From positions 1,215-65,214 of the forward strand of contig JBCKKA010000002.1 of assembly GCA_038904515.1 (NCBI GenBank): a DNA stretch of 64,000 nt, in the 5' to 3' direction. The notes under the pieces were generated by a model. The model searched no databases. It was not told the origin of the DNA and saw nothing but the letters and a program-made list of their open reading frames with translations. This document shows, piece after piece, positions 1 through 64,000 of the stretch; within the stretch, counting starts at the first letter, position 1, and every line of letters starts with the position of its first letter. The position numbers and the translations under genes are program-made. This DNA comes from Acidimicrobiia bacterium (GTDB lineage: Bacteria; Actinomycetota; Acidimicrobiia; IMCC26256; PALSA-555).

Positions 1-917
1 CCGAGATTAGCCGGCGCATGGGCGACATTGTGCACGAGGCCGAGCAAATGGCGGCCGAAGGGGTGCGCGAAATAACTCTGCTCGGACAAAATGTTAATTC
101 TTACGGGCGCGACCTCGGTGCGGGTCAGTATAAACCCCAATTCGCCGACTTGCTGCGCGCCATTGATGCGGTCGACGGCATTAGTCGCATCCGTTACATC
201 TCGCCTCACCCCAAAGACCTGCGACCCGAGACCATCGCGGCCATGGCTGAGTGCGATTCGGTTTGTGAACACATCCACCTGCCGTTGCAGTCGGGGAGCG
301 ACTCAGTTTTGGCCCGTATGCACCGCGGCTATCGGGCCGAGCGGTACTTGACCCGCCTAGCCGACGCCCGCGCCGCCATCCCCGACCTCGCGGTAACCAC
401 CGATTTGATCGTGGGCTTCCCCGGCGAGACCGACGCCGAGTTTGCCGCCACTCTCGCGGTGGTTGATGAAGCCGATTTCGACGCGGCCTATACCTTTGTC
501 TTTTCACCCCGTCCGGGCACGCCCGCGGCCGAGATGGTCGACGATTTTGTGGCTCCCGAAGTGGTGCGGGACCGCATGGCCCAACTCACCGAAGTGGTGG
601 AGCGCAACGGAACGGCTCGGCATAAGGCTCGCATGGGCAAGGTGGAGGAGATTTTGGTGGAAGGGCCCGACAAGCGTTCGGCTCGGGCCGCCGCCCCCGA
701 CGCGCCGGTACGAGTCTCGGGGCGTACCCGCCAAGGGAAAATGGCGCATGTCACCGCCGACTTAGCCGCGGGCACGATAGCCACGGTGAGGATTACCGAA
801 ACCGCGCCCCACTGGTTGGCCGGTGAGTTGGTAGAAGTGGTCGCACCGGCACCGGCGGTAATAGCCGCGTCGGCATCGCTCCCAACCCGAGTGCTCATTC
901 CGGTGGTGGCCGGCTAA
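1..917 (+). CDS. miaB: tRNA-2-methylthio-N6-dimethylallyladenosine synthase MiaB, C-terminal part (5' end outside window)
   Basis: The frame stays open from nt 3, upstream of the ATG at 18. Radical-SAM/TRAM region motifs EITLLGQNVNSYG, HLPLQSGSDSVLARMHRGY and TTDLIVGFPGET. miaA follows 3 nt after the stop. Confidence 0.85.
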   Translation, partial: EISRRMGDIVHEAEQMAAEGVREITLLGQNVNSYGRDLGAGQYKPQFADLLRAIDAVDGISRIRYISPHPKDLRPETIAAMAECDSVCEHIHLPLQSGSDSVLARMHRGYRAERYLTRLADARAAIPDLAVTTDLIVGFPGETDAEFAATLAVVDEADFDAAYTFVFSPRPGTPAAEMVDDFVAPEVVRDRMAQLTEVVERNGTARHKARMGKVEEILVEGPDKRSARAAAPDAPVRVSGRTRQGKMAHVTADLAAGTIATVRITETAPHWLAGELVEVVAPAPAVIAASASLPTRVLIPVVAG

Positions 918-920
918 TAG

Positions 921-1910
921 GTGCGCGACACTCAGTCGGTCACTCAGTCGGTCACTCAGTCGGTCACTCAGTCGGTCACTCAGTCGGCTACTCAGCCGGT
1001 CACTCATTTGGCGTTGGTCGGGCCCACCGCGTCGGGCAAATCGGCGCTTGCATTCGAGATTGCCCGCACGCACGGCGACATCGAAATCGTTTCCATCGAC
1101 TCCATGCAGGTCTATCGGGGCATGGATATCGGTACGGCCAAGGCGTCGGTGGCCGAACGGGCCGAGATACCGCATCACCAGATCGATGTGGTCGACCCGA
1201 CCGACGATTACAGCGTGGCTCGGTTTCAGACCGAAGCGCGCGCCGCGGTGGCGGCAATCGCCGCGCGCGGTAACCGGGCGTTGTTGGTGGGGGGCACCGG
1301 TCTCTATGTACGCGCGGTGATCGACGACTACTGCTTTGCCGGTGAAGACCCCGTGGCCCGTGCCGAGCTCACCGAACGAGTGGCAACTCCCGACGGATTG
1401 CGGGCGGCCTACGCCGAGCTCGAAGCGCGCGACCCGGCCGCGGCGGGGCGGATCGAGCCCGATAATGTTCGCCGCATCGTGCGGGCCCTCGAAGTGATGG
1501 GTATCACTGGTCGGCCGTTTTCAGAATCGAGGCTGCCGCCGGGCGGGCCTACGGTGTTTCCCGTTGCTATTGCTGGAGTTTGGCTCACTCGGGCCGAACT
1601 GGCCGACCGTATCACCCAACGAATTGAGGTCATGCGCGAAGGTGGGTTAGTGGAAGAAGTCGATGCGCTCTTGAGTCAGGGCGAGTTGTCGCGTTCGGCC
1701 GCGCAAGCCATCGGCTACCGCGAAATCATCGATGTTCGCGCCGGTCGGCTCACTATCGACGAAGCTTTCACCGAAATGGTTCGCCGCACGCGGTCGTTCG
1801 CTCGCCGCCAGCGCATGTGGTTTCGCCGCGACCCTCGCATCACCTGGTGGGGCGCGCTCGATTCGCCGTCGGCAATTTTGCCCGGCCTGCTCGCGGCGTG
1901 GGCACAATGA
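921..1910 (+). CDS. miaA: tRNA dimethylallyltransferase MiaA (start uncertain: GTG 921 or in-frame TTG 1008)
   Basis: P-loop GPTASGKSALA, DSMQVYRGMDIGTAK and GGTGLY. The first 29 codons from GTG 921 consist almost entirely of the 12-bp tandem array. The stop overlaps the dapF ATG (ATGA). Confidence 0.85.
   Translation: MRDTQSVTQSVTQSVTQSVTQSATQPVTHLALVGPTASGKSALAFEIARTHGDIEIVSIDSMQVYRGMDIGTAKASVAERAEIPHHQIDVVDPTDDYSVARFQTEARAAVAAIAARGNRALLVGGTGLYVRAVIDDYCFAGEDPVARAELTERVATPDGLRAAYAELEARDPAAAGRIEPDNVRRIVRALEVMGITGRPFSESRLPPGGPTVFPVAIAGVWLTRAELADRITQRIEVMREGGLVEEVDALLSQGELSRSAAQAIGYREIIDVRAGRLTIDEAFTEMVRRTRSFARRQRMWFRRDPRITWWGALDSPSAILPGLLAAWAQ
929..1006. repeat. 12-bp tandem array, about 6.5 copies (CACTCAGTCGGT)
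   Basis: Head-to-tail copies at 929, 941, 953 and 965 are perfect. Copies at 977 (..GGC) and 989 (TACTCAGCCGGT) are variants, and a half copy runs 1001-1006. Confidence 0.95.
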
Positions 1911-2755
1911 AACTCAGCGTTAGTCGGTTGCACGCGACCCACAATGATTTTTTGGTCACGGTGGTGGCACCCGACGCCGCTTCGCCCGATGCCGCTACCG
2001 CGCGCGCGGTGTGCGATCGGGCCCACTCCGGCGGTGGGGCCGATGGTTTGATCGCGCTATTGCCGGGCACGGCCGGGGCCGATTGCACAATGGAGTTGCG
2101 TAACGCCGACGGTGAGTTAGCCGAAATGAGCGGCAACGGCATTCGCGGTTTGGCATGGGTGGCGGTGCGCGACCAACTCGCGCGCGGCGATCAACTTACC
2201 GTCGCCACTGCCGCGGGCACCCGCACCCTCACCCTCGACATCGATCCCGCTTCGGGATACCTGCGGTCAGCCACGGTCGACATGGGCGCGGCCACTTTTG
2301 TGCCTGCGGCGATTCCGGTCGATGCTCCGAGCGCCGACGACATCGCTTTTGATCTCGACGGCGTTGAGTATCGCGGCACCGCGTGCGGTATGGGCAATCC
2401 TCACTGGGTGATACTGGGGGCCGACCCCGCGTCAATAAATCTGGGCCGAGTAGGGCCGGTGTTGGAATGCGATAGTCGGTTTAAAAACCGCACCAATATT
2501 GAGTTTGCGAGGGTTATCGACCAATCCACAATCGTGATGCGGGCGTGGGAGCGAGGTGTGGGCGAAACCCAATCGTGCGGCACCGGCGCGTGCGCGGTGG
2601 CCGCGGTGGCGCACCGCGCCGGTTTGGTTGATAGCCGAGTGACGGTGCGAGTGCCCGGCGGGGAGTTAGTGGTCGAAGTGGGGGATACGATTTTACTCGA
2701 TGGTCCGGTGGTGCACCTCGGCGACGAAATTATCGACTTAAAGCGCGGCGGTTAA
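1907..2755 (+). CDS. dapF: diaminopimelate epimerase
   Basis: MKLSVSRLHATHNDFLV N-terminus, and both catalytic Cys contexts (MSGNGIRG... and QSCGTGACAVA). ATG 1907 overlaps the miaA stop. The longer track ORF from 1817 is treated as a spurious extension. Confidence 0.85.
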   Translation: MKLSVSRLHATHNDFLVTVVAPDAASPDAATARAVCDRAHSGGGADGLIALLPGTAGADCTMELRNADGELAEMSGNGIRGLAWVAVRDQLARGDQLTVATAAGTRTLTLDIDPASGYLRSATVDMGAATFVPAAIPVDAPSADDIAFDLDGVEYRGTACGMGNPHWVILGADPASINLGRVGPVLECDSRFKNRTNIEFARVIDQSTIVMRAWERGVGETQSCGTGACAVAAVAHRAGLVDSRVTVRVPGGELVVEVGDTILLDGPVVHLGDEIIDLKRGG

Positions 2756-2787
2756 GTGGATAGTAACGACAGTTACGCGCGGTCCTC

Positions 2788-4098
2788 ATGAGTCGCACCG
2801 GTCGTAATGCCCGACGGCTAACCGCAAGCGAAATCGATCTCGCGGTAACTCGCCAACTGGCGTTGGTGGTGGGCACCGCTACTAACGAACGCAACCGCAC
2901 CGAGTGCGAAACATCGCTAGCGGAGTTGGCGCAGTTGGTCGATACCGCGGGCGCCGATGTAATCGAGACGGTTATCCAACAACGCGAGCGTCCGCATCCG
3001 GCTACTTATGTAGGGTCGGGCAAGGCCGACGAGATTAAGGCGCTGGTGGCCGCGCTCGACATCGATGTGGTGATTTTCGACGACGAGTTAGCGCCCAATC
3101 AGCAGCGCAACCTCGAAAAAATTCTCGCCTGCGATGTAGTCGATCGCACCGCGCTGATCCTCGACATCTTTGCTCAGCACGCCACCACCCAAGAGGGCAT
3201 GGTGCAAGTGGAGTTGGCGCAGTTGCGTTACCGCATGCCTCGTTTGAGTGGTCGGGGAGTGCAGTTGAGTCAGCAGGGCGGCGGGATCGGCACTCGGGGT
3301 CCGGGGGAAACTCTTCACGAAATGGATCGGCGCCGTATTCGCACCCGCATGGCCCAACTCGAACGCGAACTCGACCGGTTGGCCCGCACCCGCGCCACCC
3401 AACGCAAAGCCCGCCACCGCAATCGCGTACCGGTTGTGGCCCTTGTGGGATATACCAATGCGGGCAAGTCGACCCTGCTCAACCGCATCACCGCGGCCGA
3501 GGTTTATGTGGAGAACCGGCTGTTCTCCACCCTCGACCCGACCACCCGTAAATTGGTGTTGCCCGGCGGGCAGGTGGTGTTGTGTTCCGACACGGTGGGA
3601 TTTTTGCGCCGGTTGCCCCATCAGTTGGTGGAGGCATTTCGCTCCACCCTCGAAGAAGTGGCCGTGGCCGACCTGCTGGTGCACGTGATCGACGCCAGTG
3701 CGCCCGATACCGAAGATCAGATCAGGGCGGTGCGCAGTGTGCTTAAAGAAATCGGTGCCGACGCGGTGCCCGAGCTTCGAGTGCTCAACAAAATCGACGC
3801 CGCGTCTCCCGACCAAGTGCTCTACCGGCAAACCGCCGACTCCCTCGGGGTCTCGGCCCGCACCGGCGAGGGAGTAGAGAAGCTGGTAGCGGCGATTAGT
3901 GAAAAATTGCGGTCGCTGGGTGACATTTCCGAATACCTCGTGCCCTACGAGCGGGGCGATGTGATGGCGAGCCTGCATCGCGATGGTGAAGTGCTCATCG
4001 AAGTGCATTCCGACGAAGGCACGCGGGTGCGGGTGCGACTCGATTCGGCCGACGCGTCGCGCTACACCGAGTTCGCCGCCGACGCGTCCGAGTCATGA
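2788..4098 (+). CDS. hflX: GTPase HflX
   Basis: HflX N-domain followed by G motifs GYTNAGKSTLLN (G1), DTVGF (G3) and NKID (G4). Sits after miaA/dapF as in other actinobacteria. Confidence 0.9.
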   Translation: MSRTGRNARRLTASEIDLAVTRQLALVVGTATNERNRTECETSLAELAQLVDTAGADVIETVIQQRERPHPATYVGSGKADEIKALVAALDIDVVIFDDELAPNQQRNLEKILACDVVDRTALILDIFAQHATTQEGMVQVELAQLRYRMPRLSGRGVQLSQQGGGIGTRGPGETLHEMDRRRIRTRMAQLERELDRLARTRATQRKARHRNRVPVVALVGYTNAGKSTLLNRITAAEVYVENRLFSTLDPTTRKLVLPGGQVVLCSDTVGFLRRLPHQLVEAFRSTLEEVAVADLLVHVIDASAPDTEDQIRAVRSVLKEIGADAVPELRVLNKIDAASPDQVLYRQTADSLGVSARTGEGVEKLVAAISEKLRSLGDISEYLVPYERGDVMASLHRDGEVLIEVHSDEGTRVRVRLDSADASRYTEFAADASES

Positions 4099-5252
4099 GC
4101 GAAATCGGCGGCTTCGTACCGCCGCCCTATCCGCAGGCCCGGCTCGGGGAGTTGCGCGCCCGCGGCGCGGCGGCGCCCGGCGGTTTGGTCGACGCGTCGG
4201 TGGGTACTCCGGTCGATCCCGTACCCGAAGTCGCGCGGCGAGCATTTATCGACGCGGTGGCCACTGCGGCGGGCTATCCCCCTTCGATCGGCTCACCCGA
4301 GTTGCGCGCCGCCGCCGCGAGCTGGATTGACCGCCGCTTCGGCGTGACGGTAAGTCCCGACGCGATTACCGCGTGTGTCGGCACCAAAGAAGCGGTGGCG
4401 AGTTTGCCCCGCTACCTCGCTTTGCGTACCCCGACTCGCGACACAGTTTTGTATCCCGAATTGGCCTATCCGACTTATGCGATGGGTGCCACTCTTGCGG
4501 GCCTACGCGCGATTCCGGTTCCGCTCGCCGCTAACGGAATAATCGATCTCGCTCGCGTTACTCCCGACGACGCGCACCGCGCGCTGGTGCTGTGGCTCAA
4601 CGATCCGTCGAATCCCACGGGGGTGTGCGCGAGTGCGGCCGAGCTGGCCGCGATGGTTGAGTGGGCTCAGGCCCGCGACATCGTGGTCGCGAGCGATGAG
4701 TGTTACGCCGAGTTCACTTTTAGCGCCGACGGTCAAGTGGCGCCGCCGGTTACCGCGCTGGCCGGCGACCACCGCGGCGTGCTGGCAGTGCACTCACTAT
4801 CGAAACGCTCCAATCTCGCGGGCCTGCGGGTGGGGTTTATGGCCGGCGACCCTCGGCTCATTAGTTATCTCGGCGAGGTGCGTCGGCACGCGGGGCTCAT
4901 GGTGGCGGCTCCGGTCCAGGCCGCGGCCACCGCGGCCCTCGGTGACGACGCCCATGTGGCCGAACAGCGGGAGCGTTACCAACGCCGCCGGTCCGCACTC
5001 ACGCCCGCGCTCGAAGATTTTGGTTTGGTGGCGGCGGGGGGCCCGTCGACTTTCTACCTCTGGCTCACCGAACCCGACGCGACCGCCGACGCGACCCCCG
5101 ACGGCTGGGCCATCGCCGACCGGTTGGCTCGCACCGGATTACTCGTGGCGCCGGGCGATCTCTACGGCGTCGCGGGCGCGCCATTCGTGCGGGTGGCCTT
5201 GAGTATCACCGATGAACAAATCGACCTCACCGTGGCCCGCTTGCGGTCATGA
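4095..5252 (+). CDS. dapC: class I/II aminotransferase, probable succinyldiaminopimelate aminotransferase
   Basis: LVDASVGTPVDPVP N-terminal motif, NDPSNPTG, and the SLSKRSNLAGLRVG PLP-lysine motif. Its 4-nt overlap with hflX and the downstream dapD support the DAP-pathway assignment. Confidence 0.7.
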   Translation: MSEIGGFVPPPYPQARLGELRARGAAAPGGLVDASVGTPVDPVPEVARRAFIDAVATAAGYPPSIGSPELRAAAASWIDRRFGVTVSPDAITACVGTKEAVASLPRYLALRTPTRDTVLYPELAYPTYAMGATLAGLRAIPVPLAANGIIDLARVTPDDAHRALVLWLNDPSNPTGVCASAAELAAMVEWAQARDIVVASDECYAEFTFSADGQVAPPVTALAGDHRGVLAVHSLSKRSNLAGLRVGFMAGDPRLISYLGEVRRHAGLMVAAPVQAAATAALGDDAHVAEQRERYQRRRSALTPALEDFGLVAAGGPSTFYLWLTEPDATADATPDGWAIADRLARTGLLVAPGDLYGVAGAPFVRVALSITDEQIDLTVARLRS

Positions 5253-5349
5253 TGGCGGTCATGATATTTGGATGGGTTTCTTCTGAAAATCCGTTACGCT
5301 CGAATCGGGCTCGCCGCGAACGGCGCGCACTCAACCGAAAGGCGCAACT

Positions 5350-6174
5350 GTGAGTGATTTAGAAAATCGGATCGGCGAGTTGTGGGCGGGACGCGAGACG
5401 CTCGCGGCTACCGATCCCGAGGCGCGCGCCACTATCCACGAAGCGATTAACGCCCTCGACTCCGGTGCGGTGCGGGTGGCCGAGTGGGCGGCCGACGGTT
5501 CGGTGGTGGTTAACCAGTGGTTGAAGCAGGCGATCCTGTTGTTGTTCCGCATCTCGGCGATGGAAACCATCGAGATGGGGCCGTTCGAATACGCCGACAA
5601 GATTCCGCTCAAGCACGACTACCAAAGCGGGGGCGTGCGGGCGGTGCCCGGCGCGTCGGCGCGGTGGGGGTCGTTCCTTGCTCCCGGCGTGGTGCTGATG
5701 CCGAGCTACGTCAACATCGGCGCCAATGTGGGGGCCGACACCATGGTCGACACTTGGGCCACGGTGGGTTCGTGCGCTCAGATCGGCGCGCGGGTGCACC
5801 TGTCGGGTGGGGTCGGAATCGGCGGCGTGCTCGAACCGCCCCAGGCCGCACCGGTAATGGTCGGCGACGACACCATGATCGGCTCTCGGTGCATTGTGGC
5901 CGACGGCGCGCGGGTGGGTACGGGAGTGGTGTTGGGTGCGGGCGCGATCCTCACCTCGTCGATTCCGGTGATCGACGCCGAGTCCGGCGAAGAAATCAGT
6001 CGGGGAGTCGTGCCCGACTGGTGTGTAGCGGTGTTCGCCACGCGCCCTCGCACTTTTGCCGGGGGCGAGTTTGGTTTGCCGTGCGTGCTGGTAGTGAAGC
6101 GACTGACTAAGGGCGAGCGCCACGAGAAATCACAACTCGAAGCCATACTGCGCGACCATTCCGTCGCCACCTAA
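5350..6174 (+). CDS. dapD: 2,3,4,5-tetrahydropyridine-2,6-dicarboxylate N-succinyltransferase
   Basis: 274 aa. The N-terminal helical domain (LDSGAVRVAE...WLKQAILLLFR) is followed by left-handed beta-helix hexapeptide repeats (GVVLMPSYVNIGANVG...). Colinear with E. coli-type DapD. Confidence 0.85.
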   Translation: MSDLENRIGELWAGRETLAATDPEARATIHEAINALDSGAVRVAEWAADGSVVVNQWLKQAILLLFRISAMETIEMGPFEYADKIPLKHDYQSGGVRAVPGASARWGSFLAPGVVLMPSYVNIGANVGADTMVDTWATVGSCAQIGARVHLSGGVGIGGVLEPPQAAPVMVGDDTMIGSRCIVADGARVGTGVVLGAGAILTSSIPVIDAESGEEISRGVVPDWCVAVFATRPRTFAGGEFGLPCVLVVKRLTKGERHEKSQLEAILRDHSVAT

Positions 6175-6285
6175 ATCGCGACAGCCGAAGTTTGCGCCCG
6201 CGGTTATCCGGCCACAGGCAGTTATTTACGGGGCAGCAGTTTGTGTCTGCGGTCACCCGGCCGCGGGCACCCGGCCGCGGTGAGG

Positions 6286-6915
6286 TTAGAACCGCCGCAG
6301 CAGAGTGACGACTTTGCCGTAGATGGCAATCTCGTTGGGCTCGAAAATCATGTCGTCCATAGTGGGGTTTTGGGGGCGCAACACGACTTTGTCCTGCTGA
6401 CGCACGAAGGTTTTTACCGTGGCTTCACCGCCAGGGATACCGGCCACCACGATGTCGCCCGATTCGGCGGTGGGTTGATGGCGTACGACCACATGGTCGC
6501 CGTCCATGATGCCGGCGTCGATCATCGACTCGCCCCGCACCCGCAGCATGAATAACTCGCCTGATCCGGTGAAGTCTTCGGGCATCGGGATGGTCTCCTC
6601 GATATTTTCTTCGGCGAGCACGCCGACGCCCGCGGCCACATCGCCCACGAGGGGAATGTGACGCACCGGCCGGCGTTCGACCGCCGCGCCCGAGGCCGAG
6701 TCGTAGATCAATTCCATCGCCCGAGGCTTGGCCGGGTCGCGCTTAAGAAAGCCTTTGTCTTGAAGGGCAACGAGGTGGGCGTGGACGGTGGAGCTCGAAG
6801 AAAGTCCGAGCGCCTCGCCGATCTCGCGCACGCTGGGCGGGTAGCCCCGAGTCCGGAATTCGGCATCGATGAATTCGAGGACCTGACGCTGGCGGTCGGT
6901 TAGTTCTTCACTCAT
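6286..6915 (-). CDS. lexA: SOS repressor LexA
   Basis: Winged-helix N-terminus (LTDRQRQVLEFI...GYPPSVREIGEAL), the cleavage-site region, and the Ser/Lys dyad contexts GESMIDAGI and TVKTF. SOS boxes lie upstream. Confidence 0.95.
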   Translation of the reverse strand: MSEELTDRQRQVLEFIDAEFRTRGYPPSVREIGEALGLSSSSTVHAHLVALQDKGFLKRDPAKPRAMELIYDSASGAAVERRPVRHIPLVGDVAAGVGVLAEENIEETIPMPEDFTGSGELFMLRVRGESMIDAGIMDGDHVVVRHQPTAESGDIVVAGIPGGEATVKTFVRQQDKVVLRPQNPTMDDMIFEPNEIAIYGKVVTLLRRF

Positions 6916-7003
6916 AGTTGAGGCTCCTAAATATCTATTTGGTATATTTATTGGGTTTTAGGGGCATAGGCCCGAGGTTTTTGCAGGTATAGACACCCTA
7001 ACA

Positions 7004-7078
7004 CGAATATATGTTCGGGGCGAACATTTGTTCTTGACAGGCGAACATTTGTTCTGTCATACTACGAACATACGTTCG
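7004..7078. promoter_or_regulatory. cluster of four LexA (SOS) boxes plus a sigma-70-like promoter facing the LysM gene
   Basis: GAAC-N4-GTTC type sites: 7004-7017 cGAATatatGTTCg (weaker), 7021-7034 cGAACatttGTTCt, 7042-7055 cGAACatttGTTCt and 7065-7078 cGAACatacGTTCg. TTGACA at 7034-7039 and CATACT at 7058-7063 (18-nt spacer) are overlapped by boxes 2-4. Confidence 0.85.
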
Positions 7079-7098
7079 GGCCCGAAAGGAAAAGATCC

Positions 7099-7503
7099 AT
7101 GACCACCATGACCACCAACCTCGGATTCATAACGACCGGTCCCGCGACCCGCCGTTTGAGACCGCGTTCGACCCCTCGGCGCGGTTCCCAGGTTTCTCAA
7201 GTCACTTATATTCGTCGCCGGGTGTTCGTGGCCCTGTTGGCATCAGTGCTTGTGGTCACGGTGGCCACGGCCGGTAGCGCGCTCGGAGATGCTCCCCTCG
7301 CATCCTCCGAGCGCACTCCGCCGGCCGGTCAAATTGCGACTTCGCCTGCGCACACGGCCGTAGTGCGGGCGGGGGATTCGCTCTGGTCGATCGTCTCGCG
7401 TCTGGCCCCCAATAAAGATCCTCGTCCACTAGTTGACGACCTTTCGCTGGCGCGCAACGGTGCCCCGTTGATCCCCGGCGAAACCATAAGTCTTGATCAA
7501 TAA
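7099..7503 (+). CDS. LysM-domain membrane-anchored protein, divergent from lexA
   Basis: N-terminal TM helix (VFVALLASVLVVTVATA). C-terminal LysM-like segment VVRAGDSLWSIVSRLAP...LIPGETISL. Same position as the SOS-induced LysM gene next to lexA in mycobacteria. Confidence 0.7.
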   Translation: MTTMTTNLGFITTGPATRRLRPRSTPRRGSQVSQVTYIRRRVFVALLASVLVVTVATAGSALGDAPLASSERTPPAGQIATSPAHTAVVRAGDSLWSIVSRLAPNKDPRPLVDDLSLARNGAPLIPGETISLDQ

Positions 7504-7535
7504 TCTCAATCGGTAATAATCCCAATCGGTAATAG
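7504..7535. repeat. 16-bp tandem duplication (TCYCAATCGGTAATAR) with a degenerate third copy
   Basis: TCTCAATCGGTAATAA at 7504-7519 and TCCCAATCGGTAATAG at 7520-7535, followed by TCCCTAATAACTCCC. Lies in the LysM-nrdR spacer. Confidence 0.8.
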
Positions 7536-7643
7536 TCCCTAATAACTCCCGAATTAACGGTCTAATTGACCGGTTCGACTCTCAAGGTATTTATGTTCAC
7601 TGATCCCATGATTTCTACCGTGCTTACGGGTACGGTGGTGCTT

Positions 7644-8105
7644 ATGAATTGCCCGTACTGCCAAGCCGACGACGACAAGGTTGTCGATTCGCGTCCCAGC
7701 GAAGATGGCGGCGCGGTGCGACGGCGACGCGAGTGTTTGGCCTGCGGTCGGCGTTACACCACCCATGAACGGCCGGTCGAACTTCCGCTGATGGTGGTCA
7801 AGCGCTCAGGATTACGCGAGCCGTTCGAGCGCTCCAAGATCACCGACGGCATCGAAAAGGCGCTGGCCGGAGCCGAAATTGCCCCCGCCGCCCTCGAAGC
7901 GCTCATCGATGGCATTGAAGAAGACGCCCGCGCCTCGGCCCCCGAAGTGTCGAGCGAACAGCTGGGTCAGGGAGTGCTGGAGCGATTGCGGGAGATCGAT
8001 GAAGTCTCCTACCTTCGTTTCGCCTCGGTCTACAAAGGTTTCAATGAAGCCGAAGATTTTGAGCGCGAAGCGGTTGAGCTCGCTAAAACTACCGACCCCG
8101 AATAA
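7644..8105 (+). CDS. nrdR: transcriptional repressor NrdR
   Basis: MNCPYCQADDDKVVDSRP...CLACGRRYTT zinc ribbon plus an ATP-cone. ATG 7644 was chosen because orthologues begin at the zinc ribbon. The track ORF from 7566 is longer. Confidence 0.9.
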   Translation: MNCPYCQADDDKVVDSRPSEDGGAVRRRRECLACGRRYTTHERPVELPLMVVKRSGLREPFERSKITDGIEKALAGAEIAPAALEALIDGIEEDARASAPEVSSEQLGQGVLERLREIDEVSYLRFASVYKGFNEAEDFEREAVELAKTTDPE

Positions 8106-8117
8106 TCCCTTCTAACC

Positions 8118-8138
8118 CCAGCCCATTTATGGGGCTGG
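8118..8138 (+). terminator. possible nrdR terminator hairpin
   Basis: CCAGCCC (8118-8124) pairs with GGGCTGG (8132-8138) across a 7-nt loop, 13 nt after the nrdR stop. No U-tract. Confidence 0.35.
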
Positions 8139-8146
8139 TGGGGGAC

Positions 8147-8225
8147 TTGACAAGAAGGTAGTTCCAGTGTTGTAATTTACCCTCTATGTAGGGTGGTCCG
8201 TACATGATATCACCATATATGGTAG
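8147..8225 (+). promoter_or_regulatory. nrdJ promoter with two tandem NrdR boxes
   Basis: TTGACA at 8147-8152, an 18-nt spacer, TGTAAT at 8171-8176. Two 16-bp palindrome-like boxes: 8179-8194 (ACCCTCTATGTAGGGT) and 8210-8225 (TCACCATATATGGTAG). Their centres are 31 bp apart, the usual NrdR-box geometry. Confidence 0.7.
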
Positions 8226-8276
8226 AAATATCCGCTACTATTTCATTCACTTATTCATACCGAAGGGACTTCACCA

Positions 8277-11060
8277 ATGACCATCGCACCGGAGCAAATC
8301 GGAATCGGAATTCGTCGCTACTTCACTCAGGCCGGGGAGCACCCTTACGACGCGATTGAATGGGAACACCGCGACGCGCGTATTCAAAATTACAAAGACG
8401 GCACCGACGCGTTCTTTCAGCCCGACTGCGAATTCCCGTTGGACTGGTCGCAAAACGCCACCAACATCGTGGCGCAAAAATATTTCCGCGGTACGCCCAA
8501 CACTTCCGAGCGCGAAACTTCGTTGCGCCAAGTGATCGATCGCGTGGCCGACACCATTACCGCGTGGGGAACGCGTGACGGTTACTTCGTTGACGATCAA
8601 GAAGGGGCAACTTTTCGCAACGAACTCAAAGCCATTCTCGTTACTCAACGCGCCGCGTTCAACTCTCCGGTGTGGTTCAACATCGGCGTGGCCGGCGTGC
8701 CGCAACAAGCGAGCGCGTGTTTCATTCTTGCGGTCGAAGACACTATGGACGGAATTCTTAACTGGTACCGCGAAGAAGGAACTATTTTTAAGGGTGGTTC
8801 GGGTTCGGGAATTAATCTTTCGGGAATTCGTTCTTCGGTAGAAAATCTTGCCGGCGGCGGAACTGCTTCGGGACCGGTAAGTTTTATGCGCGGCGCCGAC
8901 TCGTCGGCCGGAACTATTAAGAGCGGCGGTAAAACTCGCCGGGCCGCCAAGATGGTTGTGCTCAACATCGATCACCCCGACATCGAAGAATTCATTTGGT
9001 GCAAGGCGCGCGAAGAGCGCAAAGCGCGCGCGTTGCGCGACGCCGGTTTTGATATGGACCTCGACGGCTCCGACTCGTTTTCGGTGCAGTACCAAAATGC
9101 CAACAACTCAGTGCGACTCACCGATGATTTCATGGCCGCAGTCGAAGCCGATCGCGACTGGGATCTGCGAGCGGTAAAAACCGGTGAGCCAGTAAAGACT
9201 CTGCGAGCGCGCGACCTCATGTTACAGATTGCCAAGTCGGCGTGGGAATGCGCCGACCCGGGTCTGCAGTTCGACACTACGGTTAACCGTTGGCACACTG
9301 CGCCCAACACCGCGCGCATCAATGCCTCGAACCCGTGTTCCGAATACATGCACATCGACAACTCGGCTTGCAACTTGGCCAGCATCAACTTGCTCAAGTA
9401 CCTCGACGGCGACGACAACTTCGATGTAACCGGTTTTGAACACACCATCGAAGTGATGTTCACCGCCCAAGAAATTTTGGTTGGTAACGCCGACTACCCA
9501 ACACCGATGATCGGCGAGAACAGCCGCAAGTTTCGCCAACTCGGTTTGGGTTACGCCAACTTGGGCGCGTTGCTCATGGCGCAAGGTGTCGCGTACGACT
9601 CAGTCGCCGGACGGGCATGGGCGGGCGCGATCACCGCGCTTATGACCGGTCACGCGTACGCCACCAGCGCGCGCACCGCGGGTCGCATGGGTCCGTTCGC
9701 CGGTTTTGCCGAAAACGCGGAGCCGATGGTTGAGGTATTGCGCATGCACCGCGCCGAAGTGGCCAAGATCGACGAAGAGTTGGTGCCGCTCGAGATTCTC
9801 GGTGCCGCGCAGCGTTCGTGGGACGAAGCGGTCGAACTCGGTGAGATTCACGGAGTGCGTAACTCCCAAGCCACCGTGCTCGCGCCGACCGGAACTATCG
9901 GTCTCATGATGGACTGCGACACCACCGGTATCGAGCCCGACCTCGCGCTCACTAAGGCCAAGAAATTGGTCGGCGGCGGCACGATGTTCATTGTCAACCA
10001 AACCATCCCGCGCTCGTTGCGCAAACTGGGATACTCGCCCGCCGAAGTGGAAGGAATTATTTCCTACATCGACGAGCAAAAGACCATTGTGGGGGCGCCG
10101 GCATTTAAAGAAGACCACCTGCCGATTTTCGCCTGTTCAATGGGCGACAATGTCATTCACTACATGGGTCACGTTAATATGATGGCGGCCGCGCAGCCGT
10201 TCTTGTCGGGCGCGATTTCTAAGACGGTCAATATGCCCGAAGAAGCCACCATCGAAGATGTCGAGAGTCTCTACTTTGAGTCTTGGAAGTTGGGTCTCAA
10301 AGCGGTGGCGATCTACCGCGACAACTGCAAGGTGGGTCAGCCCCTCTCCACGCAGAAAAAAGCGGGTGCATCCGACGATGACAGTACCGACCCGCTTACT
10401 TCGCAAGTAGAGCGGATTATCGAGACCGTCATCGTGCAAGAGCCCGTGCGGCAGAAGTTGCCCCGAATTCGCCAGTCGAAGACTTTTTCCTTCCGAGTGG
10501 CCGACTGTCACGGCTACGCCACGGTGGGTGAATTCGAAGACGGCCGACCCGGCGAAGTGTTTCTCAAAGTGGCTAAGCAAGGATCCACTCTCTCAGGGAT
10601 TATGGACGCCTTTGCCATTGCCATGAGCTTGGGTCTGCAGTACGGGGTTCCGTTGCGGGCTTTCATCGAGAAGTTCACCAGCATGCGCTTCGAGCCCGCC
10701 GGTATTACCGACGATCCCGAGATCCGTTTTGCTACCAGCTTGGTCGACTACATCTTCCGGCGTTTGGCGGTCGAATACATCTCGCCCGAAGATCGGGCCG
10801 ATATGGGCATATTTACCGTCAACGAACGGATGCAACCGACCCTTCCGGGAGTCGAAGAAGCCGCCACGCCTACTCGAACCAGCACCAACCCGTTGCCCCT
10901 TGAGGATCAGGCTCCGTCGGCCGCCCTGAACGCGCCAACGATTAAACCCAAGGCGCGTCAGTCGGAAATGGTGATCTGTTCAGTCTGTGGCGACATTATG
11001 CAGCGGGCCGGTTCGTGCCACGCCTGCCCGTCGTGCGGTGCTACTAGCGGCTGCTCCTGA
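8277..11060 (+). CDS. nrdJ: adenosylcobalamin-dependent (class II) ribonucleotide reductase
   Basis: 927 aa. Contains ATP-cone-less N-terminus, RNR barrel motifs including the active-site SNPCSEY, and a C-terminal Cys-rich tail CSVCGDIMQRAGSCHACPSCG. Lies directly downstream of nrdR and the NrdR boxes. Confidence 0.9.
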   Translation: MTIAPEQIGIGIRRYFTQAGEHPYDAIEWEHRDARIQNYKDGTDAFFQPDCEFPLDWSQNATNIVAQKYFRGTPNTSERETSLRQVIDRVADTITAWGTRDGYFVDDQEGATFRNELKAILVTQRAAFNSPVWFNIGVAGVPQQASACFILAVEDTMDGILNWYREEGTIFKGGSGSGINLSGIRSSVENLAGGGTASGPVSFMRGADSSAGTIKSGGKTRRAAKMVVLNIDHPDIEEFIWCKAREERKARALRDAGFDMDLDGSDSFSVQYQNANNSVRLTDDFMAAVEADRDWDLRAVKTGEPVKTLRARDLMLQIAKSAWECADPGLQFDTTVNRWHTAPNTARINASNPCSEYMHIDNSACNLASINLLKYLDGDDNFDVTGFEHTIEVMFTAQEILVGNADYPTPMIGENSRKFRQLGLGYANLGALLMAQGVAYDSVAGRAWAGAITALMTGHAYATSARTAGRMGPFAGFAENAEPMVEVLRMHRAEVAKIDEELVPLEILGAAQRSWDEAVELGEIHGVRNSQATVLAPTGTIGLMMDCDTTGIEPDLALTKAKKLVGGGTMFIVNQTIPRSLRKLGYSPAEVEGIISYIDEQKTIVGAPAFKEDHLPIFACSMGDNVIHYMGHVNMMAAAQPFLSGAISKTVNMPEEATIEDVESLYFESWKLGLKAVAIYRDNCKVGQPLSTQKKAGASDDDSTDPLTSQVERIIETVIVQEPVRQKLPRIRQSKTFSFRVADCHGYATVGEFEDGRPGEVFLKVAKQGSTLSGIMDAFAIAMSLGLQYGVPLRAFIEKFTSMRFEPAGITDDPEIRFATSLVDYIFRRLAVEYISPEDRADMGIFTVNERMQPTLPGVEEAATPTRTSTNPLPLEDQAPSAALNAPTIKPKARQSEMVICSVCGDIMQRAGSCHACPSCGATSGCS

Positions 11061-11086
11061 TGTCGAATTGCGTCCTCGCTCCTGGT

Positions 11087-11103
11087 GACGAGATCGTCTC
11101 GTC
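11087..11103 (+). terminator. weak hairpin after nrdJ
   Basis: GACGAGA tcg TCTCGTC, a 7-bp stem, 27 nt after the nrdJ stop. No U-tract. Confidence 0.3.
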
Positions 11104-11133
11104 GCCCGCCGCGTAGCAGTCGGTCGCCATCTC

Positions 11134-12177
11134 TTGGAAGCAGCAGCGCAGCAGCACCGGCAGCGGCTATGGCCGCGGTTCGCGATCCGCTCCGCGAACG
11201 TCGGCCATAACCTCGACGTCTTCTTGGTCGTCGCGATCTGCTCGGTGATTGGGAACCGCACGTTCCTGATGATCACCGGCTATCCGCAGCTCGGGAACGG
11301 GACGCTCCACATCTCGCACGCGATCTGGGGCGCCGCGATGATGGGGATTGCCATCGTGTGGTCGATCTCCTACCTCGGCCCGTCGACGCGCGCCTTCGTC
11401 GCGGTGCTGGGGGGCGCAGGCTTCGGATGGTTCGTCGACGAGCTGGGCAAGTTCGTCACGCGCGACGTCAACTACTTCTGGCAACCGACGATCGCGCTCA
11501 TCTACATGATCTTCATCGCCATGTACCTGACGTTCCGCTCGCTCGAGCGCCGGACGTTCGGTCCGAGCGAGGGGATGCTGAACGCCCTCGAAGCGCTGAA
11601 GTCGGCCGCCCTCGGCCAGCTGAGCGAGCCCAGCCGGCAGGATGCGTTGGACCTGTTCGACCGCACCGAACCGACGAGCCCGCTCGCCGCGAAGGTGCGA
11701 GCGCTCCTCGACGACGCCGACGTGCTCCCGCCGGTCGAGCTGGGCCGCTTCCACCGATCCGGTGAATTGCTGCGTGCCCACTACGTCGGATGGACCGCGC
11801 GCCCGTGGTTCACCGTCGTGCTCGACTCGATCTTCGCCCTCTACGCCGCCGTCGCGTTAACGACCGTGCTGGCCCTCGCGATCGACAGGTCGGGGATCAC
11901 CTCGTTCCCCGAGCGGGTCACCGTCATCGCGTCGTCGGTGTCGGGCATCCTGATCCTGATCGGCGTGACCCAGCTCCGCCGTTCACGCATCCGTGCGTAC
12001 CAGTGGTTCGGGCGCGGGTTGCTCGTCAACATCTTCGTCACCCAGATCTTCGTGTTCGCCGAGGAGCAGCTCGGCGCGATCTTCGGTCTCGCCGTCACGC
12101 TCTCGGTGTGGGTGATGCTGCAATCCGCGGCCCGCGTCGAGGAAGCCCGCTCGCGTGAAGCAGCACGCGCCGCGTAG
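11134..12177 (+). CDS. multi-pass integral membrane protein, family not recognised (GC-rich insert)
   Basis: 347-codon ORF with very strong G/C third-position bias (38 of 40 codons hand-counted). Several hydrophobic helices flank a charged central segment. The start (TTG 11134) is uncertain. Confidence 0.6.
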   Translation: MEAAAQQHRQRLWPRFAIRSANVGHNLDVFLVVAICSVIGNRTFLMITGYPQLGNGTLHISHAIWGAAMMGIAIVWSISYLGPSTRAFVAVLGGAGFGWFVDELGKFVTRDVNYFWQPTIALIYMIFIAMYLTFRSLERRTFGPSEGMLNALEALKSAALGQLSEPSRQDALDLFDRTEPTSPLAAKVRALLDDADVLPPVELGRFHRSGELLRAHYVGWTARPWFTVVLDSIFALYAAVALTTVLALAIDRSGITSFPERVTVIASSVSGILILIGVTQLRRSRIRAYQWFGRGLLVNIFVTQIFVFAEEQLGAIFGLAVTLSVWVMLQSAARVEEARSREAARAA

Positions 12178-12294
12178 ACGCGTCAGAGGGCTGCTACCCC
12201 GTCCACCCGGCGTTCGAGAGCCCGCGATAAAGACGTCCTGATCCTCGCGGCCGAGTCCGCGGGGCCCGCGCTCACCATCTCTTAGAATCCGCGC

Positions 12295-12816
12295 GTGCCC
12301 TTACGCTTATCCGAAACCCAGTACACGGTCGTGCGGGCGGCGCTTGATCGCACGGTTCCTGGCGACGACCTGACTCCGGGCGCCGGTGTGGCCGGTGGTG
12401 CCGATTATGTCGACGGATTGCTGGCCGCGTTCAATTTCGACCCTCCGCGCGTTTGGGCGGGGGGACCAACTTCGGGTCGCCACGGCGCCGCCGCCACTTT
12501 CGATCAATGGCTCGAACTCGGCCCGTGGGAAGAACGAGCGTGGCGAGCGCGCATCGAAGAGTGGTGGATAATTTACGAAACCGGTCTCGCCACGCTGGGC
12601 GAAGATTTCTTAGAACTCAGTGAGGCCGAGCAATCCGCGCGCCTTTCCACTACCAGTAAAGAATTTCGGGAGCTGCTATTTACTCACGCGTGCGAAAGTT
12701 TGTACGGCGATCCGGTTTACGGCGGCAATCGCGACGGGCAGGCGTGGCAAGCAATTGATTTTCGCGGCGATGTGCAACCTCGGGGGTACACCGACGAAGA
12801 GGTGCGCGCACCGTGA
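12295..12816 (+). CDS. gluconate 2-dehydrogenase subunit-3-like small subunit of a GMC oxidoreductase
   Basis: 173 aa. C-terminal YGDPVYGGNRDGQAWQAIDF motif typical of this small-subunit family. GTGA overlap with the downstream GMC flavoprotein gene. Confidence 0.6.
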   Translation: MPLRLSETQYTVVRAALDRTVPGDDLTPGAGVAGGADYVDGLLAAFNFDPPRVWAGGPTSGRHGAAATFDQWLELGPWEERAWRARIEEWWIIYETGLATLGEDFLELSEAEQSARLSTTSKEFRELLFTHACESLYGDPVYGGNRDGQAWQAIDFRGDVQPRGYTDEEVRAP

Positions 12817-14555
12817 GCACACCAGTAAACGGAACCGATTGCGATGCAGTAATTATCGGCTCCGGTCCGGGTGGTTCTACCGCGGCCCACGTTTTGACCG
12901 CGGCGGGCTGGAATGTCATCGTGCTCGAAAAGGGGCGCAACCATTTACTGCAACTCACGGCTCCTTTCGCGCCGATGGGGCATTTTTCGAACGACGAAAT
13001 TAAATTTTCCCAGCGCCATTTTCTCGGTCCCGATCCCGCACTAGAGCCCCGCACATTTAGGCGGGATGAGGCCGATGGCGATCGGTTTTTAACTGGTCAT
13101 GTAAATAGTTTGCCGTCCACCGTGGGTGGAGGTGGAGTGCACGCCGACGGAAAGTTGCCGCGTTTTCGCGAAGTCGACTTTGCTCTGCGTAGTGAACTCG
13201 GCGGTGTTGATGACGCGGATGTGGTCGACTGGCCAATCAGTTACGCCGATCTCGAACCGTATTACGCCGAGGCCGAACAACTTGTGGGCGTTTCGGGGGA
13301 AGAAACCAATCCGTTTGCGGCTTGGCGGTCGGGTCCTTACCCCATGCCCCCGGGTGCCGACATGTTTGGCGCGTTGCTTTCGAGTGCGGCGGCCGAACGG
13401 CGGGGGCTTCATCCCTATCGTGCTCCTACCGGAGTGAATTCGGTGCCCTACGACAATCGCCCCGCGTGTAATAACTGCGGGTTTTGTGCATTTTATGGTT
13501 GTCCCATAGAAGCCAAGGGCGACCCCGTTGCGTTGCTGCGCCGTGCGTTAAATACTGGTCGAGCCCAAATTATCTCCGAGGCTTACGCGAGCGAAATAAC
13601 TACTGACGCCCGCGGTACGCGCGCGACCGGAGTTCGCTATCTCGATCTCAGTGCACCGATTACCGATTCGGGCGCGCCGCCGGTGCACGAAATTAGAGCG
13701 CACCATGTGGTGTTGGCGGGGGGAGCGTTCGAAACTCCGCGGTTGTTATTAATTAACGAACTGGGCAACTCATCGGGGTTAGTGGGCCAAAACTTAATGT
13801 TTCATTTCCAAACTTTGGCTGTGGGTGGATTCCCCGAACGGTTGTGGGGTGCCAGTCGCGGTCGTTCGGTAACTCACTTGCACGACGATCACATTGTGGG
13901 TGACGACGCGCAGACCGCGGCCGCTCGAGCCGCGGATTTACCGTGGCTTCGCGGTGGAATTGTTGAACACGGTGGCGCGGCCGGCCCGATCTTGGAAGCG
14001 CTTAGTTACGGCGTAAACCCTCACCACGCGGCTTCGATGCGGTCGTCGGCGTTAAGGGAACGGTTATGGGTATTTACGATGTAAGGTGAAGACCTCGCTC
14101 AACCCACTAATCGGATTGATCTCGACCCGTCGGTGCGCGACGCGTGGGGATTTCCCGCCGGGCGCGTTACTTATCGTCCGCACCGTCATGAAACCGCTAC
14201 TTCCGATCATGTCGGGCCAATACTAGAAGAGATTTTGCGCGACGCGGGCGCCGAGTGGACAATAGTTTCAACTTCGCCACCGGTAAATGACAACGATCGT
14301 CATCCCGCCATGGGCCACGCACCCGTGAGTTACCACATCATGGGCACTACTCGCATGGGGAGTTCGCCCGAGTCGTCGGTGGTCGATCCTTCGGGGCGAT
14401 TATGGGACCTCGAAAATGTCATCGTGGCCGACAGCTCAGTCTTTCCGACTTCCACCGGTTACGGCCCCACGCTTTCGTTGGTGGCGCTGGCCGCGCGCGC
14501 CGCTCGGTTAGCGGCCGGAGTTCCGCTAGCACCCACTACTCCCGCGGAAAAATAG
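12813..14555 (+). pseudogene. GMC-family FAD oxidoreductase interrupted by a single in-frame TAA (14082-14084)
   Basis: N-terminal part 12813-14081 has the FAD fold DAVIIGSGPGGSTAA. The same frame continues after the TAA as GEDLAQPTNRIDLDPSVRDAWGFP..., through to the GMC C-terminal motif HIMGTTRMG...VADSSVFPTSTGYGPTL. The track splits it into 12813..14084 and 14133..14555. Confidence 0.8.
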
Positions 14556-14658
14556 GCCCGCAGGCCAAGGGCAGTTGTCATTTGGCGGAGAAGGGGCAAA
14601 AAGTGGCACGATAACGACTTCGTTTGAAACTATCCGTCCCGATTAGGAGATTTCCATC

Positions 14659-15522
14659 ATGCCCATAAACCCCGAAGCCGTAGGAGCAACCAGCGAACCC
14701 GCCGAGGCGAGTTGGTCGTCGAAGGATTCTTTGCTTTACGCGCTCGGTGTGGGTGCGGGCGTTACCGACCCGACCGGGTTTGAATTGCAGTTCACTACCG
14801 AGAACAGTCAAGACATCACTCAGCAAGCCTTGCCCACCATGCCGGTAACCATTAACGCGAGCGGCGGCAAAGGCCCCAACTTGATGGAGATCATCGGCAC
14901 ATTTAATTGGGCGATGTTGGTTCACGGTGAGCAGTCGATAACTATGCACAAGCCGTTGCCGGTTTCGGGCAAGGCGACAATGGTGGGCAAAGTGGCGGCA
15001 ATTTATGACAAAGGTAAAGCGGCCATCGTCGTTTTAGAAAACGAAGCAACCGATTTAGCCGACGGCAAGCCGTTGTTCACCACCAGCATGTCGGCGTTTA
15101 TTCGCGGTGAAGGTGGATGGGGTGGCGATCGCGGCCCGAGCGGTCCGCGCAATGTAGCTCCTGAACGCGAACCCGACCACGCAATTTCGTACGAAACTCG
15201 GGCCGACCAAGCGTTATTGTACCGACTTAACGGCGACCGTAACCCGTTGCACTCCGACCCGAAGTTTGCCGAGTTGGCCGGTTTTCCGAAACCAATTCTT
15301 CACGGACTGTGCACTTACGGTTTCACCGGGCGGGCGTTGTTGCACGCAGTGTGCGAGAGCGATCCCACTCGCTTTGGGCAGATGGAAGGACGTTTCACTA
15401 ACCCAGTAATGCCCGGCGATCGTCTTGATGTGCGTATCTGGATGGAGGGCGACGAAGCCATCTACCAAACTTGGGTGGGCGATAACTTGGTGCTCGATTC
15501 GGGCCGCCTCGTTTACTCGTAA
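14659..15522 (+). CDS. MaoC-type double hot-dog (R)-specific enoyl-CoA hydratase / 3-hydroxyacyl-thioester dehydratase
   Basis: 287 aa with two hot-dog halves. The C-terminal half has the hydratase-2 motif YRLNGDRNPLHSDP...GFPKPILHG. Confidence 0.75.
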   Translation: MPINPEAVGATSEPAEASWSSKDSLLYALGVGAGVTDPTGFELQFTTENSQDITQQALPTMPVTINASGGKGPNLMEIIGTFNWAMLVHGEQSITMHKPLPVSGKATMVGKVAAIYDKGKAAIVVLENEATDLADGKPLFTTSMSAFIRGEGGWGGDRGPSGPRNVAPEREPDHAISYETRADQALLYRLNGDRNPLHSDPKFAELAGFPKPILHGLCTYGFTGRALLHAVCESDPTRFGQMEGRFTNPVMPGDRLDVRIWMEGDEAIYQTWVGDNLVLDSGRLVYS

Positions 15523-15556
15523 TTCTCATCCGACCCGCAAACGAAGTCGCTGATTA

Positions 15557-16012
15557 CTAGTTGAGAGTCTTAACCCGTGCTCGGCGCGCGGCGATTAAAC
15601 CACCGAGCATTCCGACTGCGGTTGAGATCACTAACGCGCCAAATAGTTGACCGGGGCGCAAAGCCGCCTCGTTGCCGCTGACTAGCGACCGGCTATCTTC
15701 GCGTAATGCCCACACAACAATGCGAATAGGGATCCAGAGTACGACTGTGCCTAAACCGGCGAGTCCACCGACGGTTAGCGGCGAACCGGGATAAGCGCGT
15801 CCGGCAATCAATCCGGCGACGAAGTAGCCGACGAGAACCAAAATAAATAGTGGGTACACCCAGCCCGATTTATTGAAGTGATCAATTTGGTTATTCAGCA
15901 CCGCCCGTATTACTGCCGCCACTATCACTATCGCGAGTCCGGCCAATGCTCCGCGCCCAACCGCAGGCCACGAAACTGAAGATGAATTATTCGACTCGGT
16001 GGTTTCGGTCAT
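15557..16012 (-). CDS. small integral membrane protein (about 4 TM helices), unknown family
   Basis: 151-aa ORF, hydrophobic throughout. Its start lies 3 nt after the stop of the upstream antiporter gene on the same strand. Confidence 0.5.
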   Translation of the reverse strand: MTETTESNNSSSVSWPAVGRGALAGLAIVIVAAVIRAVLNNQIDHFNKSGWVYPLFILVLVGYFVAGLIAGRAYPGSPLTVGGLAGLGTVVLWIPIRIVVWALREDSRSLVSGNEAALRPGQLFGALVISTAVGMLGGLIAARRARVKTLN

Positions 16013-16015
16013 GAG

Positions 16016-17314
16016 TTATTCGCCTTTGATCATTTCGCGGGCCGGCGTTCGCAGTCCGTCTCGCACTACTGAACGAACGGATTGTCGCCCGTGAATAATA
16101 ACGATAATTGCTAGCACGAGGTACATGATGCCGACCCCTAATCGTACCCGGCTGGCGAGATCGGAAGGCAAGATCACACCCAAAAGAAACTGGGATACGA
16201 AAAGTCCTAAGAGCCAAACTGCTTCGCGTACGCTCAATTTACGACTGACCAGCACCGCCACCGCAAAAGCCGACTGGGCCGCGGTCAAAAAGAGCTCTTC
16301 GCGCTGGCGCACATCGATCGGCAAGCCCGACACCGCGCCCCCTGCCACTATGAACACCAACGGCAAGAAACCCACGAGTAAAGTCCACTGATTGACTTTT
16401 GATGAAAGCAATACCCCTAGTCCGGCCGATGATTTGAGATGGTAGGCAAATAATCCCGCCACTAACAATTCGGGCGATTCGGTCGCGAGTGGCGCCACCC
16501 ACTGCACGAGAAGAAATGTACTAATCCCCGCAGATTTTCCGGTGGCAATAAGTGATTCGGCGAAAGGTCCGGCGCAGAGATAAATAATAAATCCGGAGTA
16601 GGCGAGCAGCGCGCCAACCGCGACCCGCCGACCGGTCTTAGTTAGGGCGCCGAGCAGTTGAGCGGGGCCTTCTAACTCGGGTTCGCCCGCGGGTGCATTC
16701 CAGATACGCGAGACGTAAAAGCCGTAAAGCCCAATCAAAATCACCGCGTCGTAGATAGTCACATGGTCTTTTAGGGGAAGGCTGAGTGAATACAGCGTGG
16801 CCAGAGCCAGAATCACGATTTCAATCGCTTGCGGTCGAGCGAGGGCGACTTCGGTATCGACCGCGCCGACGTAGTTATTCCGCCGAGCAATTTTTTTCAA
16901 TCGCCACGCACCGATGAAAACCACGAGCGGCCAACCAATACCAATGAGAAGTCGGTTGCTTCCGGTCATGTTGGCCAACGCGAGCGGGGCGTAATCGAGA
17001 TTGCCACCAGCCTTGTAAGCAAAAGTAAAATCGACCGCATATTCGGGTAGCACAGCAATTAAGGCCAGCACGCCAATGGCAAGACCACGCGAAACGTCGA
17101 GCTCAAGGGCCTCGGCGGCCCAGGTGAGCAAAAATGCCGATCCGACTATGCCTACGCCAAAGACGCCTGCGGCCAAAATATTTTCGGGGTGTATTTCGCC
17201 GAGCCGCACAACTAGCGCGGGCCCAGTGAGAGCCGCAGCCGCGAGAATCGCGATTATTTTTCGTGAGCGATATTCGACCGGCATCAGTTTGAGGCTAGCG
17301 GTCGGTCGGTTCAA
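16016..17314 (-). CDS. Ca2+/cation antiporter (CaCA / sodium-calcium exchanger) family membrane protein
   Basis: 432 aa and polytopic. Two alpha-repeat-like motifs, AVLPEYAVD and LATESPELLVAG. Confidence 0.55.
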   Translation of the reverse strand: MNRPTASLKLMPVEYRSRKIIAILAAAALTGPALVVRLGEIHPENILAAGVFGVGIVGSAFLLTWAAEALELDVSRGLAIGVLALIAVLPEYAVDFTFAYKAGGNLDYAPLALANMTGSNRLLIGIGWPLVVFIGAWRLKKIARRNNYVGAVDTEVALARPQAIEIVILALATLYSLSLPLKDHVTIYDAVILIGLYGFYVSRIWNAPAGEPELEGPAQLLGALTKTGRRVAVGALLAYSGFIIYLCAGPFAESLIATGKSAGISTFLLVQWVAPLATESPELLVAGLFAYHLKSSAGLGVLLSSKVNQWTLLVGFLPLVFIVAGGAVSGLPIDVRQREELFLTAAQSAFAVAVLVSRKLSVREAVWLLGLFVSQFLLGVILPSDLASRVRLGVGIMYLVLAIIVIIHGRQSVRSVVRDGLRTPAREMIKGE

Positions 17315-17418
17315 AGTGACTTTTTTGTTCTAAACGAACATTTAGAGAAATAACGATTACAAAAATGGGAATACTCCGTCTATTTCTCCGGTTATCTAGT
17401 AGTTCGGTACTTATTGCC

Positions 17419-17479
17419 GACGCCAAGAGCAGGCCAAGAAGACGTCAAGAGCAGGCCAAGAAGACGCCAAGAGCAGGCG
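17419..17479. repeat. 22-bp tandem array, 2.8 copies (GACGYCAAGAGCAGGCCAAGAA)
   Basis: Copies at 17419-17440 and 17441-17462 (one C/T difference), plus a partial copy at 17463-17479. It ends 17 nt before the whiB ATG, just before the SD GAAAGGA. Confidence 0.95.
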
Positions 17480-17495
17480 TTAGTGAAAGGAACTT

Positions 17496-17735
17496 ATGGT
17501 TATTGATCGCGAACATTCACAGTGGTGGGACCTTGCTAAGTGCCGAGGGGTCGATCCCGATATCTTTTATCCCGTGTCTGAGCAAGAAGCGACTGCGGCC
17601 CTCGCAATCTGTGCCGAATGTCCGGTACGGGCGGTGTGCCTCGAACACGCTTTGGCCCTTGAAGAGCGCGACGGAGTCTGGGGCGGCACCACTCCTCGCC
17701 AGCGTCGAGAATTGCGACGAGCACAAACCGCCTAA
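17496..17735 (+). CDS. WhiB-family Fe-S transcriptional regulator
   Basis: Four Cys (KC..., ICAECPVRAVC) and the C-terminal GVWGGTTPRQRRELRR turn with basic tail. SD GAAAGGA lies upstream. Confidence 0.9.
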   Translation: MVIDREHSQWWDLAKCRGVDPDIFYPVSEQEATAALAICAECPVRAVCLEHALALEERDGVWGGTTPRQRRELRRAQTA

Positions 17736-17768
17736 AGCGATTGTTGCTATCTCCGGTAACCTTGGCGG

Positions 17769-18827
17769 GTGGCTGATTCTGTTGGCAATAGTTCCGTCTG
17801 GCCCGACGCCCTAGGGCGTTTGGTCGCGGGTGACGATTTACCCGTTGCCCTGCTCGAAGCGGTATTCACTCAAGTATTAGAGGGGGCGGCGACCGACGCT
17901 CAGATCGCGGCCTTGGCGCTCGGCTTGCGGGCTAAAGGCGAATCCGCGCTCGAACTGGCCACTCTGGTGCGCACGGCGTTGAGTTTTGCCGAGCCACTAG
18001 AGATCTCGTCGGGCTCACCTCTAGTCGATACCTGCGGAACTGGTGGCGATCGGGCGGGTACCGCCAATGTTTCAACCATGGCCGCCATCATCGCGGCGGG
18101 CGCGGGTGTGCGGGTAGTAAAGCACGGCAATCGCGCGACCTCGTCTTCGTCGGGTTCGGCCGACGTGCTCGAAGCGCTAGGAGTGGTGATCGATCTGGGC
18201 CCGGCGGGGGTGGAGCGCTGTGTTGATGAGGTCGGCATCGGATTTTGTTTTGCTCCCCGATTTCACGGAGCATTTCGCTTCGCGGCCGCCGCTCGCCGCG
18301 AAATGGGCGTGCCGACAACATTCAATTTTCTCGGTCCGCTCGCTAATCCGGCGCGAGTCAAGCACCAAGCATTAGGTGTAGCCGACGCAACAATGGCCGA
18401 AATAATGTTGGGAACACTGGTCGAATTAGGATCCGAACATGTATTGGTGTTTTTTGGTCACGATGGACTCGACGAATTGACCACTACCGCACCGTCGACA
18501 GTTTTCGAACTAAAAGCGGGGAAAATTACGAGTTACGAAATAGATGCCGCAACTTTCGGTTTGGCGCGTGCCGAAATCAGCGATCTTTCCGGTGGCAATC
18601 CCGCGGCCAATGCCAAAATTACCCAGCAAGTATTAGCGGGGGAGCCGGGACCAGTACGCGATATTGCTTTGCTTAATGCCGCGGCGGCCCTAGTGGCGGC
18701 CGACCACGCCGACGATCTGGCGGTTGGCATCGAACAAGCGACTGCGGCCGTCGACTCGGGCGCGGCCGCGGCCGTATTGAATAAGTGGATAGCGGTCAGT
18801 GTGGCGGCTCGTCAGGATGGTGGGTAA
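17769..18827 (+). CDS. trpD: anthranilate phosphoribosyltransferase
   Basis: Motifs CGTGGDRAGTANVST, KHGNRATSSSSGSADVLE and NFLGPLANP. Confidence 0.9.
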   Translation: MADSVGNSSVWPDALGRLVAGDDLPVALLEAVFTQVLEGAATDAQIAALALGLRAKGESALELATLVRTALSFAEPLEISSGSPLVDTCGTGGDRAGTANVSTMAAIIAAGAGVRVVKHGNRATSSSSGSADVLEALGVVIDLGPAGVERCVDEVGIGFCFAPRFHGAFRFAAAARREMGVPTTFNFLGPLANPARVKHQALGVADATMAEIMLGTLVELGSEHVLVFFGHDGLDELTTTAPSTVFELKAGKITSYEIDAATFGLARAEISDLSGGNPAANAKITQQVLAGEPGPVRDIALLNAAAALVAADHADDLAVGIEQATAAVDSGAAAAVLNKWIAVSVAARQDGG

Positions 18828-19384
18828 TGGCGCGCGCTCTTCGCTGTGGTGAATGTGGCGCAGCTAACCCTTTGAGCACTCAGGTGGGCGAGACTGCCCA
18901 AAGGTGTCAAAAATGCGGAGTGACCATAGTCATTCCACCGGGGGCTCAATCGCGACGGGCGAGCGATCGCCCCGCGCGACGAACTCCGCCACCCGTGCCG
19001 ATTAATAATCGTTCACCCCAAAAAGTACAAGCGCCACCATCGGTTGCCACAACGGGTGCGACCCCAGCCGGTCCGCGTAGTCGCCCGTGGTGGCTGCGAA
19101 TCTTGGCGTGGGTTATTGCCCTACCGCTGGCGTTGATAATTATTGGTATTCCTGCTCGCGCTGCTGGCTATTTGACTGGCCAAAAACTTCTTGATGTAAT
19201 CATCAAGCACGACTTAAGTCGTTTCTTTCCGGTATTGCTGATTATTTTGTTGTGGACGATAGCGACCGTGATTTTAGTGACGCTTATCGTAGAAATTGGA
19301 AGTGTGTTGTTGGCTAAGCGCCGTACTAAGCGCACCAACAACTACGCTGCGGCCCCTAAAAAACAAATGAGCCGAACCCGCTAA
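18827..19384 (+). CDS. zinc-ribbon membrane protein (function unknown)
   Basis: The ATG overlaps the trpD stop (TAATG). Contains RCGECG...CQKCG zinc ribbon, a Pro-rich linker and two TM helices. The track ORF starts earlier at 18785. Confidence 0.55.
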   Translation: MARALRCGECGAANPLSTQVGETAQRCQKCGVTIVIPPGAQSRRASDRPARRTPPPVPINNRSPQKVQAPPSVATTGATPAGPRSRPWWLRILAWVIALPLALIIIGIPARAAGYLTGQKLLDVIIKHDLSRFFPVLLIILLWTIATVILVTLIVEIGSVLLAKRRTKRTNNYAAAPKKQMSRTR

Positions 19385-19390
19385 TACCGT

Positions 19391-20026
19391 TTATTCGTTT
19401 GGGCTTAAGTAGATAGTTATTCCGATAGTCTCGGCTCGTTGTATTAAGGCAAACATCACTTCAACCGTGGCGCGCGCGTCAGCGAGCGCGCGGTGCGCAG
19501 GCTCGGTCGCTACTTTCAAGTATCGAGCGAGGGTATTCAATTTGAAATCAGGAACTTCGTGTTTGATCAGTTCGCGCGCGATAGCGAGCGTGTCGACTTT
19601 CCCGTGGGTGAGGCGCTCGCGTTCGTTTGCTTGAAGTGCGGCGTCAAGAAAAGAAATGTCGAAACCGACATTGTGCCCGCCGACAACGGAGTGCGATTTG
19701 GAGCCAATGAATTCGAGTAACGAAGGAAGCACCTCGTTAACCATTGGGGCCGAGTCGACCATGGCATCAGTGATTCCGGTGATCTTGGTTATCGAATGAG
19801 GTATCGCCATTTGGGGATTAACTAAAGTTTGGAATTCGCCGATATATTCGCCGCCGATGTATTTGACCGCGGCAATTTCGGTGATGGCGGCCTCGGTCGG
19901 CGAGAAGCCGGTGGTTTCGAGGTCGATCACGACCACCGCGGCCTCGGCTAATGGCTGGCCCAACTCGGCGGAGTTGCCCGGCCGCGAACCGGTGCCCGAG
20001 TGAGAGACAAACGCCAGCTGCGACAT
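19391..20026 (-). CDS. DEDDh 3'-5' exonuclease (DNA polymerase III epsilon-like)
   Basis: Exo I motif VVIDLETTG, Exo II GHNVGFDISFL, Exo III HRALADA. ATG 20026 is preceded by GGAAGGAG. The track ORF extends to 20080. Confidence 0.8.
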   Translation of the reverse strand: MSQLAFVSHSGTGSRPGNSAELGQPLAEAAVVVIDLETTGFSPTEAAITEIAAVKYIGGEYIGEFQTLVNPQMAIPHSITKITGITDAMVDSAPMVNEVLPSLLEFIGSKSHSVVGGHNVGFDISFLDAALQANERERLTHGKVDTLAIARELIKHEVPDFKLNTLARYLKVATEPAHRALADARATVEVMFALIQRAETIGITIYLSPNE

Positions 20027-20087
20027 ACTCCTTCCACCATAGCGAACAGGTGTTCGAAATCCTCGGACCTCGGGATACACTCGCCCT

Positions 20088-20297
20088 ATGACCTCCCGCT
20101 ACCGCTGCGACGCCTGCGGCAATCTGACTCGCTTCAATGTAACGGTCACTCGGCGCACCGCCGAGTTCCATCACTTCAGCGTGGGTGGCGATTTGGAAGT
20201 TGAAGATCAAGAACTTTTAAGTGAAAAAGTTGAAACAGTGCAGTGTCGCTGGTGTGGCGCCGACGCGGTAGAGCTAGTGGTAGAGGCGAGTTCGTGA
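20088..20297 (+). CDS. small zinc-ribbon protein
   Basis: 69 aa with CDACGN...CRWCG. Translationally coupled (GTGA) to the downstream NYN gene. Confidence 0.5.
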   Translation: MTSRYRCDACGNLTRFNVTVTRRTAEFHHFSVGGDLEVEDQELLSEKVETVQCRWCGADAVELVVEASS

Positions 20298-21700
20298 GCC
20301 TGCCACCCGAATCAACCGTGGCTAGTTTTGATGCTCCGCCTATTCCCGAGGCGCTGCTCAGTCCGTTACTCGACACCGCCGCCGATTCGCTCAGCAGTTT
20401 TGATGCCGAGTTGCCCGCGGTGTTGCGGCCGTTAGCTGGGTTTGATCGTCGCGGATTGTCTCACGGTCCCGCTCGGCAACAATTGCAGCGAGCTATTGAA
20501 ATCGATCCGGCGTTTCGTGATTTTGTTTCTGACGCATTTATCGGCCGCGAAGCGGTCGCACGCGTAATTGATGCGTGGGATCTTGATGCGGCGGCGGAGA
20601 TTATCGACGACGCCATGGCCCGGTCCGATCTCGCGCTTTTGGCCTCGGCGCTTTACGCGGCGCGCCCCAACGGTTGGAAATTCGGTTTAGGAATGATTGT
20701 CGCTCGGGCCGGACAAGTTCGTTCCGACGAAGAACGAGCCGACGATACCAAGGCGCATCAAACTGAGGTTGTCGCGTTAGCCGAGGCCCGACGGCGAGCC
20801 GAAGGTGCTCGGGTAAGCGCGGAAAATAAAATTAAGAGTCTTGAAGATGAACTAAAAGAAGAACGACGAGCACGCCGAGAACGAGAGTTGGCGGCCGATC
20901 GGTCGGCCGCGGAAGCATCCAAAAAAATTAAAGTGGCCGAGGCGACCGAAGCCGCGGCGGCATTAGCAATAAAGAAAGCCGAAAGTTTGACTGAACGCGA
21001 AGCCGACCGAGCCCGTAACGCCGAGTTGGCGTTGCGCGATCTGCGCCGCGTCACCGGTGCCGCCGCCACTCCACCAACCGCCACTCTGCCAACCGCGGGG
21101 TTGTCGTCCGAAGATGCTCATGTTCTGGCCGAAGCGGCCAATACTGCTCGCCGGTTAGCCACTCGACTTGAAGGTCTAACCACGGCGACCCAAGTTGAGC
21201 TACGCGCCACGGCCGCACTCGCGGCCGAAGAAAGTGGCGATGTCGTCGATCGCCGCCCGCAACCGGTTTGTCCACCGGGGCTCACTAGCGATTCGGCGGC
21301 CGCGCTCGACGCCATGTTGCGCACTCGGGGCGTATGCCTGGTGGTCGACGGCTACAACATTTCTATGAACGCGTGGTTCGATGCCTCGATCGCCGATCAA
21401 CGCACCCGACTCTTGGTTGCCCTCGAACGACTACACCAGCGCTTGCGCTGTGATGTGGTGGTGGTGTTCGACGGGTCGGATGCGGCGGCAACGATTCCGT
21501 CCAAACGCTCAGGAGTGCGAGTCTTGTTTTCTACCGGTGGCGAAAAGGCCGATCCCGTTATTGTGCGAGAAGTCGGCAAAATGGGTGCCAATATTCCGAT
21601 AATCGTGGCCTCGTCCGACCGTTGGGTGGCGGAGCACTCCGAAGACCTCGGTGCGATTGCCGTCCCCGCCGCTTCCCTCGTAGAGGTAATCCGCCACTAG
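20294..21700 (+). CDS. NYN/YacP-like nuclease-domain protein with a central coiled coil
   Basis: C-terminal CLVVDGYNISMNAW...VVVVFDG...IIVASSDRWV (NYN/PIN-like). The middle is rich in A/E/R heptads. The start is inferred at GTG 20294; the track gives 20243. Confidence 0.65.
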   Translation: MSLPPESTVASFDAPPIPEALLSPLLDTAADSLSSFDAELPAVLRPLAGFDRRGLSHGPARQQLQRAIEIDPAFRDFVSDAFIGREAVARVIDAWDLDAAAEIIDDAMARSDLALLASALYAARPNGWKFGLGMIVARAGQVRSDEERADDTKAHQTEVVALAEARRRAEGARVSAENKIKSLEDELKEERRARRERELAADRSAAEASKKIKVAEATEAAAALAIKKAESLTEREADRARNAELALRDLRRVTGAAATPPTATLPTAGLSSEDAHVLAEAANTARRLATRLEGLTTATQVELRATAALAAEESGDVVDRRPQPVCPPGLTSDSAAALDAMLRTRGVCLVVDGYNISMNAWFDASIADQRTRLLVALERLHQRLRCDVVVVFDGSDAAATIPSKRSGVRVLFSTGGEKADPVIVREVGKMGANIPIIVASSDRWVAEHSEDLGAIAVPAASLVEVIRH

Positions 21701-21791
21701 CAATCTCGGCGGGGTGGGTTGCCCGCCGGAGGGAATTGCTGCCCGAAATAGAGGTTTCTTAATTGTCACACCTCAGCGCGAGGCTTTCATC

Positions 21792-21986
21792 ATGGAAATC
21801 AGTTGTAGTGATTGCGTTGCTCAAGACACCGAAGTCTGTAGCGATTGCGTAGTTATGTTTATCTGTAACCGCGAACCGGGCGATGCACTAATTATCGACG
21901 CCGATGAGGAACGCGCGGTACGGGCGTTGGCTCGAGCGGGCTTAGTGCCCGAGTTGCGCCATCAGACTCGCACCGCGCCTAACTGA
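21792..21986 (+). CDS. small Cys-rich conserved hypothetical protein
   Basis: MEISCSDCVAQDTEVCSDCVVMF... (64 aa). The ATG is chosen inside track ORF 21714..21986. Confidence 0.4.
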   Translation: MEISCSDCVAQDTEVCSDCVVMFICNREPGDALIIDADEERAVRALARAGLVPELRHQTRTAPN

Positions 21987-22007
21987 CAATCAGTTCAGCA
22001 ACCGCGA

Positions 22008-23201
22008 TTAGTTGGGAGTTTCGGCTCGCAGAGCGGCGACCGTGCTCTGTTCGCGACTGCGATGAACGAACGGATCGAATTGATAAATTCGCATCGCGTT
22101 CTCATAGGTCATCTTGGCAATTTCATCAGCCGGCACATCACTAAGTTGCTTCCACAGAATTTCGGGTGAGTTTGGCCAAGTTGAATCAGAGTGCGGATAA
22201 TCGCATTCCCAAGTAATCGCATCAATACCTACTTTGTGGCGTTCATCAATTCCTGCTTGATCACTAATAAAGCAGTAGTTAAAGTGCTCGGCCGCTACTT
22301 GGCTCGGCAACTTGCCGCCAAAGTCTTGACCGGTCCAGAAGTGATGCTGTTCGTAGACGTAGTCGATGCGCTCTAACCAGTAAGGGATCCAACCAGTGCC
22401 GCCTTCAGAAAGCGCAAACTGCAAGTTGGGATACTTGCGCAACACTGGTGACCACAAAAGATCGGTAGCCGCGTTCATGGTGTTGAGCGGAGTGAGCGTG
22501 ATCATTATATCCATCGGTGCGCCCGGTGCTATTTCGATCGTGGTTGACGAAGATCCAATGTGAAGGGCAATGATGGTGCCTTCTTCTTCGCAGGCGGCGA
22601 AAAACGGATCCCAGTGGTCACCAAAAATATGGGGCCAACCTAACTTGTAAGGATTTTCGGAGAAGGTAACCGCGTGGCAACCCTTCTTCGCCACTCGGTG
22701 CACTTCGTCGGCCATGAGTTGGGGGTCCCAAATGGGGGGAATCGATAGCGGAATAAAACGCCCGGGATAAGTGCCACACCATTCGTCAATGTGCCAGTCG
22801 TTATAAGCCCGTAGCAATTGGAGGCTGGTATCAAGATCGGATGATTTAGAAAATAACTGACCGCAAAACTGAACAAAACTAGGAAAGCACATGGAGGCCA
22901 ACACGCCGTTGCGATTCATGTCGAGCACTCGCTCGTGAATGTCGTAGCAACCTTTACGAATCATGTCGTAAGAAGTGGGTTCAATGTTGTATTCCTCGGG
23001 CGGACGCCCAGCAACCGCGTTGAGCCCGATATTGGGAATTTCGATTCCTTCAAAAACCCATACATCGGTGCCGTCGGCTTTACGCACACTTTTGGGTGCG
23101 GCATCTTTCCACTTCGCCGGCAGATGGTTATCAAACAGAGTGGGCGGCTCAACTACGTGGTCGTCAACACTGACAAGAATGAGATCTTCGGCGCTAGTCA
23201 T
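22008..23201 (-). CDS. amidohydrolase-2 (ACMSD-like) family metal-dependent hydrolase
   Basis: N-terminal metal motif VSVDDHVVEP, then later HIGSS and a C-terminal ECDYPHSDS motif. 397 aa. Confidence 0.7.
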   Translation of the reverse strand: MTSAEDLILVSVDDHVVEPPTLFDNHLPAKWKDAAPKSVRKADGTDVWVFEGIEIPNIGLNAVAGRPPEEYNIEPTSYDMIRKGCYDIHERVLDMNRNGVLASMCFPSFVQFCGQLFSKSSDLDTSLQLLRAYNDWHIDEWCGTYPGRFIPLSIPPIWDPQLMADEVHRVAKKGCHAVTFSENPYKLGWPHIFGDHWDPFFAACEEEGTIIALHIGSSSTTIEIAPGAPMDIMITLTPLNTMNAATDLLWSPVLRKYPNLQFALSEGGTGWIPYWLERIDYVYEQHHFWTGQDFGGKLPSQVAAEHFNYCFISDQAGIDERHKVGIDAITWECDYPHSDSTWPNSPEILWKQLSDVPADEIAKMTYENAMRIYQFDPFVHRSREQSTVAALRAETPN

Positions 23202-23400
23202 GGCTGCTCTCCTCTGGGGATTGGATTATTCGTTAGCAGGATTTCCGTTTTGAGCGTTTATGAGATGGGGTGGGGTATCCACCACTAAAGATGACACAGG
23301 TGTCAGACTAGCGGAAGTTCGGTCGAGGTGTTTGTCGCACTGGCGGAACCACCTTGCCGTAATTTAAAAATCCCGACCAGTACTCCCAGAGGAGACCACA

Positions 23401-23940
23401 ATGCATAGCCATTTGCTCACTAGCGGTACGGACGCCCTGAACTTCGCTTGGGCCTTGATCCATGTGTGGCTAGGGGTTATGATTTTTGCCCACGGCTGGA
23501 AGCACGTTAAAGCATTACGGGCGGGTCCGGGCATGGCGCAGTGGTTCGAAAGTCTGGGATTGCGACCAGGCGTGCTTCACGCTCGCTTAGTTACCGTCAC
23601 CGAACTGGGAGTGGGCGTGCTGTTGATTCTCGGGTTGGTTACCCCTCTCGCCTACGGCGGGCTTTGCGCGCTGATGATCGTGGCGGCCATAACCGCTCAC
23701 CGCGGCAACGGGTTCTTTATCGACAATCAGCCGCCGGGTTGGGAATACGCCAGCACGTTGGCGGCACTCTCTATCGCGTTAGGAACATTAGGACCGGGTC
23801 AGTGGTCACTAGACGATGTACTCAAATTGGAATTTCCGTTCGACCCAAATAAAGCGCTGGTGATCACTGCGGGGGTCGGAATTTTAGGAGCGGCGTCGTT
23901 CTTGCTGACCTTTTGGCGACCGGCGAAGAAAGCGTCGTAA
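23401..23940 (+). CDS. DoxX-family membrane protein
   Basis: 179 aa with 4 TM helices and an FAHGWKHV-type motif. Confidence 0.6.
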   Translation: MHSHLLTSGTDALNFAWALIHVWLGVMIFAHGWKHVKALRAGPGMAQWFESLGLRPGVLHARLVTVTELGVGVLLILGLVTPLAYGGLCALMIVAAITAHRGNGFFIDNQPPGWEYASTLAALSIALGTLGPGQWSLDDVLKLEFPFDPNKALVITAGVGILGAASFLLTFWRPAKKAS

Positions 23941-23953
23941 TGCTTCTTCGCCG
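23921..23953. terminator. strong hairpin between convergent genes (bidirectional terminator candidate)
   Basis: CGGCGAAGAA(a)GC at 23921-23933 pairs with GCTTCTTCGCCG at 23942-23953. The stem is 12 bp with one bulge and an 8-nt loop, and the DoxX stop codon sits in the loop. Confidence 0.5.
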
Positions 23954-23974
23954 GTCGTAACCAAAAGTATTTAC

Positions 23975-24370
23975 TTAGCCCAGAGTGTCGGCCTTAGCCT
24001 TGGCGTACTCGGCGTCGTTTAGCGTGCCGGCATCGTGCAGTTTCTTGAGCTTCTCGAGTTCGTCGGCTGGGCTGTAGCCCGCCGCGGTTCTCATTTGCGC
24101 ACGAGCGGCGTCCATTGCTTCTTGGTTGCGCGTAGCCATACCCCGTCCTTCAATAAGGATGTACAGCAAAACTCCAAACCACAGGAAAATAATTACTACC
24201 GCGGCCCAGAGAACCTTGACGCCGCCACCAATATCGTGACGCCGGAACAAGTCACTGAAAACGCTTACCAATAGCCAGAACCAGATAACGAACATGAAGA
24301 TCCACAAGACTCCCAGCATGAAATGCCCGAAGCCGAAGTTGAAGTTGTTGTCGGCCAGTATTGATGTCAT
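23975..24370 (-). CDS. membrane protein with PLD-nuclease-N-like TM region and C-terminal SHOCT domain
   Basis: Two TM helices with a W/F-rich motif, then ELEKLKKLHDAGTLNDAEYAKAKADTL (SHOCT). Confidence 0.65.
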   Translation of the reverse strand: MTSILADNNFNFGFGHFMLGVLWIFMFVIWFWLLVSVFSDLFRRHDIGGGVKVLWAAVVIIFLWFGVLLYILIEGRGMATRNQEAMDAARAQMRTAAGYSPADELEKLKKLHDAGTLNDAEYAKAKADTLG

Positions 24371-24407
24371 CTATTTCCTTTCGATTAGGAAAACACAGGG
24401 TAACCGA

Positions 24408-26267
24408 TTATGAATCCGGTTGCAGAATCAACGCAAGTTGATCGGTAAGGCGGGGCAACACTTCTCGCCAATCGCCCACGACGCCGATGTCGGCGGCCGC
24501 GAATATCGGCGCGGCGGGGTCGGAATTAATCGCGACTACGGTTCCGGCCTGACCGATTCCAACCGCGTGGTTGAATTTTCCACTGCTGCCGATAGCGATA
24601 AAAAGTCTCGGCGCAATTGACCGACCGGTAATGCCGACTTGGCGCGAGCGGGGCAGCCAACCGGCATCGGTGACTTTACGAGTAGCCGCCAGTGGCGCGT
24701 TCAGTAGCGTGAGCAAAGGGTCGAGCAAAGGGTAATCGTCAGGATCGACGCCCATACCGACGCCGACCACGGTGGTTGCGTCGGCGAGCAAATTGAGATC
24801 GTCATTGCGAGTGCGGGTCAATACCTGCACGCGACTTTCGGGCGCGACGATTTGATTGGTGACGGTCGGCGTGCTGGAGCGGGGGGTCCACGGCCCGAGC
24901 ATTCCGCTGCGCACGGTCGCCATTTGTATTGGCGAGGTGGCAGTGATTGCCGCCACGAGTTGGCCACCGAATGCAGGTTTCCACGCGACTAGACGGCCGT
25001 CGTCAACCTCAAGCATCACTGCATCGCTAGTTAGACCAGCGCCTAGTCGGGCCGCACTGCGACCAGTTATTTCGCGACCCCACGCGGTACTGGGAGCAAG
25101 AATCGCCCACGGGGTAAAAGTTTGCGCCCACTCGGCCACTACGCGCCCGATGTCTTGCTCGACTATTCCAGTGGTGGCGACGGCATTGAGCAGGTGGGTG
25201 GGCGGTTCGGGGTAAGTAAAATTAATAATCGAATCGGCACCGGCGGCTCCTAGATCTGAAGTTCGATCAGTGGTATCGAAGTTAAGGGCAACTACCCAAC
25301 CCGCTAATTCCGAATTCGCTAATTTTTGGGCTAGACCAGCCGCCGCACCCAACAATTCGTGGGTAAGTTCTTGGCGATCGGGCTCTACTAACACACCAAT
25401 AATCGGACCTTGGTCAGAGGCCGCGACCCGATCGGGAACAACTGGCGATAAAGAAGCCGTCGAAGCGTCCGCACGACCGAGGGCGTCGCGTCGCTCCAGC
25501 AATTCAATTATTTGGGCTACTTGTTTGTCGATAGTTCCGACTCCGATGATTTTTTCCCGCGCCACAATGTGAGCACGAATTTCGCCTACTCCCGTAGGGC
25601 TAGCTGCGGCACCCCACGGGCCGGGGCCGAGTTCAGCCGTGCCGATGGTTTCGATCAATTCGGGTGCTACTTGCGCCCCTCTGGTTTCGTCAACTTTGCA
25701 CGGGTCGATAAGTCTTTCGGCGCAAGAAATTAGGGCCGGCATTTCTATTCGTAACTGCGCCCAACCGTCGTCGTGTTCACAACGTAAGTGAAGAGTTGAT
25801 CCCTTTACGCTTAGATAGCGCACTCCGGTGGCAAAAGGGAGATCCATTAGTTCGGCAATCTCGGGCCCCACCTGACCGGTATCGGAGTCAACCGAATTGA
25901 GCCCCGTCAAAATGAGATCGAACGGACCGGATCGAGCGAGCGCGGCGGCGAGCGCGCGCGCGGTCGCGAGAGTGTCGGAGCCAGCAAAAGCGGTTTCGCT
26001 GATCAAAACACCGTTAATGATTACCGCGTTCTGTTCCCCCCAAGCAATGGCTTCTCGCAACACCGCTTCGGCCGCGGGGGGTCCGAGGGTAAATACCGTC
26101 ACCGAACCGTCGCCTACCGCGGCCGCGAGCTCAACTGCCTGAGCCGCGGCTCGACGGCAATACGGATTCATCTCGAGTTCGACGCCGTCCCGTTGTAGTC
26201 GCCCGTCGGCGCCTAACTGCAGTTCGGTGAAAGCCGGTATCTGTTTAACCAGCGCGGCGATGCGCAT
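24408..26267 (-). CDS. fused electron-transfer flavoprotein, EtfB-like N-half and EtfA-like C-half
   Basis: A single 619-codon ORF. The N-half has MRIAALVKQIP...EMNPYCRRAAAQAVEL (EtfB/FixA-like). The C-half ends with TRKVTDAGWLPRSRQVGITGRSIAPRLFIAIGSSGKFNH...VVAINSDPAAPIF...DIGVVGD (the EtfA FAD-binding signature). Confidence 0.8.
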   Translation of the reverse strand: MRIAALVKQIPAFTELQLGADGRLQRDGVELEMNPYCRRAAAQAVELAAAVGDGSVTVFTLGPPAAEAVLREAIAWGEQNAVIINGVLISETAFAGSDTLATARALAAALARSGPFDLILTGLNSVDSDTGQVGPEIAELMDLPFATGVRYLSVKGSTLHLRCEHDDGWAQLRIEMPALISCAERLIDPCKVDETRGAQVAPELIETIGTAELGPGPWGAAASPTGVGEIRAHIVAREKIIGVGTIDKQVAQIIELLERRDALGRADASTASLSPVVPDRVAASDQGPIIGVLVEPDRQELTHELLGAAAGLAQKLANSELAGWVVALNFDTTDRTSDLGAAGADSIINFTYPEPPTHLLNAVATTGIVEQDIGRVVAEWAQTFTPWAILAPSTAWGREITGRSAARLGAGLTSDAVMLEVDDGRLVAWKPAFGGQLVAAITATSPIQMATVRSGMLGPWTPRSSTPTVTNQIVAPESRVQVLTRTRNDDLNLLADATTVVGVGMGVDPDDYPLLDPLLTLLNAPLAATRKVTDAGWLPRSRQVGITGRSIAPRLFIAIGSSGKFNHAVGIGQAGTVVAINSDPAAPIFAAADIGVVGDWREVLPRLTDQLALILQPDS

Positions 26268-26400
26268 TCGTACCTCGGTCTCGGTTGCTGGTGGGCCGAC
26301 CTGACTACCATGTCAGGTTCTTAGGATATTTGTTGGTAACGCTAGTTTGCTCCAGTTGACCGACATTCGGCGCACGCAAACGTCGAATAAAGGAGTCGAA

Positions 26401-27588
26401 GTGGAAGTCAGAGAAGCGGTCATTATCGATACCGTCAGATCTGCTATTGGGAAACGCAAAGGTGCGTTGTCGGGTTGGCACCCAACCGACCTGCTGGCCC
26501 ACACGCTGAACGCACTACTTGACCGCAACGACCTCGATCCCGGTCTGGTCGACGATGTAGTCGGCGGCTACGTTTCGCAAACGGGCGAGCAGGGTTGCAA
26601 TGTCACCCGTAATGCGTGGATTGCCGCGGGCCTACCGCCTCATGTTCCGGCCACCACGGTCGATCGCCAGTGCGGATCTTCGCAACAAGCCATGCACTTT
26701 GTTGCTCAAGGAGTGATGGCGGGTGCTTACGATATCGGGATTGCCGGTGGAGTTGAGTCGATGACGCGCGCGCCGATGTCGAGCAACGCCCGCGGCGGCA
26801 TTGGTCCGTTCTCGCCCGCGTTTCTCGAAGCGTGCGGGGGAGTTTTAGGTATTCAGTTTTGGGTCGCGCAAGTTTTGGCTGACCGGTACGGAATTACCCG
26901 CGAAGAAATGGACGAGTTTTCTCTTGCGAGTCAACGGCGAGCGGCCGAAAATACCGACTCAGGTTTTTTTGCCAAAGAAATTGTTCCGGTGCCGATCCGA
27001 GATGAAAACGGTGAAGAAACTGGAGAGATTCTTGAACACGACGAAGGTATTCGTCGTTCGACCACTCTCGAAGGACTCGCGGGATTAGCGCCAGCGTGGG
27101 AATCCGAAGATCAACCCGCCCCCGCCATTACTGCCGGCAATGCTTCGCAAATGAGTGACGGCGCGTCGGCCATGCTCATCGCCGACCGCGCGACCGCCGA
27201 AAAACTCGGGCTACCGATTCGGGCGCGGTTTGTTCACTTTGCCGTATTAGCCGACGATCCGGTTCTGGTTTTGTCAGCTCCTAATCCGGTAACTCGAAAA
27301 TTGCTCGATCGCACGGGTATGAAGATTGATGATTTCGATGCTATGGAGTGCAACGAAGCGTTTGCGGCGATTGCGCTCATGTGGGCTAAGGAGTTTAAGC
27401 CCGGCCCCGAAAAATTTAATCCTCGGGGTGGTGCGATAGCGATTGGTCATCCGTTGGGCGCCAGTGGAGTGAGACTAATGACCACCATGTTGAATCATCT
27501 GGAAACAACGGGCGGTCGTTACGGATTTCAAACTATGTGTGAAGGCGGCGGGCAAGCTAACGCCACCGTCATTGAGCGTCTCGGCTAA
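26401..27588 (+). CDS. acetyl-CoA C-acyltransferase (thiolase)
   Basis: Nucleophile Cys context DRQCGSSQQAM, then NEAFA, GHPLGASG and the C-terminal CEGGGQANA. GTG 26401 is preceded by AAAGGAG. The track ORF starts at 26347. Confidence 0.85.
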   Translation: MEVREAVIIDTVRSAIGKRKGALSGWHPTDLLAHTLNALLDRNDLDPGLVDDVVGGYVSQTGEQGCNVTRNAWIAAGLPPHVPATTVDRQCGSSQQAMHFVAQGVMAGAYDIGIAGGVESMTRAPMSSNARGGIGPFSPAFLEACGGVLGIQFWVAQVLADRYGITREEMDEFSLASQRRAAENTDSGFFAKEIVPVPIRDENGEETGEILEHDEGIRRSTTLEGLAGLAPAWESEDQPAPAITAGNASQMSDGASAMLIADRATAEKLGLPIRARFVHFAVLADDPVLVLSAPNPVTRKLLDRTGMKIDDFDAMECNEAFAAIALMWAKEFKPGPEKFNPRGGAIAIGHPLGASGVRLMTTMLNHLETTGGRYGFQTMCEGGGQANATVIERLG

Positions 27589-27590
27589 AA

Positions 27591-28391
27591 ATGATAAATC
27601 TCAACGCCGGCGACGCGCGGGTAGTGGTCGACGAAAAAGAGGGTGGTCGCATTCTCCAATTCACGATTGGTGATTTTGATCTGTTGGTTACTCCTGAACT
27701 TGATAACCACAATCACGGTCTGTTTCCGATGGCACCGTGGGCCGGTCGGGTGCGGTTCGGAAAGTTTTCTTTCGAGGGGGTCGAATACCAGTTGCCGTGC
27801 AACAAAGCTCCACACGCGATTCACGGCACTGTGCGCGATCAATCTTGGCAAGTAGAGAGTTCGGATGCGACCCGAGTGGAGTTAACTACCGCGCTAGTCG
27901 ATCCGTGGCCTTTCGGAGGGCGAGTGGTTCAGCGCATCGAGCTAAGTCCCACCGAACTGGCGCTCACGATGGAAGTACACGCCGTTGATCGAGCGATGCC
28001 GGTTTCGTGTGGCTGGCATCCCTGGTGGCATCGGGAACTCGTCGACGATGATCCAGTAGAACTAGAGCTTCACGCCGACCAGATGTACCACCGTGATGGC
28101 GACGGTATCCCGAGCGGCGAGTTGGTTGCGATTGCGCCGCCGCCGTGGGACGACTGTTTCACCGTGGTGGGTAATCCGATGGCAATATTGCGTTGGCCCA
28201 ATACCGGATCACTGACTATCGAATCAGATTGTGCGGATGTGGTGGTTTACACCGAACCCGAACTGGCACTTTGCGTGGAGCCCCAATCGGGTCCGCCCGA
28301 TTCTTTTAATCTCGACCCTCAGATCGTCGTTCCTGGTGATCCGTTGGTAATCCACGCCAGCTTTCGATGGGCTGCCGTCGCCGAAATCTAA
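27591..28391 (+). CDS. aldose 1-epimerase family protein
   Basis: 266 aa beta-sandwich type. Contains FPMAPWAGRV, HGTVRDQSW and CVEPQSGPPD motifs. Confidence 0.65.
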   Translation: MINLNAGDARVVVDEKEGGRILQFTIGDFDLLVTPELDNHNHGLFPMAPWAGRVRFGKFSFEGVEYQLPCNKAPHAIHGTVRDQSWQVESSDATRVELTTALVDPWPFGGRVVQRIELSPTELALTMEVHAVDRAMPVSCGWHPWWHRELVDDDPVELELHADQMYHRDGDGIPSGELVAIAPPPWDDCFTVVGNPMAILRWPNTGSLTIESDCADVVVYTEPELALCVEPQSGPPDSFNLDPQIVVPGDPLVIHASFRWAAVAEI

Positions 28392-29260
28392 GCGGGAATC
28401 AACGCCGACAACGCGGCGAGTTGTTCGCAGTAGTGATCTATTGATCGATGCACGAATCGCAGAGTTAAGCCGGTAGCGCCCGCAGTGATCCATTCTTCAA
28501 GTTGTTGGGTAGTTGCGGCCGGATCGCCGATGGGATCAAGCGGGGGAACCGGCTGAAGAAATATCTCGATAGGCTGCGGACGATTTTCCCAAGCGGCGGT
28601 TAGGCGGGCAGAGTCGAGCAGGGCGCGTACCTCGCTCGGCGATAATCCAAACGGGGCCCACGCATCACCGAAGGCCAGCGCGCGATTGAGAGATCGAGTC
28701 GATTGACCGCCAATCCAAATCGCCACATCGGTGCGCGGTGCAGTTGGAGCGACTACGAAATCGGAGTAGTCGAAAAATTCTCCGTGGTATTCGGGTTGCG
28801 CTTGACCCCACGATGCCCGCAATGCTCGCAATGCGTCGTCCGCGCGTGCCCCTCTATCGGCAAACGGCGCGTCTAGTAATGCGAATTCTTCTTCGAGCGA
28901 ACCGACTCCAACTCCCAGAACTACCCGCCCGCCACTCAGCGCGTCGAGAGTGCCGTAGCGCTTCACAATTTCTAAGGGATGGTGATAGCCCAAGACTAAA
29001 ACGAAAGTGGCTAAGCGGATTTTGTGCGTTACTCCGGCGATGTAACCAAATGTTGATAGCGGATCCCAGTAGGCAGCACCCCGCGATTTGGCCTTATCCT
29101 TCGGAACCGCGATGTGCTCGCTACAAGTGAGGTGGTCGTAGCCGAGTCGCTCGGCTTCGATAGCCACTCGACAAATTTCTTCGATGCCGGCATCGGCTTC
29201 CCAGCGGGCGTGAGCACGCGGCAGCAGAGTAACAACCGGAGTAACAATTCCGAGTTGCAT
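28388..29260 (-). CDS. LLM-class (luciferase-like, probably F420-dependent) oxidoreductase
   Basis: 290 aa TIM-barrel LLM pattern: GYDHLTCSEH, LGVGVGSLEEEF. Confidence 0.7.
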   Translation of the reverse strand: MQLGIVTPVVTLLPRAHARWEADAGIEEICRVAIEAERLGYDHLTCSEHIAVPKDKAKSRGAAYWDPLSTFGYIAGVTHKIRLATFVLVLGYHHPLEIVKRYGTLDALSGGRVVLGVGVGSLEEEFALLDAPFADRGARADDALRALRASWGQAQPEYHGEFFDYSDFVVAPTAPRTDVAIWIGGQSTRSLNRALAFGDAWAPFGLSPSEVRALLDSARLTAAWENRPQPIEIFLQPVPPLDPIGDPAATTQQLEEWITAGATGLTLRFVHRSIDHYCEQLAALSALIPA

Positions 29261-29271
29261 CGATTATCGCG

Positions 29272-30480
29272 TTAAGCGCGAGGAAAGATTGCGCGGTCGG
29301 CGATGATGTTTTTCTGGACCTCAGTTGCACCGGCACCGATGGAGGTATAGCGCTGAAAACTGTAGAGCCGAGTCCAGCTACCGCCATCAATGGCACCCGG
29401 TCCACCTTTGGCCAACAGACCGGATGGCCCGAGTAAATCAACTGCCAGTTCGGCCAAAGTTTGCGCCAGATGACTCCACTGCAATTTGGCCAGCGGTACT
29501 TCCGGCCAGTTCTTTTGGCCTTTGATGATTTTGGTTAAAGCCCGATAGTTGAGCAATTTAGTGAACTCAATATCGGTATGGGCCCGAGCAATGCGTCCAC
29601 GAATTTCGGGGTCGTTAAGCGAATCGGGGTTTACTGCCCGCGCCGCCGAAATCATTGCCCGCAAGTCGGCGGCCATAGTTATGGCGAGACCCGCGGTGCC
29701 GACGCGTTCGTGACCAAGAGTCCCCATAGCCACTTTCCAGCCCGCGCCTTCTTCACCCAGACGATGAGCGACCGGAATACGCGCGTCGGTAAACCAAACT
29801 TCATTGAACATTTCTTCGCCCACGAGATCACGAATGGGCCGACATTCAATTCCCGGAGTTTCCATGTCGATGATGAACGCAGTTATACCTTCGTGCTTAG
29901 CGCCTCGCTCAATAGCAGTGGGGTCGGTGCGTAAAAGAAATAGTCCCCACTTAGCGAGATGGGCAGTAGAAATCCAAATTTTTTGTCCGTTAACTACATA
30001 CTCATCACCGTCGAGTATCGCGGTAGTGCGCAAGTTGGCGAGGTCGGAACCAGCCTGAGGCTCGCTGAACCCTTGGCACCAGTGTTCCTCGGCGGAAAGA
30101 ATTCCCGGTAGCCACTGATTACGCTGCTCTTCAGTACCCCAGTGAATAATCATGGGACCGATTTGCCACAGACCGTTGGCGTTGTAAATTCCCGGTGCGC
30201 GTACCCGCGCCATTTCTTCGGAGTAGATGACATTTTGCACCGGAGTGGCGGCGCGTCCATGCCAGTCGGTCGGCCAATTGATTGCCGCCCATCGACCTTC
30301 GTCGAGTCGGCGCTGCCAATCCTTGCGGCGCTCCTGAGCACGGGCGATGCCAGATTGTCGACCGCCACCCGGATCGTCGTCGCCACTCCAATCGGCTAAA
30401 AATTTCGGCAGATTGATATCCAGCCAAGTGCGCAGTTCGTCGCGAAACGCCTCGTCTTCAGGGGTGTCGGCGAAGTCCAT
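29272..30480 (-). CDS. acyl-CoA dehydrogenase (402 aa, canonical C-terminal catalytic motif)
   Basis: ACAD N, middle and C domains. CQGFSEPQAGSD motif and C-terminal IGAGATEVQKNIIA with the catalytic-position Glu. Confidence 0.85.
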   Translation of the reverse strand: MDFADTPEDEAFRDELRTWLDINLPKFLADWSGDDDPGGGRQSGIARAQERRKDWQRRLDEGRWAAINWPTDWHGRAATPVQNVIYSEEMARVRAPGIYNANGLWQIGPMIIHWGTEEQRNQWLPGILSAEEHWCQGFSEPQAGSDLANLRTTAILDGDEYVVNGQKIWISTAHLAKWGLFLLRTDPTAIERGAKHEGITAFIIDMETPGIECRPIRDLVGEEMFNEVWFTDARIPVAHRLGEEGAGWKVAMGTLGHERVGTAGLAITMAADLRAMISAARAVNPDSLNDPEIRGRIARAHTDIEFTKLLNYRALTKIIKGQKNWPEVPLAKLQWSHLAQTLAELAVDLLGPSGLLAKGGPGAIDGGSWTRLYSFQRYTSIGAGATEVQKNIIADRAIFPRA

Positions 30481-30516
30481 AGTGGTTCCTGTTCGATCGG
30501 GTGGAGACTAAGAGGT

Positions 30517-30540
30517 GATTTCGGGATTTCTGGATTTCTG
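30517..30540. repeat. 8-bp tandem array, 3 copies (GATTTCKG)
   Basis: GATTTCGG GATTTCTG GATTTCTG, 37-60 nt upstream of the minus-strand ACAD start at 30480. Confidence 0.8.
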
Positions 30541-30571
30541 GTTATCGTTACAATATCAAGGCCAGCGGGCA

Positions 30572-30600
30572 TTGACTAACGTTCGTGTCAGGTTTTAAAT
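30572..30600 (+). promoter_or_regulatory. sigma-70-like promoter candidate for the 30729 ACAD gene
   Basis: TTGACT at 30572-30577, a 17-nt spacer, TTAAAT at 30595-30600. This would place the 14-bp array in the transcribed leader. Confidence 0.45.
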
Positions 30601-30615
30601 CGACTCCATAAGCTT

Positions 30616-30713
30616 GACCCAGCAACCTTGACCCAGCAACCTTGACCCAGCAACCTTGACCCAGCAACCTCGACCCAGCAACCTCGACCCAGCAACCTCG
30701 ACCCAGCAACCTT
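30616..30713. repeat. 14-bp tandem array, 7 copies (GACCCAGCAACCTY)
   Basis: Copies start at 30616, 30630 and 30644 (..CTT), at 30658, 30672 and 30686 (..CTC), and at 30700 (..CTT). The array ends at the SD GAGAGGA, 15 nt before ATG 30729. Confidence 0.97.
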
Positions 30714-30728
30714 GAGAGGAACCACTCC

Positions 30729-31823
30729 ATGGATTTCACTTTCTCCGACGACCAAGACGCTTTGCGTGAGTCGGTCCGCACCTTTCTCGCCAATGAGGCC
30801 GCCGGTCCGTACAGCCGAGCCATGGCCGACGATGAACGGGGTTTCACCGACGAGATGTGGCGCAAGATCTCCGATTTGGGTTGGCCGGGTCTGTTGATCG
30901 CCGAGGAGCACGGTGGTCTTGGTCTCGGGCTTGTCGACATGGCGGTCGTGATGGAAGAGATGGGCCGCTTGCCGTTCCCCGGACCGTTTTTTTCTTCCTC
31001 GGTGCTGGCCACACTGGCCGCCCAACGCTTAGGTGCGGACGATTTATTATCCGCCTTAGCTTCGGGAACTTTGCGAGGCACAGTGGCGCTAGAAGAACAA
31101 GGTCACGGCGATCCGGTAAAGCGAATACGCACTCGTGCCCGGCGCAAAGGTGCCGACTGGGTTTTGTCGGGAGAGAAATTATTTGTTCTCGACGGTCACA
31201 CCGCCGACTGGGTAATCGTGGTGGCGCGCACCGAAGAGGGAGTCGGCTCGTTTTTGCTACAGGCACCCAACGCAAAAGCAGTTCCTACTCTCGACCCCAC
31301 TCGCAAAGCGGCGTGTTTAGTTCTTGACGAAACTCCAGTCGAAGCAATTGGGCCATTAGGCGACCATACGGGAATTTGGAACCGCATTGTTGACGACGGT
31401 GCAGTAATGCTTTCGTCCGAATTAGTTGGCGCGTGCGACGCCGCAGTTAACTTGGCAGTTGAATACGCCAAAGTGAGAGTGCAATTTGATCGTCCAATCT
31501 CTTCGTTCCAAGCCATTCGCCATAAAGCAGTTGACATGTTGCACCGACTTGAGTTGTCGCGAGTGGGTTCGCACTACGCCGCTTGGACTTCTGATGTTGA
31601 CGACCCTGCTCGCGAACAGGCCGCGGCGATGGCTAAGGGATTTATTGGCGAAGCAGCCATTTTTGTTTCCGGCGAAGACATTCAGATTCACGGCGGTGTC
31701 GGCTTCACTTGGGATTGCGACGCGCACTTCTATTACAAGCGAGCCAAGCAGAACGATATCTTGCTGGGTTATCAGGGTTATCAACGCAATCGCTTGGCCA
31801 GTCTTTTGCTTGACTCCGCTTAA
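30729..31823 (+). CDS. acyl-CoA dehydrogenase family protein (364 aa, lacks the canonical C-terminal Glu motif)
   Basis: ACAD fold starting MDFTFSDDQDALRESV. The C-terminus reads LLGYQGYQRNRLA where other ACADs have G-T/S-x-E-I/V-Q. A Glu is present in SSELVGA (helix-G position). Confidence 0.8.
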   Translation: MDFTFSDDQDALRESVRTFLANEAAGPYSRAMADDERGFTDEMWRKISDLGWPGLLIAEEHGGLGLGLVDMAVVMEEMGRLPFPGPFFSSSVLATLAAQRLGADDLLSALASGTLRGTVALEEQGHGDPVKRIRTRARRKGADWVLSGEKLFVLDGHTADWVIVVARTEEGVGSFLLQAPNAKAVPTLDPTRKAACLVLDETPVEAIGPLGDHTGIWNRIVDDGAVMLSSELVGACDAAVNLAVEYAKVRVQFDRPISSFQAIRHKAVDMLHRLELSRVGSHYAAWTSDVDDPAREQAAAMAKGFIGEAAIFVSGEDIQIHGGVGFTWDCDAHFYYKRAKQNDILLGYQGYQRNRLASLLLDSA

Positions 31824-31837
31824 GCAATAATAAGAGC

Positions 31838-33532
31838 GTGCCAAAGACTGAAAAGGTTGTCTCGCTTCACGATGCCGTAGCTGAACATGTACGCGCGGGC
31901 GACTCTCTCTATCTCGGCGTAGGCCACTCGCGTTGGACTGCCGCCGCGAGTGAAGTTGTCCGGCAATGGTGGGGACGCGATCCTGGTTTCGAGTTACTAA
32001 TGCTCTCATTGTCAAGTTTGGGAACCCTATTTTTTCGCGGGGGATTAGTACGACGAGTCCTTACCGGATACTCCGGCGATACTTTTCCTAACTTCACTCC
32101 CAATCCCATTTTCGCCGCGGCTTACGGTAGCGGGGAAGTAACGGTGGAGCATTGGTCGTTCTTGGCGTTTACGCAACGGCTGGAGGCCGCCGCTCGAGGT
32201 TTGCCCGCGATTGTTACTCGATCTATTTCCGATTCGTCGATGGCAACCAATCCGGCGTTCACTCAAGTAAAGACCGAACTGGGGGAGATCAGTTTGCTAG
32301 CACCGTTATTTCCCGATGTGGCGTTATTGCACGCGCCGGTAGCCGACCGCGCCGGCAATGTAGCTCTGCATCCGCCTCTACTCGAGAGTCCGTGGGGCGC
32401 GTTGGCCGCTCGACGAGGAGCAGTGGTGACAGTCGAAAAAGTGGTTGACGATTTAAGCGAGTGGTCGCATTTAGTGCGACTACCGGCTCATCGAGTTTTA
32501 GCAGTGTGCGAAGTTCCGTTAGGCGCTCATCCGGGTGGTTTGTTTAGTGGCACTTTGCCGGTCGATAGTTACGGCGAGGATTACGATTTTTGGATCGAGC
32601 TGCGCGCGGCAACTCGCCGCGATGATTTTGACGAATGGATTCAGCACTGGATTCTCGATGTTAAGAGCCCCGACGACTACCTCGATCGCCTCGGCCCCGA
32701 ACGAGTAAAACAGTTGCGAGCCAAAGCCGATCCTGAATCGTGGCGGCAAGAAATTATCGAGTCGCCTCCTGATCTCACCGCGCCGATTAATAAATGGGAA
32801 ACGGCCGCAGTGTGGGGGGCCCGCCATTTGACCGAACGGGTTTTGGCGCTTGATGCCGACGCAGTATTGGCGGGGGCGGGAGTGGCTAATTTGGCCGCGT
32901 GGCTAGCGGTAGCTCAGGCGCGCGCCGCGGGCAGCACGGTGCAACTCACCGCTGAAATCGGACTGTGGGGTTACGACCCAGTGCCGGGCGATCCGTTTGT
33001 GCTTAATCATCGCAACTTTCCGCGGTCATTGATGCTGAGTGATGCCAATACTGTGCTCGGCAGTTTGGTAGGTGGACAGGGAACCAAAACGCTGGCTTGC
33101 TTGGGCGGAGCCCAAATCGATCGGCAAGGAAATGTGAACTCAACCATGATTCCCGATGGCGCTTTCTTGGTGGGATCGGGTGGGGGTAACGATGTGGCTT
33201 CGGTGTGCAGTGAAGCGATTGTGGTCGCGCTACTCAATCCCGCGCGCACTCCCGACAAATGTGGCTACATCACTTCACCGGGTCGAGCGGTGCGGGCACT
33301 AGTAACCGATTTAGGAATTCTTGAAAAACTCGAATCCGGCGGTGATTTGATCCTTACCGCCGTTCCCGCGGGTCCCGATCCTTTGCCCGAACGAATTGCC
33401 ACTGCAGTAGCGGCGTGCGGTTGGGACCTGGCCGTAGCCGAAGAAGTGCGAGAACTCGATGCGCCTACCACCGACGAAGTGAATGCATTGCGCACTTGGG
33501 ATCCCCACGGGTGGTTCTTGCGCAATCGCTAG
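31838..33532 (+). CDS. family I CoA-transferase-fold protein with A-like and B-like subunits fused
   Basis: 564 aa. The N-half resembles glutaconate-CoA-transferase subunit A (KVVSLHDAVAEHVRAGDSLYLG). The C-half resembles subunit B (LTAEIGLWGY, GGAQIDRQGNVNST, GSGGGND). Confidence 0.7.
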   Translation: MPKTEKVVSLHDAVAEHVRAGDSLYLGVGHSRWTAAASEVVRQWWGRDPGFELLMLSLSSLGTLFFRGGLVRRVLTGYSGDTFPNFTPNPIFAAAYGSGEVTVEHWSFLAFTQRLEAAARGLPAIVTRSISDSSMATNPAFTQVKTELGEISLLAPLFPDVALLHAPVADRAGNVALHPPLLESPWGALAARRGAVVTVEKVVDDLSEWSHLVRLPAHRVLAVCEVPLGAHPGGLFSGTLPVDSYGEDYDFWIELRAATRRDDFDEWIQHWILDVKSPDDYLDRLGPERVKQLRAKADPESWRQEIIESPPDLTAPINKWETAAVWGARHLTERVLALDADAVLAGAGVANLAAWLAVAQARAAGSTVQLTAEIGLWGYDPVPGDPFVLNHRNFPRSLMLSDANTVLGSLVGGQGTKTLACLGGAQIDRQGNVNSTMIPDGAFLVGSGGGNDVASVCSEAIVVALLNPARTPDKCGYITSPGRAVRALVTDLGILEKLESGGDLILTAVPAGPDPLPERIATAVAACGWDLAVAEEVRELDAPTTDEVNALRTWDPHGWFLRNR

Positions 33533-33553
33533 CCGAAATCGCTCGGAACCGAG

Positions 33554-34684
33554 TTATTTAGTAACGATTACTACCGCGGCATTGGCACCCCGACCGACGG
33601 TATGCGCCATACCTACTTGAGCATTATCAATTTGACGAACACCACTCCGTCCGGCTATTTGATTATTTAGTTCAACTACTTGGGCGAGAGCCGACGCACC
33701 AAGAGGTTCACCCTTAGAGAGCAACCCTCCGCTTAAGTTGACGGGCAACTTTCCTCCCCTCGCGGTAATTCCGTCGCGCACCAGCCGAGCCGAATCACCC
33801 CGAGCGCACAGCCCAAGTTCTTCGTAGGCCAATATTTCGCGCGCCGCGTCAGTATCTTGGCACTCAACTAAATCGAGATCGTCGGGCCCGCAGCCCGCTT
33901 CTTCAAACGCGGCGAGAGCCGCGATGGTGCTAGCGGCGGGAATGTTTTCGTCGGGCCCGCCGCTCAAAGGAGTGGATTCGCCCAAGACCGAACCAGGTAA
34001 ATGCGAGCGGAGCTGAGCCGCGGCGATTTTTACCGAACCGCGGGGCGCTAAATCGGCGCGTTGCACAACAATCGCGGCGGCGCCTTCGTTGGGCGAACAA
34101 AGCATGTGGAGGTGCAAAGGTTCGCAAACTAATCGTGAGGCCAAGACATCTTCCACTGTTGTCGGGGTGCGGTACATCGCGATTTCGTTATTAACCCCTT
34201 CGGCTCGATTCTTTACTACAACCCGCGCGAGATCTTCCTTGGTGATACCCGAGTCGCGTAGTAAACGCGTAGCCCGCAGAGCAAAATAGGCGGGCGTGGC
34301 CGCTAAGCCGGCTTGTTCGCGCCACGGTTCAAAAAATGATGAACGGATAATCCCGCGCGGCATCTTTTCAATACCGAATACCAAAACCGTATCGTACTGT
34401 CCCGATCGCACTGCGTTAGTGGCCAGCATCAACGCCGCGCCGCCACTCGCACAACCGGCTTCTACATTCACGATAGGAATACCAGTTAGGCCCAGTGCGC
34501 CCAAAACTTTGTGTCCCGCGGCCACTCCCGAATACACGGTGGCGCAAAACGCCGCCTGAAAACTGGGGTTGCCCGCGGCGGATAAGGCTTCTCGCACCGC
34601 AGTAACTCCCATTTGGGTCACCGTGCGGTCGAAGCGACCGAACGGGTGGAGGCCTACTCCCGCTATTGCAACCGGATTACTCAC
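33554..34684 (-). CDS. thiolase-superfamily lipid-transfer-protein (Ltp/SCPx-type) enzyme
   Basis: VAIAGVGLHPFGRF N-terminus and VEAGCASGGAAL, which retains the nucleophile Cys. GTGA coupling to the upstream DUF35 gene. Confidence 0.75.
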   Translation of the reverse strand: MSNPVAIAGVGLHPFGRFDRTVTQMGVTAVREALSAAGNPSFQAAFCATVYSGVAAGHKVLGALGLTGIPIVNVEAGCASGGAALMLATNAVRSGQYDTVLVFGIEKMPRGIIRSSFFEPWREQAGLAATPAYFALRATRLLRDSGITKEDLARVVVKNRAEGVNNEIAMYRTPTTVEDVLASRLVCEPLHLHMLCSPNEGAAAIVVQRADLAPRGSVKIAAAQLRSHLPGSVLGESTPLSGGPDENIPAASTIAALAAFEEAGCGPDDLDLVECQDTDAAREILAYEELGLCARGDSARLVRDGITARGGKLPVNLSGGLLSKGEPLGASALAQVVELNNQIAGRSGVRQIDNAQVGMAHTVGRGANAAVVIVTK

Positions 34685-35082
34685 GATGCTTCCGTGCTAA
34701 AGGCGTAGGTAATTACCGCTTCATCGTTTTCGTCGGTTCCCAGTGGATGCGCAACTAGATGAACGGGAGTTCCGTATTCGATAACTTTGGCCGGAGCAAT
34801 AAGAGTGATAATTCGTAATCCGTGAGCAAGTTCGACCACACCAAAACCGTAAGGAACTGCGCCAATGTAACCCGGCGGCGCATTATTAACAACGGTCGAT
34901 AACCAAACCGTGCCCCGATCTTCGAGGTCAATAATTTTCTGGTCATCCGAACCGCAGACGGAGCAAGTTTCTGCGGCCGGAAATTGCCGGTTTTCGCACT
35001 CGCCACATCGCGAACCCAACAAAACTATGCTGCCGTCGGAATTAAGTCGGAACAGTCCGTCGTGAATCATGCGCGCGGTCAT
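34681..35082 (-). CDS. DUF35 OB-fold / zinc-ribbon acyl-CoA-associated protein
   Basis: 133 aa. CGECENRQFPAAETCSVCGS rubredoxin-like ribbon followed by an OB fold. Classic partner of Ltp-type thiolases or aldolases. Confidence 0.75.
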   Translation of the reverse strand: MTARMIHDGLFRLNSDGSIVLLGSRCGECENRQFPAAETCSVCGSDDQKIIDLEDRGTVWLSTVVNNAPPGYIGAVPYGFGVVELAHGLRIITLIAPAKVIEYGTPVHLVAHPLGTDENDEAVITYAFSTEAS

Positions 35083-36320
35083 AACACTCCTCGCGCGGTC
35101 AGGTCGTCAAGCTCGTCATCGCTCAGCCCGAGGAGATCGTGCAAGACGCTGCGGGTATGTTCACCAAGTTTGGGCGCGCCGCAGGGAATAACCGGATCGG
35201 CACCCATTACGCGCGGATGAGGCGCTTGTTGCTGCACTCGACCGAGAACCGGATCGTCAATACCGATCAGATCGTGCCGAGCTTTGATGTGGGGGTCGGC
35301 AAAAATGTCGGCGGCAGTTGCCGCGGTGGCCACCGGAACATCTTGAGCGACACAACGAGTTTCTATCTCCGCGGCTGAAAGCGATCGGGTCCAGTCGGCA
35401 ACGAGATCATTTATCTCTTTATGATTCTCGACTCGGTTAGCTAAACGCGCGAATCGTTCGTCAGTTATTAATTCGGGCCGTTCCATCGCTTGGGCTAGGC
35501 GAGCAAAGTTAACGTCGGATCCCGCGACTATGCACACATATTTGCCGTCAGCCGTGGGGTAGTTATCGAGTGGGGCCGAATTGGCGAGTTGGTTTCCTTC
35601 TCGATTGCGTATCGTGCCCAACTTGTCGTAGGCCACCAAAGTCCATTCGAGTACGCGCAACGATGATCCGTACAGGCTGGCATCAATAACCACGCCCTTA
35701 TCACCGCGCGTGTCGCGCCCGTAAAGAGCGGCCGTGGCCGCGTGGGCGCAGAAAATTCCGGTCAAATAATCTGAAATAGTCACGCCAACTCGTACCGGCG
35801 GGCGGTCGGGGTAGCCGGTCAAGTTAAGGAGTCCGCCAAAACCAATACCGACACGATCAAGACCCGGTCGACTCGATTTTGGTCCCGTTTGACCGTAGCT
35901 ACTTATGCGTACGGTGATGAGGCGTTCGTTGAGATCGCTCGGACCGATGTTCCATTTTTCTAGCGTTCCGGGACGAAAATTTTCTACCAATACATCAGCG
36001 GTAGCGGCCAATCGTTTGAGCAGTGCCTGCCCGTCGGGAGTACGCAAGTCGATCGTCACGCTCTTGCGGCCGCGGCCTTCGACCGACCAGAACAACGAGT
36101 AGTCGTCACCATTTTCGTCGGGCGCAAACGGACCAATCTCACGCATGAAGTCGCCGGTACCCGGTTGTTCAATTTTTATTACTTCGGCGCCCTGTTCGCC
36201 CAATAAGCCGGCACAAAACGGTGCCGCAATACGCGTGCCAAGGTCAAGAACCCGGAGTCCCGATAACGGTCCGGTCACGGACAAATTCTCACTCGCCCGA
36301 CTGTTCGCGCTTGACTGCAT
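35079..36320 (-). CDS. family III CoA-transferase (CaiB/BaiF / alpha-methylacyl-CoA racemase family)
   Basis: PLSGLRVLDLGTRIAAPFCAGLLGEQGAEVIKIE N-terminal signature. ATG 36320 is preceded by AAGGTGG. The track ORF starts at GTG 36329. Confidence 0.8.
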   Translation of the reverse strand: MQSSANSRASENLSVTGPLSGLRVLDLGTRIAAPFCAGLLGEQGAEVIKIEQPGTGDFMREIGPFAPDENGDDYSLFWSVEGRGRKSVTIDLRTPDGQALLKRLAATADVLVENFRPGTLEKWNIGPSDLNERLITVRISSYGQTGPKSSRPGLDRVGIGFGGLLNLTGYPDRPPVRVGVTISDYLTGIFCAHAATAALYGRDTRGDKGVVIDASLYGSSLRVLEWTLVAYDKLGTIRNREGNQLANSAPLDNYPTADGKYVCIVAGSDVNFARLAQAMERPELITDERFARLANRVENHKEINDLVADWTRSLSAAEIETRCVAQDVPVATAATAADIFADPHIKARHDLIGIDDPVLGRVQQQAPHPRVMGADPVIPCGAPKLGEHTRSVLHDLLGLSDDELDDLTARGVL

Positions 36321-37131
36321 CAAGTCCACCTTGTTCGCTAGTGGCTTTTTTGCGATCGCTCATCGCGTTGAGCGCAGTGTCGGTATTGCTAACAAACTGA
36401 TGAACCATGAAATGGTAACGCCACGCTTCCCGTTGACCCTGAAGGTCAGTGGTGTGGTTGATGGTTTCTTTTATTGCTTGTGCAGTAATCGGCGGCACCA
36501 GAGCAATTTGCTGCGCCATCGCCTCGGCTTCATCGGCTAATCGGTCAAGCTCGACCACTCGATTTACTAAACCGAGTTGTTGGGCTTCGGCGGCATCAAT
36601 AGTGGTCGCGCATAGCAAGAATTCTTTTGCTTTACGGGCGCCCATTTCCCACGGCTCTATTAGTAACTCAACCCCTACTCCTGTCATACGCGCCACCGGA
36701 TTAGAGAACTGAGCGTTATCGGCGGCCACGATCAAGTCGCACATAGCCGCCAGCATCAGCCCAGCAGCCGCACAAGTTCCTTGTACCGCCGCGATAGTGG
36801 GTTTAGGAAAATCGCGGAGTCGTAAACATTTTTCCCAGTACATAACAAACTCGTGGTGCAGTTTGCCTTCAGGGGTGGCGCGCATGCGGGCCCATTCACT
36901 GGAGTCGGCCAAGATTTCTTTTAAATCGTGTCCGGCACAGAAATGCTTACCATCAGCCGCGAGAATTACAACTCGAACGGCTTCGTCGTCCGCAATCGAA
37001 TCGAGCGCGGAATCGAGTTCGTCGATCAAGATTGAGTCCATCGCGTTGGCGGCTTTGGGTCGCGCCAGAGTGATCGTGGCTACGGGACCAGCAACCGCGA
37101 GGCGAATAGTGGTGAAATCTTTTGCGACCAT
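36289..37131 (-). CDS. enoyl-CoA hydratase/isomerase (crotonase) family protein
   Basis: 280 aa. ATITLARPKAANAM, FCAGHDL and AVQGTCAAAGLML oxyanion-hole segments. Confidence 0.8.
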   Translation of the reverse strand: MVAKDFTTIRLAVAGPVATITLARPKAANAMDSILIDELDSALDSIADDEAVRVVILAADGKHFCAGHDLKEILADSSEWARMRATPEGKLHHEFVMYWEKCLRLRDFPKPTIAAVQGTCAAAGLMLAAMCDLIVAADNAQFSNPVARMTGVGVELLIEPWEMGARKAKEFLLCATTIDAAEAQQLGLVNRVVELDRLADEAEAMAQQIALVPPITAQAIKETINHTTDLQGQREAWRYHFMVHQFVSNTDTALNAMSDRKKATSEQGGLDAVKREQSGE

Positions 37132-37156
37132 AGGTTGAATCTAGCGAAGTGGGCGA

Positions 37157-38347
37157 CTAGCGGGTGCGAGCCGGTTCTTTAGGTAATCCCAGCACTCGTT
37201 CGCTAAGGATGTTGCGTTGAATCTCGTTAGTACCAGCCCAGATGGAAGATGCTTGGTAATAAAGCCAAGATCGTTGCCAAGTACCACCGCCGGGGTTTTC
37301 GTCGGCCCCGATCCAAAGTGGCGCCGCGGGTCCGAGCACGGCCATAACGGTGTCGTGCATTCGCTTACTCATTTCACTCCAGTAAAGCTTGAGCGCACTA
37401 CCTTCGGGGCCCGGTGCTTCACCTTTGGCTAAACGCGACAGCGTGCGCCAGTTATGAAGTTGAAATAGTCGCACTTCGACCGCGGCTTGAGCCAGACGAG
37501 GACGCAGCCGGGGATCGTCGAACGCACCGTTTTCAACCGCCATCTTTAGCAATTCTTCAATCAATTGAATATGAATTACTAGTTGACGAGGATTTATTCC
37601 CCGCTCGTGGGTGAGAGTGGAGTTGGCTACCCGCCAGCCTTCGTTAACCGGACCAATACGCTGTGCATCAGGAATAACTACATCGTTAAAAAATACTTCG
37701 TTAAATTCTCGTTCGTCAGTAATTTGGTGCAGCGGACGCACCTCGACTCCAGGCGCGTGCATGTCGACTGCGAAGGTAGTAATGCTTTTATGTTTAGGAC
37801 CGTCCTTATCAGTACGGGCTAGACACAGTCCCCAGTCGGCGAATTGTGCGTAAGAGGTCCAGACTTTTTGGCCGTTAAGGATCCAGTCGCTTCCATAAGG
37901 TTCGGCGCTAGTGCTAATAGCCGCGAGGTCGCTACCAGCACCCGGTTCACTAAACAGTTGGCACCAAAGATGGTCGGCGGGAGGGATCATCGGCAGCCAC
38001 CGTTGCTTTTGTTCATCGGTGCCATGAGCTAACAGAGTGGGGCCGACGAGGTTGATTCCGATCCGGCCGACGAGTTCGGGCGCGCGTGCTCGCGCCAATT
38101 CTTCAGTGACGATGAAATGCTCAACCGGGCCCGCACCGCGTCCGCCGTATTCGACTGGCCACGGCACTCCCACCCAACGTCCTTGGGCTAATTGCGATTG
38201 CCAGTTTCGCCCGAAAGCAACTTCTTCTTCGAGAGTCTCAAAGCGGGGCGGCAGTCCGCTACCGTATTCCCACGGCAAGTTTTCTTGCAGCCAAGCGCGA
38301 ACTTCACTACGAAGTTCGGCTTCAATCGATGACGGCGCCAGATCCAC
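37157..38347 (-). CDS. acyl-CoA dehydrogenase (about 397 aa; start inferred at GTG 38347)
   Basis: CQLFSEPGAGSD and the C-terminal IWAGTNEIQRNILSERVLGLP. The track ORF (to 38428) would overlap the gltA 3' end, and the N-terminal alignment with paralogue 29272 favours the shorter form. Confidence 0.8.
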   Translation of the reverse strand: MDLAPSSIEAELRSEVRAWLQENLPWEYGSGLPPRFETLEEEVAFGRNWQSQLAQGRWVGVPWPVEYGGRGAGPVEHFIVTEELARARAPELVGRIGINLVGPTLLAHGTDEQKQRWLPMIPPADHLWCQLFSEPGAGSDLAAISTSAEPYGSDWILNGQKVWTSYAQFADWGLCLARTDKDGPKHKSITTFAVDMHAPGVEVRPLHQITDEREFNEVFFNDVVIPDAQRIGPVNEGWRVANSTLTHERGINPRQLVIHIQLIEELLKMAVENGAFDDPRLRPRLAQAAVEVRLFQLHNWRTLSRLAKGEAPGPEGSALKLYWSEMSKRMHDTVMAVLGPAAPLWIGADENPGGGTWQRSWLYYQASSIWAGTNEIQRNILSERVLGLPKEPARTR

Positions 38348-38357
38348 GGCGCGAATC

Positions 38358-39668
38358 TTAGAGGCGTTGGTCGATGGAAATGTATTTACGTTCGGTCTCA
38401 CCAATGTAAATCTGGCGCGGCCGACCAATTTTGGTGCGAGGGTTTTCCATCATTTCTTTCCAGTGGGCGATCCAGCCCGGTAAGCGACCCATCGCAAACA
38501 GCACGGTGAACATATTGGTAGGGAACCCCATGGCTCGATATATGAATCCCGAATAAAAGTCGACATTGGGGTAGAGGCGATTTTCAATGAAGTAATCGTC
38601 GGCGAGAGCAATTTCTTCTAGTTCTTTGGCCATGTCAAGTAATGGATCGTTGCGGTTCATGTCGGCCATTACGTCTTCAGCAACTTTCTTAAGAATCAAT
38701 GCTCGTGGGTCGTAATTTTTATAGACCCGATGCCCAAATCCGGACAGGAGAAAATCGTTATTTTTATCTTTGGCCATCTTTACATAGCGAGCCAAGTCGC
38801 CACCCTCGGCTTGTATTTTTTCTAGCATTTCGATCACGGCTTGGTTAGCACCACCGTGCAGCGGGCCCCAAAGTGCGTTGATGCCGGCCGCAACCGACGC
38901 AAACAAGTTGGCATCACTCGAACCTGCAAGCCGCACAGTTGAGGTTGAACAGTTTTGTTCGTGGTCGGCGTGCAAAATTAGCAGGACTTTCATAGCGTGC
39001 ACCATGGTCGGCGTGGCTACATAATTTTCGGAAGGAACCGCGAACATCATAGTGAGGAAGTTCTCGATGAGATCGAGGCTGTTGTCGGGGTAAAGAAGGG
39101 GTTGGCCGATTGAACGTTTGTACGCGTAGGCGGCAATGGTGGGCAGTTTGGCCATCAAACGAATCATGGCCAATTCGAATTGCTCGGGGTCGTGGGGGTT
39201 GTTCGAGTCGGGGTAAAAAGTCGATAGGGCGCTTACGACCGAAGCCAGCACTCCCATGGGGTGAGCATCCTTGGGGAAGGCATCGAAAAAACGCCGAGCA
39301 TCTTCGTGCAAAAGTGTGTGTTTGCGAATGGCATAGCGGTAATCGTCAAGTTCGATTTGGGTAGGAAGGTTTCCGTTAATGAGAAGAAATGAGGTTTCTA
39401 AAAATGAGGGCTGGTGCCCAGAAACCAATTCTTCAATAGGAATCCCTCGATAACGCAGAATGCCTTTTTCACCATCAATGAAAGTAATGGCCGATTCGCA
39501 CGATCCAGTATTTGCAAATCCGTAGTCGAGAGTTATCAGGCCACTTTGCGACCGGAGTTCGGCAATATCGACGGCTTCTTCATTTTCAGTGCCCCGCACG
39601 ATCGGGAGTTGGATCTCGCGGTCGCCAAAGCGCAGCGTAGCGGTTTCGTTTTCTGCACTCTTCGCCAT
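38358..39668 (-). CDS. gltA: citrate synthase (type II, about 436 aa)
   Basis: TFIDGEKGILRYRGIPIEEL, HADHEQNCSTST and GFGHRVYKNYDPRA signatures. Confidence 0.9.
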   Translation of the reverse strand: MAKSAENETATLRFGDREIQLPIVRGTENEEAVDIAELRSQSGLITLDYGFANTGSCESAITFIDGEKGILRYRGIPIEELVSGHQPSFLETSFLLINGNLPTQIELDDYRYAIRKHTLLHEDARRFFDAFPKDAHPMGVLASVVSALSTFYPDSNNPHDPEQFELAMIRLMAKLPTIAAYAYKRSIGQPLLYPDNSLDLIENFLTMMFAVPSENYVATPTMVHAMKVLLILHADHEQNCSTSTVRLAGSSDANLFASVAAGINALWGPLHGGANQAVIEMLEKIQAEGGDLARYVKMAKDKNNDFLLSGFGHRVYKNYDPRALILKKVAEDVMADMNRNDPLLDMAKELEEIALADDYFIENRLYPNVDFYSGFIYRAMGFPTNMFTVLFAMGRLPGWIAHWKEMMENPRTKIGRPRQIYIGETERKYISIDQRL

Positions 39669-39749
39669 TACTCGATGGTCTCCTTAATCGCCTTGAGTGT
39701 ATCACGAGCCCATTATTGGCAGCCAGTCATCGGATACGATTACTCGGAA

Positions 39750-40853
39750 ATGGACTTCGAACTAAGTGACGATCAGATTGCCTTGCGAGACGGAGCACGC
39801 GAACTTCTCGATGCAGTCGCTTCTCCCGCGGCGGTGCGGAAAAGTTTTGATGGCGCGGGAGGAACCGACGCGGCGCTTTGGCGAGCGATGGTTGACCAAG
39901 GTTGGCCGGCTTTAGCTCAACCGGAATCGAACGGCGGTCTGGGGTTAGGCGTAGTTGAAGTTGCGGTAATGCTCGAAGAGATTGGCCGACACGCAGCCCC
40001 CGCTCCGTTCGCGTCGACCGTACTGGTACTCGCGGCGTTAGAACTGATCGATCAATCCGAGTTTCCGTTCGTTGCGGAAATGACTACTTCATTGATTGCG
40101 GGAGAGTCCTCGGCTTGCGTAGCTTGGAGTCGCAACCCTGATGCGGTGCGGGCAACCCCTGAGGCCAAGGGGTGGGTTCTAACTGGTCGTCCCGACCCGA
40201 TCCTTGATGCACCCGGTGCAAGTTTTGCTCTAGTGGTGGCGACCACACCTGATGGGCGGGGCCTGTTCGGAGTAAATCTTGCGGTCGACGAAATTAAGGC
40301 CGAACCAGTTATGGACCGCACTCGATCTTTAGGTTGGTTACATCTCGACGCAACTCCCGCGTGGAGGGTTGGTGGCGAAGACGCGGTGATTCGTTTGATA
40401 AATATGGGCGCAGTATTTTCGAGCGCAGAAATGCTTGGTGGCGCTACTCGAGTTTTAGACATGGCGGTGGAGTACGCCAAAGATCGAATTCAGTTTGGCC
40501 GACCAATCGGAAGTTTTCAGGCAATCAAACACCGTTGCGCCGACATGTTGGTGGATGTTGAAGGAATGCGCTCTAGCACTTACTGGGCTGCGTGGTGCCT
40601 CTCCGCCGCCGATCCCGAATCATCAGTAGCCGCGTCGACCGCGAAAATATGGGGTGCCGACGCCTCGAAACGAGTCATGGCGTCCGCGCTGCAAGTGCAC
40701 GGTGGTATTGGCTTTACTTGGGAGCACGACTTGCACTTCTTTATGAAGCGAGCCCAAGTTGACCAACTGGCCTTTGGCGATGCTTCTTACCACCGCGAAC
40801 GCCTCGCGAAACTATTACGCGCTCGGGTAGAAAGTGGCGCTCAACTTATTTAG
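39750..40853 (+). CDS. acyl-CoA dehydrogenase family protein (367 aa, lacks the canonical C-terminal Glu motif)
   Basis: Starts MDFELSDDQIALRDGA, a paralogue of 30729. The C-terminus reads AFGDASYHRERLA instead of G-T/S-x-E-I-Q. Contains SSAEMLGGA. The track ORF from 39414 runs antisense through gltA and is trimmed. Confidence 0.8.
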   Translation: MDFELSDDQIALRDGARELLDAVASPAAVRKSFDGAGGTDAALWRAMVDQGWPALAQPESNGGLGLGVVEVAVMLEEIGRHAAPAPFASTVLVLAALELIDQSEFPFVAEMTTSLIAGESSACVAWSRNPDAVRATPEAKGWVLTGRPDPILDAPGASFALVVATTPDGRGLFGVNLAVDEIKAEPVMDRTRSLGWLHLDATPAWRVGGEDAVIRLINMGAVFSSAEMLGGATRVLDMAVEYAKDRIQFGRPIGSFQAIKHRCADMLVDVEGMRSSTYWAAWCLSAADPESSVAASTAKIWGADASKRVMASALQVHGGIGFTWEHDLHFFMKRAQVDQLAFGDASYHRERLAKLLRARVESGAQLI

Positions 40854-40859
40854 CGACAA

Positions 40860-42395
40860 CTACAAGTGCGTTAGTGCTGCCGCGCGATTTCGCAGTTCTT
40901 CTCGATCCGGCTTACCGGCCGCTAATAACGGAAACTCGTCAACTCGCACCACTCGTTCAGGAGTAGTAAATCGAGTGGCACCTGATTTTACAAACCAATC
41001 GCGACAGGCATCAAGATCGAACGGCTGGTCAGCGATCACAAACGCGCAGACCCGTTCTCCTAATCGTTGGTCGGGCTCACCAACCACCACCGCGTGTTTA
41101 ACCGCCGGATGCAACTCAAGTATCCGCTCAACTTCACCGGCAGATATATTTTCACCGCCCCGAATAATTACGTCTTTTATGCGACCCGAGATGGTGAGCC
41201 AACCTTCGTCGTCTATTTGCGCGAGATCTCCAGTGCGGAACCAACCCCGCGCGATACTCGCTTTGGTGAGTTCAGCATCGGAGTAACCGGCAAAAAGTTC
41301 GGGCCCGCGTATGAGCAATTCGCCAATCGCACCCGCCTCCTGCTGGCGACCCGTTACGGGATCAGTAATCTTCAATTCCGCCGCGCCCACCACTCGCCCG
41401 TCGGTATTTGCCGATCGGTCGAAGTCGTCGGTAGATCTACTGGTGGTCACAGTAGGGGCTTCCGTAGAGCCGTAGGTACGCTTCACTTCACAATTGAGCT
41501 GTTGACGAGCTTCGACAACAAAGGCAGGGGTAATGCCCGCGCCACCGCATGAAACTAACCGCAGGCTCGCAACCCGTTTAGTGGTGAACTTTTTGGCCGC
41601 CATCAACTCTAGGAAAAAAGTTGGTGGTCCAATCATAAAAGAAACATTTTCAGTTTCTATTCGATCAAGGGCAACTTCGGGGTCCCACGCACCCATGATT
41701 CCCGACTGCATACCTACTGTTCCAGGAATTAGCACGGCGTTAAGCAACCCAGAAATGTGCGCGAGTGGTGCCGGCATGAGCACGACATCGCGTGGTTCTA
41801 AGTCGTGTGCTCTAGCCATGGTTATGGCTTTGGTGGCGAGACCGCGTTGAGTATGCAGGGCCGCCTTGGGCAATCCGGTCGAGCCCGAAGTAAATAAAGC
41901 CACCGCAATATCCGCACCTTGCGCCTTTGATTTGGTTATTGGCTGTCCGGAGTTAAGCAGAGCGTCGAAACGCGCGTTAGGCCCGCGCACATCTTCCTTG
42001 GCTAAAAACAAACGGGGCGATAGCGTTGCCAACGCGTGATCAACGTGAGCGGTGCCGGCCTGATGATGAATGGGTCCGGCGATGGCGCCTAATCGCCAAC
42101 AGGCTCGGTACAGAACAATTAACTCCCACGAGTTGGGCGACTGCCAGGCCACTACATCGCCGCGCCGAACGCCGACTTCGTTTAAGCCGCCCGCTAACGC
42201 GGCAACCATTGTTTCGAGTTGATCCGCGTTAAGGCTGACACCCGCGTCAGGTTCAAGTACGAGCGGACCTGTTGATTTTGTTTGTCCAGATCGGAAGAGC
42301 GCGTCGAGAGTGGGTACATCCCATGCTCCACCCGCGGCGCGGTAATTAGCCGATCCGGGGTGGGAGTAGGTGGCGGAGAGTCGGCGATTAACCAA
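40860..42395 (-). CDS. AMP-dependent acyl-CoA synthetase/ligase
   Basis: AMP-binding motif LFTSGSTGLPKAAL, then YGSTE, then WFRTGDLAQIDDEGWLTISGRIKD. Confidence 0.85.
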   Translation of the reverse strand: MVNRRLSATYSHPGSANYRAAGGAWDVPTLDALFRSGQTKSTGPLVLEPDAGVSLNADQLETMVAALAGGLNEVGVRRGDVVAWQSPNSWELIVLYRACWRLGAIAGPIHHQAGTAHVDHALATLSPRLFLAKEDVRGPNARFDALLNSGQPITKSKAQGADIAVALFTSGSTGLPKAALHTQRGLATKAITMARAHDLEPRDVVLMPAPLAHISGLLNAVLIPGTVGMQSGIMGAWDPEVALDRIETENVSFMIGPPTFFLELMAAKKFTTKRVASLRLVSCGGAGITPAFVVEARQQLNCEVKRTYGSTEAPTVTTSRSTDDFDRSANTDGRVVGAAELKITDPVTGRQQEAGAIGELLIRGPELFAGYSDAELTKASIARGWFRTGDLAQIDDEGWLTISGRIKDVIIRGGENISAGEVERILELHPAVKHAVVVGEPDQRLGERVCAFVIADQPFDLDACRDWFVKSGATRFTTPERVVRVDEFPLLAAGKPDREELRNRAAALTHL

Positions 42396-42421
42396 AGGAT
42401 TGCTAATTGATTTAGACGGAG

Positions 42422-43627
42422 TTACTCGGGGCTCGAGTTACGCCAACCAGCACTGGCGGGCGCGGCACCCCGCAGAACTTGCGAGCCAATAAAGTTGCGT
42501 TGGATTTCAACCGTTCCTGCGCCTATACACAACCCACGAATATCCCGATAGACCCGCTCCACGGGGTATTCACGCGAATATCCGTACCCACCGAGAAGTT
42601 GGATCGATTCATCGCAGACAAACTTGGCCGCGAGATTAGCGGCTGCTTTAGCCATTGCGGTTTCGAGCGCCGGAGGAGTTCCGTGGGGGCCGGCTAAATG
42701 AACCGCGCGCAGCATAAGCAATCGAGCGCCTTCCAGTCGGGTTGCCATATCAGCAACTTTCCATTGCAGACCTTGCAATTCGGCGATGGGCTTACCGCCA
42801 ATTGTTCTTTCGTTCATGTAATTAACTGCATACTCCAATGCTCCTTGCGCCGCGCCCACGCACATAGCCGCGTTTCCACAACGCTCGTGGTTGATATGAG
42901 TGATAAGAGTCTTGAAAGTGTCGCTAGTAGCTACATCACCAACACTAAGAATATCTTCGGGTTCGATGCGCACGTCATCAAAAGCAAGTTCGGCTTCACT
43001 AGTGCCGCGCAGCCCCATTTTCACATGAGTACCGGCCACGGTAACGCCGTCTGATTTGAGATCGACTAGCACCGCGCCAATACCTTTGGCCCCTTCACTG
43101 CCAGGAAAACGACACCACACTAAACAAACTCGAGCGCGATGGCCACCGGTTACATAATTTTTGTAACCGTTAAGTCGGTAACCATCGCCATCTGAAGTAA
43201 GACGGGCCCGCATTTGGGTTACCGCCGAACCGGCTTCGGTTTCGCTAATGCCAATGCAAAACAACGCTTCACCCGACGCGGCCATTGGCAGCCACCGTTC
43301 TTTCATAGCTTCCGAACCGAGGTGCTGAATCGCCCGCGGGGGACCGTTAAAAGTCAGTTGCGCGAGAATGGCGCTGGATACATCGGCGCGGGCGAGTTCT
43401 TCCAATACGATTGCGGCCTCAATATCGCCAAATCCGTGCCCACCGTATTTTTCATCGACGGTGATTCCGAACAAACCGGCTTGGCGTATTGCCTCCCACG
43501 ACGCTTCCGGAAATTCTTCCGTTTCGTCCCAATGACGAGCTTTTGGAGCGAGATCGCGCGCCGCCACTTCGCGGGCCAAGGTTCGGAGCGCTTGCTGATC
43601 TTCGGTCTCGGCAAAAGGATTGTTCAC
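42422..43627 (-). CDS. acyl-CoA dehydrogenase (start inferred at GTG 43627; GTG 43678 possible)
   Basis: N-terminus NPFAETEDQQALRTLAREVA typical of ACADs. C-terminal IGAGTVEIQRNFIG. The track ORF to 43951 reads through the 12/13-bp array (WLHYWLHCWLH...) and is rejected. Confidence 0.8.
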   Translation of the reverse strand: MNNPFAETEDQQALRTLAREVAARDLAPKARHWDETEEFPEASWEAIRQAGLFGITVDEKYGGHGFGDIEAAIVLEELARADVSSAILAQLTFNGPPRAIQHLGSEAMKERWLPMAASGEALFCIGISETEAGSAVTQMRARLTSDGDGYRLNGYKNYVTGGHRARVCLVWCRFPGSEGAKGIGAVLVDLKSDGVTVAGTHVKMGLRGTSEAELAFDDVRIEPEDILSVGDVATSDTFKTLITHINHERCGNAAMCVGAAQGALEYAVNYMNERTIGGKPIAELQGLQWKVADMATRLEGARLLMLRAVHLAGPHGTPPALETAMAKAAANLAAKFVCDESIQLLGGYGYSREYPVERVYRDIRGLCIGAGTVEIQRNFIGSQVLRGAAPASAGWRNSSPE

Positions 43628-43680
43628 GTCCCGCAGCGTAGTGGCGCACGCGGTAGTGGGTGAACGGGCTAGTCTCACGC

Positions 43681-43778
43681 CAGTAAATCCAGCAGTAAAT
43701 CCAGCCAGTAAAGCCAGCCAGTGAAGCCAGCAGTGAAGCCAGCAGTGAAGCCAGTAGTGAAGCCAGTAGCAAAGAAGG
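43681..43778. repeat. 12/13-bp tandem array, about 8 copies (CAGTGAAGCCAG and variants)
   Basis: CAGTAAATCCAG x2 (the second followed by an extra C), CAGTAAAGCCAG (+C), CAGTGAAGCCAG x3, TAGTGAAGCCAG, then the degenerate TAGCAAAGAAGG that provides the SD for the P450 ATG at 43790. Confidence 0.95.
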
Positions 43779-43789
43779 TGGGCAACATT

Positions 43790-45043
43790 ATGACTATCGA
43801 CACCCCGTCCGGTCAGTCGGCGTCGGCGACCGTGGATAATAGCGATGAGGGATTTAAATATAAGGAAGTCGATTTCTTTACCGGTCAGCCCTATGCCCAG
43901 TGGGAACAGGCGCGGCGGGAGTGTCCAGTTATAGGAAGTAACCCCGACCAAGAGTCGGGCTCAATGCTTAGTAGCCCGGATCGACGAGCCTTTCAGATAA
44001 CGCGTTGGGACGATGTTGAACACATCTTGCGTGCGGGTGAAGTGTTTTCTTCTTCTATTAACGCCGAGCACATCGGCCAGTTCATGGGCGAACTAATTCT
44101 CGCAATGGATGGTCAAGAACACCGGTCGTATCGCAATCTGGTTTCTCACGCATTTCGAGCATCGCAGTTAGAAAAATGGCGAGAGACTGCCATCGCGCCC
44201 GCAATCGATACGTGTCTTGATGAGATTGCCCCGCTTGGTCAAGCCGATCTTGTGCGCGACGTCACCAGTCGTTATCCAGTAAGAGTTATCTGCGCAATTG
44301 TTGGAGTACCCATTGAAGACAGCGCTCAGTTCCACGGCTGGGCGGAAAAAATCAATACCGGCCCGCTCAATCCCGAAGCCGGCATGGAAGCCTCGCGCGC
44401 GATGCGGGCTTACCTAGAGCCGCTAGTGGAGGCGCGGCGAATTGAAGCTCAGGACGATCTGCTGAGCGATCTAGTTAGTGCAGAAATCGACGGCGCGCGT
44501 CTAAGCGACGAAAAAATTTACGGTTTCCTTCGATTGCTACTTCCCGCCGGCGCCGAAACCACATTTCGGGTTATGGGAAACGCGCTTACAGCCTTATTGA
44601 CGATGCCCGAAGTAATGGCAAAGGTGAATGCCAATCGTGCTTTGCTGCCCGCGCTTATTGAAGAGACTCTGCGGTGGGAAACTTCGGTCACTCAGGTATC
44701 GCGCGTGGCTAAAGTCGATACTGAAGTAGCCGGTTGTCCAATTCCTAAGGGTTCCGCGCTAAGTGTTCTCACCGGGTCAGCCAATCACGACGCGTCTCGG
44801 TATGAAAATTCCGAGGACTTCGATCTCGACCGGCCCGCGCAAAACCACATGGCGTTTGGTACCGGTCAACACCAATGCTTGGGAATGCACTTAGCCCGAC
44901 TCGAACTCAGCGTAGGACTCAACGCAATTCTCGACCGCTTGCCTAACTTGCGTCTCGATCCCGATCAACCCGCACCAATTATCGAAGGGCTCGCGTTCCG
45001 CGGACCGCGCGCTTTGCCGGTGCTCTTTGATGCTACGAATTAA
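43790..45043 (+). CDS. cytochrome P450
   Basis: I-helix AGAETT, ETLRW (ExxR) and heme-thiolate loop FGTGQHQCLGMHLA. ATG 43790 is preceded by GAAGGTGG. The track start 43721 lies inside the repeat. Confidence 0.9.
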   Translation: MTIDTPSGQSASATVDNSDEGFKYKEVDFFTGQPYAQWEQARRECPVIGSNPDQESGSMLSSPDRRAFQITRWDDVEHILRAGEVFSSSINAEHIGQFMGELILAMDGQEHRSYRNLVSHAFRASQLEKWRETAIAPAIDTCLDEIAPLGQADLVRDVTSRYPVRVICAIVGVPIEDSAQFHGWAEKINTGPLNPEAGMEASRAMRAYLEPLVEARRIEAQDDLLSDLVSAEIDGARLSDEKIYGFLRLLLPAGAETTFRVMGNALTALLTMPEVMAKVNANRALLPALIEETLRWETSVTQVSRVAKVDTEVAGCPIPKGSALSVLTGSANHDASRYENSEDFDLDRPAQNHMAFGTGQHQCLGMHLARLELSVGLNAILDRLPNLRLDPDQPAPIIEGLAFRGPRALPVLFDATN

Positions 45044-45061
45044 AACTCGTTAATAACTTAT

Positions 45062-45787
45062 TTAGAGTCCCGCGCCCATCATTGATCGCCACTGTTCAAG
45101 ATTGGGTATTCGAAAAACGTAGTTATGCGCGCGGGTAGCGCCCATAGTTGCTGACGGTTCGGCCGAGTAGAGATGGCCCGGATACAAAACTGCCGAGTCG
45201 GGAACACGCGCGAGTCGCTGAGTCAGACTTTCGTACATCTCGTCGGGATTGGCACTGGGTAAGTCGGTGCGACCACAGCCATCAAGAAAAAGAGTGTCGC
45301 CGGCAACTAGACAATCGTTAACTAAAAAACATTGGCTACCAGGGGTATGGCCGGGCGTATGGATAAGGGTGACGGGAATATCGCCAACCATCACTTTGTC
45401 GCCACTGTCGTGAACGACCAGATCGGATTCGGATACACCGGTAGTGCGGGTCACCCACTCCACTTCGGCTCGCTGCACATGCACTGGTGCCGCTATTGAA
45501 GTCATGCCGGCCAGTTCGCGAATTCCGTCAATGGGATAGCCCATGAGGTCGCCGCCTATATGGTCGGGATGCCAGTGAGTAGCGAGTACGCCAGTGAGGC
45601 GCAAGCCTTCGTTATCGATTATCTCCACCAATTCCTGTACGCCGTAAGCAGGATCAACTAACAGCGCTTCGCCGGTTTCGCGGTCACCGATTATGTAGAC
45701 AAAATTGACCATCTGCTGAGCCACCGGGTTATCGATCGCGAAATCTCTTCCCGAAAGCAACTGGCGAAAGTAGAAGCGGTCGTTCAC
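45062..45787 (-). CDS. MBL-fold metallo-hydrolase (glyoxalase II-like)
   Basis: THWHPDHIGG (HxHxDH), then later HTPGHTPGS and GHLY. Confidence 0.8.
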   Translation of the reverse strand: MNDRFYFRQLLSGRDFAIDNPVAQQMVNFVYIIGDRETGEALLVDPAYGVQELVEIIDNEGLRLTGVLATHWHPDHIGGDLMGYPIDGIRELAGMTSIAAPVHVQRAEVEWVTRTTGVSESDLVVHDSGDKVMVGDIPVTLIHTPGHTPGSQCFLVNDCLVAGDTLFLDGCGRTDLPSANPDEMYESLTQRLARVPDSAVLYPGHLYSAEPSATMGATRAHNYVFRIPNLEQWRSMMGAGL

Positions 45788-45868
45788 TGAAATAGCCCTT
45801 CGGTAGATTTAGTCTTGGTCAGCATTTTAAGCGGTGGTAACGCGTGAGCGGTACCGTATCCTTTGGTC

Positions 45869-46358
45869 ATGACCAAGAGGATTGAGTATCGCACTTGCCC
45901 CTTTTGTGAGGCGACCTGTGGTCTTGAACTCCATCTAGAAGATTCTGAAATAACTTTGGTCCGGGGCGATCGCGACGATGTTTTCAGCAAAGGTTTTCTT
46001 TGTCCTAAGAGCATGGATGCATAACCTCGACATTCTTGTCAAAGGCAAAGATCGGTGCACGCTTCAAGTTCATCCCGACGACGCACAAAAAATCGGAGTT
46101 GCGCCCGGACAAATAGCGCGGGTCAAGTCGAAAGCAGGAGAACTCGAAGTGGCGGTTGATATCACCGACGCGTTGATGCCGGGAGTAGTGAGCCTGCCCC
46201 ACGGTTGGGGTCACGGCTCAAACCAAATTCAGATGGGCGTCGCCCGCGAGCGGGCGGGAGTCAACAGCAATATTTTGACCGACAGTTCGTTAGTCGATCC
46301 ACTATCGGGGAATGCAGTACTTAACGGAATACCGGTCGAGGTTTCGCTAGCTACTTGA
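45869..46358 (+). pseudogene. remnant of a molybdopterin (bis-MGD) oxidoreductase: N-terminal 4Fe-4S segment fused out of frame to the C-terminal MGD-binding domain
   Basis: 45869-46024 encodes MTKRIEYRTCPFCEATCGLE...GDRDDVFSKGFLCPKS then a stop. In the +1 frame from about 46007 it reads AWMHNLDILVKGKDRCTLQVHPDDA...VVSLPHGWGH...LNGIPVEV. The roughly 600 residues normally between these segments are missing. Confidence 0.8.
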
Positions 46359-47174
46359 CGCGACTCCAGTTTCTTTTTCTCGAGCCGCGATAGCCATAGT
46401 GCCTATGGTTGAAATGAACTGATCGATATTGCTAGTTTTACCTACCACGATGTCGCGTTGATTCCCACCACCGGGGAATTCGGGCGGCGCAAAAAACTCA
46501 AAACCATCAGTTTCAAGTGCGGTGGCAATGCTGGCCGCGCAATCACTAGCGGGCACTAGCGGTCCGGAATAAATCGCAGCATCATTGTCGGGTAGATCCC
46601 AGATTTCAGTTTCAATTGGACCCGGAAGTATCAACTTAACTTCCACTCCGGTACCCGCGAGATCAATAGCCAGAGATTCACTCCAGCCGCACAGCGCGAA
46701 TTTGGATGCACAGTAGGCCGCCTCGTGTGCGATTCCTATTCGGCCTCCCAGCGACGCAACGTTCACAATGCACCCCGATTTACGGGCTAGCCAATGGGGT
46801 AGTAGCGCCAGTGTCATACCGACAGGGGAAGCAAAGTTGATTTCCATAACCGAATCAATATCAGCGGGAGTTAAGCGGTCTACTGGTGTGCGTTTAGGGA
46901 TAGCCGCGTTATTGATCAAGCAATCGAGTCCACCAAAATGTTTCCACGCGTCAAGTGCGATCGATTGGGCTTGGTCGCGATCGCTAAGATCACCCTGCCA
47001 AAGTCGCGAATCAGGCGAATACTCACGACATTGTTCGAGTACTTCTTCTAAACGATTCTGTCGCCGCGCCACAATCCCTACCGTTGCACCGCGTTTAGCG
47101 AGTAATGGTGCTAATGCCGCGCCAATCCCTGAAGATGCTCCGGTAATAAGAATTTTTGATTCTTTTATCCTCAC
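46347..47174 (-). CDS. short-chain dehydrogenase/reductase (SDR)
   Basis: ILITGASSGIGAALA, NNAA and YCASK. GTG 47174 is preceded by AAGAGGA. The track ORF to 47348 overlaps the divergent gene and is trimmed. Confidence 0.8.
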   Translation of the reverse strand: MRIKESKILITGASSGIGAALAPLLAKRGATVGIVARRQNRLEEVLEQCREYSPDSRLWQGDLSDRDQAQSIALDAWKHFGGLDCLINNAAIPKRTPVDRLTPADIDSVMEINFASPVGMTLALLPHWLARKSGCIVNVASLGGRIGIAHEAAYCASKFALCGWSESLAIDLAGTGVEVKLILPGPIETEIWDLPDNDAAIYSGPLVPASDCAASIATALETDGFEFFAPPEFPGGGNQRDIVVGKTSNIDQFISTIGTMAIAAREKETGVASSS

Positions 47175-47220
47175 GGATTCCTCTTTTACCCTTGAATTGG
47201 TGACGCTATCATCAGCGCTT

Positions 47221-48483
47221 ATGCATGATGTTGTAGTACTCGGGGCCGGTATGGCGGGAGTTACCGCAGCACGCGAGTGTGTTCGCAATGGTCTCGATGT
47301 AGTTGTGCTTGAAGCAACCGATCGAATTGGCGGTCGCATGCTCACCACTCGCGATTTTGCTAATGGTCCAGTTGAGTGTGGAGCCGAATTCGTTCATACG
47401 AAGGATGCCGATACTTGGACCGAGATCAAAGCTGGCGATTTCGAAACTCGGGAATGCAATCCCGCTGACGGCTACCTCATGTCGATAGACGGAGTTCGTT
47501 CTCCGGAGTTGTATCAAGATCCCACCCTCGGCCAATTGGGAGATCTTTTAGGCGAGTTAGAAAATTTCCAAGGACCCGACATCACTGCCGCCGAACTTTT
47601 GGAGCGTAAAGGCCTAACCGGAGTGGGGCGAATCATGGCCGAACAGATGCTTACCATTCATCCCCTCGGCGACCTCGATCAGTTGAGCGTGCAAGGAATA
47701 CACGACGATCGGGTTGTCGAACTCGAACGGGGTCTCGACTGGAGGCTGGTAGCGGGCTACGACGCGCTACCGACTTGGATTGGTAAAGGTTTGGATATTC
47801 GTTACGAAACCTCGGTCGCGGAGATTCGCTGGAGTGAAGACCGCGCCACGGCCGTGAGCCGCGCGGGTGAAGAGTTCGCCGGTCGGTCGGTTATCTGTAC
47901 TGCTCCGGTCGGCGTATTGAAGGCGGGTGCGATTCGATTTTCTCCCGATTTACCCGCTTCAAAATGGCAGGCGCTCAACGGTTTAGAGATGGGTTCGGTA
48001 ATGAAGATCCTGTTTCGTTTCCAAGAAAGATTTTGGCCGGCCGACCTAACCATGTTGGGTTGTGATGGACCGGTACGGCTCTACTGGACGCCCCTTTACG
48101 GTTGGGGCGACGACGCCACTCCCATTTTAATTGCCTATGTTGGTGGGTATCGCGCCCGAGCACTTTCGGCTCGCACTGAGGCCGATGCGATTAAAACCGC
48201 GCTGGACGATCTTGATCGAGTATTTCCTGAAATCAAACCTTCGCAACTCATTGAGGAATCGCGACGAATTGATTGGTGTACTAACGAAAATACGCGTGGA
48301 GGATACAGCTTTGTCCGTATCGGTGGAGCGGGATCGCGTGGCGCTCTGGCTGCTCCCGACACCGGGGCATTGTTTTGGGCGGGCGACGGAACTGCGACCG
48401 AAACTATTGCCTCGGTAGTGCACGCCGCTTACGCCAGCGGATTGCGAGCGGCCGGCGAAGTTAGCGGTCACCTAGGTTCTTAA
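47221..48483 (+). CDS. flavin-containing amine oxidase family protein
   Basis: DVVVLGAGMAGVTAARE...VVVLEATDRIGGR dinucleotide fold and a C-terminal LFWAGDGTA motif. The ATG at 47221 lies inside track ORF 46768..48483. Confidence 0.8.
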   Translation: MHDVVVLGAGMAGVTAARECVRNGLDVVVLEATDRIGGRMLTTRDFANGPVECGAEFVHTKDADTWTEIKAGDFETRECNPADGYLMSIDGVRSPELYQDPTLGQLGDLLGELENFQGPDITAAELLERKGLTGVGRIMAEQMLTIHPLGDLDQLSVQGIHDDRVVELERGLDWRLVAGYDALPTWIGKGLDIRYETSVAEIRWSEDRATAVSRAGEEFAGRSVICTAPVGVLKAGAIRFSPDLPASKWQALNGLEMGSVMKILFRFQERFWPADLTMLGCDGPVRLYWTPLYGWGDDATPILIAYVGGYRARALSARTEADAIKTALDDLDRVFPEIKPSQLIEESRRIDWCTNENTRGGYSFVRIGGAGSRGALAAPDTGALFWAGDGTATETIASVVHAAYASGLRAAGEVSGHLGS

Positions 48484-48513
48484 TCTGGAACTCCCGATCT
48501 GGATCAAGTTTAT

Positions 48514-49770
48514 TTAAAGATCGGTAACAGTCTTCGAGTCGTTCATCGCAGCTCTAAATATTCCCTTAGCCATGAGTGAAGTTTCCTCTTGGGCTCGCTG
48601 GCGATAAATCTCAGTGTGGGCGCGAGCAACAACGCGAGCCTTGTCATTGGGAGCAGTAGCAACAAATGCCCACTGCACAAGCTGAGCTGCGGTGCGTAGA
48701 TCGCCGGCTTTAGCCACCGCGAGTGCCCGCTTAGCCAGCGCCTCAGGCCCGCCCGCCATAGTGGCAATTTCAAGGGCCAAAGTTTTATCGCGCGGAGGTT
48801 TTAGCCGAGCAGGATTTCCATCAAACCAACCGCCGTACTGGCGCCATAGATTATGCAAAATAAATTCGGGGTCATCATAAACCGGTCGCAAGTAGGGTCG
48901 TTCCAGCAGACGGTCAGGGGCGCGCACGGTATGAATTATGTCGTCAAGAGTGGCTCCCGCATTCATCATTATTAAAGTCTCGGTGTGTAGATACTCGAGT
49001 AATTCGGCGCTCTCTTCTAAGGCTTGGCGCACCCGATCGGCCCCCATCACCGGCAGACCATGACCCGGCAGTAGCACCTCAGCATTCAGCGCCGCTATTT
49101 TTCGCAGGGCGTGCGCCCACTCAATGGGGTAACGCTGAGTTTTTTGAGGATTACCGCAATTGGGCGCGGCCCAAATAAATAAATCTCCTACACAAACCGC
49201 GCGCCGTTCTGGAGCCCAAACCCAAGTGTGGTCGTCGGTTTCGCCGCGCGCGTGGTGGAGTTCGAATTGCTCACCACCTACTTCAATAATTAATTCATTT
49301 TTATATGTCTCATCGGGATAGCGGTAGTCGTGAGGCCAAACAAAATCGGTTAATCCAAATTGTCGGCGGTTTATTTTCTCGTTGTAACCACCGGTGATTC
49401 GATAGCGGTCGAATCGGTCAGTAATGGCTTCGTGAGCAACGACGCGTGGCGCGAGTACTCCCGCGCTGGCGTTATCGGCGTCGTAATACTCCACTCCAAA
49501 ACAGTGATCTATGTGACCGTGAGTAAACACGGCCGTATTTAGTGGAGCGTCACTCCACCTTCGTACTGAATTGTGTATGAGTTCAGCCATGGCGGTACTG
49601 CCGGTGTCTACCAGCACTAATCCGTCTTCGGTAAGCAGAGCATTGACATTGGCAAAGCCGTGTACGAAAAGAGTGGTGTCGTCTATCGATGCGCTGACCC
49701 CTGGGTTATCAAACGCGTTGTAACGGGTATCGCCGCGCCAGAGGTCGTCGGCTAACGCGAGCAAGTCCAT
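48514..49770 (-). CDS. MBL-fold alkyl/aryl-sulfatase-like hydrolase (no SCP2 tail)
   Basis: VLVDTGS, THGHIDH, then an alkyl-sulfatase dimerisation-like helical C-terminus. ATG 49770 was chosen (MDLLALADDLW). Confidence 0.6.
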   Translation of the reverse strand: MDLLALADDLWRGDTRYNAFDNPGVSASIDDTTLFVHGFANVNALLTEDGLVLVDTGSTAMAELIHNSVRRWSDAPLNTAVFTHGHIDHCFGVEYYDADNASAGVLAPRVVAHEAITDRFDRYRITGGYNEKINRRQFGLTDFVWPHDYRYPDETYKNELIIEVGGEQFELHHARGETDDHTWVWAPERRAVCVGDLFIWAAPNCGNPQKTQRYPIEWAHALRKIAALNAEVLLPGHGLPVMGADRVRQALEESAELLEYLHTETLIMMNAGATLDDIIHTVRAPDRLLERPYLRPVYDDPEFILHNLWRQYGGWFDGNPARLKPPRDKTLALEIATMAGGPEALAKRALAVAKAGDLRTAAQLVQWAFVATAPNDKARVVARAHTEIYRQRAQEETSLMAKGIFRAAMNDSKTVTDL

Positions 49771-49780
49771 AACGCCAATA

Positions 49781-50413
49781 GTGTCAGAGGTGATGAGGAT
49801 CCGTCGGGAACTCCAAGAAGCGGCTGGGGCACTAGCAAAGGCGGATAAGGCAATGCGACAAACCATTGCCCGCATTGGGCCACCCGATTTTGCTCGAGGA
49901 AAGCGGGGCCAAGATCATTTTGCCCATCTCGTGCGAGCGATATGCGGTCAGCAACTTTCCGGTGCGGCGGCCACCACTATCCACGCCCGAATAGTCGCAA
50001 CGGTAGGCGGCACGATTACTCCCAAAATTATTGCCACGAGTTCACTTGAGCAGTTGCGAGCCGCGGGGCTATCACGGGCCAAAATAAACGCGGTGCACGA
50101 TTTGGCTGAGCATGTAATTTCGGGAGAGTTGCCACTGGACCGAATTGCCCGTCGCTCCAACTCTGAAGTCATTGATGCATTAACGCAAGTACGAGGAATC
50201 GGGCCTTGGACGGCAGAGATGTTCTTGATGTTTCAACTTGGGCGTCTCGATGTGTGGCCGGTTACTGATCTTGGTGTGCGTAAGGGTTACGCGTTCATTC
50301 ATGGATTAGCAACTGCTCCCGACTCGCGCGCCCTCGAACCCCTTGGCGATCGCTATCGACCGTACCGTTCGGTGGCGGCATGGTACTGCTGGCAAGCGCT
50401 CGACTCGCAGTAG
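49781..50413 (+). CDS. alkA: DNA-3-methyladenine glycosylase II (HhH-GPD family)
   Basis: HhH-GPD core LTQVRGIGPWTAEMFLMF...DVWPVTDLGVRKG. Confidence 0.75.
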   Translation: MSEVMRIRRELQEAAGALAKADKAMRQTIARIGPPDFARGKRGQDHFAHLVRAICGQQLSGAAATTIHARIVATVGGTITPKIIATSSLEQLRAAGLSRAKINAVHDLAEHVISGELPLDRIARRSNSEVIDALTQVRGIGPWTAEMFLMFQLGRLDVWPVTDLGVRKGYAFIHGLATAPDSRALEPLGDRYRPYRSVAAWYCWQALDSQ

Positions 50414-50473
50414 TTGCTCTAAGGCCGCAATAAATAAGTCCGACGATCGACCGTCAGTCTAAGGTTTAGTAAA

Positions 50474-51751
50474 ATGTCTCTTCATCAACCCGGTCCCGAA
50501 GATATAACCGACGCCTATCTTGATGGTGACCGAATATTCGTTCGCGGTACGGCTGGAGCGGCGTTAAAAAACCGCGCGTTCCGCATCGTTTGGTCGGGTA
50601 TTTTTGCTTCCAATATCGGCACTTGGATGCAGAATGTTTTGCTCGGTGCTTATGGTTTTGAACTTACTGGGTCAGCTACCTACGTGGGAATTTTATTTTT
50701 CTGTCAGTTAGGTCCGTTACTGTTTCTCTCAAATATTGGCGGCGTACTAGCCGATCGGCTCGATCGGCGAGCGTTCTTGCTGATATGCCAAATTCAACAG
50801 TTAGTTTTTTCGGTCTTATTAGCCCTACTAGTAGCTTCGGGCGATCCCAGCGAAGTTGTCCTCGCTCTATTTGTGTTAGCTATCGGGTTTGGCAACGCAC
50901 TAGGAGCGCCGGCCTTAAACGCCATCTTGCCCACGCTGGTGCCGCGAGCCGATCTGGCGGGCGCGGTGGCGTTGCAATCCGTGCAGATGAATCTCTCGCG
51001 AGTTATTGGACCTGCCATTGGTGCGGCTATTTATGTTGTCGTCGGACCGGCTCCAGTATTTTTTCTTAACGCTGCGACCTACCTTTTTGCCATAGTGGCA
51101 TTAGTCGTCGTCCAATATCCTCGTCGTCCAGCCGCGGCTAACCCGCTGGGAGTGTTTAAACAATTAACCGAAGGCTTTCGGGTAGTACATCGTGACCCCG
51201 TTTTGCGTCGGGTGCTCGCAATTCTCGTAACTCTGTCGTTTTTCTCGTTGGTATTTGTTGGCTTGATGCCCGCACTCGCGGTCGAGAATCTTGGTATTAA
51301 GGCGCGCTCGATTGAATACGGAGTGTTGTACGGAGTATTCGGTCTTGGTGCCACTATCGGTGCGGTCAGTGTAGGAACCCTGTTGGCGCAACGCTCGAAG
51401 GCTCGCTTGGTGCGGCCCGGTTTGGTTGCGTTCGCGATTTTATTGGCGATCTTTGCTTTAGTGCGATCACCGCTGGCTGCGTTCATCGTGGTTCCAATTT
51501 TGGGTTACGCCTATTTCTTGGTGATCACGTCGTTATCAACGGTGTTGCAAGAACGGGTCGACGATGCTTACCGCGGTCGAGTAATGGCGCTATGGGTCAT
51601 GGGTTTCGGCGGTACGGTGCCGCTAGGGGTATTGATAGCGGGACCGATAGCACAAGCCACATCTATAACCGCGGTCGTTCTGTTTGGTGCGGCCGTCGCG
51701 GCTGGATTGGCGTTGTGGTCGGGACTGGTGAAAGTCGGCGCGCCCGGCTGA
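50474..51751 (+). CDS. MFS transporter
   Basis: 425 aa, about 12 TM helices, with LADRLDRR loop motif. Confidence 0.75.
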   Translation: MSLHQPGPEDITDAYLDGDRIFVRGTAGAALKNRAFRIVWSGIFASNIGTWMQNVLLGAYGFELTGSATYVGILFFCQLGPLLFLSNIGGVLADRLDRRAFLLICQIQQLVFSVLLALLVASGDPSEVVLALFVLAIGFGNALGAPALNAILPTLVPRADLAGAVALQSVQMNLSRVIGPAIGAAIYVVVGPAPVFFLNAATYLFAIVALVVVQYPRRPAAANPLGVFKQLTEGFRVVHRDPVLRRVLAILVTLSFFSLVFVGLMPALAVENLGIKARSIEYGVLYGVFGLGATIGAVSVGTLLAQRSKARLVRPGLVAFAILLAIFALVRSPLAAFIVVPILGYAYFLVITSLSTVLQERVDDAYRGRVMALWVMGFGGTVPLGVLIAGPIAQATSITAVVLFGAAVAAGLALWSGLVKVGAPG

Positions 51752-52422
51752 TGACCGCCAACCCCGACGATTCGCAGTGGTCGTTCCCCGCACCCACTCG
51801 GGGAGAAGATTTAGTCGGCGTGGGCGCCGACTTGGCGCCGGCTACTTTGCTTAACGCGTATCGGCACGGACTGTTTCCTATGCGGGTTGCCAAAAACGGC
51901 CCATTGGGCTGGTGGTCACCCGACCCGCGTGCGGTGTTACCGCTTACCGATTTTCACCGAGGTCGTTCTTTACGCCGAGCCGAGCGGCGGTTTGGGCTAA
52001 GTGTCGACAAAGCGTTTGAAGAAGTGATGCGTAGATGTGCCGACCCTCGTCGCCCTCACGGCTGGATCGACGAAGAATTCATTACTGCTTATGTACGGTT
52101 ACACGAGATGGGGTTTGCTCACAGCGTCGAGGTGTGGTCTACCGCAGAGGCGCAACCTCACCAACTAGTGGGTGGTATTTATGGAGTCGCGATTGGGGGT
52201 CTTTTTGCGGGCGAATCGATGTTTTCTCTCGCTAGTGGTGCCTCGAAAGTTGCTTTGGCAGCACTCGTAGACCGTTTACGCACTGGTGGAGGAAAACTCT
52301 TTGATGTCCAGTGGCTAACTCCGCACCTAGCATCTTTAGGAGTCATCGAGATAAGCAGATCAGAATATTCGACCGCACTAAAAGCCGCGGTAAAACGCCC
52401 ACAGCTTCGACTAGCTGACTAG
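51751..52422 (+). CDS. aat: leucyl/phenylalanyl-tRNA--protein transferase
   Basis: LLNAYRHGLFPM, WWSPDPR and GESMFS motifs. The ATG overlaps the MFS stop (TGATG). Confidence 0.85.
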   Translation: MTANPDDSQWSFPAPTRGEDLVGVGADLAPATLLNAYRHGLFPMRVAKNGPLGWWSPDPRAVLPLTDFHRGRSLRRAERRFGLSVDKAFEEVMRRCADPRRPHGWIDEEFITAYVRLHEMGFAHSVEVWSTAEAQPHQLVGGIYGVAIGGLFAGESMFSLASGASKVALAALVDRLRTGGGKLFDVQWLTPHLASLGVIEISRSEYSTALKAAVKRPQLRLAD

Positions 52423-53538
52423 TTCCTCTTGGTTGACCGCATCAAACAGCGCGTATTCAACTTCGGTGTCGGGCGCATCTTCATAATCAATTACACCAAT
52501 TTCGGTGAAACGATCGCGCAGCCAACCGTCGCCGGCATCGAGTAGACCGAGTTTTTTACAATTGGGAACAATCTTCGAAAATAAGGCAGCCTGAAATGGG
52601 TTAGTACCAGTTGATTGAAAAGCCATAAACATTTCAGTAACTGTTTTTCGGCTGATTCCGCATTTCTCCCAAACGGTATGCATCATCAACCGGTCGCGCA
52701 TGCGCAGAGCCGACTCAAAAGCAAACTCTTGGCGTTCTTTTATCTCGTTGTTGTCAAGACCCTGATAAAACTCTTGTAGAGATAGCACGCCAAAAGCGAC
52801 ATGGCGGGCTTCATCGCTCATGACGTAGCGCAGCAGTGACTTCAATAACGGTTCAGTCGTAATTGCGTGCATCATTCCAAATGCGGCCAGCGCTAGTCCT
52901 TCGATCATGATCTGCATACCCATATAGGTCATGTCCCAGCGGCTATCGAGCAAGATATCGTCAATTAGTAGTTGCAAGTTGGCGTTGACGGGATAGTGAC
53001 CATCAAGTTTGGTATCAAGATAGCGAGCAAACACCTCGACATGACGAGCTTCGTCGACCACCTGAGTAGCGGCGTAATACTTTGCGTCGATCCACGGAGT
53101 GGTATTAACGATTTTGGCAGTACAGAGCAGTGCGCCTTGCTCGCCGTGAAGAAATTGGCTCATGCGCCAATTGAAAGCTTCGGTAGCAAAGACTTCCCAT
53201 TCTTTATCACTCCATAATTTGAGTGGTGAATTAGGCATCGCGGTAAAACTGTCTCGCATACCTTGGAATGCCACTTGCATTTCGCGGGCAACTTTTTCTA
53301 TATCTACTTCAATCGACCAGTCGAGGTCGGTCGATACATTCCACTGCGAAGTCTTAGCGCGTTCGTAGAGCTTTGATAGTCCTGGTCGGGTGCGCTCGTA
53401 GTCCCAAGTGAAAACGGTGTCGCCGCCTATGGGAGTGGAGTATTCGTCAGTGCCAAAATCTATAGCGTCATCAGCCAAAATCGAGGCAATGCTGTTGACA
53501 TCAGCTCGACCAAGTGCTTCGAATTTATCCATTTTCAA
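52411..53538 (-). CDS. ferritin-like di-iron carboxylate protein (AurF / R2-like oxidase superfamily)
   Basis: Two E...DEARH sets (FLHGEQGA...VDEARHVEVF and IEGLA...SDEARHVAFG). 375 aa. GC is noticeably low, about 42-53% in two 60-nt hand counts. Confidence 0.6.
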   Translation of the reverse strand: MKMDKFEALGRADVNSIASILADDAIDFGTDEYSTPIGGDTVFTWDYERTRPGLSKLYERAKTSQWNVSTDLDWSIEVDIEKVAREMQVAFQGMRDSFTAMPNSPLKLWSDKEWEVFATEAFNWRMSQFLHGEQGALLCTAKIVNTTPWIDAKYYAATQVVDEARHVEVFARYLDTKLDGHYPVNANLQLLIDDILLDSRWDMTYMGMQIMIEGLALAAFGMMHAITTEPLLKSLLRYVMSDEARHVAFGVLSLQEFYQGLDNNEIKERQEFAFESALRMRDRLMMHTVWEKCGISRKTVTEMFMAFQSTGTNPFQAALFSKIVPNCKKLGLLDAGDGWLRDRFTEIGVIDYEDAPDTEVEYALFDAVNQEELVS

Positions 53539-53664
53539 ATCCTTTAAGCGTTCTGGTTCAAGACTCTAATTGCACATTACCTTAACGATCAGTTTCAGAG
53601 TAATCTCATCAGCAAGAATACTCAAGTATATTCTGAAACAAGAAAACTCGCAGACAGGAATCTC

Positions 53665-54924
53665 ATGACCAGTACCGAACTCGACCTAGAGGCTATGCGT
53701 ACTGAAGTACGGGAGTGGATAACCAAGTCGTGGGATCCCGAATTGACGGTGGCACAGTGGTGGCAAATCCTCAGTGACGGTCGATGGGCGGTTCCGACAT
53801 GGCCGGAAGAAACCTTGGGCCGGGGTTATCCCTTTGCTGCGGCCCGAGTGATAGCGGAAGAATTGAAGGCCGCGGATGCGGTGGGTGCGCCGGCCGGATT
53901 AGGAATGTTGTTAGCTGGGCCGACTATTTACACTCACGGCACGCCTGAGCAAAAAAGTCGTTACCTCGTACCGATCGTCAACGGGCAAGAAGCCTGGTGC
54001 CAGTTATTCAGCGAACCGAGCGCGGGTTCTGACCTCGCAAGTTTGCAAACCAAAGCGGTACGCGACGGCGATGAATGGATTATTACGGGACAAAAAGTTT
54101 GGACATCCGGGGGCGCGGTAGCCGATCTCGGAATGTTGTTGGCCCGCACCGACTCCGATGCGCCGAAACACAAAGGCATCAGCTATTTCGCGTTTTCTAT
54201 GGATCAACCAGGAGTCGAGGTGCGACCGTTACGAGAAATGACCGGGCGCGCGTTATTTAGCGAAGTATTTATTGACGGGGCGCGTGTTTCCAACGATGCC
54301 CTAATCGGTGGGCTCAATAACGGCTGGGCGGTTGCCAACACGACTTTGGCTTTCGAACGGTCAGGGCTCGGCGGCGGAGGTAGTGGCGCGGGGGGAGCGG
54401 CGTTCCCTGGTCCTAAAACTGGAGTTCTCAATACTCGAGTGGGAGATTTAATCAATGGGCGGGGTCGTTCAGTGCAACCGAGCGCGTTTGGCGGATCGTT
54501 CGATTTGTTTTGCAACTTGGCCGAAAAAGTCGGTCGCGCTAATGATCCCACTATTCGTCAGCATTTGGCTGAGCTCTATACGCTCAACGAGATTGGACGG
54601 TACACCTCGCTACGAATCAAAGCGGTCCGATCGAGCGGTAAAGGCATTAATGCGGCGGGCAATCTCGCAAAGTTGTTAATGAGCCGCATCACTCGACTAA
54701 GTCGCGACCTTGGTCCCGAGATTCTTGGCGCGGAAGCTATGTTGACCGGCGAATCGACCATTGGCGGCGGGGTTATTCAAGAGATGACACTGTTTGCTCC
54801 GGCTCCGTCTATCTACGGTGGGAGTGACGAAATCCAAAAAAATATTATCGGCGAACGAGGCCTGGGCCTACCCAAAGAGCCTTTTGTGGCGGTCAATGGT
54901 CGGGGCGAACCCTTGAATACTTGA
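53665..54924 (+). CDS. acyl-CoA dehydrogenase (419 aa)
   Basis: CQLFSEPSAGSD and C-terminal IYGGSDEIQKNIIGERGLGLP. A Gly-rich insert GLGGGGSGAGGAAFPG is present. Confidence 0.85.
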   Translation: MTSTELDLEAMRTEVREWITKSWDPELTVAQWWQILSDGRWAVPTWPEETLGRGYPFAAARVIAEELKAADAVGAPAGLGMLLAGPTIYTHGTPEQKSRYLVPIVNGQEAWCQLFSEPSAGSDLASLQTKAVRDGDEWIITGQKVWTSGGAVADLGMLLARTDSDAPKHKGISYFAFSMDQPGVEVRPLREMTGRALFSEVFIDGARVSNDALIGGLNNGWAVANTTLAFERSGLGGGGSGAGGAAFPGPKTGVLNTRVGDLINGRGRSVQPSAFGGSFDLFCNLAEKVGRANDPTIRQHLAELYTLNEIGRYTSLRIKAVRSSGKGINAAGNLAKLLMSRITRLSRDLGPEILGAEAMLTGESTIGGGVIQEMTLFAPAPSIYGGSDEIQKNIIGERGLGLPKEPFVAVNGRGEPLNT

Positions 54925-55102
54925 TTCCGAGTTGTGCTTTTAAAGTCACCAAGAAAAGCTCCGCCTCGAAGCCACTCCATAAGAAGAGCGACATTGTTCG
55001 TCTTCAAGCCTTAACGAATAAAAAATGCGCAGATAGGCTGTCCTAGTAGCCGCCAGTTAAGCGGTGAAAGTCCGCTAAATACGCGCGGAGGCTAGATTAT
55101 AT

Positions 55103-57232
55103 TTATTCGATCTTGATTTTGGGTAGGAGGCGGTCAAGAGTCTTAGGAAACCACCAGTTGCTTTTACCGAGGATCTCCATTACCGCCGGCACCAAAACCA
55201 TGCGCACCAGAGTTGAGTCGAGAGCTACCGCCACCGCCAAGCCCAAGCCAAACATTTTGATTAATGGTGTGGGGTTAAATACGAACGCCAAAAATACCGT
55301 AATCATGATTAGCGCGGCTGAGGTAATCACGCGCGCAGTTTTGGAAACGCCCGCCACTATCGCTGCACGGGTGTCATTTTTCTGATCGTATTCTTCGCGT
55401 ATTCGGGTAAGTAAAAATACTTGGTAGTCCATAGACAGCCCGAACAGCACCGCGAACATCATCATCGGTACAAAAGAAACAATCGGGATAGTGGTTTGTA
55501 ATCCAATGAGATTTATTCCCCATCCCCATTGGAATACGGCCACAGTTATTCCGTAAGCCGCGCCTACTGACAGAAGGTTCATAACCGCCGCGGTAGCGGG
55601 TATGACGATTGATCTGAAGACCATCATCAGCAGTAGGAAACTCAAGAACACTACGGCGAGAATAAAGAACGGTAGGCGGCTCGCTACTCGGTCCCCGATA
55701 TCGATGAAAGTTGCGGTAGCTCCACCGACGTACGCCTTAGCATCGCTGCCTTTAAGCGCGTTGGGGACTACTGAGGACCGTAAATTACGAACCAAGTTGG
55801 TAGTGGCCGCCGAATCGGGTTGAGCAGCCGGTATAACGGTGACAATAGCGGTGTTGTCGGCGGGATTAATACTCCCGCTCTGGGCCGACGGTGGGAACAC
55901 GCCCGCTATGCCGGGCGTATTTTTCAGATCTTGAAGTAGGTTCGGCGGAATCGCGCCGCCGTTGGGGTAAGTGACAACGATCAACAACGGGCCGTTAAAT
56001 CCGTTACCAAAACCTTTAGCGATGGTGTCGAAGGCGATGCGATTAGTAGTACCGGGAGGCTGAGTGCCATCGTCGGGTTGGCCGTAACGAATAGATAAAA
56101 ATGGTACCGCCAAGGTTAGAAGAATAAGTAAAACCGCCACTCCGTAGGGCCACGGATGCCGGGCTACGTGGATGGCCCAATTCTCCCAAAATGTCGGCTT
56201 ACCGTCGGTCACCTTTTCTTGGCGATGGAAAATTTTGGGAACCTTGCCGCGGTCAATACGATCCCCGAGTGCACCCAGCAAAGCGGGAATCAGAGTAAGG
56301 GCCGCGATCATCATAATGAAAACCACAAATGCAGTAGTGAAGCCGAGCATCGAAACGTAAGGAATTCCCGCGATGACGAGCCCAGTGATGGCGATTACGA
56401 CGGTAAGACCGGCAAAGAGCACTGCTTGTCCTGCGGTGCTTACCGCGCGACCGATTGAATCTTCAATCGTCATCCCCGCGGCGCGACATTCGCGATGACG
56501 AGTGACGATAAATAGTGAGTAATCGATTCCAACGCCAAGACCAATCATCATGGCCAACATCGGCGCAACCGACCCCACATCGATAAACGCCGAGAGCACG
56601 GAAATGCTAGTTATTCCAAAAGCAAGACCGAATATCGCAGTAATAATCGGTAGGCCGGCGGCTACGACCGCGCCAAAGGCGAATATCAAAATGACAATCG
56701 AAAGCAGGAGCCCGATTAGATCGGCCGGCGAGTTGGGCGGACTGACGGCGTAGTCAGTGAGTTGACCACCAAAATTCACATTAAGACCGGCGGCTTTGGC
56801 GGGTGCGGTGGCTTTTACTAGTTGGGCATAACCCGATTTTCCTACTTGCGAGATAGATCCGGAATACTGAACGTTAAGAAGTTCAATACTGGGATCGAGC
56901 GGCGAGGGTGTCGGCACGACGCTTGTCACGCGGGGAAGCTTCTCAATGTTGGCTACGGTTTCTTCGATAGCGGTGGCGGCAGTAGGGGAGCTGACCGAGC
57001 CATTAGGCGCAACAACTACCACTGAAGCGCCCACTCCAGACTGGGCGGGAAACCGCTTTACCAGCAGGTCTATTGCCGTTTGCGATTCGGTTCCCGGAAT
57101 CGTGAAAGCATCAAGATAAGCACCACCAACTGAAGTTTTAATAACTGCTAGGAGGATTACGGCCAGAATCCATACCGCGATCACCGCACGGTGATGTCGA
57201 GCGGCTCCGCGCCCAACGCGTTCCAGAAGCAT
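55103..57232 (-). CDS. MMPL-family (RND superfamily) membrane transporter
   Basis: 709 aa from ATG 57232 (MLLERVGRGAARHHRAVIAVW...). Two 6-TM bundles with periplasmic loops. Contains GVGIDYSLFIVTRHRE and GLSMDYQVFLLTRIREE motifs. The track ORF to 57577 is a spurious extension. Confidence 0.85.
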   Translation of the reverse strand: MLLERVGRGAARHHRAVIAVWILAVILLAVIKTSVGGAYLDAFTIPGTESQTAIDLLVKRFPAQSGVGASVVVVAPNGSVSSPTAATAIEETVANIEKLPRVTSVVPTPSPLDPSIELLNVQYSGSISQVGKSGYAQLVKATAPAKAAGLNVNFGGQLTDYAVSPPNSPADLIGLLLSIVILIFAFGAVVAAGLPIITAIFGLAFGITSISVLSAFIDVGSVAPMLAMMIGLGVGIDYSLFIVTRHRECRAAGMTIEDSIGRAVSTAGQAVLFAGLTVVIAITGLVIAGIPYVSMLGFTTAFVVFIMMIAALTLIPALLGALGDRIDRGKVPKIFHRQEKVTDGKPTFWENWAIHVARHPWPYGVAVLLILLTLAVPFLSIRYGQPDDGTQPPGTTNRIAFDTIAKGFGNGFNGPLLIVVTYPNGGAIPPNLLQDLKNTPGIAGVFPPSAQSGSINPADNTAIVTVIPAAQPDSAATTNLVRNLRSSVVPNALKGSDAKAYVGGATATFIDIGDRVASRLPFFILAVVFLSFLLLMMVFRSIVIPATAAVMNLLSVGAAYGITVAVFQWGWGINLIGLQTTIPIVSFVPMMMFAVLFGLSMDYQVFLLTRIREEYDQKNDTRAAIVAGVSKTARVITSAALIMITVFLAFVFNPTPLIKMFGLGLAVAVALDSTLVRMVLVPAVMEILGKSNWWFPKTLDRLLPKIKIE

Positions 57233-57263
57233 TCGCTTTAAACTACTCCAATATCGGCGGCGA

Positions 57264-58028
57264 TTGTGCAACCATGAGGATGTGGAAAGCCCGCCGTGGT
57301 CTCTAGTCGATTGCCCGCCCGACGCTCGACGAGTGGTGCGAAACCGAAAAGTTCGGCTCGGCGATGTCGGGTCATCGGGATATTTACGCCTCGATGCGCT
57401 CGCGCGGTATTTACAAGATGTGGCTGCTGATGATGTCGACGAAGCGGGTATTGAGGGAGCTTGGGTATTGCGGCGTACGGCGGTTGTGGTCAAAGCGAGC
57501 CCAAAATTTTCTGACGAAGTCGAAATGGCGACCTTTTGTTCGGGAACGGGGTCGCGTGTGGCCGAACGACGAACCACCCTTAGTGTGGCGGGTATTCCAT
57601 TTATCGAGGCGGTTGGGCTTTGGGTGTTTATTGACCGTGACGGTCGCCCCGCAGAACTAGAGAATCGGTTCTTTGATGTTTACGGAGTCAGTGCGCAAGA
57701 ACGCAAAGTGCGAGGACGACTGCGATTACCCCGCCCCTCGTCTGAGCTGGTGGCCCGCCCTTGGATAACGCGGGCCAGCGATTTCGATGTGCTGGGTCAT
57801 ATGAATAACGCGCTGGCCTGGGTGATGATCAAAGATGCCCAACACCGCATGGTCCCGAAGGCCCAGATCGCCAGTGCTTTGCTTGAATATCGTGTACCAA
57901 TAGATCCCACTACCGAAATCGGAGTGGTTAGTGAACTAAACGATGACCATCTCGCGGTATGGATTACCGGTGGCTCAGAGACTTTCGTTGCTGCTCGGCT
58001 CGACCTCAATTCGCCGGCGCAGGGCTAG
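57264..58028 (+). CDS. acyl-ACP thioesterase family (double hot-dog) protein
   Basis: YLRLDALARYLQDVAADD...AWVLRRTAVVV...WVFIDRDGRP pattern. The start (TTG 57264 or GTG 57282) is uncertain. Confidence 0.6.
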   Translation: MCNHEDVESPPWSLVDCPPDARRVVRNRKVRLGDVGSSGYLRLDALARYLQDVAADDVDEAGIEGAWVLRRTAVVVKASPKFSDEVEMATFCSGTGSRVAERRTTLSVAGIPFIEAVGLWVFIDRDGRPAELENRFFDVYGVSAQERKVRGRLRLPRPSSELVARPWITRASDFDVLGHMNNALAWVMIKDAQHRMVPKAQIASALLEYRVPIDPTTEIGVVSELNDDHLAVWITGGSETFVAARLDLNSPAQG

Positions 58029-58055
58029 GGCCGCGTCCCGATAGCGTTAACGCGA

Positions 58056-58868
58056 ATGACTAACGACAGCCCTACTCCTAAAAATGCGCTCAGTTCCAAC
58101 CAGTCGCCTGATAATTCTTTAAGCGCGGTGGGATCATTGAGCATCGTGGTGCCGATGTGGAATGAAGAAGAAAGTTTTCATCCGTGCACTTCCGCGATGC
58201 TCGCCGAACTCACTGTCCTTGCAAATAGTGGGCTTATAACTCAGGGTCAGTTAGTAATAGTTGACGACGCTTCTACCGATTCCACTCCGAGTCTTTGCGA
58301 CGCGTTAGCGACAAGCGATAGTCGTGTGCATGTAGTTCATCATCCCGAGAACACCGGTCTGGGCGGGGCAGTGCGATCGGGAATACTGGCCGCCGATGGC
58401 GATCGAGTTCTTTACACTGATGCCGACCTGCCCTTCGATCTAAATGAGATCGGTCGCTTAGTAAGGCTGGCCGCGGCCTACGAGGCGGGAATAGTTTCGG
58501 CGTATCGCTTTGAGCGCAAGGCTGAAGGATTTAGACGCATGATCTATTCGTCTATCTACAACGGGTTAGTTCGCGTCATGTTAGGAATAAGAGTGCGCGA
58601 TGTTAACTTCGCCTGTAAGTTGATTAGCAGAAATGTTTTGCGCGATATCACAATTAAAAGTGAAGGGTCGTTTATCGACGCGGAGATTTTAGCCCGAGCC
58701 GAACGCAGTGGATACGGAATTATTCAAGTCGGACTCGATTTTTTTCCTCGCACAGTCGGGCTTTCCACTCTTTCTTCTCTGCGCACAATTAGAAAAATTT
58801 TACGAGAGATGTTCGGTCAATTTCGAGAAATTCGTCGCATTAAGCCAGTGACTACTAATAAAAAATGA
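58056..58868 (+). CDS. GT2 glycosyltransferase of the polyprenyl-phosphate sugar synthase type (DPM1/ArnC/PpgS-like)
   Basis: SIVVPMWNEE, VIVDDASTDST, the YTDADLP (DxD) motif, and FACKLISR. No C-terminal TM bundle. Confidence 0.75.
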   Translation: MTNDSPTPKNALSSNQSPDNSLSAVGSLSIVVPMWNEEESFHPCTSAMLAELTVLANSGLITQGQLVIVDDASTDSTPSLCDALATSDSRVHVVHHPENTGLGGAVRSGILAADGDRVLYTDADLPFDLNEIGRLVRLAAAYEAGIVSAYRFERKAEGFRRMIYSSIYNGLVRVMLGIRVRDVNFACKLISRNVLRDITIKSEGSFIDAEILARAERSGYGIIQVGLDFFPRTVGLSTLSSLRTIRKILREMFGQFREIRRIKPVTTNKK

Positions 58869-59719
58869 TAACGGCCAAGCGATTGCTAGTCGTCAATGCC
58901 GACGACTTTGGCTTAACCGAAGGTACCAACCGGGCAATTATTCGCACTATCAACTCCGGTGTAGTTACGAGTACATCGGTCTTGCCTAACGGCGCCGCCT
59001 TTTTGACGGGCGTGCGCGAGTTGCGAAATATTGCGGTGGGAATTGGTGTGCACTTGACTATGGTCGGTAGCGGTGCTCCGATTTTGAGTGCAACCGAGAT
59101 CCCGTCGTTAGTTGACAAGCACGGCAAGTTTGCCAAGGCGTGGCCGACCGTGACCCGCCGAGCGGCGTTACGGCTCATTAATCCCGACGACTTGCGTCGA
59201 GAGTTCGCGGCTCAGATTGCGTTATTGCGCGACTCGGGTCTAGCTCTGACTCATCTTGATACTCATCAAAATGTTCATCTTTGGCCCACGATCGGAAAAG
59301 TGGTTACCGATCTGGCCGTGGCTGAAAACATCGATTTCGTCCGGATTCCCCGAACTCGAAGAATTACCCCACTTTCACTCGGAGTTGACTATCTGTCGAA
59401 GCGGTTAGCGCGCCGCCTGGTGCGAGCAGGAAGAACACTTACCGATATTTCGGCTGGTTTCGATGAAGCAGGTGCTCTCGAAATCGACTGTCTTAAAAAA
59501 GTCATCGGTCGGTTGGGCAATTCGTCGGCTCAACAAGCAGACATCGTTTGTCACCCCGGTGAGGCCGACGATCCCGATCTCGGCGCTTACTCGTGGGGAT
59601 TTCGTTGGGCCGAAGAGACTGCCGCGCTAACCACACCGACTATCAGGCAGCAAATTGTCAACGCGGGGTTCACTCTGGGCACCTACCGTGATCTGGTGGG
59701 GACGGTAAGCAGATCGTGA
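58865..59719 (+). CDS. YdjC/ChbG/HpnK-family carbohydrate deacetylase
   Basis: LLVVNADDFGLTEGTNRAII...SVLPNG...GVHLT...LTHLDTHQNVH. 4-nt overlap with the GT2 gene. Confidence 0.8.
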   Translation: MITAKRLLVVNADDFGLTEGTNRAIIRTINSGVVTSTSVLPNGAAFLTGVRELRNIAVGIGVHLTMVGSGAPILSATEIPSLVDKHGKFAKAWPTVTRRAALRLINPDDLRREFAAQIALLRDSGLALTHLDTHQNVHLWPTIGKVVTDLAVAENIDFVRIPRTRRITPLSLGVDYLSKRLARRLVRAGRTLTDISAGFDEAGALEIDCLKKVIGRLGNSSAQQADIVCHPGEADDPDLGAYSWGFRWAEETAALTTPTIRQQIVNAGFTLGTYRDLVGTVSRS

Positions 59720-60930
59720 CGACTTCAGTAGCCGAGCGTCCGGAACGCGTCGATCGCGTTGTCGTCGGTCGTGCCGCGCTGGCTTACTTGGCAATCGCTC
59801 TGGTATTAACCGCGCTAACGGTATTGGCTAATTCATATTCGGGTGGCGATGCCGGTTTAAAAAGCATTATCGACCGTTTAGGGCTGGCGGGAGGCTGGTG
59901 CCGTTTCGATTGCGGATGGTATGTCGGTATTGCCGAGCAAGGTTATTTTTATAACCTCGGCTATCAATCGAGTGTGGCGTTTTTCCCTGGTTATCCCATG
60001 GCGGCTCGTGGGCTCGGAAATATTATTGGCGATATTCCGCTAGCGGTAATCATCACGAGTTGGCTATCGGGATTTGGTGCTGCTATCGCTTACGCGGCTT
60101 GGTGCACGGGGCGACTTGACCGACGGGTAGCAACATGGTCGGTAGCGGTTTTATTGCTCTATCCCTACGGGTTTTATTTGTTCGGTGCGGGTTACGGCGA
60201 CGGTTTATTTCTCGCATTAGCGGTTAGCGCATTTTTATTACTCGAGCGGGATCACTTATTCCTCGCGGCGACTGCGGGCGCTTTAGCCGGCGCCACTCGT
60301 TCTATCGGAATTGTAATTTTCGTAAGCATGGTTTTAGTGATAATCGACCGACGGGGTGGTATGCCCATGCGTGCGCCCGATTCGGGTTGGTTGGCCAAAC
60401 TTGGCCTGCCCGCGTCGGTGTCGTTGAAAGTCTTACGCGGGCGTGATGCGATTTTGTTTATTGCTTTGCTCGGTCCTATTGGCTGGTCATTATTTCTAAA
60501 TAATAGATTTGGTGACGGGTTTGCTTATGTAACCGTGCAAGAAGCATGGAAGCAAAAAGAGGGTCCCCGGACTTGGCTGAAGTTTGATTTATTCCGCGAG
60601 ATTGCCAATGGGCAGGATATTTATTACGTAGGCGGCCGGCTTATTCCGGCTGTGCTGCTAGTCGTGCTGTTGGCCCTACTGCCGCTGGTAGCCAAAAAAT
60701 TAGGACCCAGTTACGCGGCGTACAGCGCCGCGGCGGTTCTGTTGCCTGCATTGGGTAGTAAAGATTTTCATAGCATGGGTCGTTACGCTATCGCCGCGTT
60801 TCCGATATTCGCCGTCGTCGGCATCGAGCTGTCAGCCCGCCCCCGCTGGGGCCGATTGGTTTTAGTGCTGGGCGCGATATTCTTATGTGCCGGAGCCTTC
60901 GGATTTGCGCGAGGTTGGTACTTGGCGTGA
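59716..60930 (+). CDS. polytopic membrane protein, GT-C / PIG-V-like mannosyltransferase-type
   Basis: 404 aa, at least 9 TM helices. First-loop motif RFDCGWYVGIAEQGY...VAFFPGYPM, as in PIG-V-like GT-C proteins. 4-nt overlap with the deacetylase gene. Confidence 0.55.
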   Translation: MTTSVAERPERVDRVVVGRAALAYLAIALVLTALTVLANSYSGGDAGLKSIIDRLGLAGGWCRFDCGWYVGIAEQGYFYNLGYQSSVAFFPGYPMAARGLGNIIGDIPLAVIITSWLSGFGAAIAYAAWCTGRLDRRVATWSVAVLLLYPYGFYLFGAGYGDGLFLALAVSAFLLLERDHLFLAATAGALAGATRSIGIVIFVSMVLVIIDRRGGMPMRAPDSGWLAKLGLPASVSLKVLRGRDAILFIALLGPIGWSLFLNNRFGDGFAYVTVQEAWKQKEGPRTWLKFDLFREIANGQDIYYVGGRLIPAVLLVVLLALLPLVAKKLGPSYAAYSAAAVLLPALGSKDFHSMGRYAIAAFPIFAVVGIELSARPRWGRLVLVLGAIFLCAGAFGFARGWYLA

Positions 60931-60959
60931 CCGGATACTGTTACTAATTGTCTGACATC

Positions 60960-60987
60960 AAATAATGGGAGCGAAATAACGGGAGCG
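60960..60987. repeat. 14-bp tandem duplication carrying the Shine-Dalgarno (AAATAAYGGGAGCG x2)
   Basis: AAATAATGGGAGCG at 60960-60973 and AAATAACGGGAGCG at 60974-60987. The ATG is at 60992. Confidence 0.85.
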
Positions 60988-60991
60988 GCAA

Positions 60992-61786
60992 ATGAGTGAA
61001 ATCAGTGAGCTGGACGCGCCGCCGGTAGCCCGCGACTTTTCGGGTCGCGCGGCAATGATAACGGGAGCGGGATCCGGTTTAGGTCAAGCCGCGGCGATGC
61101 TTTTGGCGAATCGAGGGGCAAATGTTTTGGTCGCCGACATCAACGCAGTAGGCGGGCAAGCCACGGTCGACCTTTGTCGCGCGGCGGGTGTTGATGCCTT
61201 CTTTATGCCGACCGATGTCACTCAAGAAGCCGATGTGGCCGCGGCCGTCGTGGCGGTGGTTGATCGTTGGGGAAGCCTTGACCTCGCGATTAATAATGCT
61301 GGCACCACGGGTCCGTCGAAGCCCACCGCGGAGTACACCCTCAAAGAGTGGAACCAGGTAGTGGCGCTTAATCTCACTTCAGTATTTATTGGTCTCAAAC
61401 ACCAAATCCCACCGATGGTTGCCCAAGGACGGGGCGCGATCGTTAACACTTCGTCCGGTGCCGGCTTAATGGGTTTCGCGGGGCTGCCGGCTTATGTTGC
61501 TACTAAACATGCGGTACTAGGTATCACTAAAGCCGCCGCGCTCGAATACATAAAAGCCGGTGTGCGCATAAACGCAGTGTGCCCTGGGAGCACCCGCACG
61601 CCGATGCTCGAAAGTTGGATGGGCGGCAATCCCGCTATCGAAGCGGCCATGGCTAACTCGGCTCCGATTGGTCGGTTGGCCGCTCCGGTGGAAATCGCCG
61701 AAGCAATGGTCTGGTTACTTTCCGACGCCGCTTCGTTCATGGTCGGTCACGCATTAGCCGTCGATGGCGGCGCGGTAATTATGTAA
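60992..61786 (+). CDS. SDR-family oxidoreductase (FabG-like)
   Basis: MITGAGSGLGQAAA, NNAG, YVATK and PGSTRTPM. Confidence 0.8.
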   Translation: MSEISELDAPPVARDFSGRAAMITGAGSGLGQAAAMLLANRGANVLVADINAVGGQATVDLCRAAGVDAFFMPTDVTQEADVAAAVVAVVDRWGSLDLAINNAGTTGPSKPTAEYTLKEWNQVVALNLTSVFIGLKHQIPPMVAQGRGAIVNTSSGAGLMGFAGLPAYVATKHAVLGITKAAALEYIKAGVRINAVCPGSTRTPMLESWMGGNPAIEAAMANSAPIGRLAAPVEIAEAMVWLLSDAASFMVGHALAVDGGAVIM

Positions 61787-61818
61787 CTTGCGCGCCACTG
61801 CGGTTAGTGTTTTGCTTT

Positions 61819-62337
61819 ATGGCGATTTATGCATTGGGCAAGTTTGAGCCAAAAATCCATCCGGATGCGTTCGTTCATCCCGACGCGACTGTGATCGGCA
61901 ATGTTGAGATTGGTTCTGAGTCGAGTATCTGGCCTCAAGCAGTGCTGCGAGGTGACATTGGTAAAATTATTATCGGCGCCCGTACCTCGATCCAAGACGG
62001 TTCGGTTATTCACTGCACCGCGGCCCATCCCACCATTGTCGGCAACGAATGCGTGGTGGGCCACCTCGCCCACCTTGAGAGTTGCACCATAGAAGATCTG
62101 GCTTTAGTTGGGACTGGTTCGATCGTGCTCCACCGTTCTATTGTGCGTACCGGCGCGTTGGTCGGTGCCGGCGCGGTAGTTCCTAACGATATGGAAGTTC
62201 CGAGCGGCGCGATGGCGTTGGGCGTGCCGGCCAAGATTCGCCCTGATTCGGTCGTCGACGGAGTAATTGCCATGATGGCGGCCGCCTACGTCGAAAACGG
62301 TAAACGATTTCTAGCGGAGTTGCGCCGCCTCGGCTGA
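61819..62337 (+). CDS. gamma-class carbonic anhydrase / hexapeptide-repeat (YrdA/PaaY-like) protein
   Basis: MAIYALGKFEPKIHPDAFVHPDATVIGNVEIG...LRGD...H-containing left-handed beta-helix repeats. Confidence 0.8.
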   Translation: MAIYALGKFEPKIHPDAFVHPDATVIGNVEIGSESSIWPQAVLRGDIGKIIIGARTSIQDGSVIHCTAAHPTIVGNECVVGHLAHLESCTIEDLALVGTGSIVLHRSIVRTGALVGAGAVVPNDMEVPSGAMALGVPAKIRPDSVVDGVIAMMAAAYVENGKRFLAELRRLG

Positions 62338-62582
62338 GACTTAAGTGACTTCGGGCCCGAGTTCGCGTCGGTATTTGTCGGGCTCGATAAAAATTACACA
62401 GGTACTAGTAACCGGGGCTCGGATGCTCACTTCCTCGAGCTCGGTCAGCAGCCCTCGCGGGTTTGCAGTGATCCGCTAGAGTCAAGCAACACCCGCTATC
62501 GACGCGGTCACGCAATAGCCCGAGCCCTTACAAGACCCGAGGCAGGTCATTCGGGGCTACAGCAAGAAGGAGATCGAGAAAA

Positions 62583-64000
62583 ATGCAGCCGTCTCGGCTT
62601 GTGGTGCTTGCCGCTGGGGTTGGTTCGCGCCTCGAGTCCAAGGTGGGTGCGAAACCTTTGGTGCGGGTCGGGGGTATAACACTCCTGGAACGGTCAATCG
62701 TCGCGGCGCACGAGGCCGGCTTCGACGACGTCGTCGTCGTCACGGGCCACGAACACGAACGTGTCGCCCGGGAGGCCTTCGACGTGAGCCGTCGCCGAGG
62801 GCTGCGCGTTGCCGTCGTCCATAACGCGCGCTATCGGGAGGGCAACGGACTCTCCGTCCTCGTCGCGAAGGACGTCGTCGGCGACGCACCGTTCGCGCTG
62901 GTGATGGCCGATCACGTCTTCACGTCGGCACTGCTGCGCCGACTCCGGGCGACGTCGGTGCGACCGGGCGAGGTCGTCGTCGCCGTGGACCGCTCGCTCG
63001 GACGGGCCGCCGGTGTCGACCCGGCCGACGCGATGAAGGTTCTACTCACCGGCGACCGCGTCGACGCCATCGGCAAGATGCTGCCCACCTACGACGCGTT
63101 CGACGTGGGCGCCTTCGTCTGTAGCACGGCGGTGTTCGACGCGGTCGAAGAAGCCGCGGCATGCGGCGACACCGCGTTCGCGGGTGCCGTGCAAGTGCTC
63201 GCCAGCCTCGGCACGGCACGCGCGCTGCCTCTCAAGGACGACGAATGGTGGTTTGATGTCGACACTCCGACCGACTGTCGCCGCGGCAGCCGGTTTCTGT
63301 TCCGAAGTACCGGTAAGGCGCTCGACGGCGCCGTGGCGACGCGCTTGAACCGAGCGGTTTCGCAGCGTTTCGTGACCCCGGTGCTGCTCGGCGTCTTCCC
63401 CTCGATCACCCCGAACCAGGTCACGATTGTCGCGTTCGCCGTAGCGTTCGCCGCCGCGGCGGCCCTGGCCGCCCACGCCCCGCTGGTAGCCGCGGTCCTC
63501 ATCATGGCGGCAAGCGTGCTCGACGGCAGCGACGGCGAGATCGCCCGCCTCGCGCACCGCTCGTCGCGCTTCGGCGCGTTCTTCGACGCGGTCCTCGACC
63601 GGGCTGCGGACGGTCTACTCTTTATCGGCGCGGCCATCTACCTCGCGACCTCGGGTGACCTCGCCGGCCCTCTTGGGTCGGCCCAGGTGCCGGTCGTGAT
63701 AGCCGTCGCCGGCCTGGCACTTGTCGGGCACCTGCTCGTCAGCTACACCACGGCCAAGGCCGCCGTCGACCTGGGCCACAGGTACCACGGCACCATCCTC
63801 GCGGGTGGCCGCGGGCGCGACCTGCGACTGCTGATCCTGACGCTCGGCGCCTTGGGCGCGGCAGTGGATGCCAACTCGCTGCTGGCCGCGCTCGCCGTCG
63901 TGGCTGTCCTGTGCGCGGGGATCGTGAGCGTGCGGCTGCGGGCGTCCTGGTGGGCGGACGGACCCGGCGCGCACTACATGGGGGTGCGTGCCGTGGCGTT
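62583..64000 (+). CDS. bifunctional nucleotidyltransferase / CDP-alcohol phosphatidyltransferase (IPCT/DIPPS-like), 3' end outside window; NOT in the supplied ORF track
   Basis: My own translation from ATG 62583 (SD AAGAAGGAG at 62564-62572) has no stop up to 64000. LVVLAAGVGSRL...GNGLSV...WWFDVDTPTD, then TM helices and DGSDGEIARLAHRSSRFGAFFDAVLDRAAD (the D-G-x2-A-R-x8-G-x3-D-x3-D motif). G/C at third positions is 34 of 40 hand-counted codons. Confidence 0.8.
   Translation, partial: MQPSRLVVLAAGVGSRLESKVGAKPLVRVGGITLLERSIVAAHEAGFDDVVVVTGHEHERVAREAFDVSRRRGLRVAVVHNARYREGNGLSVLVAKDVVGDAPFALVMADHVFTSALLRRLRATSVRPGEVVVAVDRSLGRAAGVDPADAMKVLLTGDRVDAIGKMLPTYDAFDVGAFVCSTAVFDAVEEAAACGDTAFAGAVQVLASLGTARALPLKDDEWWFDVDTPTDCRRGSRFLFRSTGKALDGAVATRLNRAVSQRFVTPVLLGVFPSITPNQVTIVAFAVAFAAAAALAAHAPLVAAVLIMAASVLDGSDGEIARLAHRSSRFGAFFDAVLDRAADGLLFIGAAIYLATSGDLAGPLGSAQVPVVIAVAGLALVGHLLVSYTTAKAAVDLGHRYHGTILAGGRGRDLRLLILTLGALGAAVDANSLLAALAVVAVLCAGIVSVRLRASWWADGPGAHYMGVRAVA

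Follow-up and report, generated by a model that had tools for sequence, protein, structure and literature searches.

Short tandem arrays in an uncultured Acidimicrobiia bacterium: probably ordinary repeat polymorphism, unusually frequent in one species

The question raised by this locus is why so compact a stretch of DNA carries so many short tandem arrays, and whether their position near start codons is of any significance. The window analyzed is a stretch of 64,000 nt from an Acidimicrobiia bacterium (GCA_038904515.1, contig JBCKKA010000002.1, positions 1,215–65,214, forward strand); the host is an uncultured environmental member of the Acidimicrobiia (Actinomycetota) with a very compact genome. 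A first-pass annotation had listed eight arrays and described them as parked at or just upstream of start codons. Tandem arrays were called by TRF with score cut-offs of ≥50 and ≥100, together with direct reading of the sequence, and dinucleotide shuffles of the window provided the chance level. Eight arrays with a score of ≥50 were found in the window vs. 0.16 in the shuffles, and four with a score of ≥100 vs. none. All eight listed arrays are present, at the originally reported positions or a few bases away, and both TRF and direct reading identify them as head-to-tail unit copies without spacers. These and related features are collected in Table 1.

Table 1. Tandem repeats and one conserved block in the window (positions are those of the window).
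Feature	Position	Strand	Basis or detail
24-bp in-frame repeat, ~1.5 copies, near miaB 3′ end	843–879	+	2.5 copies in conspecific L189
Array 1, 12 bp ×6.5	929–1006	+	TRF score 135
Array 8, 12 bp ×1.9, across dapC stop (TGA 5250–5252)	5243–5265	+	TRF
14 bp ×2.3 array, convergent dapD/lexA spacer, 3′ ends only	6249–6280	.	TRF score 57, gene map
13 bp ×2 array, 15 nt upstream of lexA start	6931–6956	-	3 copies in nine conspecific contigs
9 bp ×2.3 in-frame repeat over start codon/N-terminus (MTTMTT) of gene 7099–7503	7097–7117	+	TRF, sequence
Array 2, 16 bp ×2.6	7499–7539	+	TRF score 68
Array 3, 22 bp ×2.8, sense strand T-free	17419–17479	+	TRF score 113
15 bp ×2.3 in-frame coding repeat, NYN/YacP-domain gene	21063–21096	+	one unit fewer in conspecifics L079–L081
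Array 4, 8 bp ×3.1	30517–30541	-	TRF; 36 nt upstream of minus-strand acyl-CoA dehydrogenase start (30480)
Interspecies-conserved block (TTGACT and TGAC..GTCA), upstream of array 5	30543–30594	+	
Array 5, 14 bp ×7.4 (CTT ×4, CTC ×3, partial)	30613–30715	+	TRF score 185
Array 6, 12/13 bp ×8	43681–43778	+	TRF score 112
Array 7, 14 bp ×2 duplicating SD of SDR gene, then 9 bp ×2.1 in-frame repeat	60960–61008	+	TRF

The units were described at the outset as unrelated to one another, and motif comparison agrees: no motif common to the units of different arrays was detected. CGGTCA / CATGA seemed suggestive at first, and proved not significant. A search of Rfam returned no match anywhere in the window. 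Unit length follows coding status, with clearly coding arrays having units of 9, 12, 15, 18 or 24 bp, all multiples of three, and non-coding arrays units of 8, 11, 13, 14, 16 or 22 bp, and also 12 bp. The block-wise arrangement of unit variants reported earlier is real, and only its counts needed correction, to CTT ×4 followed by CTC ×3 in array 5 and to four TGAAG copies in array 6, where the blocks run in the order TAAAT, TAAAG, TGAAG.

Intergenic sequence makes up ~5% of the window, and the arrays are enriched in it (p = 3e-7). A start follows as many as 86% of intergenic positions, and for 35% a start is no more than 25 nt away. Five of the nine intergenic arrays fall within 25 nt of a start vs. 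the 35% expected (p = 0.17; with n = 9, a test of low power), and purely 3′ spacers hold one of the nine vs. 13.5% expected. The distance of the arrays to starts is what a compact genome gives by chance; they appear parked at starts because intergenic DNA is almost always followed by one, and the special bias first proposed is not upheld in the window.

Several individual placements change as well. Array 2, initially assigned to the region upstream of nrdR, begins on the stop codon of gene 7099–7503 and ends 104 nt before the nrdR ATG at 7644, where the NrdR zinc ribbon starts (Pfam and alignment); array 8, at the dapC stop, ends 84 nt before the next start. Both abut stop codons, and array 2 does not adjoin a start. 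Array 1, first placed at the miaA 5′ edge, lies in frame within a miaA ORF opening at GTG 921 and encodes (TQSV)n ahead of the P-loop; none of six candidate starts for MiaA gave an entry in the protein collection. Array 7 itself spans 60960–60987, and the shorter repeat behind it covers the SDR start codon (MSE/ISE). Comparable arrays had been said to be missing from coding sequence and 3′ ends, but TRF identifies six in-frame coding arrays (at 5073, 7097, 21063, 24711, 25936 and 63569, that at 21063 being polymorphic between strains), and the array at 6249–6280 lies between convergent genes.

Arrays 3, 5 and 6 are located directly ahead of translation signals. Array 3 ends 16 nt before the whiB ATG (17496), array 5 ends 13 nt before the acyl-CoA dehydrogenase ATG at 30729 and runs into the SD GAGAGGAAC, and the last unit of array 6 contains the SD of the P450 gene, whose ATG is at 43790. 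Arrays 3 and 5 are each preceded by a block conserved between species and followed by the SD, and a consensus scan found no promoter. The block upstream of array 5, which is kept in the window and in 5 conspecific and 10 sister contigs, is probably a promoter or operator; a simple promoter scan gave no call there. A promoter picked by hand in this region, TTGACT-N17-TTAAAT, does not satisfy the rules of the scan, and the segment is treated as a conserved block only. From their position, arrays 3, 5 and 6 would be transcribed as 5′ leaders. Arrays 5 and 6 also contain mini-ORFs and in-frame GTGs, but none of these is preceded by an SD, and they were discounted.

The first-pass annotation had read the arrays as recent slippage-type repeats and proposed that copy number be compared across relatives. 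That comparison was run on metagenome contigs with 97% nucleotide identity to the window (consensus assemblies), and the copy numbers are not identical. Whole-unit differences between conserved flanks were found at arrays 1, 3, 4, 5, 6 and 8 and at six other loci. Array 1 has 5.5 copies, with different unit variants, in L189, and the flanks of the miaB repeat are 61 nt apart in this contig vs. 37 nt in the window. Array 3 has about 2.7 copies in the window vs. 1.7 in L168, array 4 has one more unit in conspecific contigs, and array 8 has three copies in L168, L169 and L189, one unit more than in the window. Array 5 is represented in five conspecific contigs by 2.4 copies (one CTT and one CTC unit, each separately amplified in the window), and array 6 in seven by only a two-unit proto-repeat, CAGTAAAGCCAG/CAGTAAAGAAGG; P0365 provided no new allele, just another start call. 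Arrays 2 and 7 show no whole-unit variation among conspecifics: the length of array 2 is invariant in 8 contigs except for one 1-nt change, and the array 7 spacer has the same length in 6 contigs, with a single copy in the relative L088. The length of the array at 6249–6280 is likewise unchanged.

An unbiased indel census over ~56 kb compared at 97% identity counted 29 indels, 7 of which are whole-unit changes in tandem arrays; the polymorphic loci number 12 once L189 and one locus varying within Group A are counted. Five loci are longer in the window and six in the relatives, and such symmetric gains are the outcome given by a neutral stepwise process. At 11 of the 12 loci the allele is fixed across 2–9 independent conspecific assemblies (5–9 for most loci), and one locus varies within that group. 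Either mutation is not extremely fast, or variation is masked in consensus assemblies.

Both large expansions, of +5 and +6 units, belong to the window genome and have a single assembly behind them, which raises the possibility that the arrays exist while the copy numbers of 7.4 and 8 are errors of short-read or single-cell assembly. Only the window contig shows high copy numbers at arrays 5 and 6, and all 5–7 independent conspecific assemblies carry two copies there. We nevertheless consider such an artefact very unlikely, given that the arrays, at ≤103 nt, are below common read and k-mer lengths, that their ordered internal variants are not made by collapse or expansion errors, and that arrays 1, 2, 7 and 8 recur in independent assemblies. 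Assemblers, moreover, tend to collapse repeats rather than to expand them, as PMC12817950 also notes.

A metagenome scan with gene 52411–53538 recovered the sister lineage (84% aa identity) and none of the conspecifics, and distant Acidimicrobiia from a scan of genome contigs (at most 61% aa) served as the background set. The sister contig ends within P450, and the sister comparison of arrays excludes array 6. No array with a TRF score of ≥50 was found in 64.5 kb of the sister species (Poisson p = 3e-4), which lacks arrays 1, 3 and 5. At the array 1 site one 12-mer (PTPV) is homologous, and the GTG 3 nt past the miaB stop is shared; at the array 3 site, non-repetitive sequence downstream of the conserved upstream block; at the array 4 site, diverged, non-repeated sequence. 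Array 5 is absent from all ten sister contigs, and the miaB repeat segment is also missing. The distant Acidimicrobiia carry ~0.9 comparable arrays per 64 kb vs. 5 here; they, too, show arrays just before SD and ATG, and one at convergent 3′ ends. The genome-specific propensity suspected initially is borne out; because the sister has no array in 64.5 kb, the propensity is specific to this species. The units being unrelated, and one- or two-copy proto-repeats being present at the same sites in relatives, the arrays were derived locally and are not mobile or interspersed elements.

The same comparison bears on whether the arrays are iteron- or operator-like binding sites for a DNA- or RNA-binding regulator. 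Regularly spaced direct repeats in divergent promoter regions do resemble response-regulator or iteron sites, and the array 5 unit contains TTGACC. However, the units are unrelated between arrays, this one species spans 2 to 8 copies, and the units are not conserved at the orthologous sister sites, which lack the arrays but retain the real regulatory blocks next to them. The boxes recognisable as SOS and NrdR sites are located elsewhere, and the lexA-proximal array and array 2 were rejected as SOS boxes and NrdR boxes, respectively. A binding-site function is, in our judgement, extremely improbable.

The features of the arrays are those of bacterial VNTR/MLVA loci, such as the mycobacterial MIRU/ETR/QUB loci and the short M. 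leprae VNTRs: locus-specific head-to-tail units, mostly intergenic or in frame, with whole-unit strain changes between conserved flanks. They differ in that the units here are short (8–27 bp), the host is an uncultured Acidimicrobiia with a compact genome, and the loci are dense, with ~12 polymorphic loci in the ~70 kb compared and none in the sister. We conclude that this kind of element is already known: it is ordinary bacterial repeat polymorphism, unusually frequent in this species.

A more functional reading would have the arrays act as adaptive tuning knobs or contingency loci, with copy number tuning the 5′-UTR length, mRNA stability or ribosome loading of whiB, the acyl-CoA dehydrogenases and P450 and giving heritable, reversible expression variants. 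Arrays 3, 4, 5 and 6 do differ in copy number between strains, and arrays 5 and 6 add 70–74 nt of A/C-rich, U-poor RNA that is predicted to be unstructured (folding, z +1.0 and +1.8, respectively) directly before the SD. The contingency loci of Haemophilus and Neisseria have units of 1–7 nt, lying in frames or between −35 and −10, and they frequently switch genes on and off. Changes in length driven by slippage close to gene starts are a shared feature, whereas neither their placement nor their switching is seen here (in consensus assemblies). The 8–22 bp units lie upstream of the SD or after stops, neither between −35 and −10 nor inside frames, and the coding arrays are all in frame; therefore, no on/off switch is evident.

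Two closer precedents are available. The 5′ UTR of clbR in the E. coli pks island contains a VNTR with an 8-bp unit in 2–20 copies, differing between isolates, which lies in a divergent intergenic region between the mapped transcription start and the start codon; expression is ~2-fold higher with 20 than with 5 repeats (PMC7364221). This is also where arrays 3, 5 and 6 would lie, but clbR is one locus with a mapped transcription start and a measured effect, while here there are many unrelated loci. In M. tuberculosis, the promoters of dop, lpdA and cysG contain tandem repeats with strain copy-number variation, proposed to be phase-variable, in which each 54–58 bp unit is a whole promoter of a leaderless gene (PMC12817950). 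The M. tuberculosis arrays and those of the window are alike in being strain-variable, in Actinomycetota and 12–29 bp upstream of start codons; in contrast, the units here, at 8–22 bp, are too short to be promoters, lack a TANNNT −10 element and precede clear SD sequences, and a promoter scan of the arrays was empty.

Against tuning, the arrays are no nearer to starts than chance, the same process has also struck coding sequence, spacers between convergent genes and the flanks of stop codons, all but one of the 12 loci have the same allele in many independent conspecific assemblies, and the sister species, in 64.5 kb, does without any of these arrays. We therefore regard tuning as unlikely, although the arrays may have a regulatory role. 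Somewhat less likely again is a combined scenario, in which a lineage-specific raised tandem-duplication process (e.g., an altered replication or repair function) would seed VNTRs genome-wide, with unstructured A/C-rich spacers before the RBSs of whiB, two acyl-CoA dehydrogenases and P450 kept as dials by which translation or mRNA stability is heritably set.

Together, our results make it likely that the arrays are ordinary VNTRs, generated by slippage and surviving only where a change in length is tolerated. We hypothesize that local segments of 8–27 bp with a few identical bases at both ends become duplicated, and that slipped-strand mispairing or unequal exchange would then add or remove whole units, with a rate or persistence clearly higher than in the sister species. 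Selection would purge arrays that disrupt a frame, damage a promoter or operator, or upset the distance between SD and ATG, and the survivors would occupy the few length-tolerant sites, namely the leader just upstream of the SD, the bases after stop codons, and in-frame protein ends and linkers. Any effect of the arrays on expression would be incidental and modest.

Short VNTRs have been studied mostly in pathogens, for strain typing. Here, in an environmental actinobacterium that is uncultured, they also contribute a major part of the indels between strains, whole-unit repeat changes amounting to about a quarter to a third of the indels between 97%-identical genomes, and the propensity to form them can differ sharply between closely related species. 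The array loci could act as strain markers in metagenomes. They also affect annotation: gene callers mis-set starts at these loci, and different starts had been called for miaA, P450 and the upstream acyl-CoA dehydrogenase. Should expression depend on the leader arrays, a natural allelic series for the effects of 5′-UTR length would be at hand, and, should the dial scenario be true, so would a case of expression tuned by repeats in a free-living bacterium that is not a pathogen.

The short tandem arrays of the window are genuine, variable between strains and unusually dense within this species. Tandem Repeats Finder (TRF) recovered all eight arrays proposed in the first-pass annotation (arrays 1–8, listed in the table) at the positions then given or a few bases off, in agreement with direct reading of the sequence. 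At a TRF score of at least 50, 8 arrays were observed against 0.16 expected from 50 dinucleotide-preserving shuffles of the window; at a score of at least 100, the figures were 4 and 0. No k-mer was common to the units above chance when these were compared among themselves, in line with their earlier description as mutually unrelated. The block-wise ordering of variant copies also held, although its counts needed correction: array 5 reads CTT x4, CTC x3 and a partial CTT, and array 6 reads TAAAT x2, TAAAG and TGAAG x4.

By Pfam, the window carries miaB-miaA-dapF-hflX-dapC-dapD, lexA, nrdR-nrdJ, whiB and a fused ETF, together with several acyl-CoA dehydrogenases, a P450 and an SDR gene. The closest GTDB species representatives are Acidimicrobiia MAGs with only ~61% amino acid identity for ETF; two much nearer comparison sets came from protein searches. 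Group A comprises metagenome contigs of the same species, drawn from several JGI, ENA and Logan samples (DNA identity 96.8–97.5%; coverage of window 1–18490 and 20653–62345), and Group B is a syntenic sister species (88–93% amino acid and ~74% nucleotide identity).

Copy numbers in the window and Group A were taken from alignments and an indel census. The arrays are true variable-number tandem repeats (VNTRs): all but arrays 2 and 7 differ in copy number, and the table includes polymorphic loci that the first reading had not listed. Whole-unit repeat changes make up 7 of the 29 indels in ~56 kb. The longer allele belongs to the window at five loci and to Group A at six, which means that there is no systematic "expansion" in the window strain; just the two largest gains there (+5 and +6 units) are exceptional. 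In the conspecifics, the hflX duplication gives rise to a mini-ORF of five codons (MSRT-stop), with a stop that overlaps the genuine ATG.

Tandem arrays and other features compared between the window and conspecific contigs
Feature	Window position	Window	Group A
Array 1, miaA edge		6.5 copies	5.5 copies, unit variants differ
Array 2, nrdR		length invariant	length invariant (eight contigs)
Array 3, whiB		2.8 copies	1.7 copies
Array 4, minus-strand acyl-CoA dehydrogenase		3 copies	4 copies
Array 5, plus-strand acyl-CoA dehydrogenase		7.4 copies	2.4 copies (five contigs)
Array 6, P450		8 copies	2-unit proto-repeat (seven contigs)
Array 7, SDR gene		length invariant	length invariant (six contigs)
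Array 8, dapC stop		2 copies	3 copies
24-bp in-frame repeat, miaB 3' end		polymorphic	polymorphic
14-bp duplication, hflX start region	2775-2790		duplicated (L189 7628-7654)
13-bp repeat, 15 nt upstream of lexA		polymorphic	polymorphic
27-bp duplication	17263	polymorphic	polymorphic
15-bp in-frame coding repeat	21063	polymorphic	polymorphic
12-bp array 5' of a gene outside the window			varies inside Group A
Array between convergent genes	6249-6280		
MiaA protein	921-1910		
SOS-box-like sites	6995-7080		
NrdR-box-like palindromes	8175-8225		
GMC oxidoreductase	12813-14084 and 14133-14555	two ORFs, in-frame TAA 14082-14084	580 aa
Na+/Ca2+ exchanger gene, upstream of whiB	16016-17284 (compared: 16140-17290)	intact	~990 bp deletion (868 + 123 bp) and 27-bp tandem duplication (L168 13040-13227)
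Fused ETF	24408-26267		
259-bp insertion	37152 (spacer 37132-37156)	absent	present (L079 16425-16683)
249-bp insertion	54931		
Molybdopterin oxidoreductase gene	45869-46358	1,754 bp missing at 46011	747 aa
Final gene	62472-64000		

Arrays 1, 3 and 5 are absent at the orthologous Group B sites, where the adjoining sequence is alignable. The unit of array 7 occurs as a single copy in one relative (L088), array 1 has as its source a 12-mer homologous to the PTPV codons of the sister species, and array 6 derives from CAGTAAAGCCAG/CAGTAAAGAAGG, the second half being the Shine-Dalgarno sequence (SD). The Group A precursor of array 5 consists of one CTT and one CTC unit flanked by CTTGA, and the window amplified the two separately. 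Slippage between short direct repeats would be expected to leave such a precursor pattern. The recent slippage or exchange origin suggested earlier thus gains from unit-wise strain variation and local precursors in relatives, while slippage itself is the mechanism we infer.

In all three lineages a GTG lies 3 nt past the miaB stop. Array 1 is in frame with it and is most simply read as an N-terminal extension of MiaA that varies in length, (TQSV)n, a start at a downstream TTG being possible instead. Searched with six plausible starts, the MiaA protein was absent from a collection of 15 billion proteins, in which miaA neighbours from the same NCBI contig are present; possibly the repeat caused the gene to be discarded or flagged during automated annotation.

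Position relative to genes was assessed on conspecific gene calls projected onto the window and corrected via Pfam and homology. The 47 spacers total 3,617 nt (5.7%), or 3,195 nt (5.0%) with arrays collapsed, and arrays scoring at least 40 are strongly enriched in them (8/16, p=3e-7). Once arrays are collapsed, 86.5% of intergenic positions have a start codon downstream, and for 35% a start is no more than 25 nt away. The latter is true of five among the nine intergenic arrays (p=0.17), and one of the nine occupies a spacer with 3' ends only (expectation 13.5%), so the proposed special parking at start codons was not borne out. Array 2, previously listed as upstream of nrdR and among the arrays near starts, opens on a stop codon, and 104 nt separate its end from the true nrdR ATG (7644). 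Nor are coding regions and 3' ends free of arrays, against the earlier impression for 3' ends and for the conserved parts of coding regions: array 8 crosses the dapC stop, another array separates convergent genes, and in-frame coding arrays exist. In clearly coding arrays the unit is always 9, 12, 15, 18 or 24 bp long; lengths of 8, 11, 13, 14, 16 and 22 bp occur in non-coding ones as well. Positions and unit lengths fit a genome-wide duplication process that would then be filtered by selection, rather than targeting to starts; the apparent parking would arise mainly because the genome is 95% coding, plus selection.

Arrays 3 and 5 sit between cross-species conserved blocks and the SD, a location suggesting that they are probably insertions in transcribed leaders; a consensus promoter scan found no promoter for either. 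RNA of arrays 5 and 6 is predicted to be unstructured (centroid without pairs, z +1.0 and +1.8), that of array 1 somewhat structured (z -2.4), and the array 3 fold is unremarkable; Rfam gave no match. A modest effect on expression is possible by analogy, the closest precedents being the VNTR in the clbR 5' UTR (PMC7364221) and, in M. tuberculosis, tandem repeats in promoters (PMC12817950).

Other strain differences were recorded alongside the arrays. The missing 1,754 bp truncate the molybdopterin oxidoreductase gene, which is probably a pseudogene in the window strain. Since no indel accompanies the TAA in the GMC oxidoreductase, it is either a nonsense substitution or an error in sequencing. 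The 259-bp insertion has terminal inverted repeats of ~17–20 bp (GGTGGCTCAGTTTGAGG) and looks like a MITE; the 249-bp insertion is unrelated and contains a small ORF. Four actinobacterial SOS-box-like sites (CGAACATTTGTTC twice, CGAACATACGTTCG and CGAATATATGTTCG) occupy the divergent spacer between lexA and gene 7099, and two NrdR-box-like palindromes, ACCCTCTATGTAGGGT and ACCATATATGGT, lie ~30 nt apart upstream of nrdJ. The ETF beta and alpha subunits form a single 619-aa protein, a fusion kept across many Acidimicrobiia MAGs. G+C is 60–67% in 1–8000 and 62000–64000 versus 50–57% in 8000–62000. Conspecific collinearity stops at 62345, and the final gene, a nucleotidyltransferase fused to CDP-alcohol phosphatidyltransferase, had no match among all fetched loci.

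At a TRF score of at least 50, 64.5 kb of Group B with similar G+C held no array against 8 in the window (Poisson probability 3e-4), and ~79 kb of Group A held 12. Distant Acidimicrobiia (~1.05 Mb) contain ~0.9 comparable arrays (unit 7–30, at least 2.5 copies, at least 90% matches) per 64 kb against 5 in the window (p=0.0025); isolated look-alikes there end shortly 5' of an SD and ATG (L042, L065, L057) or lie between convergent genes (L008). The propensity to accumulate arrays is species-specific. This class of array is already known, and the more interesting point is its accumulation here and not in the sister.

Follow-up and report, generated by a model that had tools for sequence, protein, structure and literature searches.

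Strain-variable tandem repeats flank a conserved operator-like palindrome in a divergent acyl-CoA dehydrogenase spacer of an uncultured Acidimicrobiia species

Introduction

A short DNA repeat directly in front of a start codon raises the question of whether it belongs to the machinery that controls the gene or is a variable sequence that the gene tolerates. The 64,000-nucleotide stretch of Acidimicrobiia DNA analyzed here (the window) poses this question in a 248-bp spacer between two divergent acyl-CoA dehydrogenase genes. Seven copies of a 14-bp unit run into the ribosome-binding site of one gene, and three copies of an 8-bp unit are located on the side of the other gene. An original prediction, made from the sequence alone, described the 14-bp array as a recently expanded leader downstream of a good promoter. 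The main consequence of the present analysis is the removal of a false lead, as the array proves to be a fast-evolving variable repeat instead of a conserved regulatory leader.

Results and discussion

Architecture of the divergent dehydrogenase spacer

The spacer (positions 30481–30728) separates two acyl-CoA dehydrogenase genes, each of which contains all three Pfam domains of the family (Acyl-CoA_dh_N, _M and _1). The leftward gene (29272–30480, minus strand) encodes a 402-residue protein, and the rightward gene (30729–31823, plus strand) encodes a 364-residue protein from an ATG at 30729. The rightward gene is followed by a co-directional CoA-transferase gene (31838–33532, plus strand; Pfam CoA_trans), with which it probably forms an operon. 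The gene order from the dehydrogenase to the CoA-transferase is identical in every strain. In the protein collection, entry P0001 is 100% identical to the 364-residue dehydrogenase, and the sister strains fall within the same 90% cluster; exact-protein look-ups with the dehydrogenase and the P450 that the window itself encodes returned no record.

A search of species-representative genomes with the 364-residue dehydrogenase identified 80 loci, almost all of them in Acidimicrobiia MAGs, and the best match (89% protein identity) comes from a Lake Baikal MAG. The divergent arrangement is kept in approximately 65 of the 80 Acidimicrobiia loci. The orthologous spacers are mostly just 25–130 bp long, and some lineages contain an extra 0.8–1.5 kb. 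A regulator gene inside this insert was considered and rejected, given that the insert encodes a proline-rich membrane-anchored protein and no DNA-binding protein.

The two divergent genes share a ribosome-binding context. The sequence AGGAACCACT, followed by ATG, precedes the leftward gene on its sense strand (30481–30490, minus strand), and the same context is found in front of the rightward gene as a perfect inverted copy at 30717–30726 (inverted repeat I1; 10 nt, 100% complementary). The ribosome-binding site of the rightward gene, GAGAGGAA, occupies positions 30714–30721 on the plus strand and is retained in the strains, where it reads GAAAGGAA.

Tandem arrays of 14-bp and 8-bp units

The 14-bp unit GACCCAGCAACCTY is repeated seven times at 30616–30713 (plus strand), and the array runs into GAGAGGAA and the ATG at 30729, in full agreement with the predicted coordinates. 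TRF places the extent of the array at 30613–30715, with a period of 14, 7.4 copies, 97% matches and a score of 185. All seven exact matches to GACCCAGCAACCTY in the 64 kb are located at 30616–30713. When up to two mismatches are allowed, the number of matches is again seven, all within the array, compared with 0.74 expected, and none of 100 shuffles reaches seven. The final bases of the seven units are T, T, T, C, C, C and T, which reproduces the 3+3+1 block pattern of CTT and CTC variants. The 103-nt array contains 46 C, 29 A, 15 G and 13 T residues (C 45%, A 28%, G 15% and U 13% as RNA) and was thus correctly described as C/A-rich and G-poor.

The 8-bp array, GATTTCKG ×3 (GATTTCGG GATTTCTG GATTTCTG), is present at 30517–30540, as the prediction had it, and is recognized by TRF with a period of 8, 3.1 copies and a score of 43. 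On the sense strand of the leftward gene, the array reads (CAGAAATC)n. Both arrays are far above chance expectation. The sequence supports a non-coding nature for both, a property that had been claimed for the 14-mer. Within the window and 173 fetched loci, the 14-mer is found only in the orthologous spacer, and a dispersed repeat family was rejected on the basis of this uniqueness.

Copy number differs between strains of one species

Contigs of the same species were recovered by a metagenome scan and protein-cluster look-ups and share 96.4–98.1% nucleotide identity with the window over ∼33 kb. The window contains seven 14-mer units and three 8-mer units in its 248-bp spacer. Four strain contigs (L161–L164) contain two 14-mer units and four 8-mer units in a spacer of 186 bp, and the partial contig L165 contains two 14-mer units and ends before the 8-mer array. 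L166 carries five 14-mer units, the first of which is degenerate, and four 8-mer units in a 228-bp spacer. L167 carries six 14-mer units, several of them variant, and eight 8-mer units in a 274-bp spacer. Because all of these sequences are metagenome assemblies, the exact unit counts of the longer alleles could be mis-assembled. In our judgment, the 28-bp two-unit allele cannot be a collapsed form of a longer array at the usual assembly k-mer sizes. The two-unit allele is identical in the five contigs L161–L165, each of which comes from a different sample, with three databases represented.

The flanks, the operator-like site described below and the ribosome-binding site are conserved across all strain contigs. 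Neither array is found in two relatives with 88–89% protein identity (L001 and L081), which have a single GATTTGG. The strain comparison thus reveals a polymorphism of both arrays (2, 5, 6 or 7 units of the 14-mer and 3, 4, 4 or 8 units of the 8-mer), and the 14-mer array is present in strain contigs that span the spacer. Since conspecifics carry 2, 5, 6 or 7 units between the same flanks and the 88–89% relatives carry none, the alignments confirm the recent expansion that was deduced from the unit variants. Judged by the same alignments, the arrays are no conserved regulatory device but ordinary, fast-evolving repeats whose copy number varies within one uncultured Acidimicrobiia species.

A conserved operator-like palindrome overlaps the candidate promoters

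An operator-like site, ACTAACGTTCGTGTCAGGTTT, is located at 30575–30595, with one match in the 64 kb compared with 0.03 expected. The palindrome of the site is written as CTAACGTTCGTGTCAGG. No second copy of the motif was found in the 64-kb window, and no regulator gene was found near the palindrome. Most orthologous spacers contain CTAAC-N5-GTGTCAGG, and more distant lineages contain the full palindrome CCTGACA-N5-TGTCAGG, which is the ancestral form of the site. Across the class, the operator-like site recurs in the majority of orthologous spacers; its orientation varies, and its usual distance to the downstream ATG is 11–32 nt. In the window, this distance is 136 nt. It is 32 nt in L081 and in L001, the latter being the closest of the relatives that lack the 14-mer array. 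The palindrome, and not the array, is the conserved regulatory element of the spacer.

The operator-like site overlaps TTGACT, the −35 hexamer of a candidate rightward promoter (30572–30600, plus strand). This candidate consists of TTGACT (30572–30577) and TTAAAT (30595–30600) with a 17-nt spacing. The hexamers, coordinates and spacing are as originally given, but the ratings "near-consensus" and "good" did not stand: a sigma-70 scan of 30300–30900 returned zero sites, and the −10 hexamer is unconserved and lacks the key A. The scan misses TTAAAT because this hexamer has T instead of A at position 2. The −10 hexamer is TCAAAT in the sister strains L161–L167, and the spacing between the −35 and −10 hexamers is 19 nt in L001 and L081. 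The rightward candidate is thus weak, with a −10 hexamer that varies between strains. A promoter inside the array and a strong promoter upstream were both rejected on the basis of the blank scan in 30300–30900.

Our reading of the sequence and alignments suggests an overlapping candidate promoter in the opposite direction (30550–30578, minus strand), with TAGTCA at 30573–30578, a 17-nt spacing and TATTGT at 30550–30555. Its hexamers and spacing are kept in the strains and in L001, where the −10 hexamer is TATGGT, and it scores below the scanner threshold. In this clade, the leftward candidate appears to be better conserved than the rightward candidate. If the leftward candidate is used, the 8-mer array would be part of the leftward 5′ UTR. 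As anticipated, the 14-mer separates the regulatory core of the spacer from the ribosome-binding site, and it very probably belongs to the 5′ UTR of the rightward gene, which is a well-supported inference.

Repeat arrays elsewhere in the window

The dehydrogenase spacer is not a special locus, as at least two further leader arrays in the window are equally variable. A second divergent spacer, between a dehydrogenase gene and a P450 gene, contains a 12-bp unit (CAGTGAAGCCAG) repeated seven times at 43681–43766, just 5′ of the P450 ribosome-binding site. Approximately seven units are found in the window, compared with a 1.5-unit proto-repeat in five strain contigs. A 22-bp unit is repeated 2.7 times at 17419–17478, immediately 5′ of the ribosome-binding site for a WhiB-family gene (17496–17735), and the related metagenome contig L173 contains 1.7 units. 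Thus, the four leader arrays that were compared between strains (the 14-mer, the 8-mer, the P450 12-mer and the whiB 22-mer) are all polymorphic. All four of these variable non-coding arrays precede genes; three adjoin lipid-catabolic genes, and all four have a sense strand that is rich in A and poor in T.

Additional arrays are found in the window, and every array has a different unit. Co-directional intergenic spacers contain a 16-bp unit repeated 2.6 times (7499–7539) and a pair of arrays with 14-bp and 9-bp units, each repeated twice (60960–61008), in both cases just upstream of the next gene. A 12-bp unit (CACTCAGTCGGT) is repeated 6.5 times at 929–1006 (region 921–1007), between the miaB stop codon and the conserved N-terminus of miaA. 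The miaA array is in frame from a GTG at 921 and would encode (TQSV)n, so it may constitute a variable N-terminal extension rather than a leader. High-scoring arrays occur at a density of 6.25 per 100 kb in the window, compared with 1.33 per 100 kb across 829 kb from relatives (Poisson P = 0.011).

An unbiased indel census over ∼33 kb between the window and the strain contigs indicated that most indels of at least 4 bp are repeat-unit changes or are located in repeat regions. Coding indels are nearly all multiples of three (15, 6, 30, 21, 9 and 12 bp), in addition to two 7-bp gaps that are each found beside larger gaps in repeat regions. Non-coding indels measure 8, 70 and 74 bp, and an unclassified 19-bp indel is located in a divergent spacer. 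The variation of both leader and coding repeats, with coding changes almost entirely in multiples of three, points to species-wide slippage that is filtered by selection. According to the gene map, the convergent spacers of this compact genome are only 7–35 bp long, so promoter-side spacers are nearly the sole refuge for non-triplet arrays. Mutation under purifying selection would be expected to produce such a distribution.

Arrays that are absent from the window were also observed in sister strains. L166 contains a 45-bp unit repeated 2.1 times at a convergent gene junction (1043–1139). L167 contains two in-frame 15-bp arrays (4431–4562; window equivalent 25252–25465) in the linker of a fused ETF alpha/beta gene, whose product has 642 residues in L167 compared with 619.

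In more distant lineages, the same dehydrogenase leader contains arrays of unrelated sequence, namely a C-rich 13-bp unit repeated 3.1 times in L015 (637–676) and a 64-bp unit repeated 2.8 times in L022 (5820–5996). These two expansions arose independently. Outside the dehydrogenase leader, L022 also contains a 105-bp unit repeated 2.5 times (899–1165).

Probable slippage-driven variation in tolerant leaders

The reading that best accommodates these observations, with a probability of roughly 0.6, is that both arrays are near-neutral, slippage-driven VNTRs in 5′ leaders beside a conserved operator-like palindrome. The arrays would be young tandem repeats (VNTRs or minisatellites) that arose and changed length in the divergent spacer when replication slipped or recombination was unequal. 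The conserved palindrome and the overlapping back-to-back promoter elements would form the functional core of this spacer. Because each array is located between this core and the ribosome-binding site of one gene, each most probably belongs to a transcribed 5′ leader. The 14-mer array would stretch the distance from the operator to the ATG, and the RNA that it adds would be an unstructured C/A-rich spacer. Such an array could be tolerated because the operator and the ribosome-binding site are untouched and the RNA is not predicted to fold onto the ribosome-binding site. Transcription of the array, its origin by slippage and its near-neutrality are the parts of this account that we infer.

The array would be one outcome of a general propensity of the species for adding and dropping repeat units. 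Coding DNA would keep nearly only in-frame unit changes, and an array of any period could survive in the scarce non-coding spacers. If the array affects expression at all, the effect should be a secondary matter of degree and not that of a dedicated switch.

Adaptive tuning and Rho loading as rival explanations

The main rival is adaptive tuning of expression, possibly through Rho loading, and the two together hold a clear minority of the probability. Tuning by itself is unlikely but carries most weight among the alternatives. The array would then act as a tuning knob or contingency locus, in which gain or loss of units in the leaders heritably alters expression and selection maintains the variability. 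Copy number could act through leader length, mRNA stability or translation efficiency on two acyl-CoA dehydrogenases, the P450 and WhiB. The polymorphism of all four compared leader arrays is consistent with such a role, as are the presence of an array in both leaders of the divergent pair, on either side of the operator-like site, and the position of all four variable non-coding arrays upstream of genes, with lipid-catabolic genes adjoining three. The independent expansion of the same leader in other lineages could also reflect selection for variability. Precedents are provided by the Haemophilus influenzae hmw genes (PMC12721329) and the promoter tandem repeats of Mycobacterium tuberculosis (PMC12817950). 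However, the genome offers hardly any other non-coding room, which accounts for the leader location, and coding repeats show the same kind of variation as non-coding ones, the outcome expected from mutation alone. The identity of the two-unit allele in five samples also argues against very rapid switching.

The predicted RNA structures likewise provide no support for tuning. The 14-mer array alone folds with −6.1 kcal/mol over 103 nt. Leader folds yield z-scores of +0.88 (175 nt) and +1.54 (312 nt), with the array single-stranded in the centroid structure. Simulation of leaders with 0–10 units gave the ribosome-binding site a predicted unpaired probability of 0.26–0.30 at every count from 1 to 10. 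Because this access is flat from one unit up, a structure-based copy-number switch is not supported, and occlusion of the ribosome-binding site in a copy-number-dependent manner was rejected. A structured RNA or riboswitch was also rejected, given the lack of a significant fold and of any Rfam match, either at gathering thresholds across the window or at E ≤ 10 in 30400–30800. A hairpin of the hmw type was rejected because a G-rich partner is absent from 312 nt of leader and coding sequence. A dedicated regulatory role of the array is thus unsupported, as the RNA is predicted to lack structure and copy number leaves the predicted accessibility of the ribosome-binding site unchanged.

In a bolder version of adaptive tuning, the leader minisatellites of this free-living uncultured Acidimicrobiia species would be heritable rheostats that set the expression of lipid-catabolic genes and of a WhiB regulator. 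The arrays would be resized independently between strains, and the 14-mer would be a copy-number-graded Rho-loading or leader-length element. We regard this joint reading as quite doubtful. If it were true, the logic of contingency loci, known from pathogen surface antigens, would also apply to core metabolism in environmental bacteria.

Rho binds long, C-rich, G-poor and unstructured RNA. The leader could therefore serve as a Rho utilization site of ∼100 nt, at which transcription stops early when translation initiation is slow. An allele with two units (28 nt) would be too short, and the strength of attenuation would follow copy number. The 14-mer array has the composition that defines a Rho site (∼70–80 nt or more of C-rich, G-poor, unstructured RNA). 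It represents the most C-over-G skewed 78-nt segment on either strand of the 64 kb (37 C and 11 G, a skew that exceeds the mean by ∼4 SD). The array RNA is also predicted to lack structure, and it is positioned directly 5′ of the ribosome-binding site. Nonetheless, the skew is that of a single C-rich unit that was multiplied, and the other variable leader arrays are unskewed (C3 G4 in the P450 unit and C6 G7 in the whiB unit). The element is also unconserved even within the species: the C-rich stretch shrinks to 28 nt in the sister strains and is absent from more distant relatives. Because the other arrays are unskewed and the element shrinks in this manner, Rho loading is treated here as a testable possibility and not as a finding, and we consider it improbable.

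A role at the DNA level, with the direct repeats as iterated sites for a regulator or nucleoid protein, is very improbable. The direct repeats are regularly spaced, and TTGACC, a −35-like hexamer, is found four times at the unit junctions. Nevertheless, the 14-bp period is out of helical phase, the junction hexamers lack a −10 partner and the unit is unique to this locus. Moreover, close relatives either lack the array or have just two of its units, whereas they retain the conserved palindrome.

Least credible is an error of metagenome assembly in the array or its copy number, even though all sequences are metagenome-assembled and tandem repeats are difficult for short-read assemblers, since the array recurs with the same flanks in eight further contigs that differ in sample, assembler and database, is made non-periodic and hence resolvable by its internal T/C variants and, at 103 bp, is below the typical read length.

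Comparison with known tandem repeats

Bacterial VNTR or minisatellite loci are intergenic tandem repeats that are used in MLVA strain typing. The arrays described here show all of the defining VNTR features that could be tested. Their near-identical units (∼8–22 bp) are arranged head to tail, the unit is locus-specific, the flanks are conserved and copy number varies between strains. The coding versions found here keep the reading frame. Unlike the usual VNTR loci, the arrays belong to uncultured free-living Acidimicrobiia, and several are clustered within 64 kb, each adjoining a ribosome-binding site.

In H. influenzae, the 5′ UTRs of hmw1A and hmw2A contain (ATCTTTC)n, and expression is inversely proportional to the repeat number (PMC12721329). 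A G-rich partner pairs with the hmw repeats in a long hairpin that RNase III cleaves (PMC12721329). The 14-mer array resembles the hmw repeats in being a copy-variable tandem repeat before a start codon and probably in being transcribed as part of the leader. Unlike the hmw repeats, it has no predicted hairpin partner or stable structure, and the allele shared by five samples gives no indication of rapid switching.

[quoted passage not shown] Both sets of repeats are actinobacterial, are positioned just upstream of metabolic genes and vary in copy number between strains or sublineages. In contrast to the M. tuberculosis units, the 8–22-bp units found here are too short for a promoter, and the scan finds none. 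The TAACTGA direct repeats of Beggiatoaceae are likewise short, intergenic and upstream of genes, with a single unit used at many loci (169 sets in one genome; PMC4679880). Unlike such shared-unit leader repeats, of the TAACTGA (PMC4679880) or STRR type, the arrays described here each have a different unit.

Uses of the arrays and additional sequence features

In metagenomes, the variable arrays could be used as markers to type strains of this lineage. The alleles with 2, 5, 6 and 7 units represent a small natural series for studying, in an actinobacterium, how expression responds to the length of a leader and to its C-rich content. If copy number does control expression, the arrays would be a case of contingency-type variation on the metabolic genes of an environmental bacterium. 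The arrays are also a warning for assembly and gene calling, as gene callers ran ORFs on both strands through the P450 array.

Sequences that resemble mobile elements were observed in related loci. In L006, a GC-rich hairpin, GCCCGCGGGCCGGGTAYCCCGGCCCGC, flanked by (AGCG)n is found immediately 5′ of both dehydrogenase ATGs (∼5935–6000 and 4850–4915). Hairpins of this type are also present in the same leader of L004, L007, L013 and L023, and the hairpin resembles a dispersed, REP- or MITE-like palindromic element with leaders as its targets. In the sister strain L161, an insert of ∼250 bp (16432–16684; window equivalent 37153–37160) is absent from the window and looks MITE-like because of its 16-bp terminal inverted repeats, GTGGCTCAGTTTGAGG and CCTCAAACTGAGCCAC.

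Two larger features of the window were also observed. Relative to L168 (12227–13985), ∼1.76 kb of a molybdopterin oxidoreductase gene is missing from the window at ∼46008–46012; the protein is intact in sister strains, with 747 residues, compared with a 571-residue ORF in the window. The two ends of the window (1–12000 and 62000–64000) have a GC content of 60–67% and a GC3 of 0.7–0.9, compared with ∼55% and 0.5–0.6 in the middle, a shift that may reflect compositional heterogeneity or a chimeric contig.

Follow-up and report, generated by a model that had tools for sequence, protein, structure and literature searches.

In the stretch of 64,000 nucleotides analysed here (the window), the genes of a GT2 glycosyltransferase, a YdjC-family deacetylase and a polytopic membrane protein follow each other on the plus strand, which raises the question of what their products do together. 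The GT2 gene (58056-58868) codes for 270 aa, the gene of the YdjC/ChbG/HpnK-family de-N-acetylase (58865-59719) for 284 aa, and the gene of the putative GT-C-fold, PIG-V/GT76-like glycosyltransferase (59716-60930) for 404 aa. Both junctions overlap by 4 nt: GT2 passes into YdjC at aaaaATGAtaa, with the ATG start at 58865 and the TGA stop at 58866-58868, and YdjC into GT-C at atcGTGAcga, with the GTG start at 59716 and the TGA stop at 59717-59719. The same three gene calls are found on the MAG contig JBCKKB010000007.1 (GCA_038904525.1), at 97.8% nucleotide identity.

Concerning the GT2 protein, the Pfam match to PF00535 (1.5e-26) lies far above chance, and the AF2 model (pLDDT 87.7) exhibits a GT-A fold with the DAD motif at D122/D124. 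The top 20 Foldseek matches are all ArnC, GtrB or DPMS (E 1.7e-14 to 5e-11, TM ~0.7, rmsd ~3 A), with ArnC as the closest solved structure and GtrB as the second-best structural match. D71, D122 and D124 are invariant across 41 orthologues; no hydrophobic segment or TM helix was found in the protein. The best NCBIfam matches are PgfS (60.8 bits, cut-off 500), ArnC (55.2 bits, cut-off 529) and Dol-P-hexose transferase, all under their equivalog cut-offs, and PpgS reaches 27.9 bits (cut-off 370). The GT2 belongs to the class of polyprenyl-phosphate glycosyltransferases, among whose characterised enzymes it has no orthologue; judged by sequence and model, it is predicted to be a polyprenyl-phosphate HexNAc synthase. 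An enzyme with a soluble product, similar to GpgS/MGLP, was considered and rejected: GpgS comes no higher than rank 31 in Foldseek and reaches 29.8 bits in NCBIfam, and such a product would leave the GT-C unexplained.

The YdjC protein matches PF04794, likewise far above chance, over positions 8-264 of its 284 aa (8.5e-53, 180.3 bits, cut-off 29.7). Its top NCBIfam match is HpnK (4.3e-46, 157.4 bits, cut-off 232.6), and ChbG is matched with 3e-39 (135.1 bits, cut-off 227). A full-length alignment pairs it with the solved structure 7vi8, a chitooligosaccharide deacetylase (1e-20); the motifs NADDFG, GxH and HxDxH are kept, and D13, D14, H63, H130, D132 and H134 align to the metal and catalytic residues of that enzyme. 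H130, D132 and H134 do not vary among 43 copies of the cassette, and D13, D14 and H63 are each retained in at least 90% of them. Because the protein is soluble and lacks a signal peptide, it is predicted to be cytoplasmic. As the equivalog scores for ArnC, PpgS, HpnK and ChbG are well under the cut-offs, the substrate specificity of the two enzymes cannot be read from homology.

The 404-aa protein itself has no Pfam match at E<=0.01, and a profile search of its family alignment against PDB sequences gave no match even at E<=10, so that only the comparison of folds works for this protein. Its AF2 model (pLDDT 92.4, pTM 0.92) matches STT3/AglB, ArnT, PglB, ALG9, PIG-M and PimE in the PDB; all significant Foldseek matches are GT-C, and at E<0.1 every match is either a GT-C enzyme or the GT-C-like PIG-U. 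The structural neighbours include the GPI mannosyltransferase PIG-M (9wno), ALG3/9/12 and PimE, and ArnT (5f15) is a neighbour at the level of the fold (TM 0.51, 12% identity). PF04188 (PIG-V) is matched by 30 of 44 aligned relatives (best E 7e-9), which points to a place of the window's protein in a distant bacterial branch of the PIG-V family rather than to clear membership. PF13231 (PMT_2) is matched weakly and in only 2 of the 44 (best 0.0011); by these family matches, the GT-C appears to be PIG-V-like and not ArnT-like. Within the motif RFDCGWYVGIAEQGY, in the first extracytoplasmic loop after TM1, D65 is invariant and is predicted from sequence and model to be catalytic; Y69, R195 and R356 are likewise invariant in the family alignment. 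The model is almost wholly embedded in the membrane, with small extramembrane loops and no large soluble domain. The family comprises 22,112 representatives at 50% identity (E<=1e-3). Its longer members (P0299 with 1096 aa, P0295, P0315, P0206) carry extensions without a Pfam domain, hence no informative fusion, and apparent GT-C-YdjC fusions in three loci (L027, L050, L064) are ORF-extension artefacts in high-GC DNA, where the genes lie in different tblastn frames and, like those of the window, share 4 nt.

An earlier note on this DNA had described three coupled genes with 4-nt overlaps at 58865 and 59716, and the junctions ATGA and GTGA confirm both. Its assignments hold as well: the DPM1/ArnC/PpgS-type GT2 by a model nearest to ArnC, GtrB and DPMS, the YdjC/ChbG-family deacetylase by 180.3 bits to PF04794 and retained metal and catalytic residues, and the polytopic PIG-V-like GT-C by its modelled fold, the matches of 30/44 relatives to PF04188 and the invariant Asp65.

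The conservation of the cassette was assessed in 85 loci that encode a GT-C relative, partner genes being counted within a few kb. GT2 adjoins the GT-C gene in 47 loci and YdjC in 53; a SAM methyltransferase of around 225 aa constitutes a fourth cassette gene in 51, and GT2, YdjC and methyltransferase are all present in 43. Three gene orders exist (GT2-YdjC-GTC, GTC-GT2-YdjC, and a convergent one in Myxococcota), and the flanking genes are unrelated between lineages. The taxa, among them Acidimicrobiia, Cellulomonas, Modestobacter, Myxococcus, Cystobacter and Archangium, belong to two phyla, Actinomycetota and Myxococcota. The triad is thus co-conserved across different arrangements and surroundings, and the operon, which the earlier note had called actinobacterial, is indeed found in Actinomycetota but is not restricted to them. 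Of the three findings that the note had named as speaking against its reading (no GT-C fold, loss of the YdjC residues, no co-conservation), none was made. In one clade of six loci, GT-C, YdjC and methyltransferase occur together and GT2 is not adjacent. In the Chloroflexota outgroup loci, the GT-C is paired with a PpgS/AglJ/ArnC-like GT2 alone, which suggests that the charging GT2 and the GT-C form the core, and that deacetylase and methyltransferase are add-ons.

The methyltransferase is absent from the 64-kb window, where tblastn with four orthologues found nothing better than E=0.35; since the window's lineage lacks the gene, the earlier note could not have seen it. L001 and L002 likewise have no local methyltransferase, and the 53%-identical relative L006 keeps the gene. 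The methyltransferase falls nearest to generic families, and its closest solved structures are generic class I enzymes, e.g., Rv0560c and phosphoethanolamine N-methyltransferase, and its Pfam match to NodS is marginal (27.9 bits, cut-off 24, in one copy). Given its occurrence in most lineages, the sugar may not end there as a simple free amine.

Upstream of the triad, an acyl-ACP thioesterase-like gene (57264-58028, plus strand; PF01643, 1.4e-13) ends 27 nt before the GT2 gene and may be co-transcribed with it. It occupies this position also in L001, L002, L006 and L086 and is absent there in L003, L007 and other lineages; its linkage is limited to the window's sub-lineage, and it lies outside the conserved cassette. 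An MmpL lipid exporter also adjoins the cassette in this sub-lineage, and both linkages are confined to the sub-clade. The gene at 62583, which resembles inositol-phosphate cytidylyltransferases, is a GC-rich and lineage-specific insertion. A scan for promoters and terminators was uninformative, yielding fewer sites than in shuffled controls. No linked flippase was detected, as small polytopic and MATE genes are missing from the cassette and its immediate surroundings in the window, L001-L008 and L025; a 127-aa ORF following the cassette in L003 is soluble, not conserved and restricted to L003, L004 and L007.

The cassette looks like a compact, widespread and uncharacterised system, whose three-step plan fits the decoration of the envelope with a lipid-linked amino sugar; no paper describing it was found in the open-access literature and bioRxiv, where absence is no proof. 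From the established genes, overlaps, folds, catalytic residues and co-conservation, we infer the substrates, sugar and acceptor as follows. With moderate confidence, we read the cassette as a self-contained module of envelope amino-sugar decoration, comprising the synthesis of polyprenyl-P-HexNAc, its cytoplasmic de-N-acetylation, and transfer by the GT-C to a probably lipid-anchored acceptor. As fold and family suggest, the GT2, peripheral at the cytoplasmic face, would first transfer HexNAc from UDP-HexNAc to polyprenyl phosphate; GlcNAc would be the more parsimonious choice, as a 4-epimerase is not among the linked genes. The soluble YdjC protein would then strip the N-acetyl group to yield polyprenyl-P-HexN, a step proposed from its family, the conserved catalytic residues, and the precedents of HpnK, acting on GlcNAc-hopanoid, and of NaxD, a YdjC enzyme that deacetylates Und-P-GalNAc ahead of transfer to lipid A (PMC11279074). 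In most relatives, though not in the window, the cytoplasmic class I SAM methyltransferase would modify the intermediate, possibly on the freed amine. A flippase from outside the cassette would move the lipid-linked sugar to the outer leaflet, where, according to fold and linkage, the PIG-V-like GT-C would pass it to the acceptor by means of Asp65 in the first outer loop. Since the GT-C is membrane-embedded and has no large soluble domain, the acceptor is most likely membrane-anchored, e.g., a glycolipid, a lipoglycan or a lipid-linked precursor.

A GT-C combined with a lipid-linked donor is a hallmark of such glycosylation systems (PMC11127046), and GlcN on Bordetella lipid A requires LgmA, LgmB and LgmC (PMC4993483). 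The linkage to GT2 and deacetylase argues for a hexosamine donor of the GT-C. However, mannosyl transfer from Dol-P-Man, not hexosamine transfer, is to our knowledge the sole characterised activity of PIG-V (GT76), and the known hexosamine or Ara4N transferases ArnT, FlmK and LgmB belong to another GT-C family than the cassette protein.

This difference in family leaves room for a rather unlikely alternative, in which GT2 and YdjC build first a GlcNAc-lipid and from it a GlcN-lipid, which after flipping serves the PIG-V-like GT-C as acceptor rather than as donor, mannose or another sugar being added from a housekeeping polyprenyl-P-sugar. GPI assembly by PIG-A/PIG-L and then PIG-M/PIG-V is the parallel, and PIG-V is indeed the nearest named family of the GT-C, with its PF04188 matches in 30/44 relatives; the structural neighbours PIG-M (9wno), ALG3/9/12 and PimE act on lipid-linked acceptors and share the very small extramembrane loops. 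The GlcNAc-lipid deacetylated by HpnK, the best NCBIfam match of YdjC, is an end product and not a donor, and bacteria with phosphatidylinositol are mainly Actinomycetota and Myxococcota. Yet the GT2 is inverting, whereas PIG-A is a retaining GT4 enzyme, and deacetylases of the PIG-L type belong to the LmbE family and not to YdjC. Furthermore, the structurally nearest enzymes of the GT2 use polyprenyl phosphate as acceptor, and no PI-related gene is co-conserved with the cassette, the cytidylyltransferase-like gene at 62583 being an insertion of one lineage. Wherever a charging GT2 and a GT-C are paired in a characterised bacterial system, the donor of the GT-C comes from the GT2 (PMC11127046).

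Carried further, the cassette would build a cationic glycolipid similar to the GPI core, in which a GlcN-lipid made by GT2 and YdjC, and methylated in most lineages, is extended by the PIG-V homologue on the outer leaflet; we regard this as quite improbable, but if true, the bacterial enzymes would be functional cousins of the eukaryotic PIG-L and subsequent PIG-M/PIG-V steps. Among bacteria, inositol lipids are best known from the same two phyla, Actinomycetota and Myxococcota. In a less radical variant, the transferred hexosamine may be N-methylated and possibly carry a permanent positive charge; such a decoration is undescribed for these envelopes.

It is very unlikely that the GT2 puts GlcNAc straight on a non-carrier lipid (hopanoid, carotenoid, diacylglycerol, ceramide), YdjC deacetylating the product as in HpnI/HpnK, and GT-C and methyltransferase tailoring or exporting it. 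HpnK as the top NCBIfam match of YdjC (4.3e-46, 157 bits) would suit such a route, but its score stays under the cut-off of 232.6, and the adjoining MmpL exporter and thioesterase are limited to the window's sub-clade. The fold of the GT2 is best fitted by polyprenyl-P glycosyltransferases; it has no HpnI match in NCBIfam and only a weak one to HpnB. Among the neighbours in the loci examined, neither HpnI, nor the radical-SAM HpnJ, nor a squalene-hopene cyclase was found, and the hopanoid HpnIJK pathway was thereby ruled out. Adjacency without a shared function, with YdjC serving ChbG-like cytoplasmic catabolism of chitobiose or chitooligosaccharides beside unrelated housekeeping glycosyltransferases, has next to no likelihood despite the full-length alignment to 7vi8 (1e-20) and the match to the ChbG model (3e-39), in view of the 4-nt overlaps, the joint occurrence in around 50 loci of two phyla notwithstanding reordered genes and unrelated flanks, and the lack of chb-type PTS transporter or glycosidase genes near the cassette, chitobiose catabolism being ruled out on synteny.

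The favoured reading, decoration of the envelope by way of a lipid-linked hexosamine, predicts a de-N-acetylated hexosamine, methylated in most lineages, on an envelope constituent anchored in the membrane of freshwater and soil Acidimicrobiia, Cellulomonas, Modestobacter and Myxococcus xanthus, a genetic model. Cationic sugar decorations of this kind are known from Gram-negative bacteria and mycobacteria, where they govern resistance to antimicrobial peptides, phage recognition and immune recognition. The bacterial branch of PIG-V-like GT-C proteins is large (22,112 cluster representatives), and the cassette would also provide its first functional assignment.

Among known systems, Gtr O-antigen glycosylation (GtrA/GtrB/Gtr*) also pairs a GtrB-like GT2 with a GT-C whose donor is lipid-linked (PMC11127046), whereas the cassette has no GtrA-like flippase, inserts a deacetylase and usually a methyltransferase between charging and transfer, and is chromosomal and widely conserved instead of being a phage-borne serotype converter. 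With eukaryotic PIG-V/Gpi18 (GPI mannosyltransferase II, GT76, PF04188), the GT-C shares similar size, all-membrane build and, towards the N-terminus, a conserved Asp within an outer-loop motif; PIG-V differs in its donor (Dol-P-Man), its acceptor (Man-GlcN-PI) and the lack of a linked GT2 or YdjC gene. The Arn system (ArnC/ArnD/ArnT) has in common a charging GT2, N-acyl removal on the lipid-linked sugar and GT-C transfer of a cationic sugar. However, this sugar is Ara4N, the GT-C is ArnT (GT83), and ArnE/F are a dedicated flippase within the operon; ArnD is no YdjC protein but a NodB/CE4-type deformylase.

In the arabinogalactan GalN pathway of mycobacteria and corynebacteria (PpgS/Rv3631, Rv3632, GT-C Rv3779/Cgp_0658), which are likewise Actinomycetota, polyprenyl-P-GalNAc is the product of a GT2 that has no TM helices either, and GalN is transferred extracellularly by a GT-C; both steps have their counterpart in the reading proposed for the cassette. 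Differences are that the cassette GT2 falls short of the PpgS equivalog cut-off (27.9 bits against 370), that the deacetylase is physically linked, and that no Rv3632-like small membrane partner is present. Deacetylase and flippase of the arabinogalactan pathway are still unidentified (PMC9671496), and the cassette YdjC would be a physically linked candidate for this step of lipid-linked HexNAc deacetylation.

The same enzyme logic, with two of three families matching, is found in Francisella FlmF2/NaxD/FlmK (GalN) and Bordetella LgmA/LgmC/LgmB (GlcN), both acting on lipid A (PMC11279074, PMC4993483): HexNAc is loaded onto polyprenyl phosphate by a GT2, the acetyl group is taken off the lipid-linked sugar by a member of the YdjC family, and a GT-C hands the amino sugar on beyond the cytoplasmic membrane; there too, the linked flippase is undefined. 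The claim that the cassette follows the logic of Francisella and Arn is supported, with the difference that its GT-C is PIG-V/GT76-like and of another family than ArnT, FlmK and LgmB; the cassette GT2 is without the C-terminal TM helices seen in ArnC-type enzymes, and most cassette copies further possess the additional SAM methyltransferase. The hosts include monoderm Actinomycetota without lipid A, so that the acceptor must differ as well. By analogy, we rate the cassette as a variant of the logic realised in Francisella FlmF2/NaxD/FlmK and Bordetella LgmABC.

The three genes of the cassette are all situated on the + strand and encode a GT2 of 270 aa (58056-58868), a YdjC-family protein of 284 aa (58865-59719), and a GT-C protein of 404 aa (59716-60930). 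At both junctions (aaaaATGAtaa for GT2/YdjC and atcGTGAcga for YdjC/GT-C), the start codon lies over the preceding stop codon, such that the ORF coordinates and junction sequences confirm the two 4-nt overlaps recognized by the earlier note from the sequence alone. The closest named relatives of the window are MAGs of Acidimicrobiia, and gene calls of MAG contig JBCKKB010000007.1 (GCA_038904525.1), with 97.8% nucleotide identity to the window, contain the same three proteins.

The GT2 matches Pfam family PF00535 (1.5e-26); its top NCBIfam matches are PgfS, ArnC, and a haloarchaeal Dol-P-hexose transferase; PpgS and AglJ rank lower, and all of them are far under the equivalog cut-offs (i.e., the scores needed for an orthologue-level match). 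The 20 best PDB matches to an AlphaFold model based on 41 orthologues (pLDDT 87.7) are without exception polyprenyl-phosphate glycosyltransferases (ArnC, GtrB, Pyrococcus DPMS), with a TM of ~0.7 and an rmsd of ~3 Å over ~235 residues, and the DAD motif (D122/D124) is invariant among these orthologues. Whereas ArnC and GtrB possess TM segments, none was found in the GT2 of the window, which ends in an amphipathic helix, as do the likewise TM-less PpgS and DPM1-type enzymes. Conservation of its orthologous group is very high (50-60% identity throughout Actinomycetota, Cellulomonas included).

Concerning the YdjC protein, PF04794 is matched at 8.5e-53, and HpnK (157 bits) and ChbG (135 bits) are the best NCBIfam models, both under the cut-off. 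Its alignment with the solved chitooligosaccharide deacetylase 7vi8 covers the full length, and the two share the motifs NADDFG, GxH, and HxDxHxxxH; H130, D132, and H134 never vary among 43 cassette copies, in which D13, D14, and H63 are conserved to at least 90%. As neither a signal peptide nor a TM helix was found in it, the protein should, judging from its sequence, be a cytoplasmic enzyme.

No Pfam match was obtained for the 404-aa protein itself, while PF04188 (PIG-V) is matched by 30 of its 44 aligned relatives, among which there are also a few weak matches to GT87, ALG10, and PMT_2. Its AlphaFold model is confident (pLDDT 92.4, pTM 0.92), and all Foldseek matches at E<0.1 are GT-C enzymes (STT3, AglB, ArnT, PglB, ALG9/12/3, Pmt4, PIG-M, Emb, AftD) or the GT-C-like PIG-U; PimE and AftA are found just over this threshold (E 0.12-0.17). 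D65, within the motif RFDxxWYxxIAxxGY, is invariant and is placed by alignment and model in the loop following TM1, flanked by two short outer helices, which is where GT-Cs usually have their catalytic Asp. The extramembrane loops of the model are short; in solved GT-Cs, this architecture seems to go along with lipid-linked acceptors (ALG, PIG, PimE), and larger soluble domains with protein or polymer acceptors. This is a large family, with 22,112 cluster representatives at E<=1e-3 and 6,454 at E<=1e-30. Compared with the 97.8%-identical relative (L086, 7541-8755), the GT-C gene of the window exhibits 28 amino-acid changes (dN/dS ~0.52), none of them in an invariant column, versus four in the GT2 (0.25), two in YdjC (0.12), and one in the SDR (0.07). 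Such a pattern suggests relaxed constraint or else diversifying selection acting on the surface-facing enzyme.

When one genome per species was scanned, 452 GT-C relatives were obtained; the best 80 of them, together with five loci from an exact look-up, constitute the 85 loci compared here. According to tblastn with the window proteins, a GT2 gene is situated near the GT-C gene in 47 of them and a YdjC gene in 53. The window's clade has the order GT2-YdjC-GTC, whereas most Acidimicrobiia as well as Modestobacter and Cellulomonas have GTC-GT2-YdjC; in Myxococcota (Myxococcus xanthus, Cystobacter, Archangium, and Corallococcus-related strains), the layout is convergent, with GTC facing YdjC-GT2. 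The orthologous locus of M. xanthus (L084) occupies ~849.2-852.7 kb of NZ_CP143624.1. The flanks vary by lineage. Both the co-conservation of the triad, in three arrangements from Acidimicrobiia to Myxococcota, and the PIG-V-like GT-C nature of the membrane protein, indicated by its structural matches and the Pfam matches of its relatives, support the reading of the earlier note.

In a neighbour-joining tree of the GT-C proteins, cassette-linked copies occur throughout the family, with a few sub-clades lacking the cassette and Chloroflexota as outgroup. The Chloroflexota loci (L082 5731-8039, L083, and L085 5827-7882) combine the PIG-V-like GT-C only with a PpgS/AglJ/ArnC-like GT2, neither a deacetylase nor a methyltransferase being present at these loci; in L085, a GT4 gene follows the pair. 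This suggests that GT2 and GT-C form the older core of the cassette, of which the Chloroflexota loci may represent a simpler, ancestral two-gene version. In a monophyletic clade of Acidimicrobiales (L023, L027, L034, L042, L050, and L064), the cassette consists of GT-C, YdjC, and methyltransferase; a GT2 is lacking within 6 kb, and a UvrD/PcrA-like ORF of helicase size (~1,000 aa) comes next.

This methyltransferase, a class I SAM enzyme of ~225 aa found by clustering all neighbourhood ORFs, directly follows the last cassette gene in 51 of the 85 loci (e.g., L003 9227-9892, L006 7124-7882, L021 8727-9410, and L075 ~7041-7634), and 43 loci contain it together with GT2 and YdjC. It is soluble, with conserved GCGHG and DxD motifs, and its family matches are generic only, apart from a marginal NodS match in one copy. 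Because the whole 64-kb window lacks this gene, as do the related loci L001 and L002, the product in the window's lineage would be unmethylated, unless the gene sits elsewhere in the genome; L006, a 53%-identical relative, retains it.

The most economical reading, for which we infer all substrate assignments, is a donor scheme of five steps: the GT2 would load HexNAc onto polyprenyl phosphate, YdjC would, on the side of the cytoplasm, take off the acetyl group, the methyltransferase would, in most lineages, modify the lipid-linked intermediate, an unlinked flippase would export the lipid-linked sugar, and the GT-C would pass the amino sugar to an acceptor anchored in the membrane. GlcNAc is preferred to GalNAc solely for want of a linked epimerase. 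Chief among the rivals is a GPI-like scheme whereby a GlcN-lipid would be the acceptor of the PIG-V-like enzyme; the family affinity of the GT-C and its structural neighbours speak for such a scheme, whereas the polyprenyl-P-type fold of the GT2 and the general rule for GT2/GT-C pairs speak against it. Hopanoid-type or other direct lipid glycosylation is a weaker reading, since HpnI, HpnJ, and a cyclase are all absent from the neighbourhoods examined. Fortuitous adjacency of the cassette genes is made very unlikely by synteny.

Concerning the neighbouring genes, it is only in the window's sub-lineage (L001, L006, L086) that the triad is flanked by MmpL, an acyl-ACP thioesterase, and an acyl-CoA dehydrogenase. 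The MmpL ORF (55103-57577, - strand, 824 aa) is over-extended at its 5' end, where it overlaps the divergent thioesterase gene (57264-58028, + strand); in relatives it is called at 709-710 aa. Adjoining the acyl-CoA dehydrogenase and conserved in L001 and L086, a 375-aa protein (52411-53538, - strand) shows a weak partial match (2.7e-08, 33 bits) to R2-like ligand-binding oxidase, a di-metal carboxylate protein. Downstream, 62583-64000 (+ strand, running off the end) encodes the N-terminal 472 aa of a 767-aa fusion of nucleotidyltransferase, CDP-alcohol phosphatidyltransferase, and C-terminal HAD phosphatase domains, fully contained in L086 (10408-12711). Its best match is the Thermococcales bifunctional inositol-1-phosphate cytidylyltransferase/di-myo-inositol-phosphate-phosphate synthase (1.4e-63), although the score of 215 bits falls short of the cut-off of 580. 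With a GC content of 70.5% (genome: 56%) and missing at the same position in the 67%-identical L001, the gene, apparently one for a compatible solute or an inositol lipid, seems to have been gained by recent horizontal transfer.

A search of the accessible literature turned up no description of the cassette. Solid as it is, and amenable to testing in a genetic model organism too, the prediction is in principle unsurprising. The proposed mechanism resembles that of several published systems: a GT-C with a lipid-linked donor is the hallmark of the Arn pathway and of Gtr-type three-component systems (PMC11127046), NaxD is a YdjC enzyme acting on Und-P-GalNAc (PMC11279074), and GlcN on Bordetella lipid A requires LgmA, LgmB, and LgmC (PMC4993483); in the corynebacterial/mycobacterial GalN pathway the deacetylase and flippase are still unidentified (PMC9671496). 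Despite the same enzyme logic and the match in two of three protein families, there are differences from the Francisella and Bordetella systems: the GT-C of the cassette is PIG-V-like instead of ArnT-like, the GT2 lacks a TM helix, a methyltransferase is usually present, no flippase is linked, and both monoderm Actinomycetota and Myxococcota are among the hosts.
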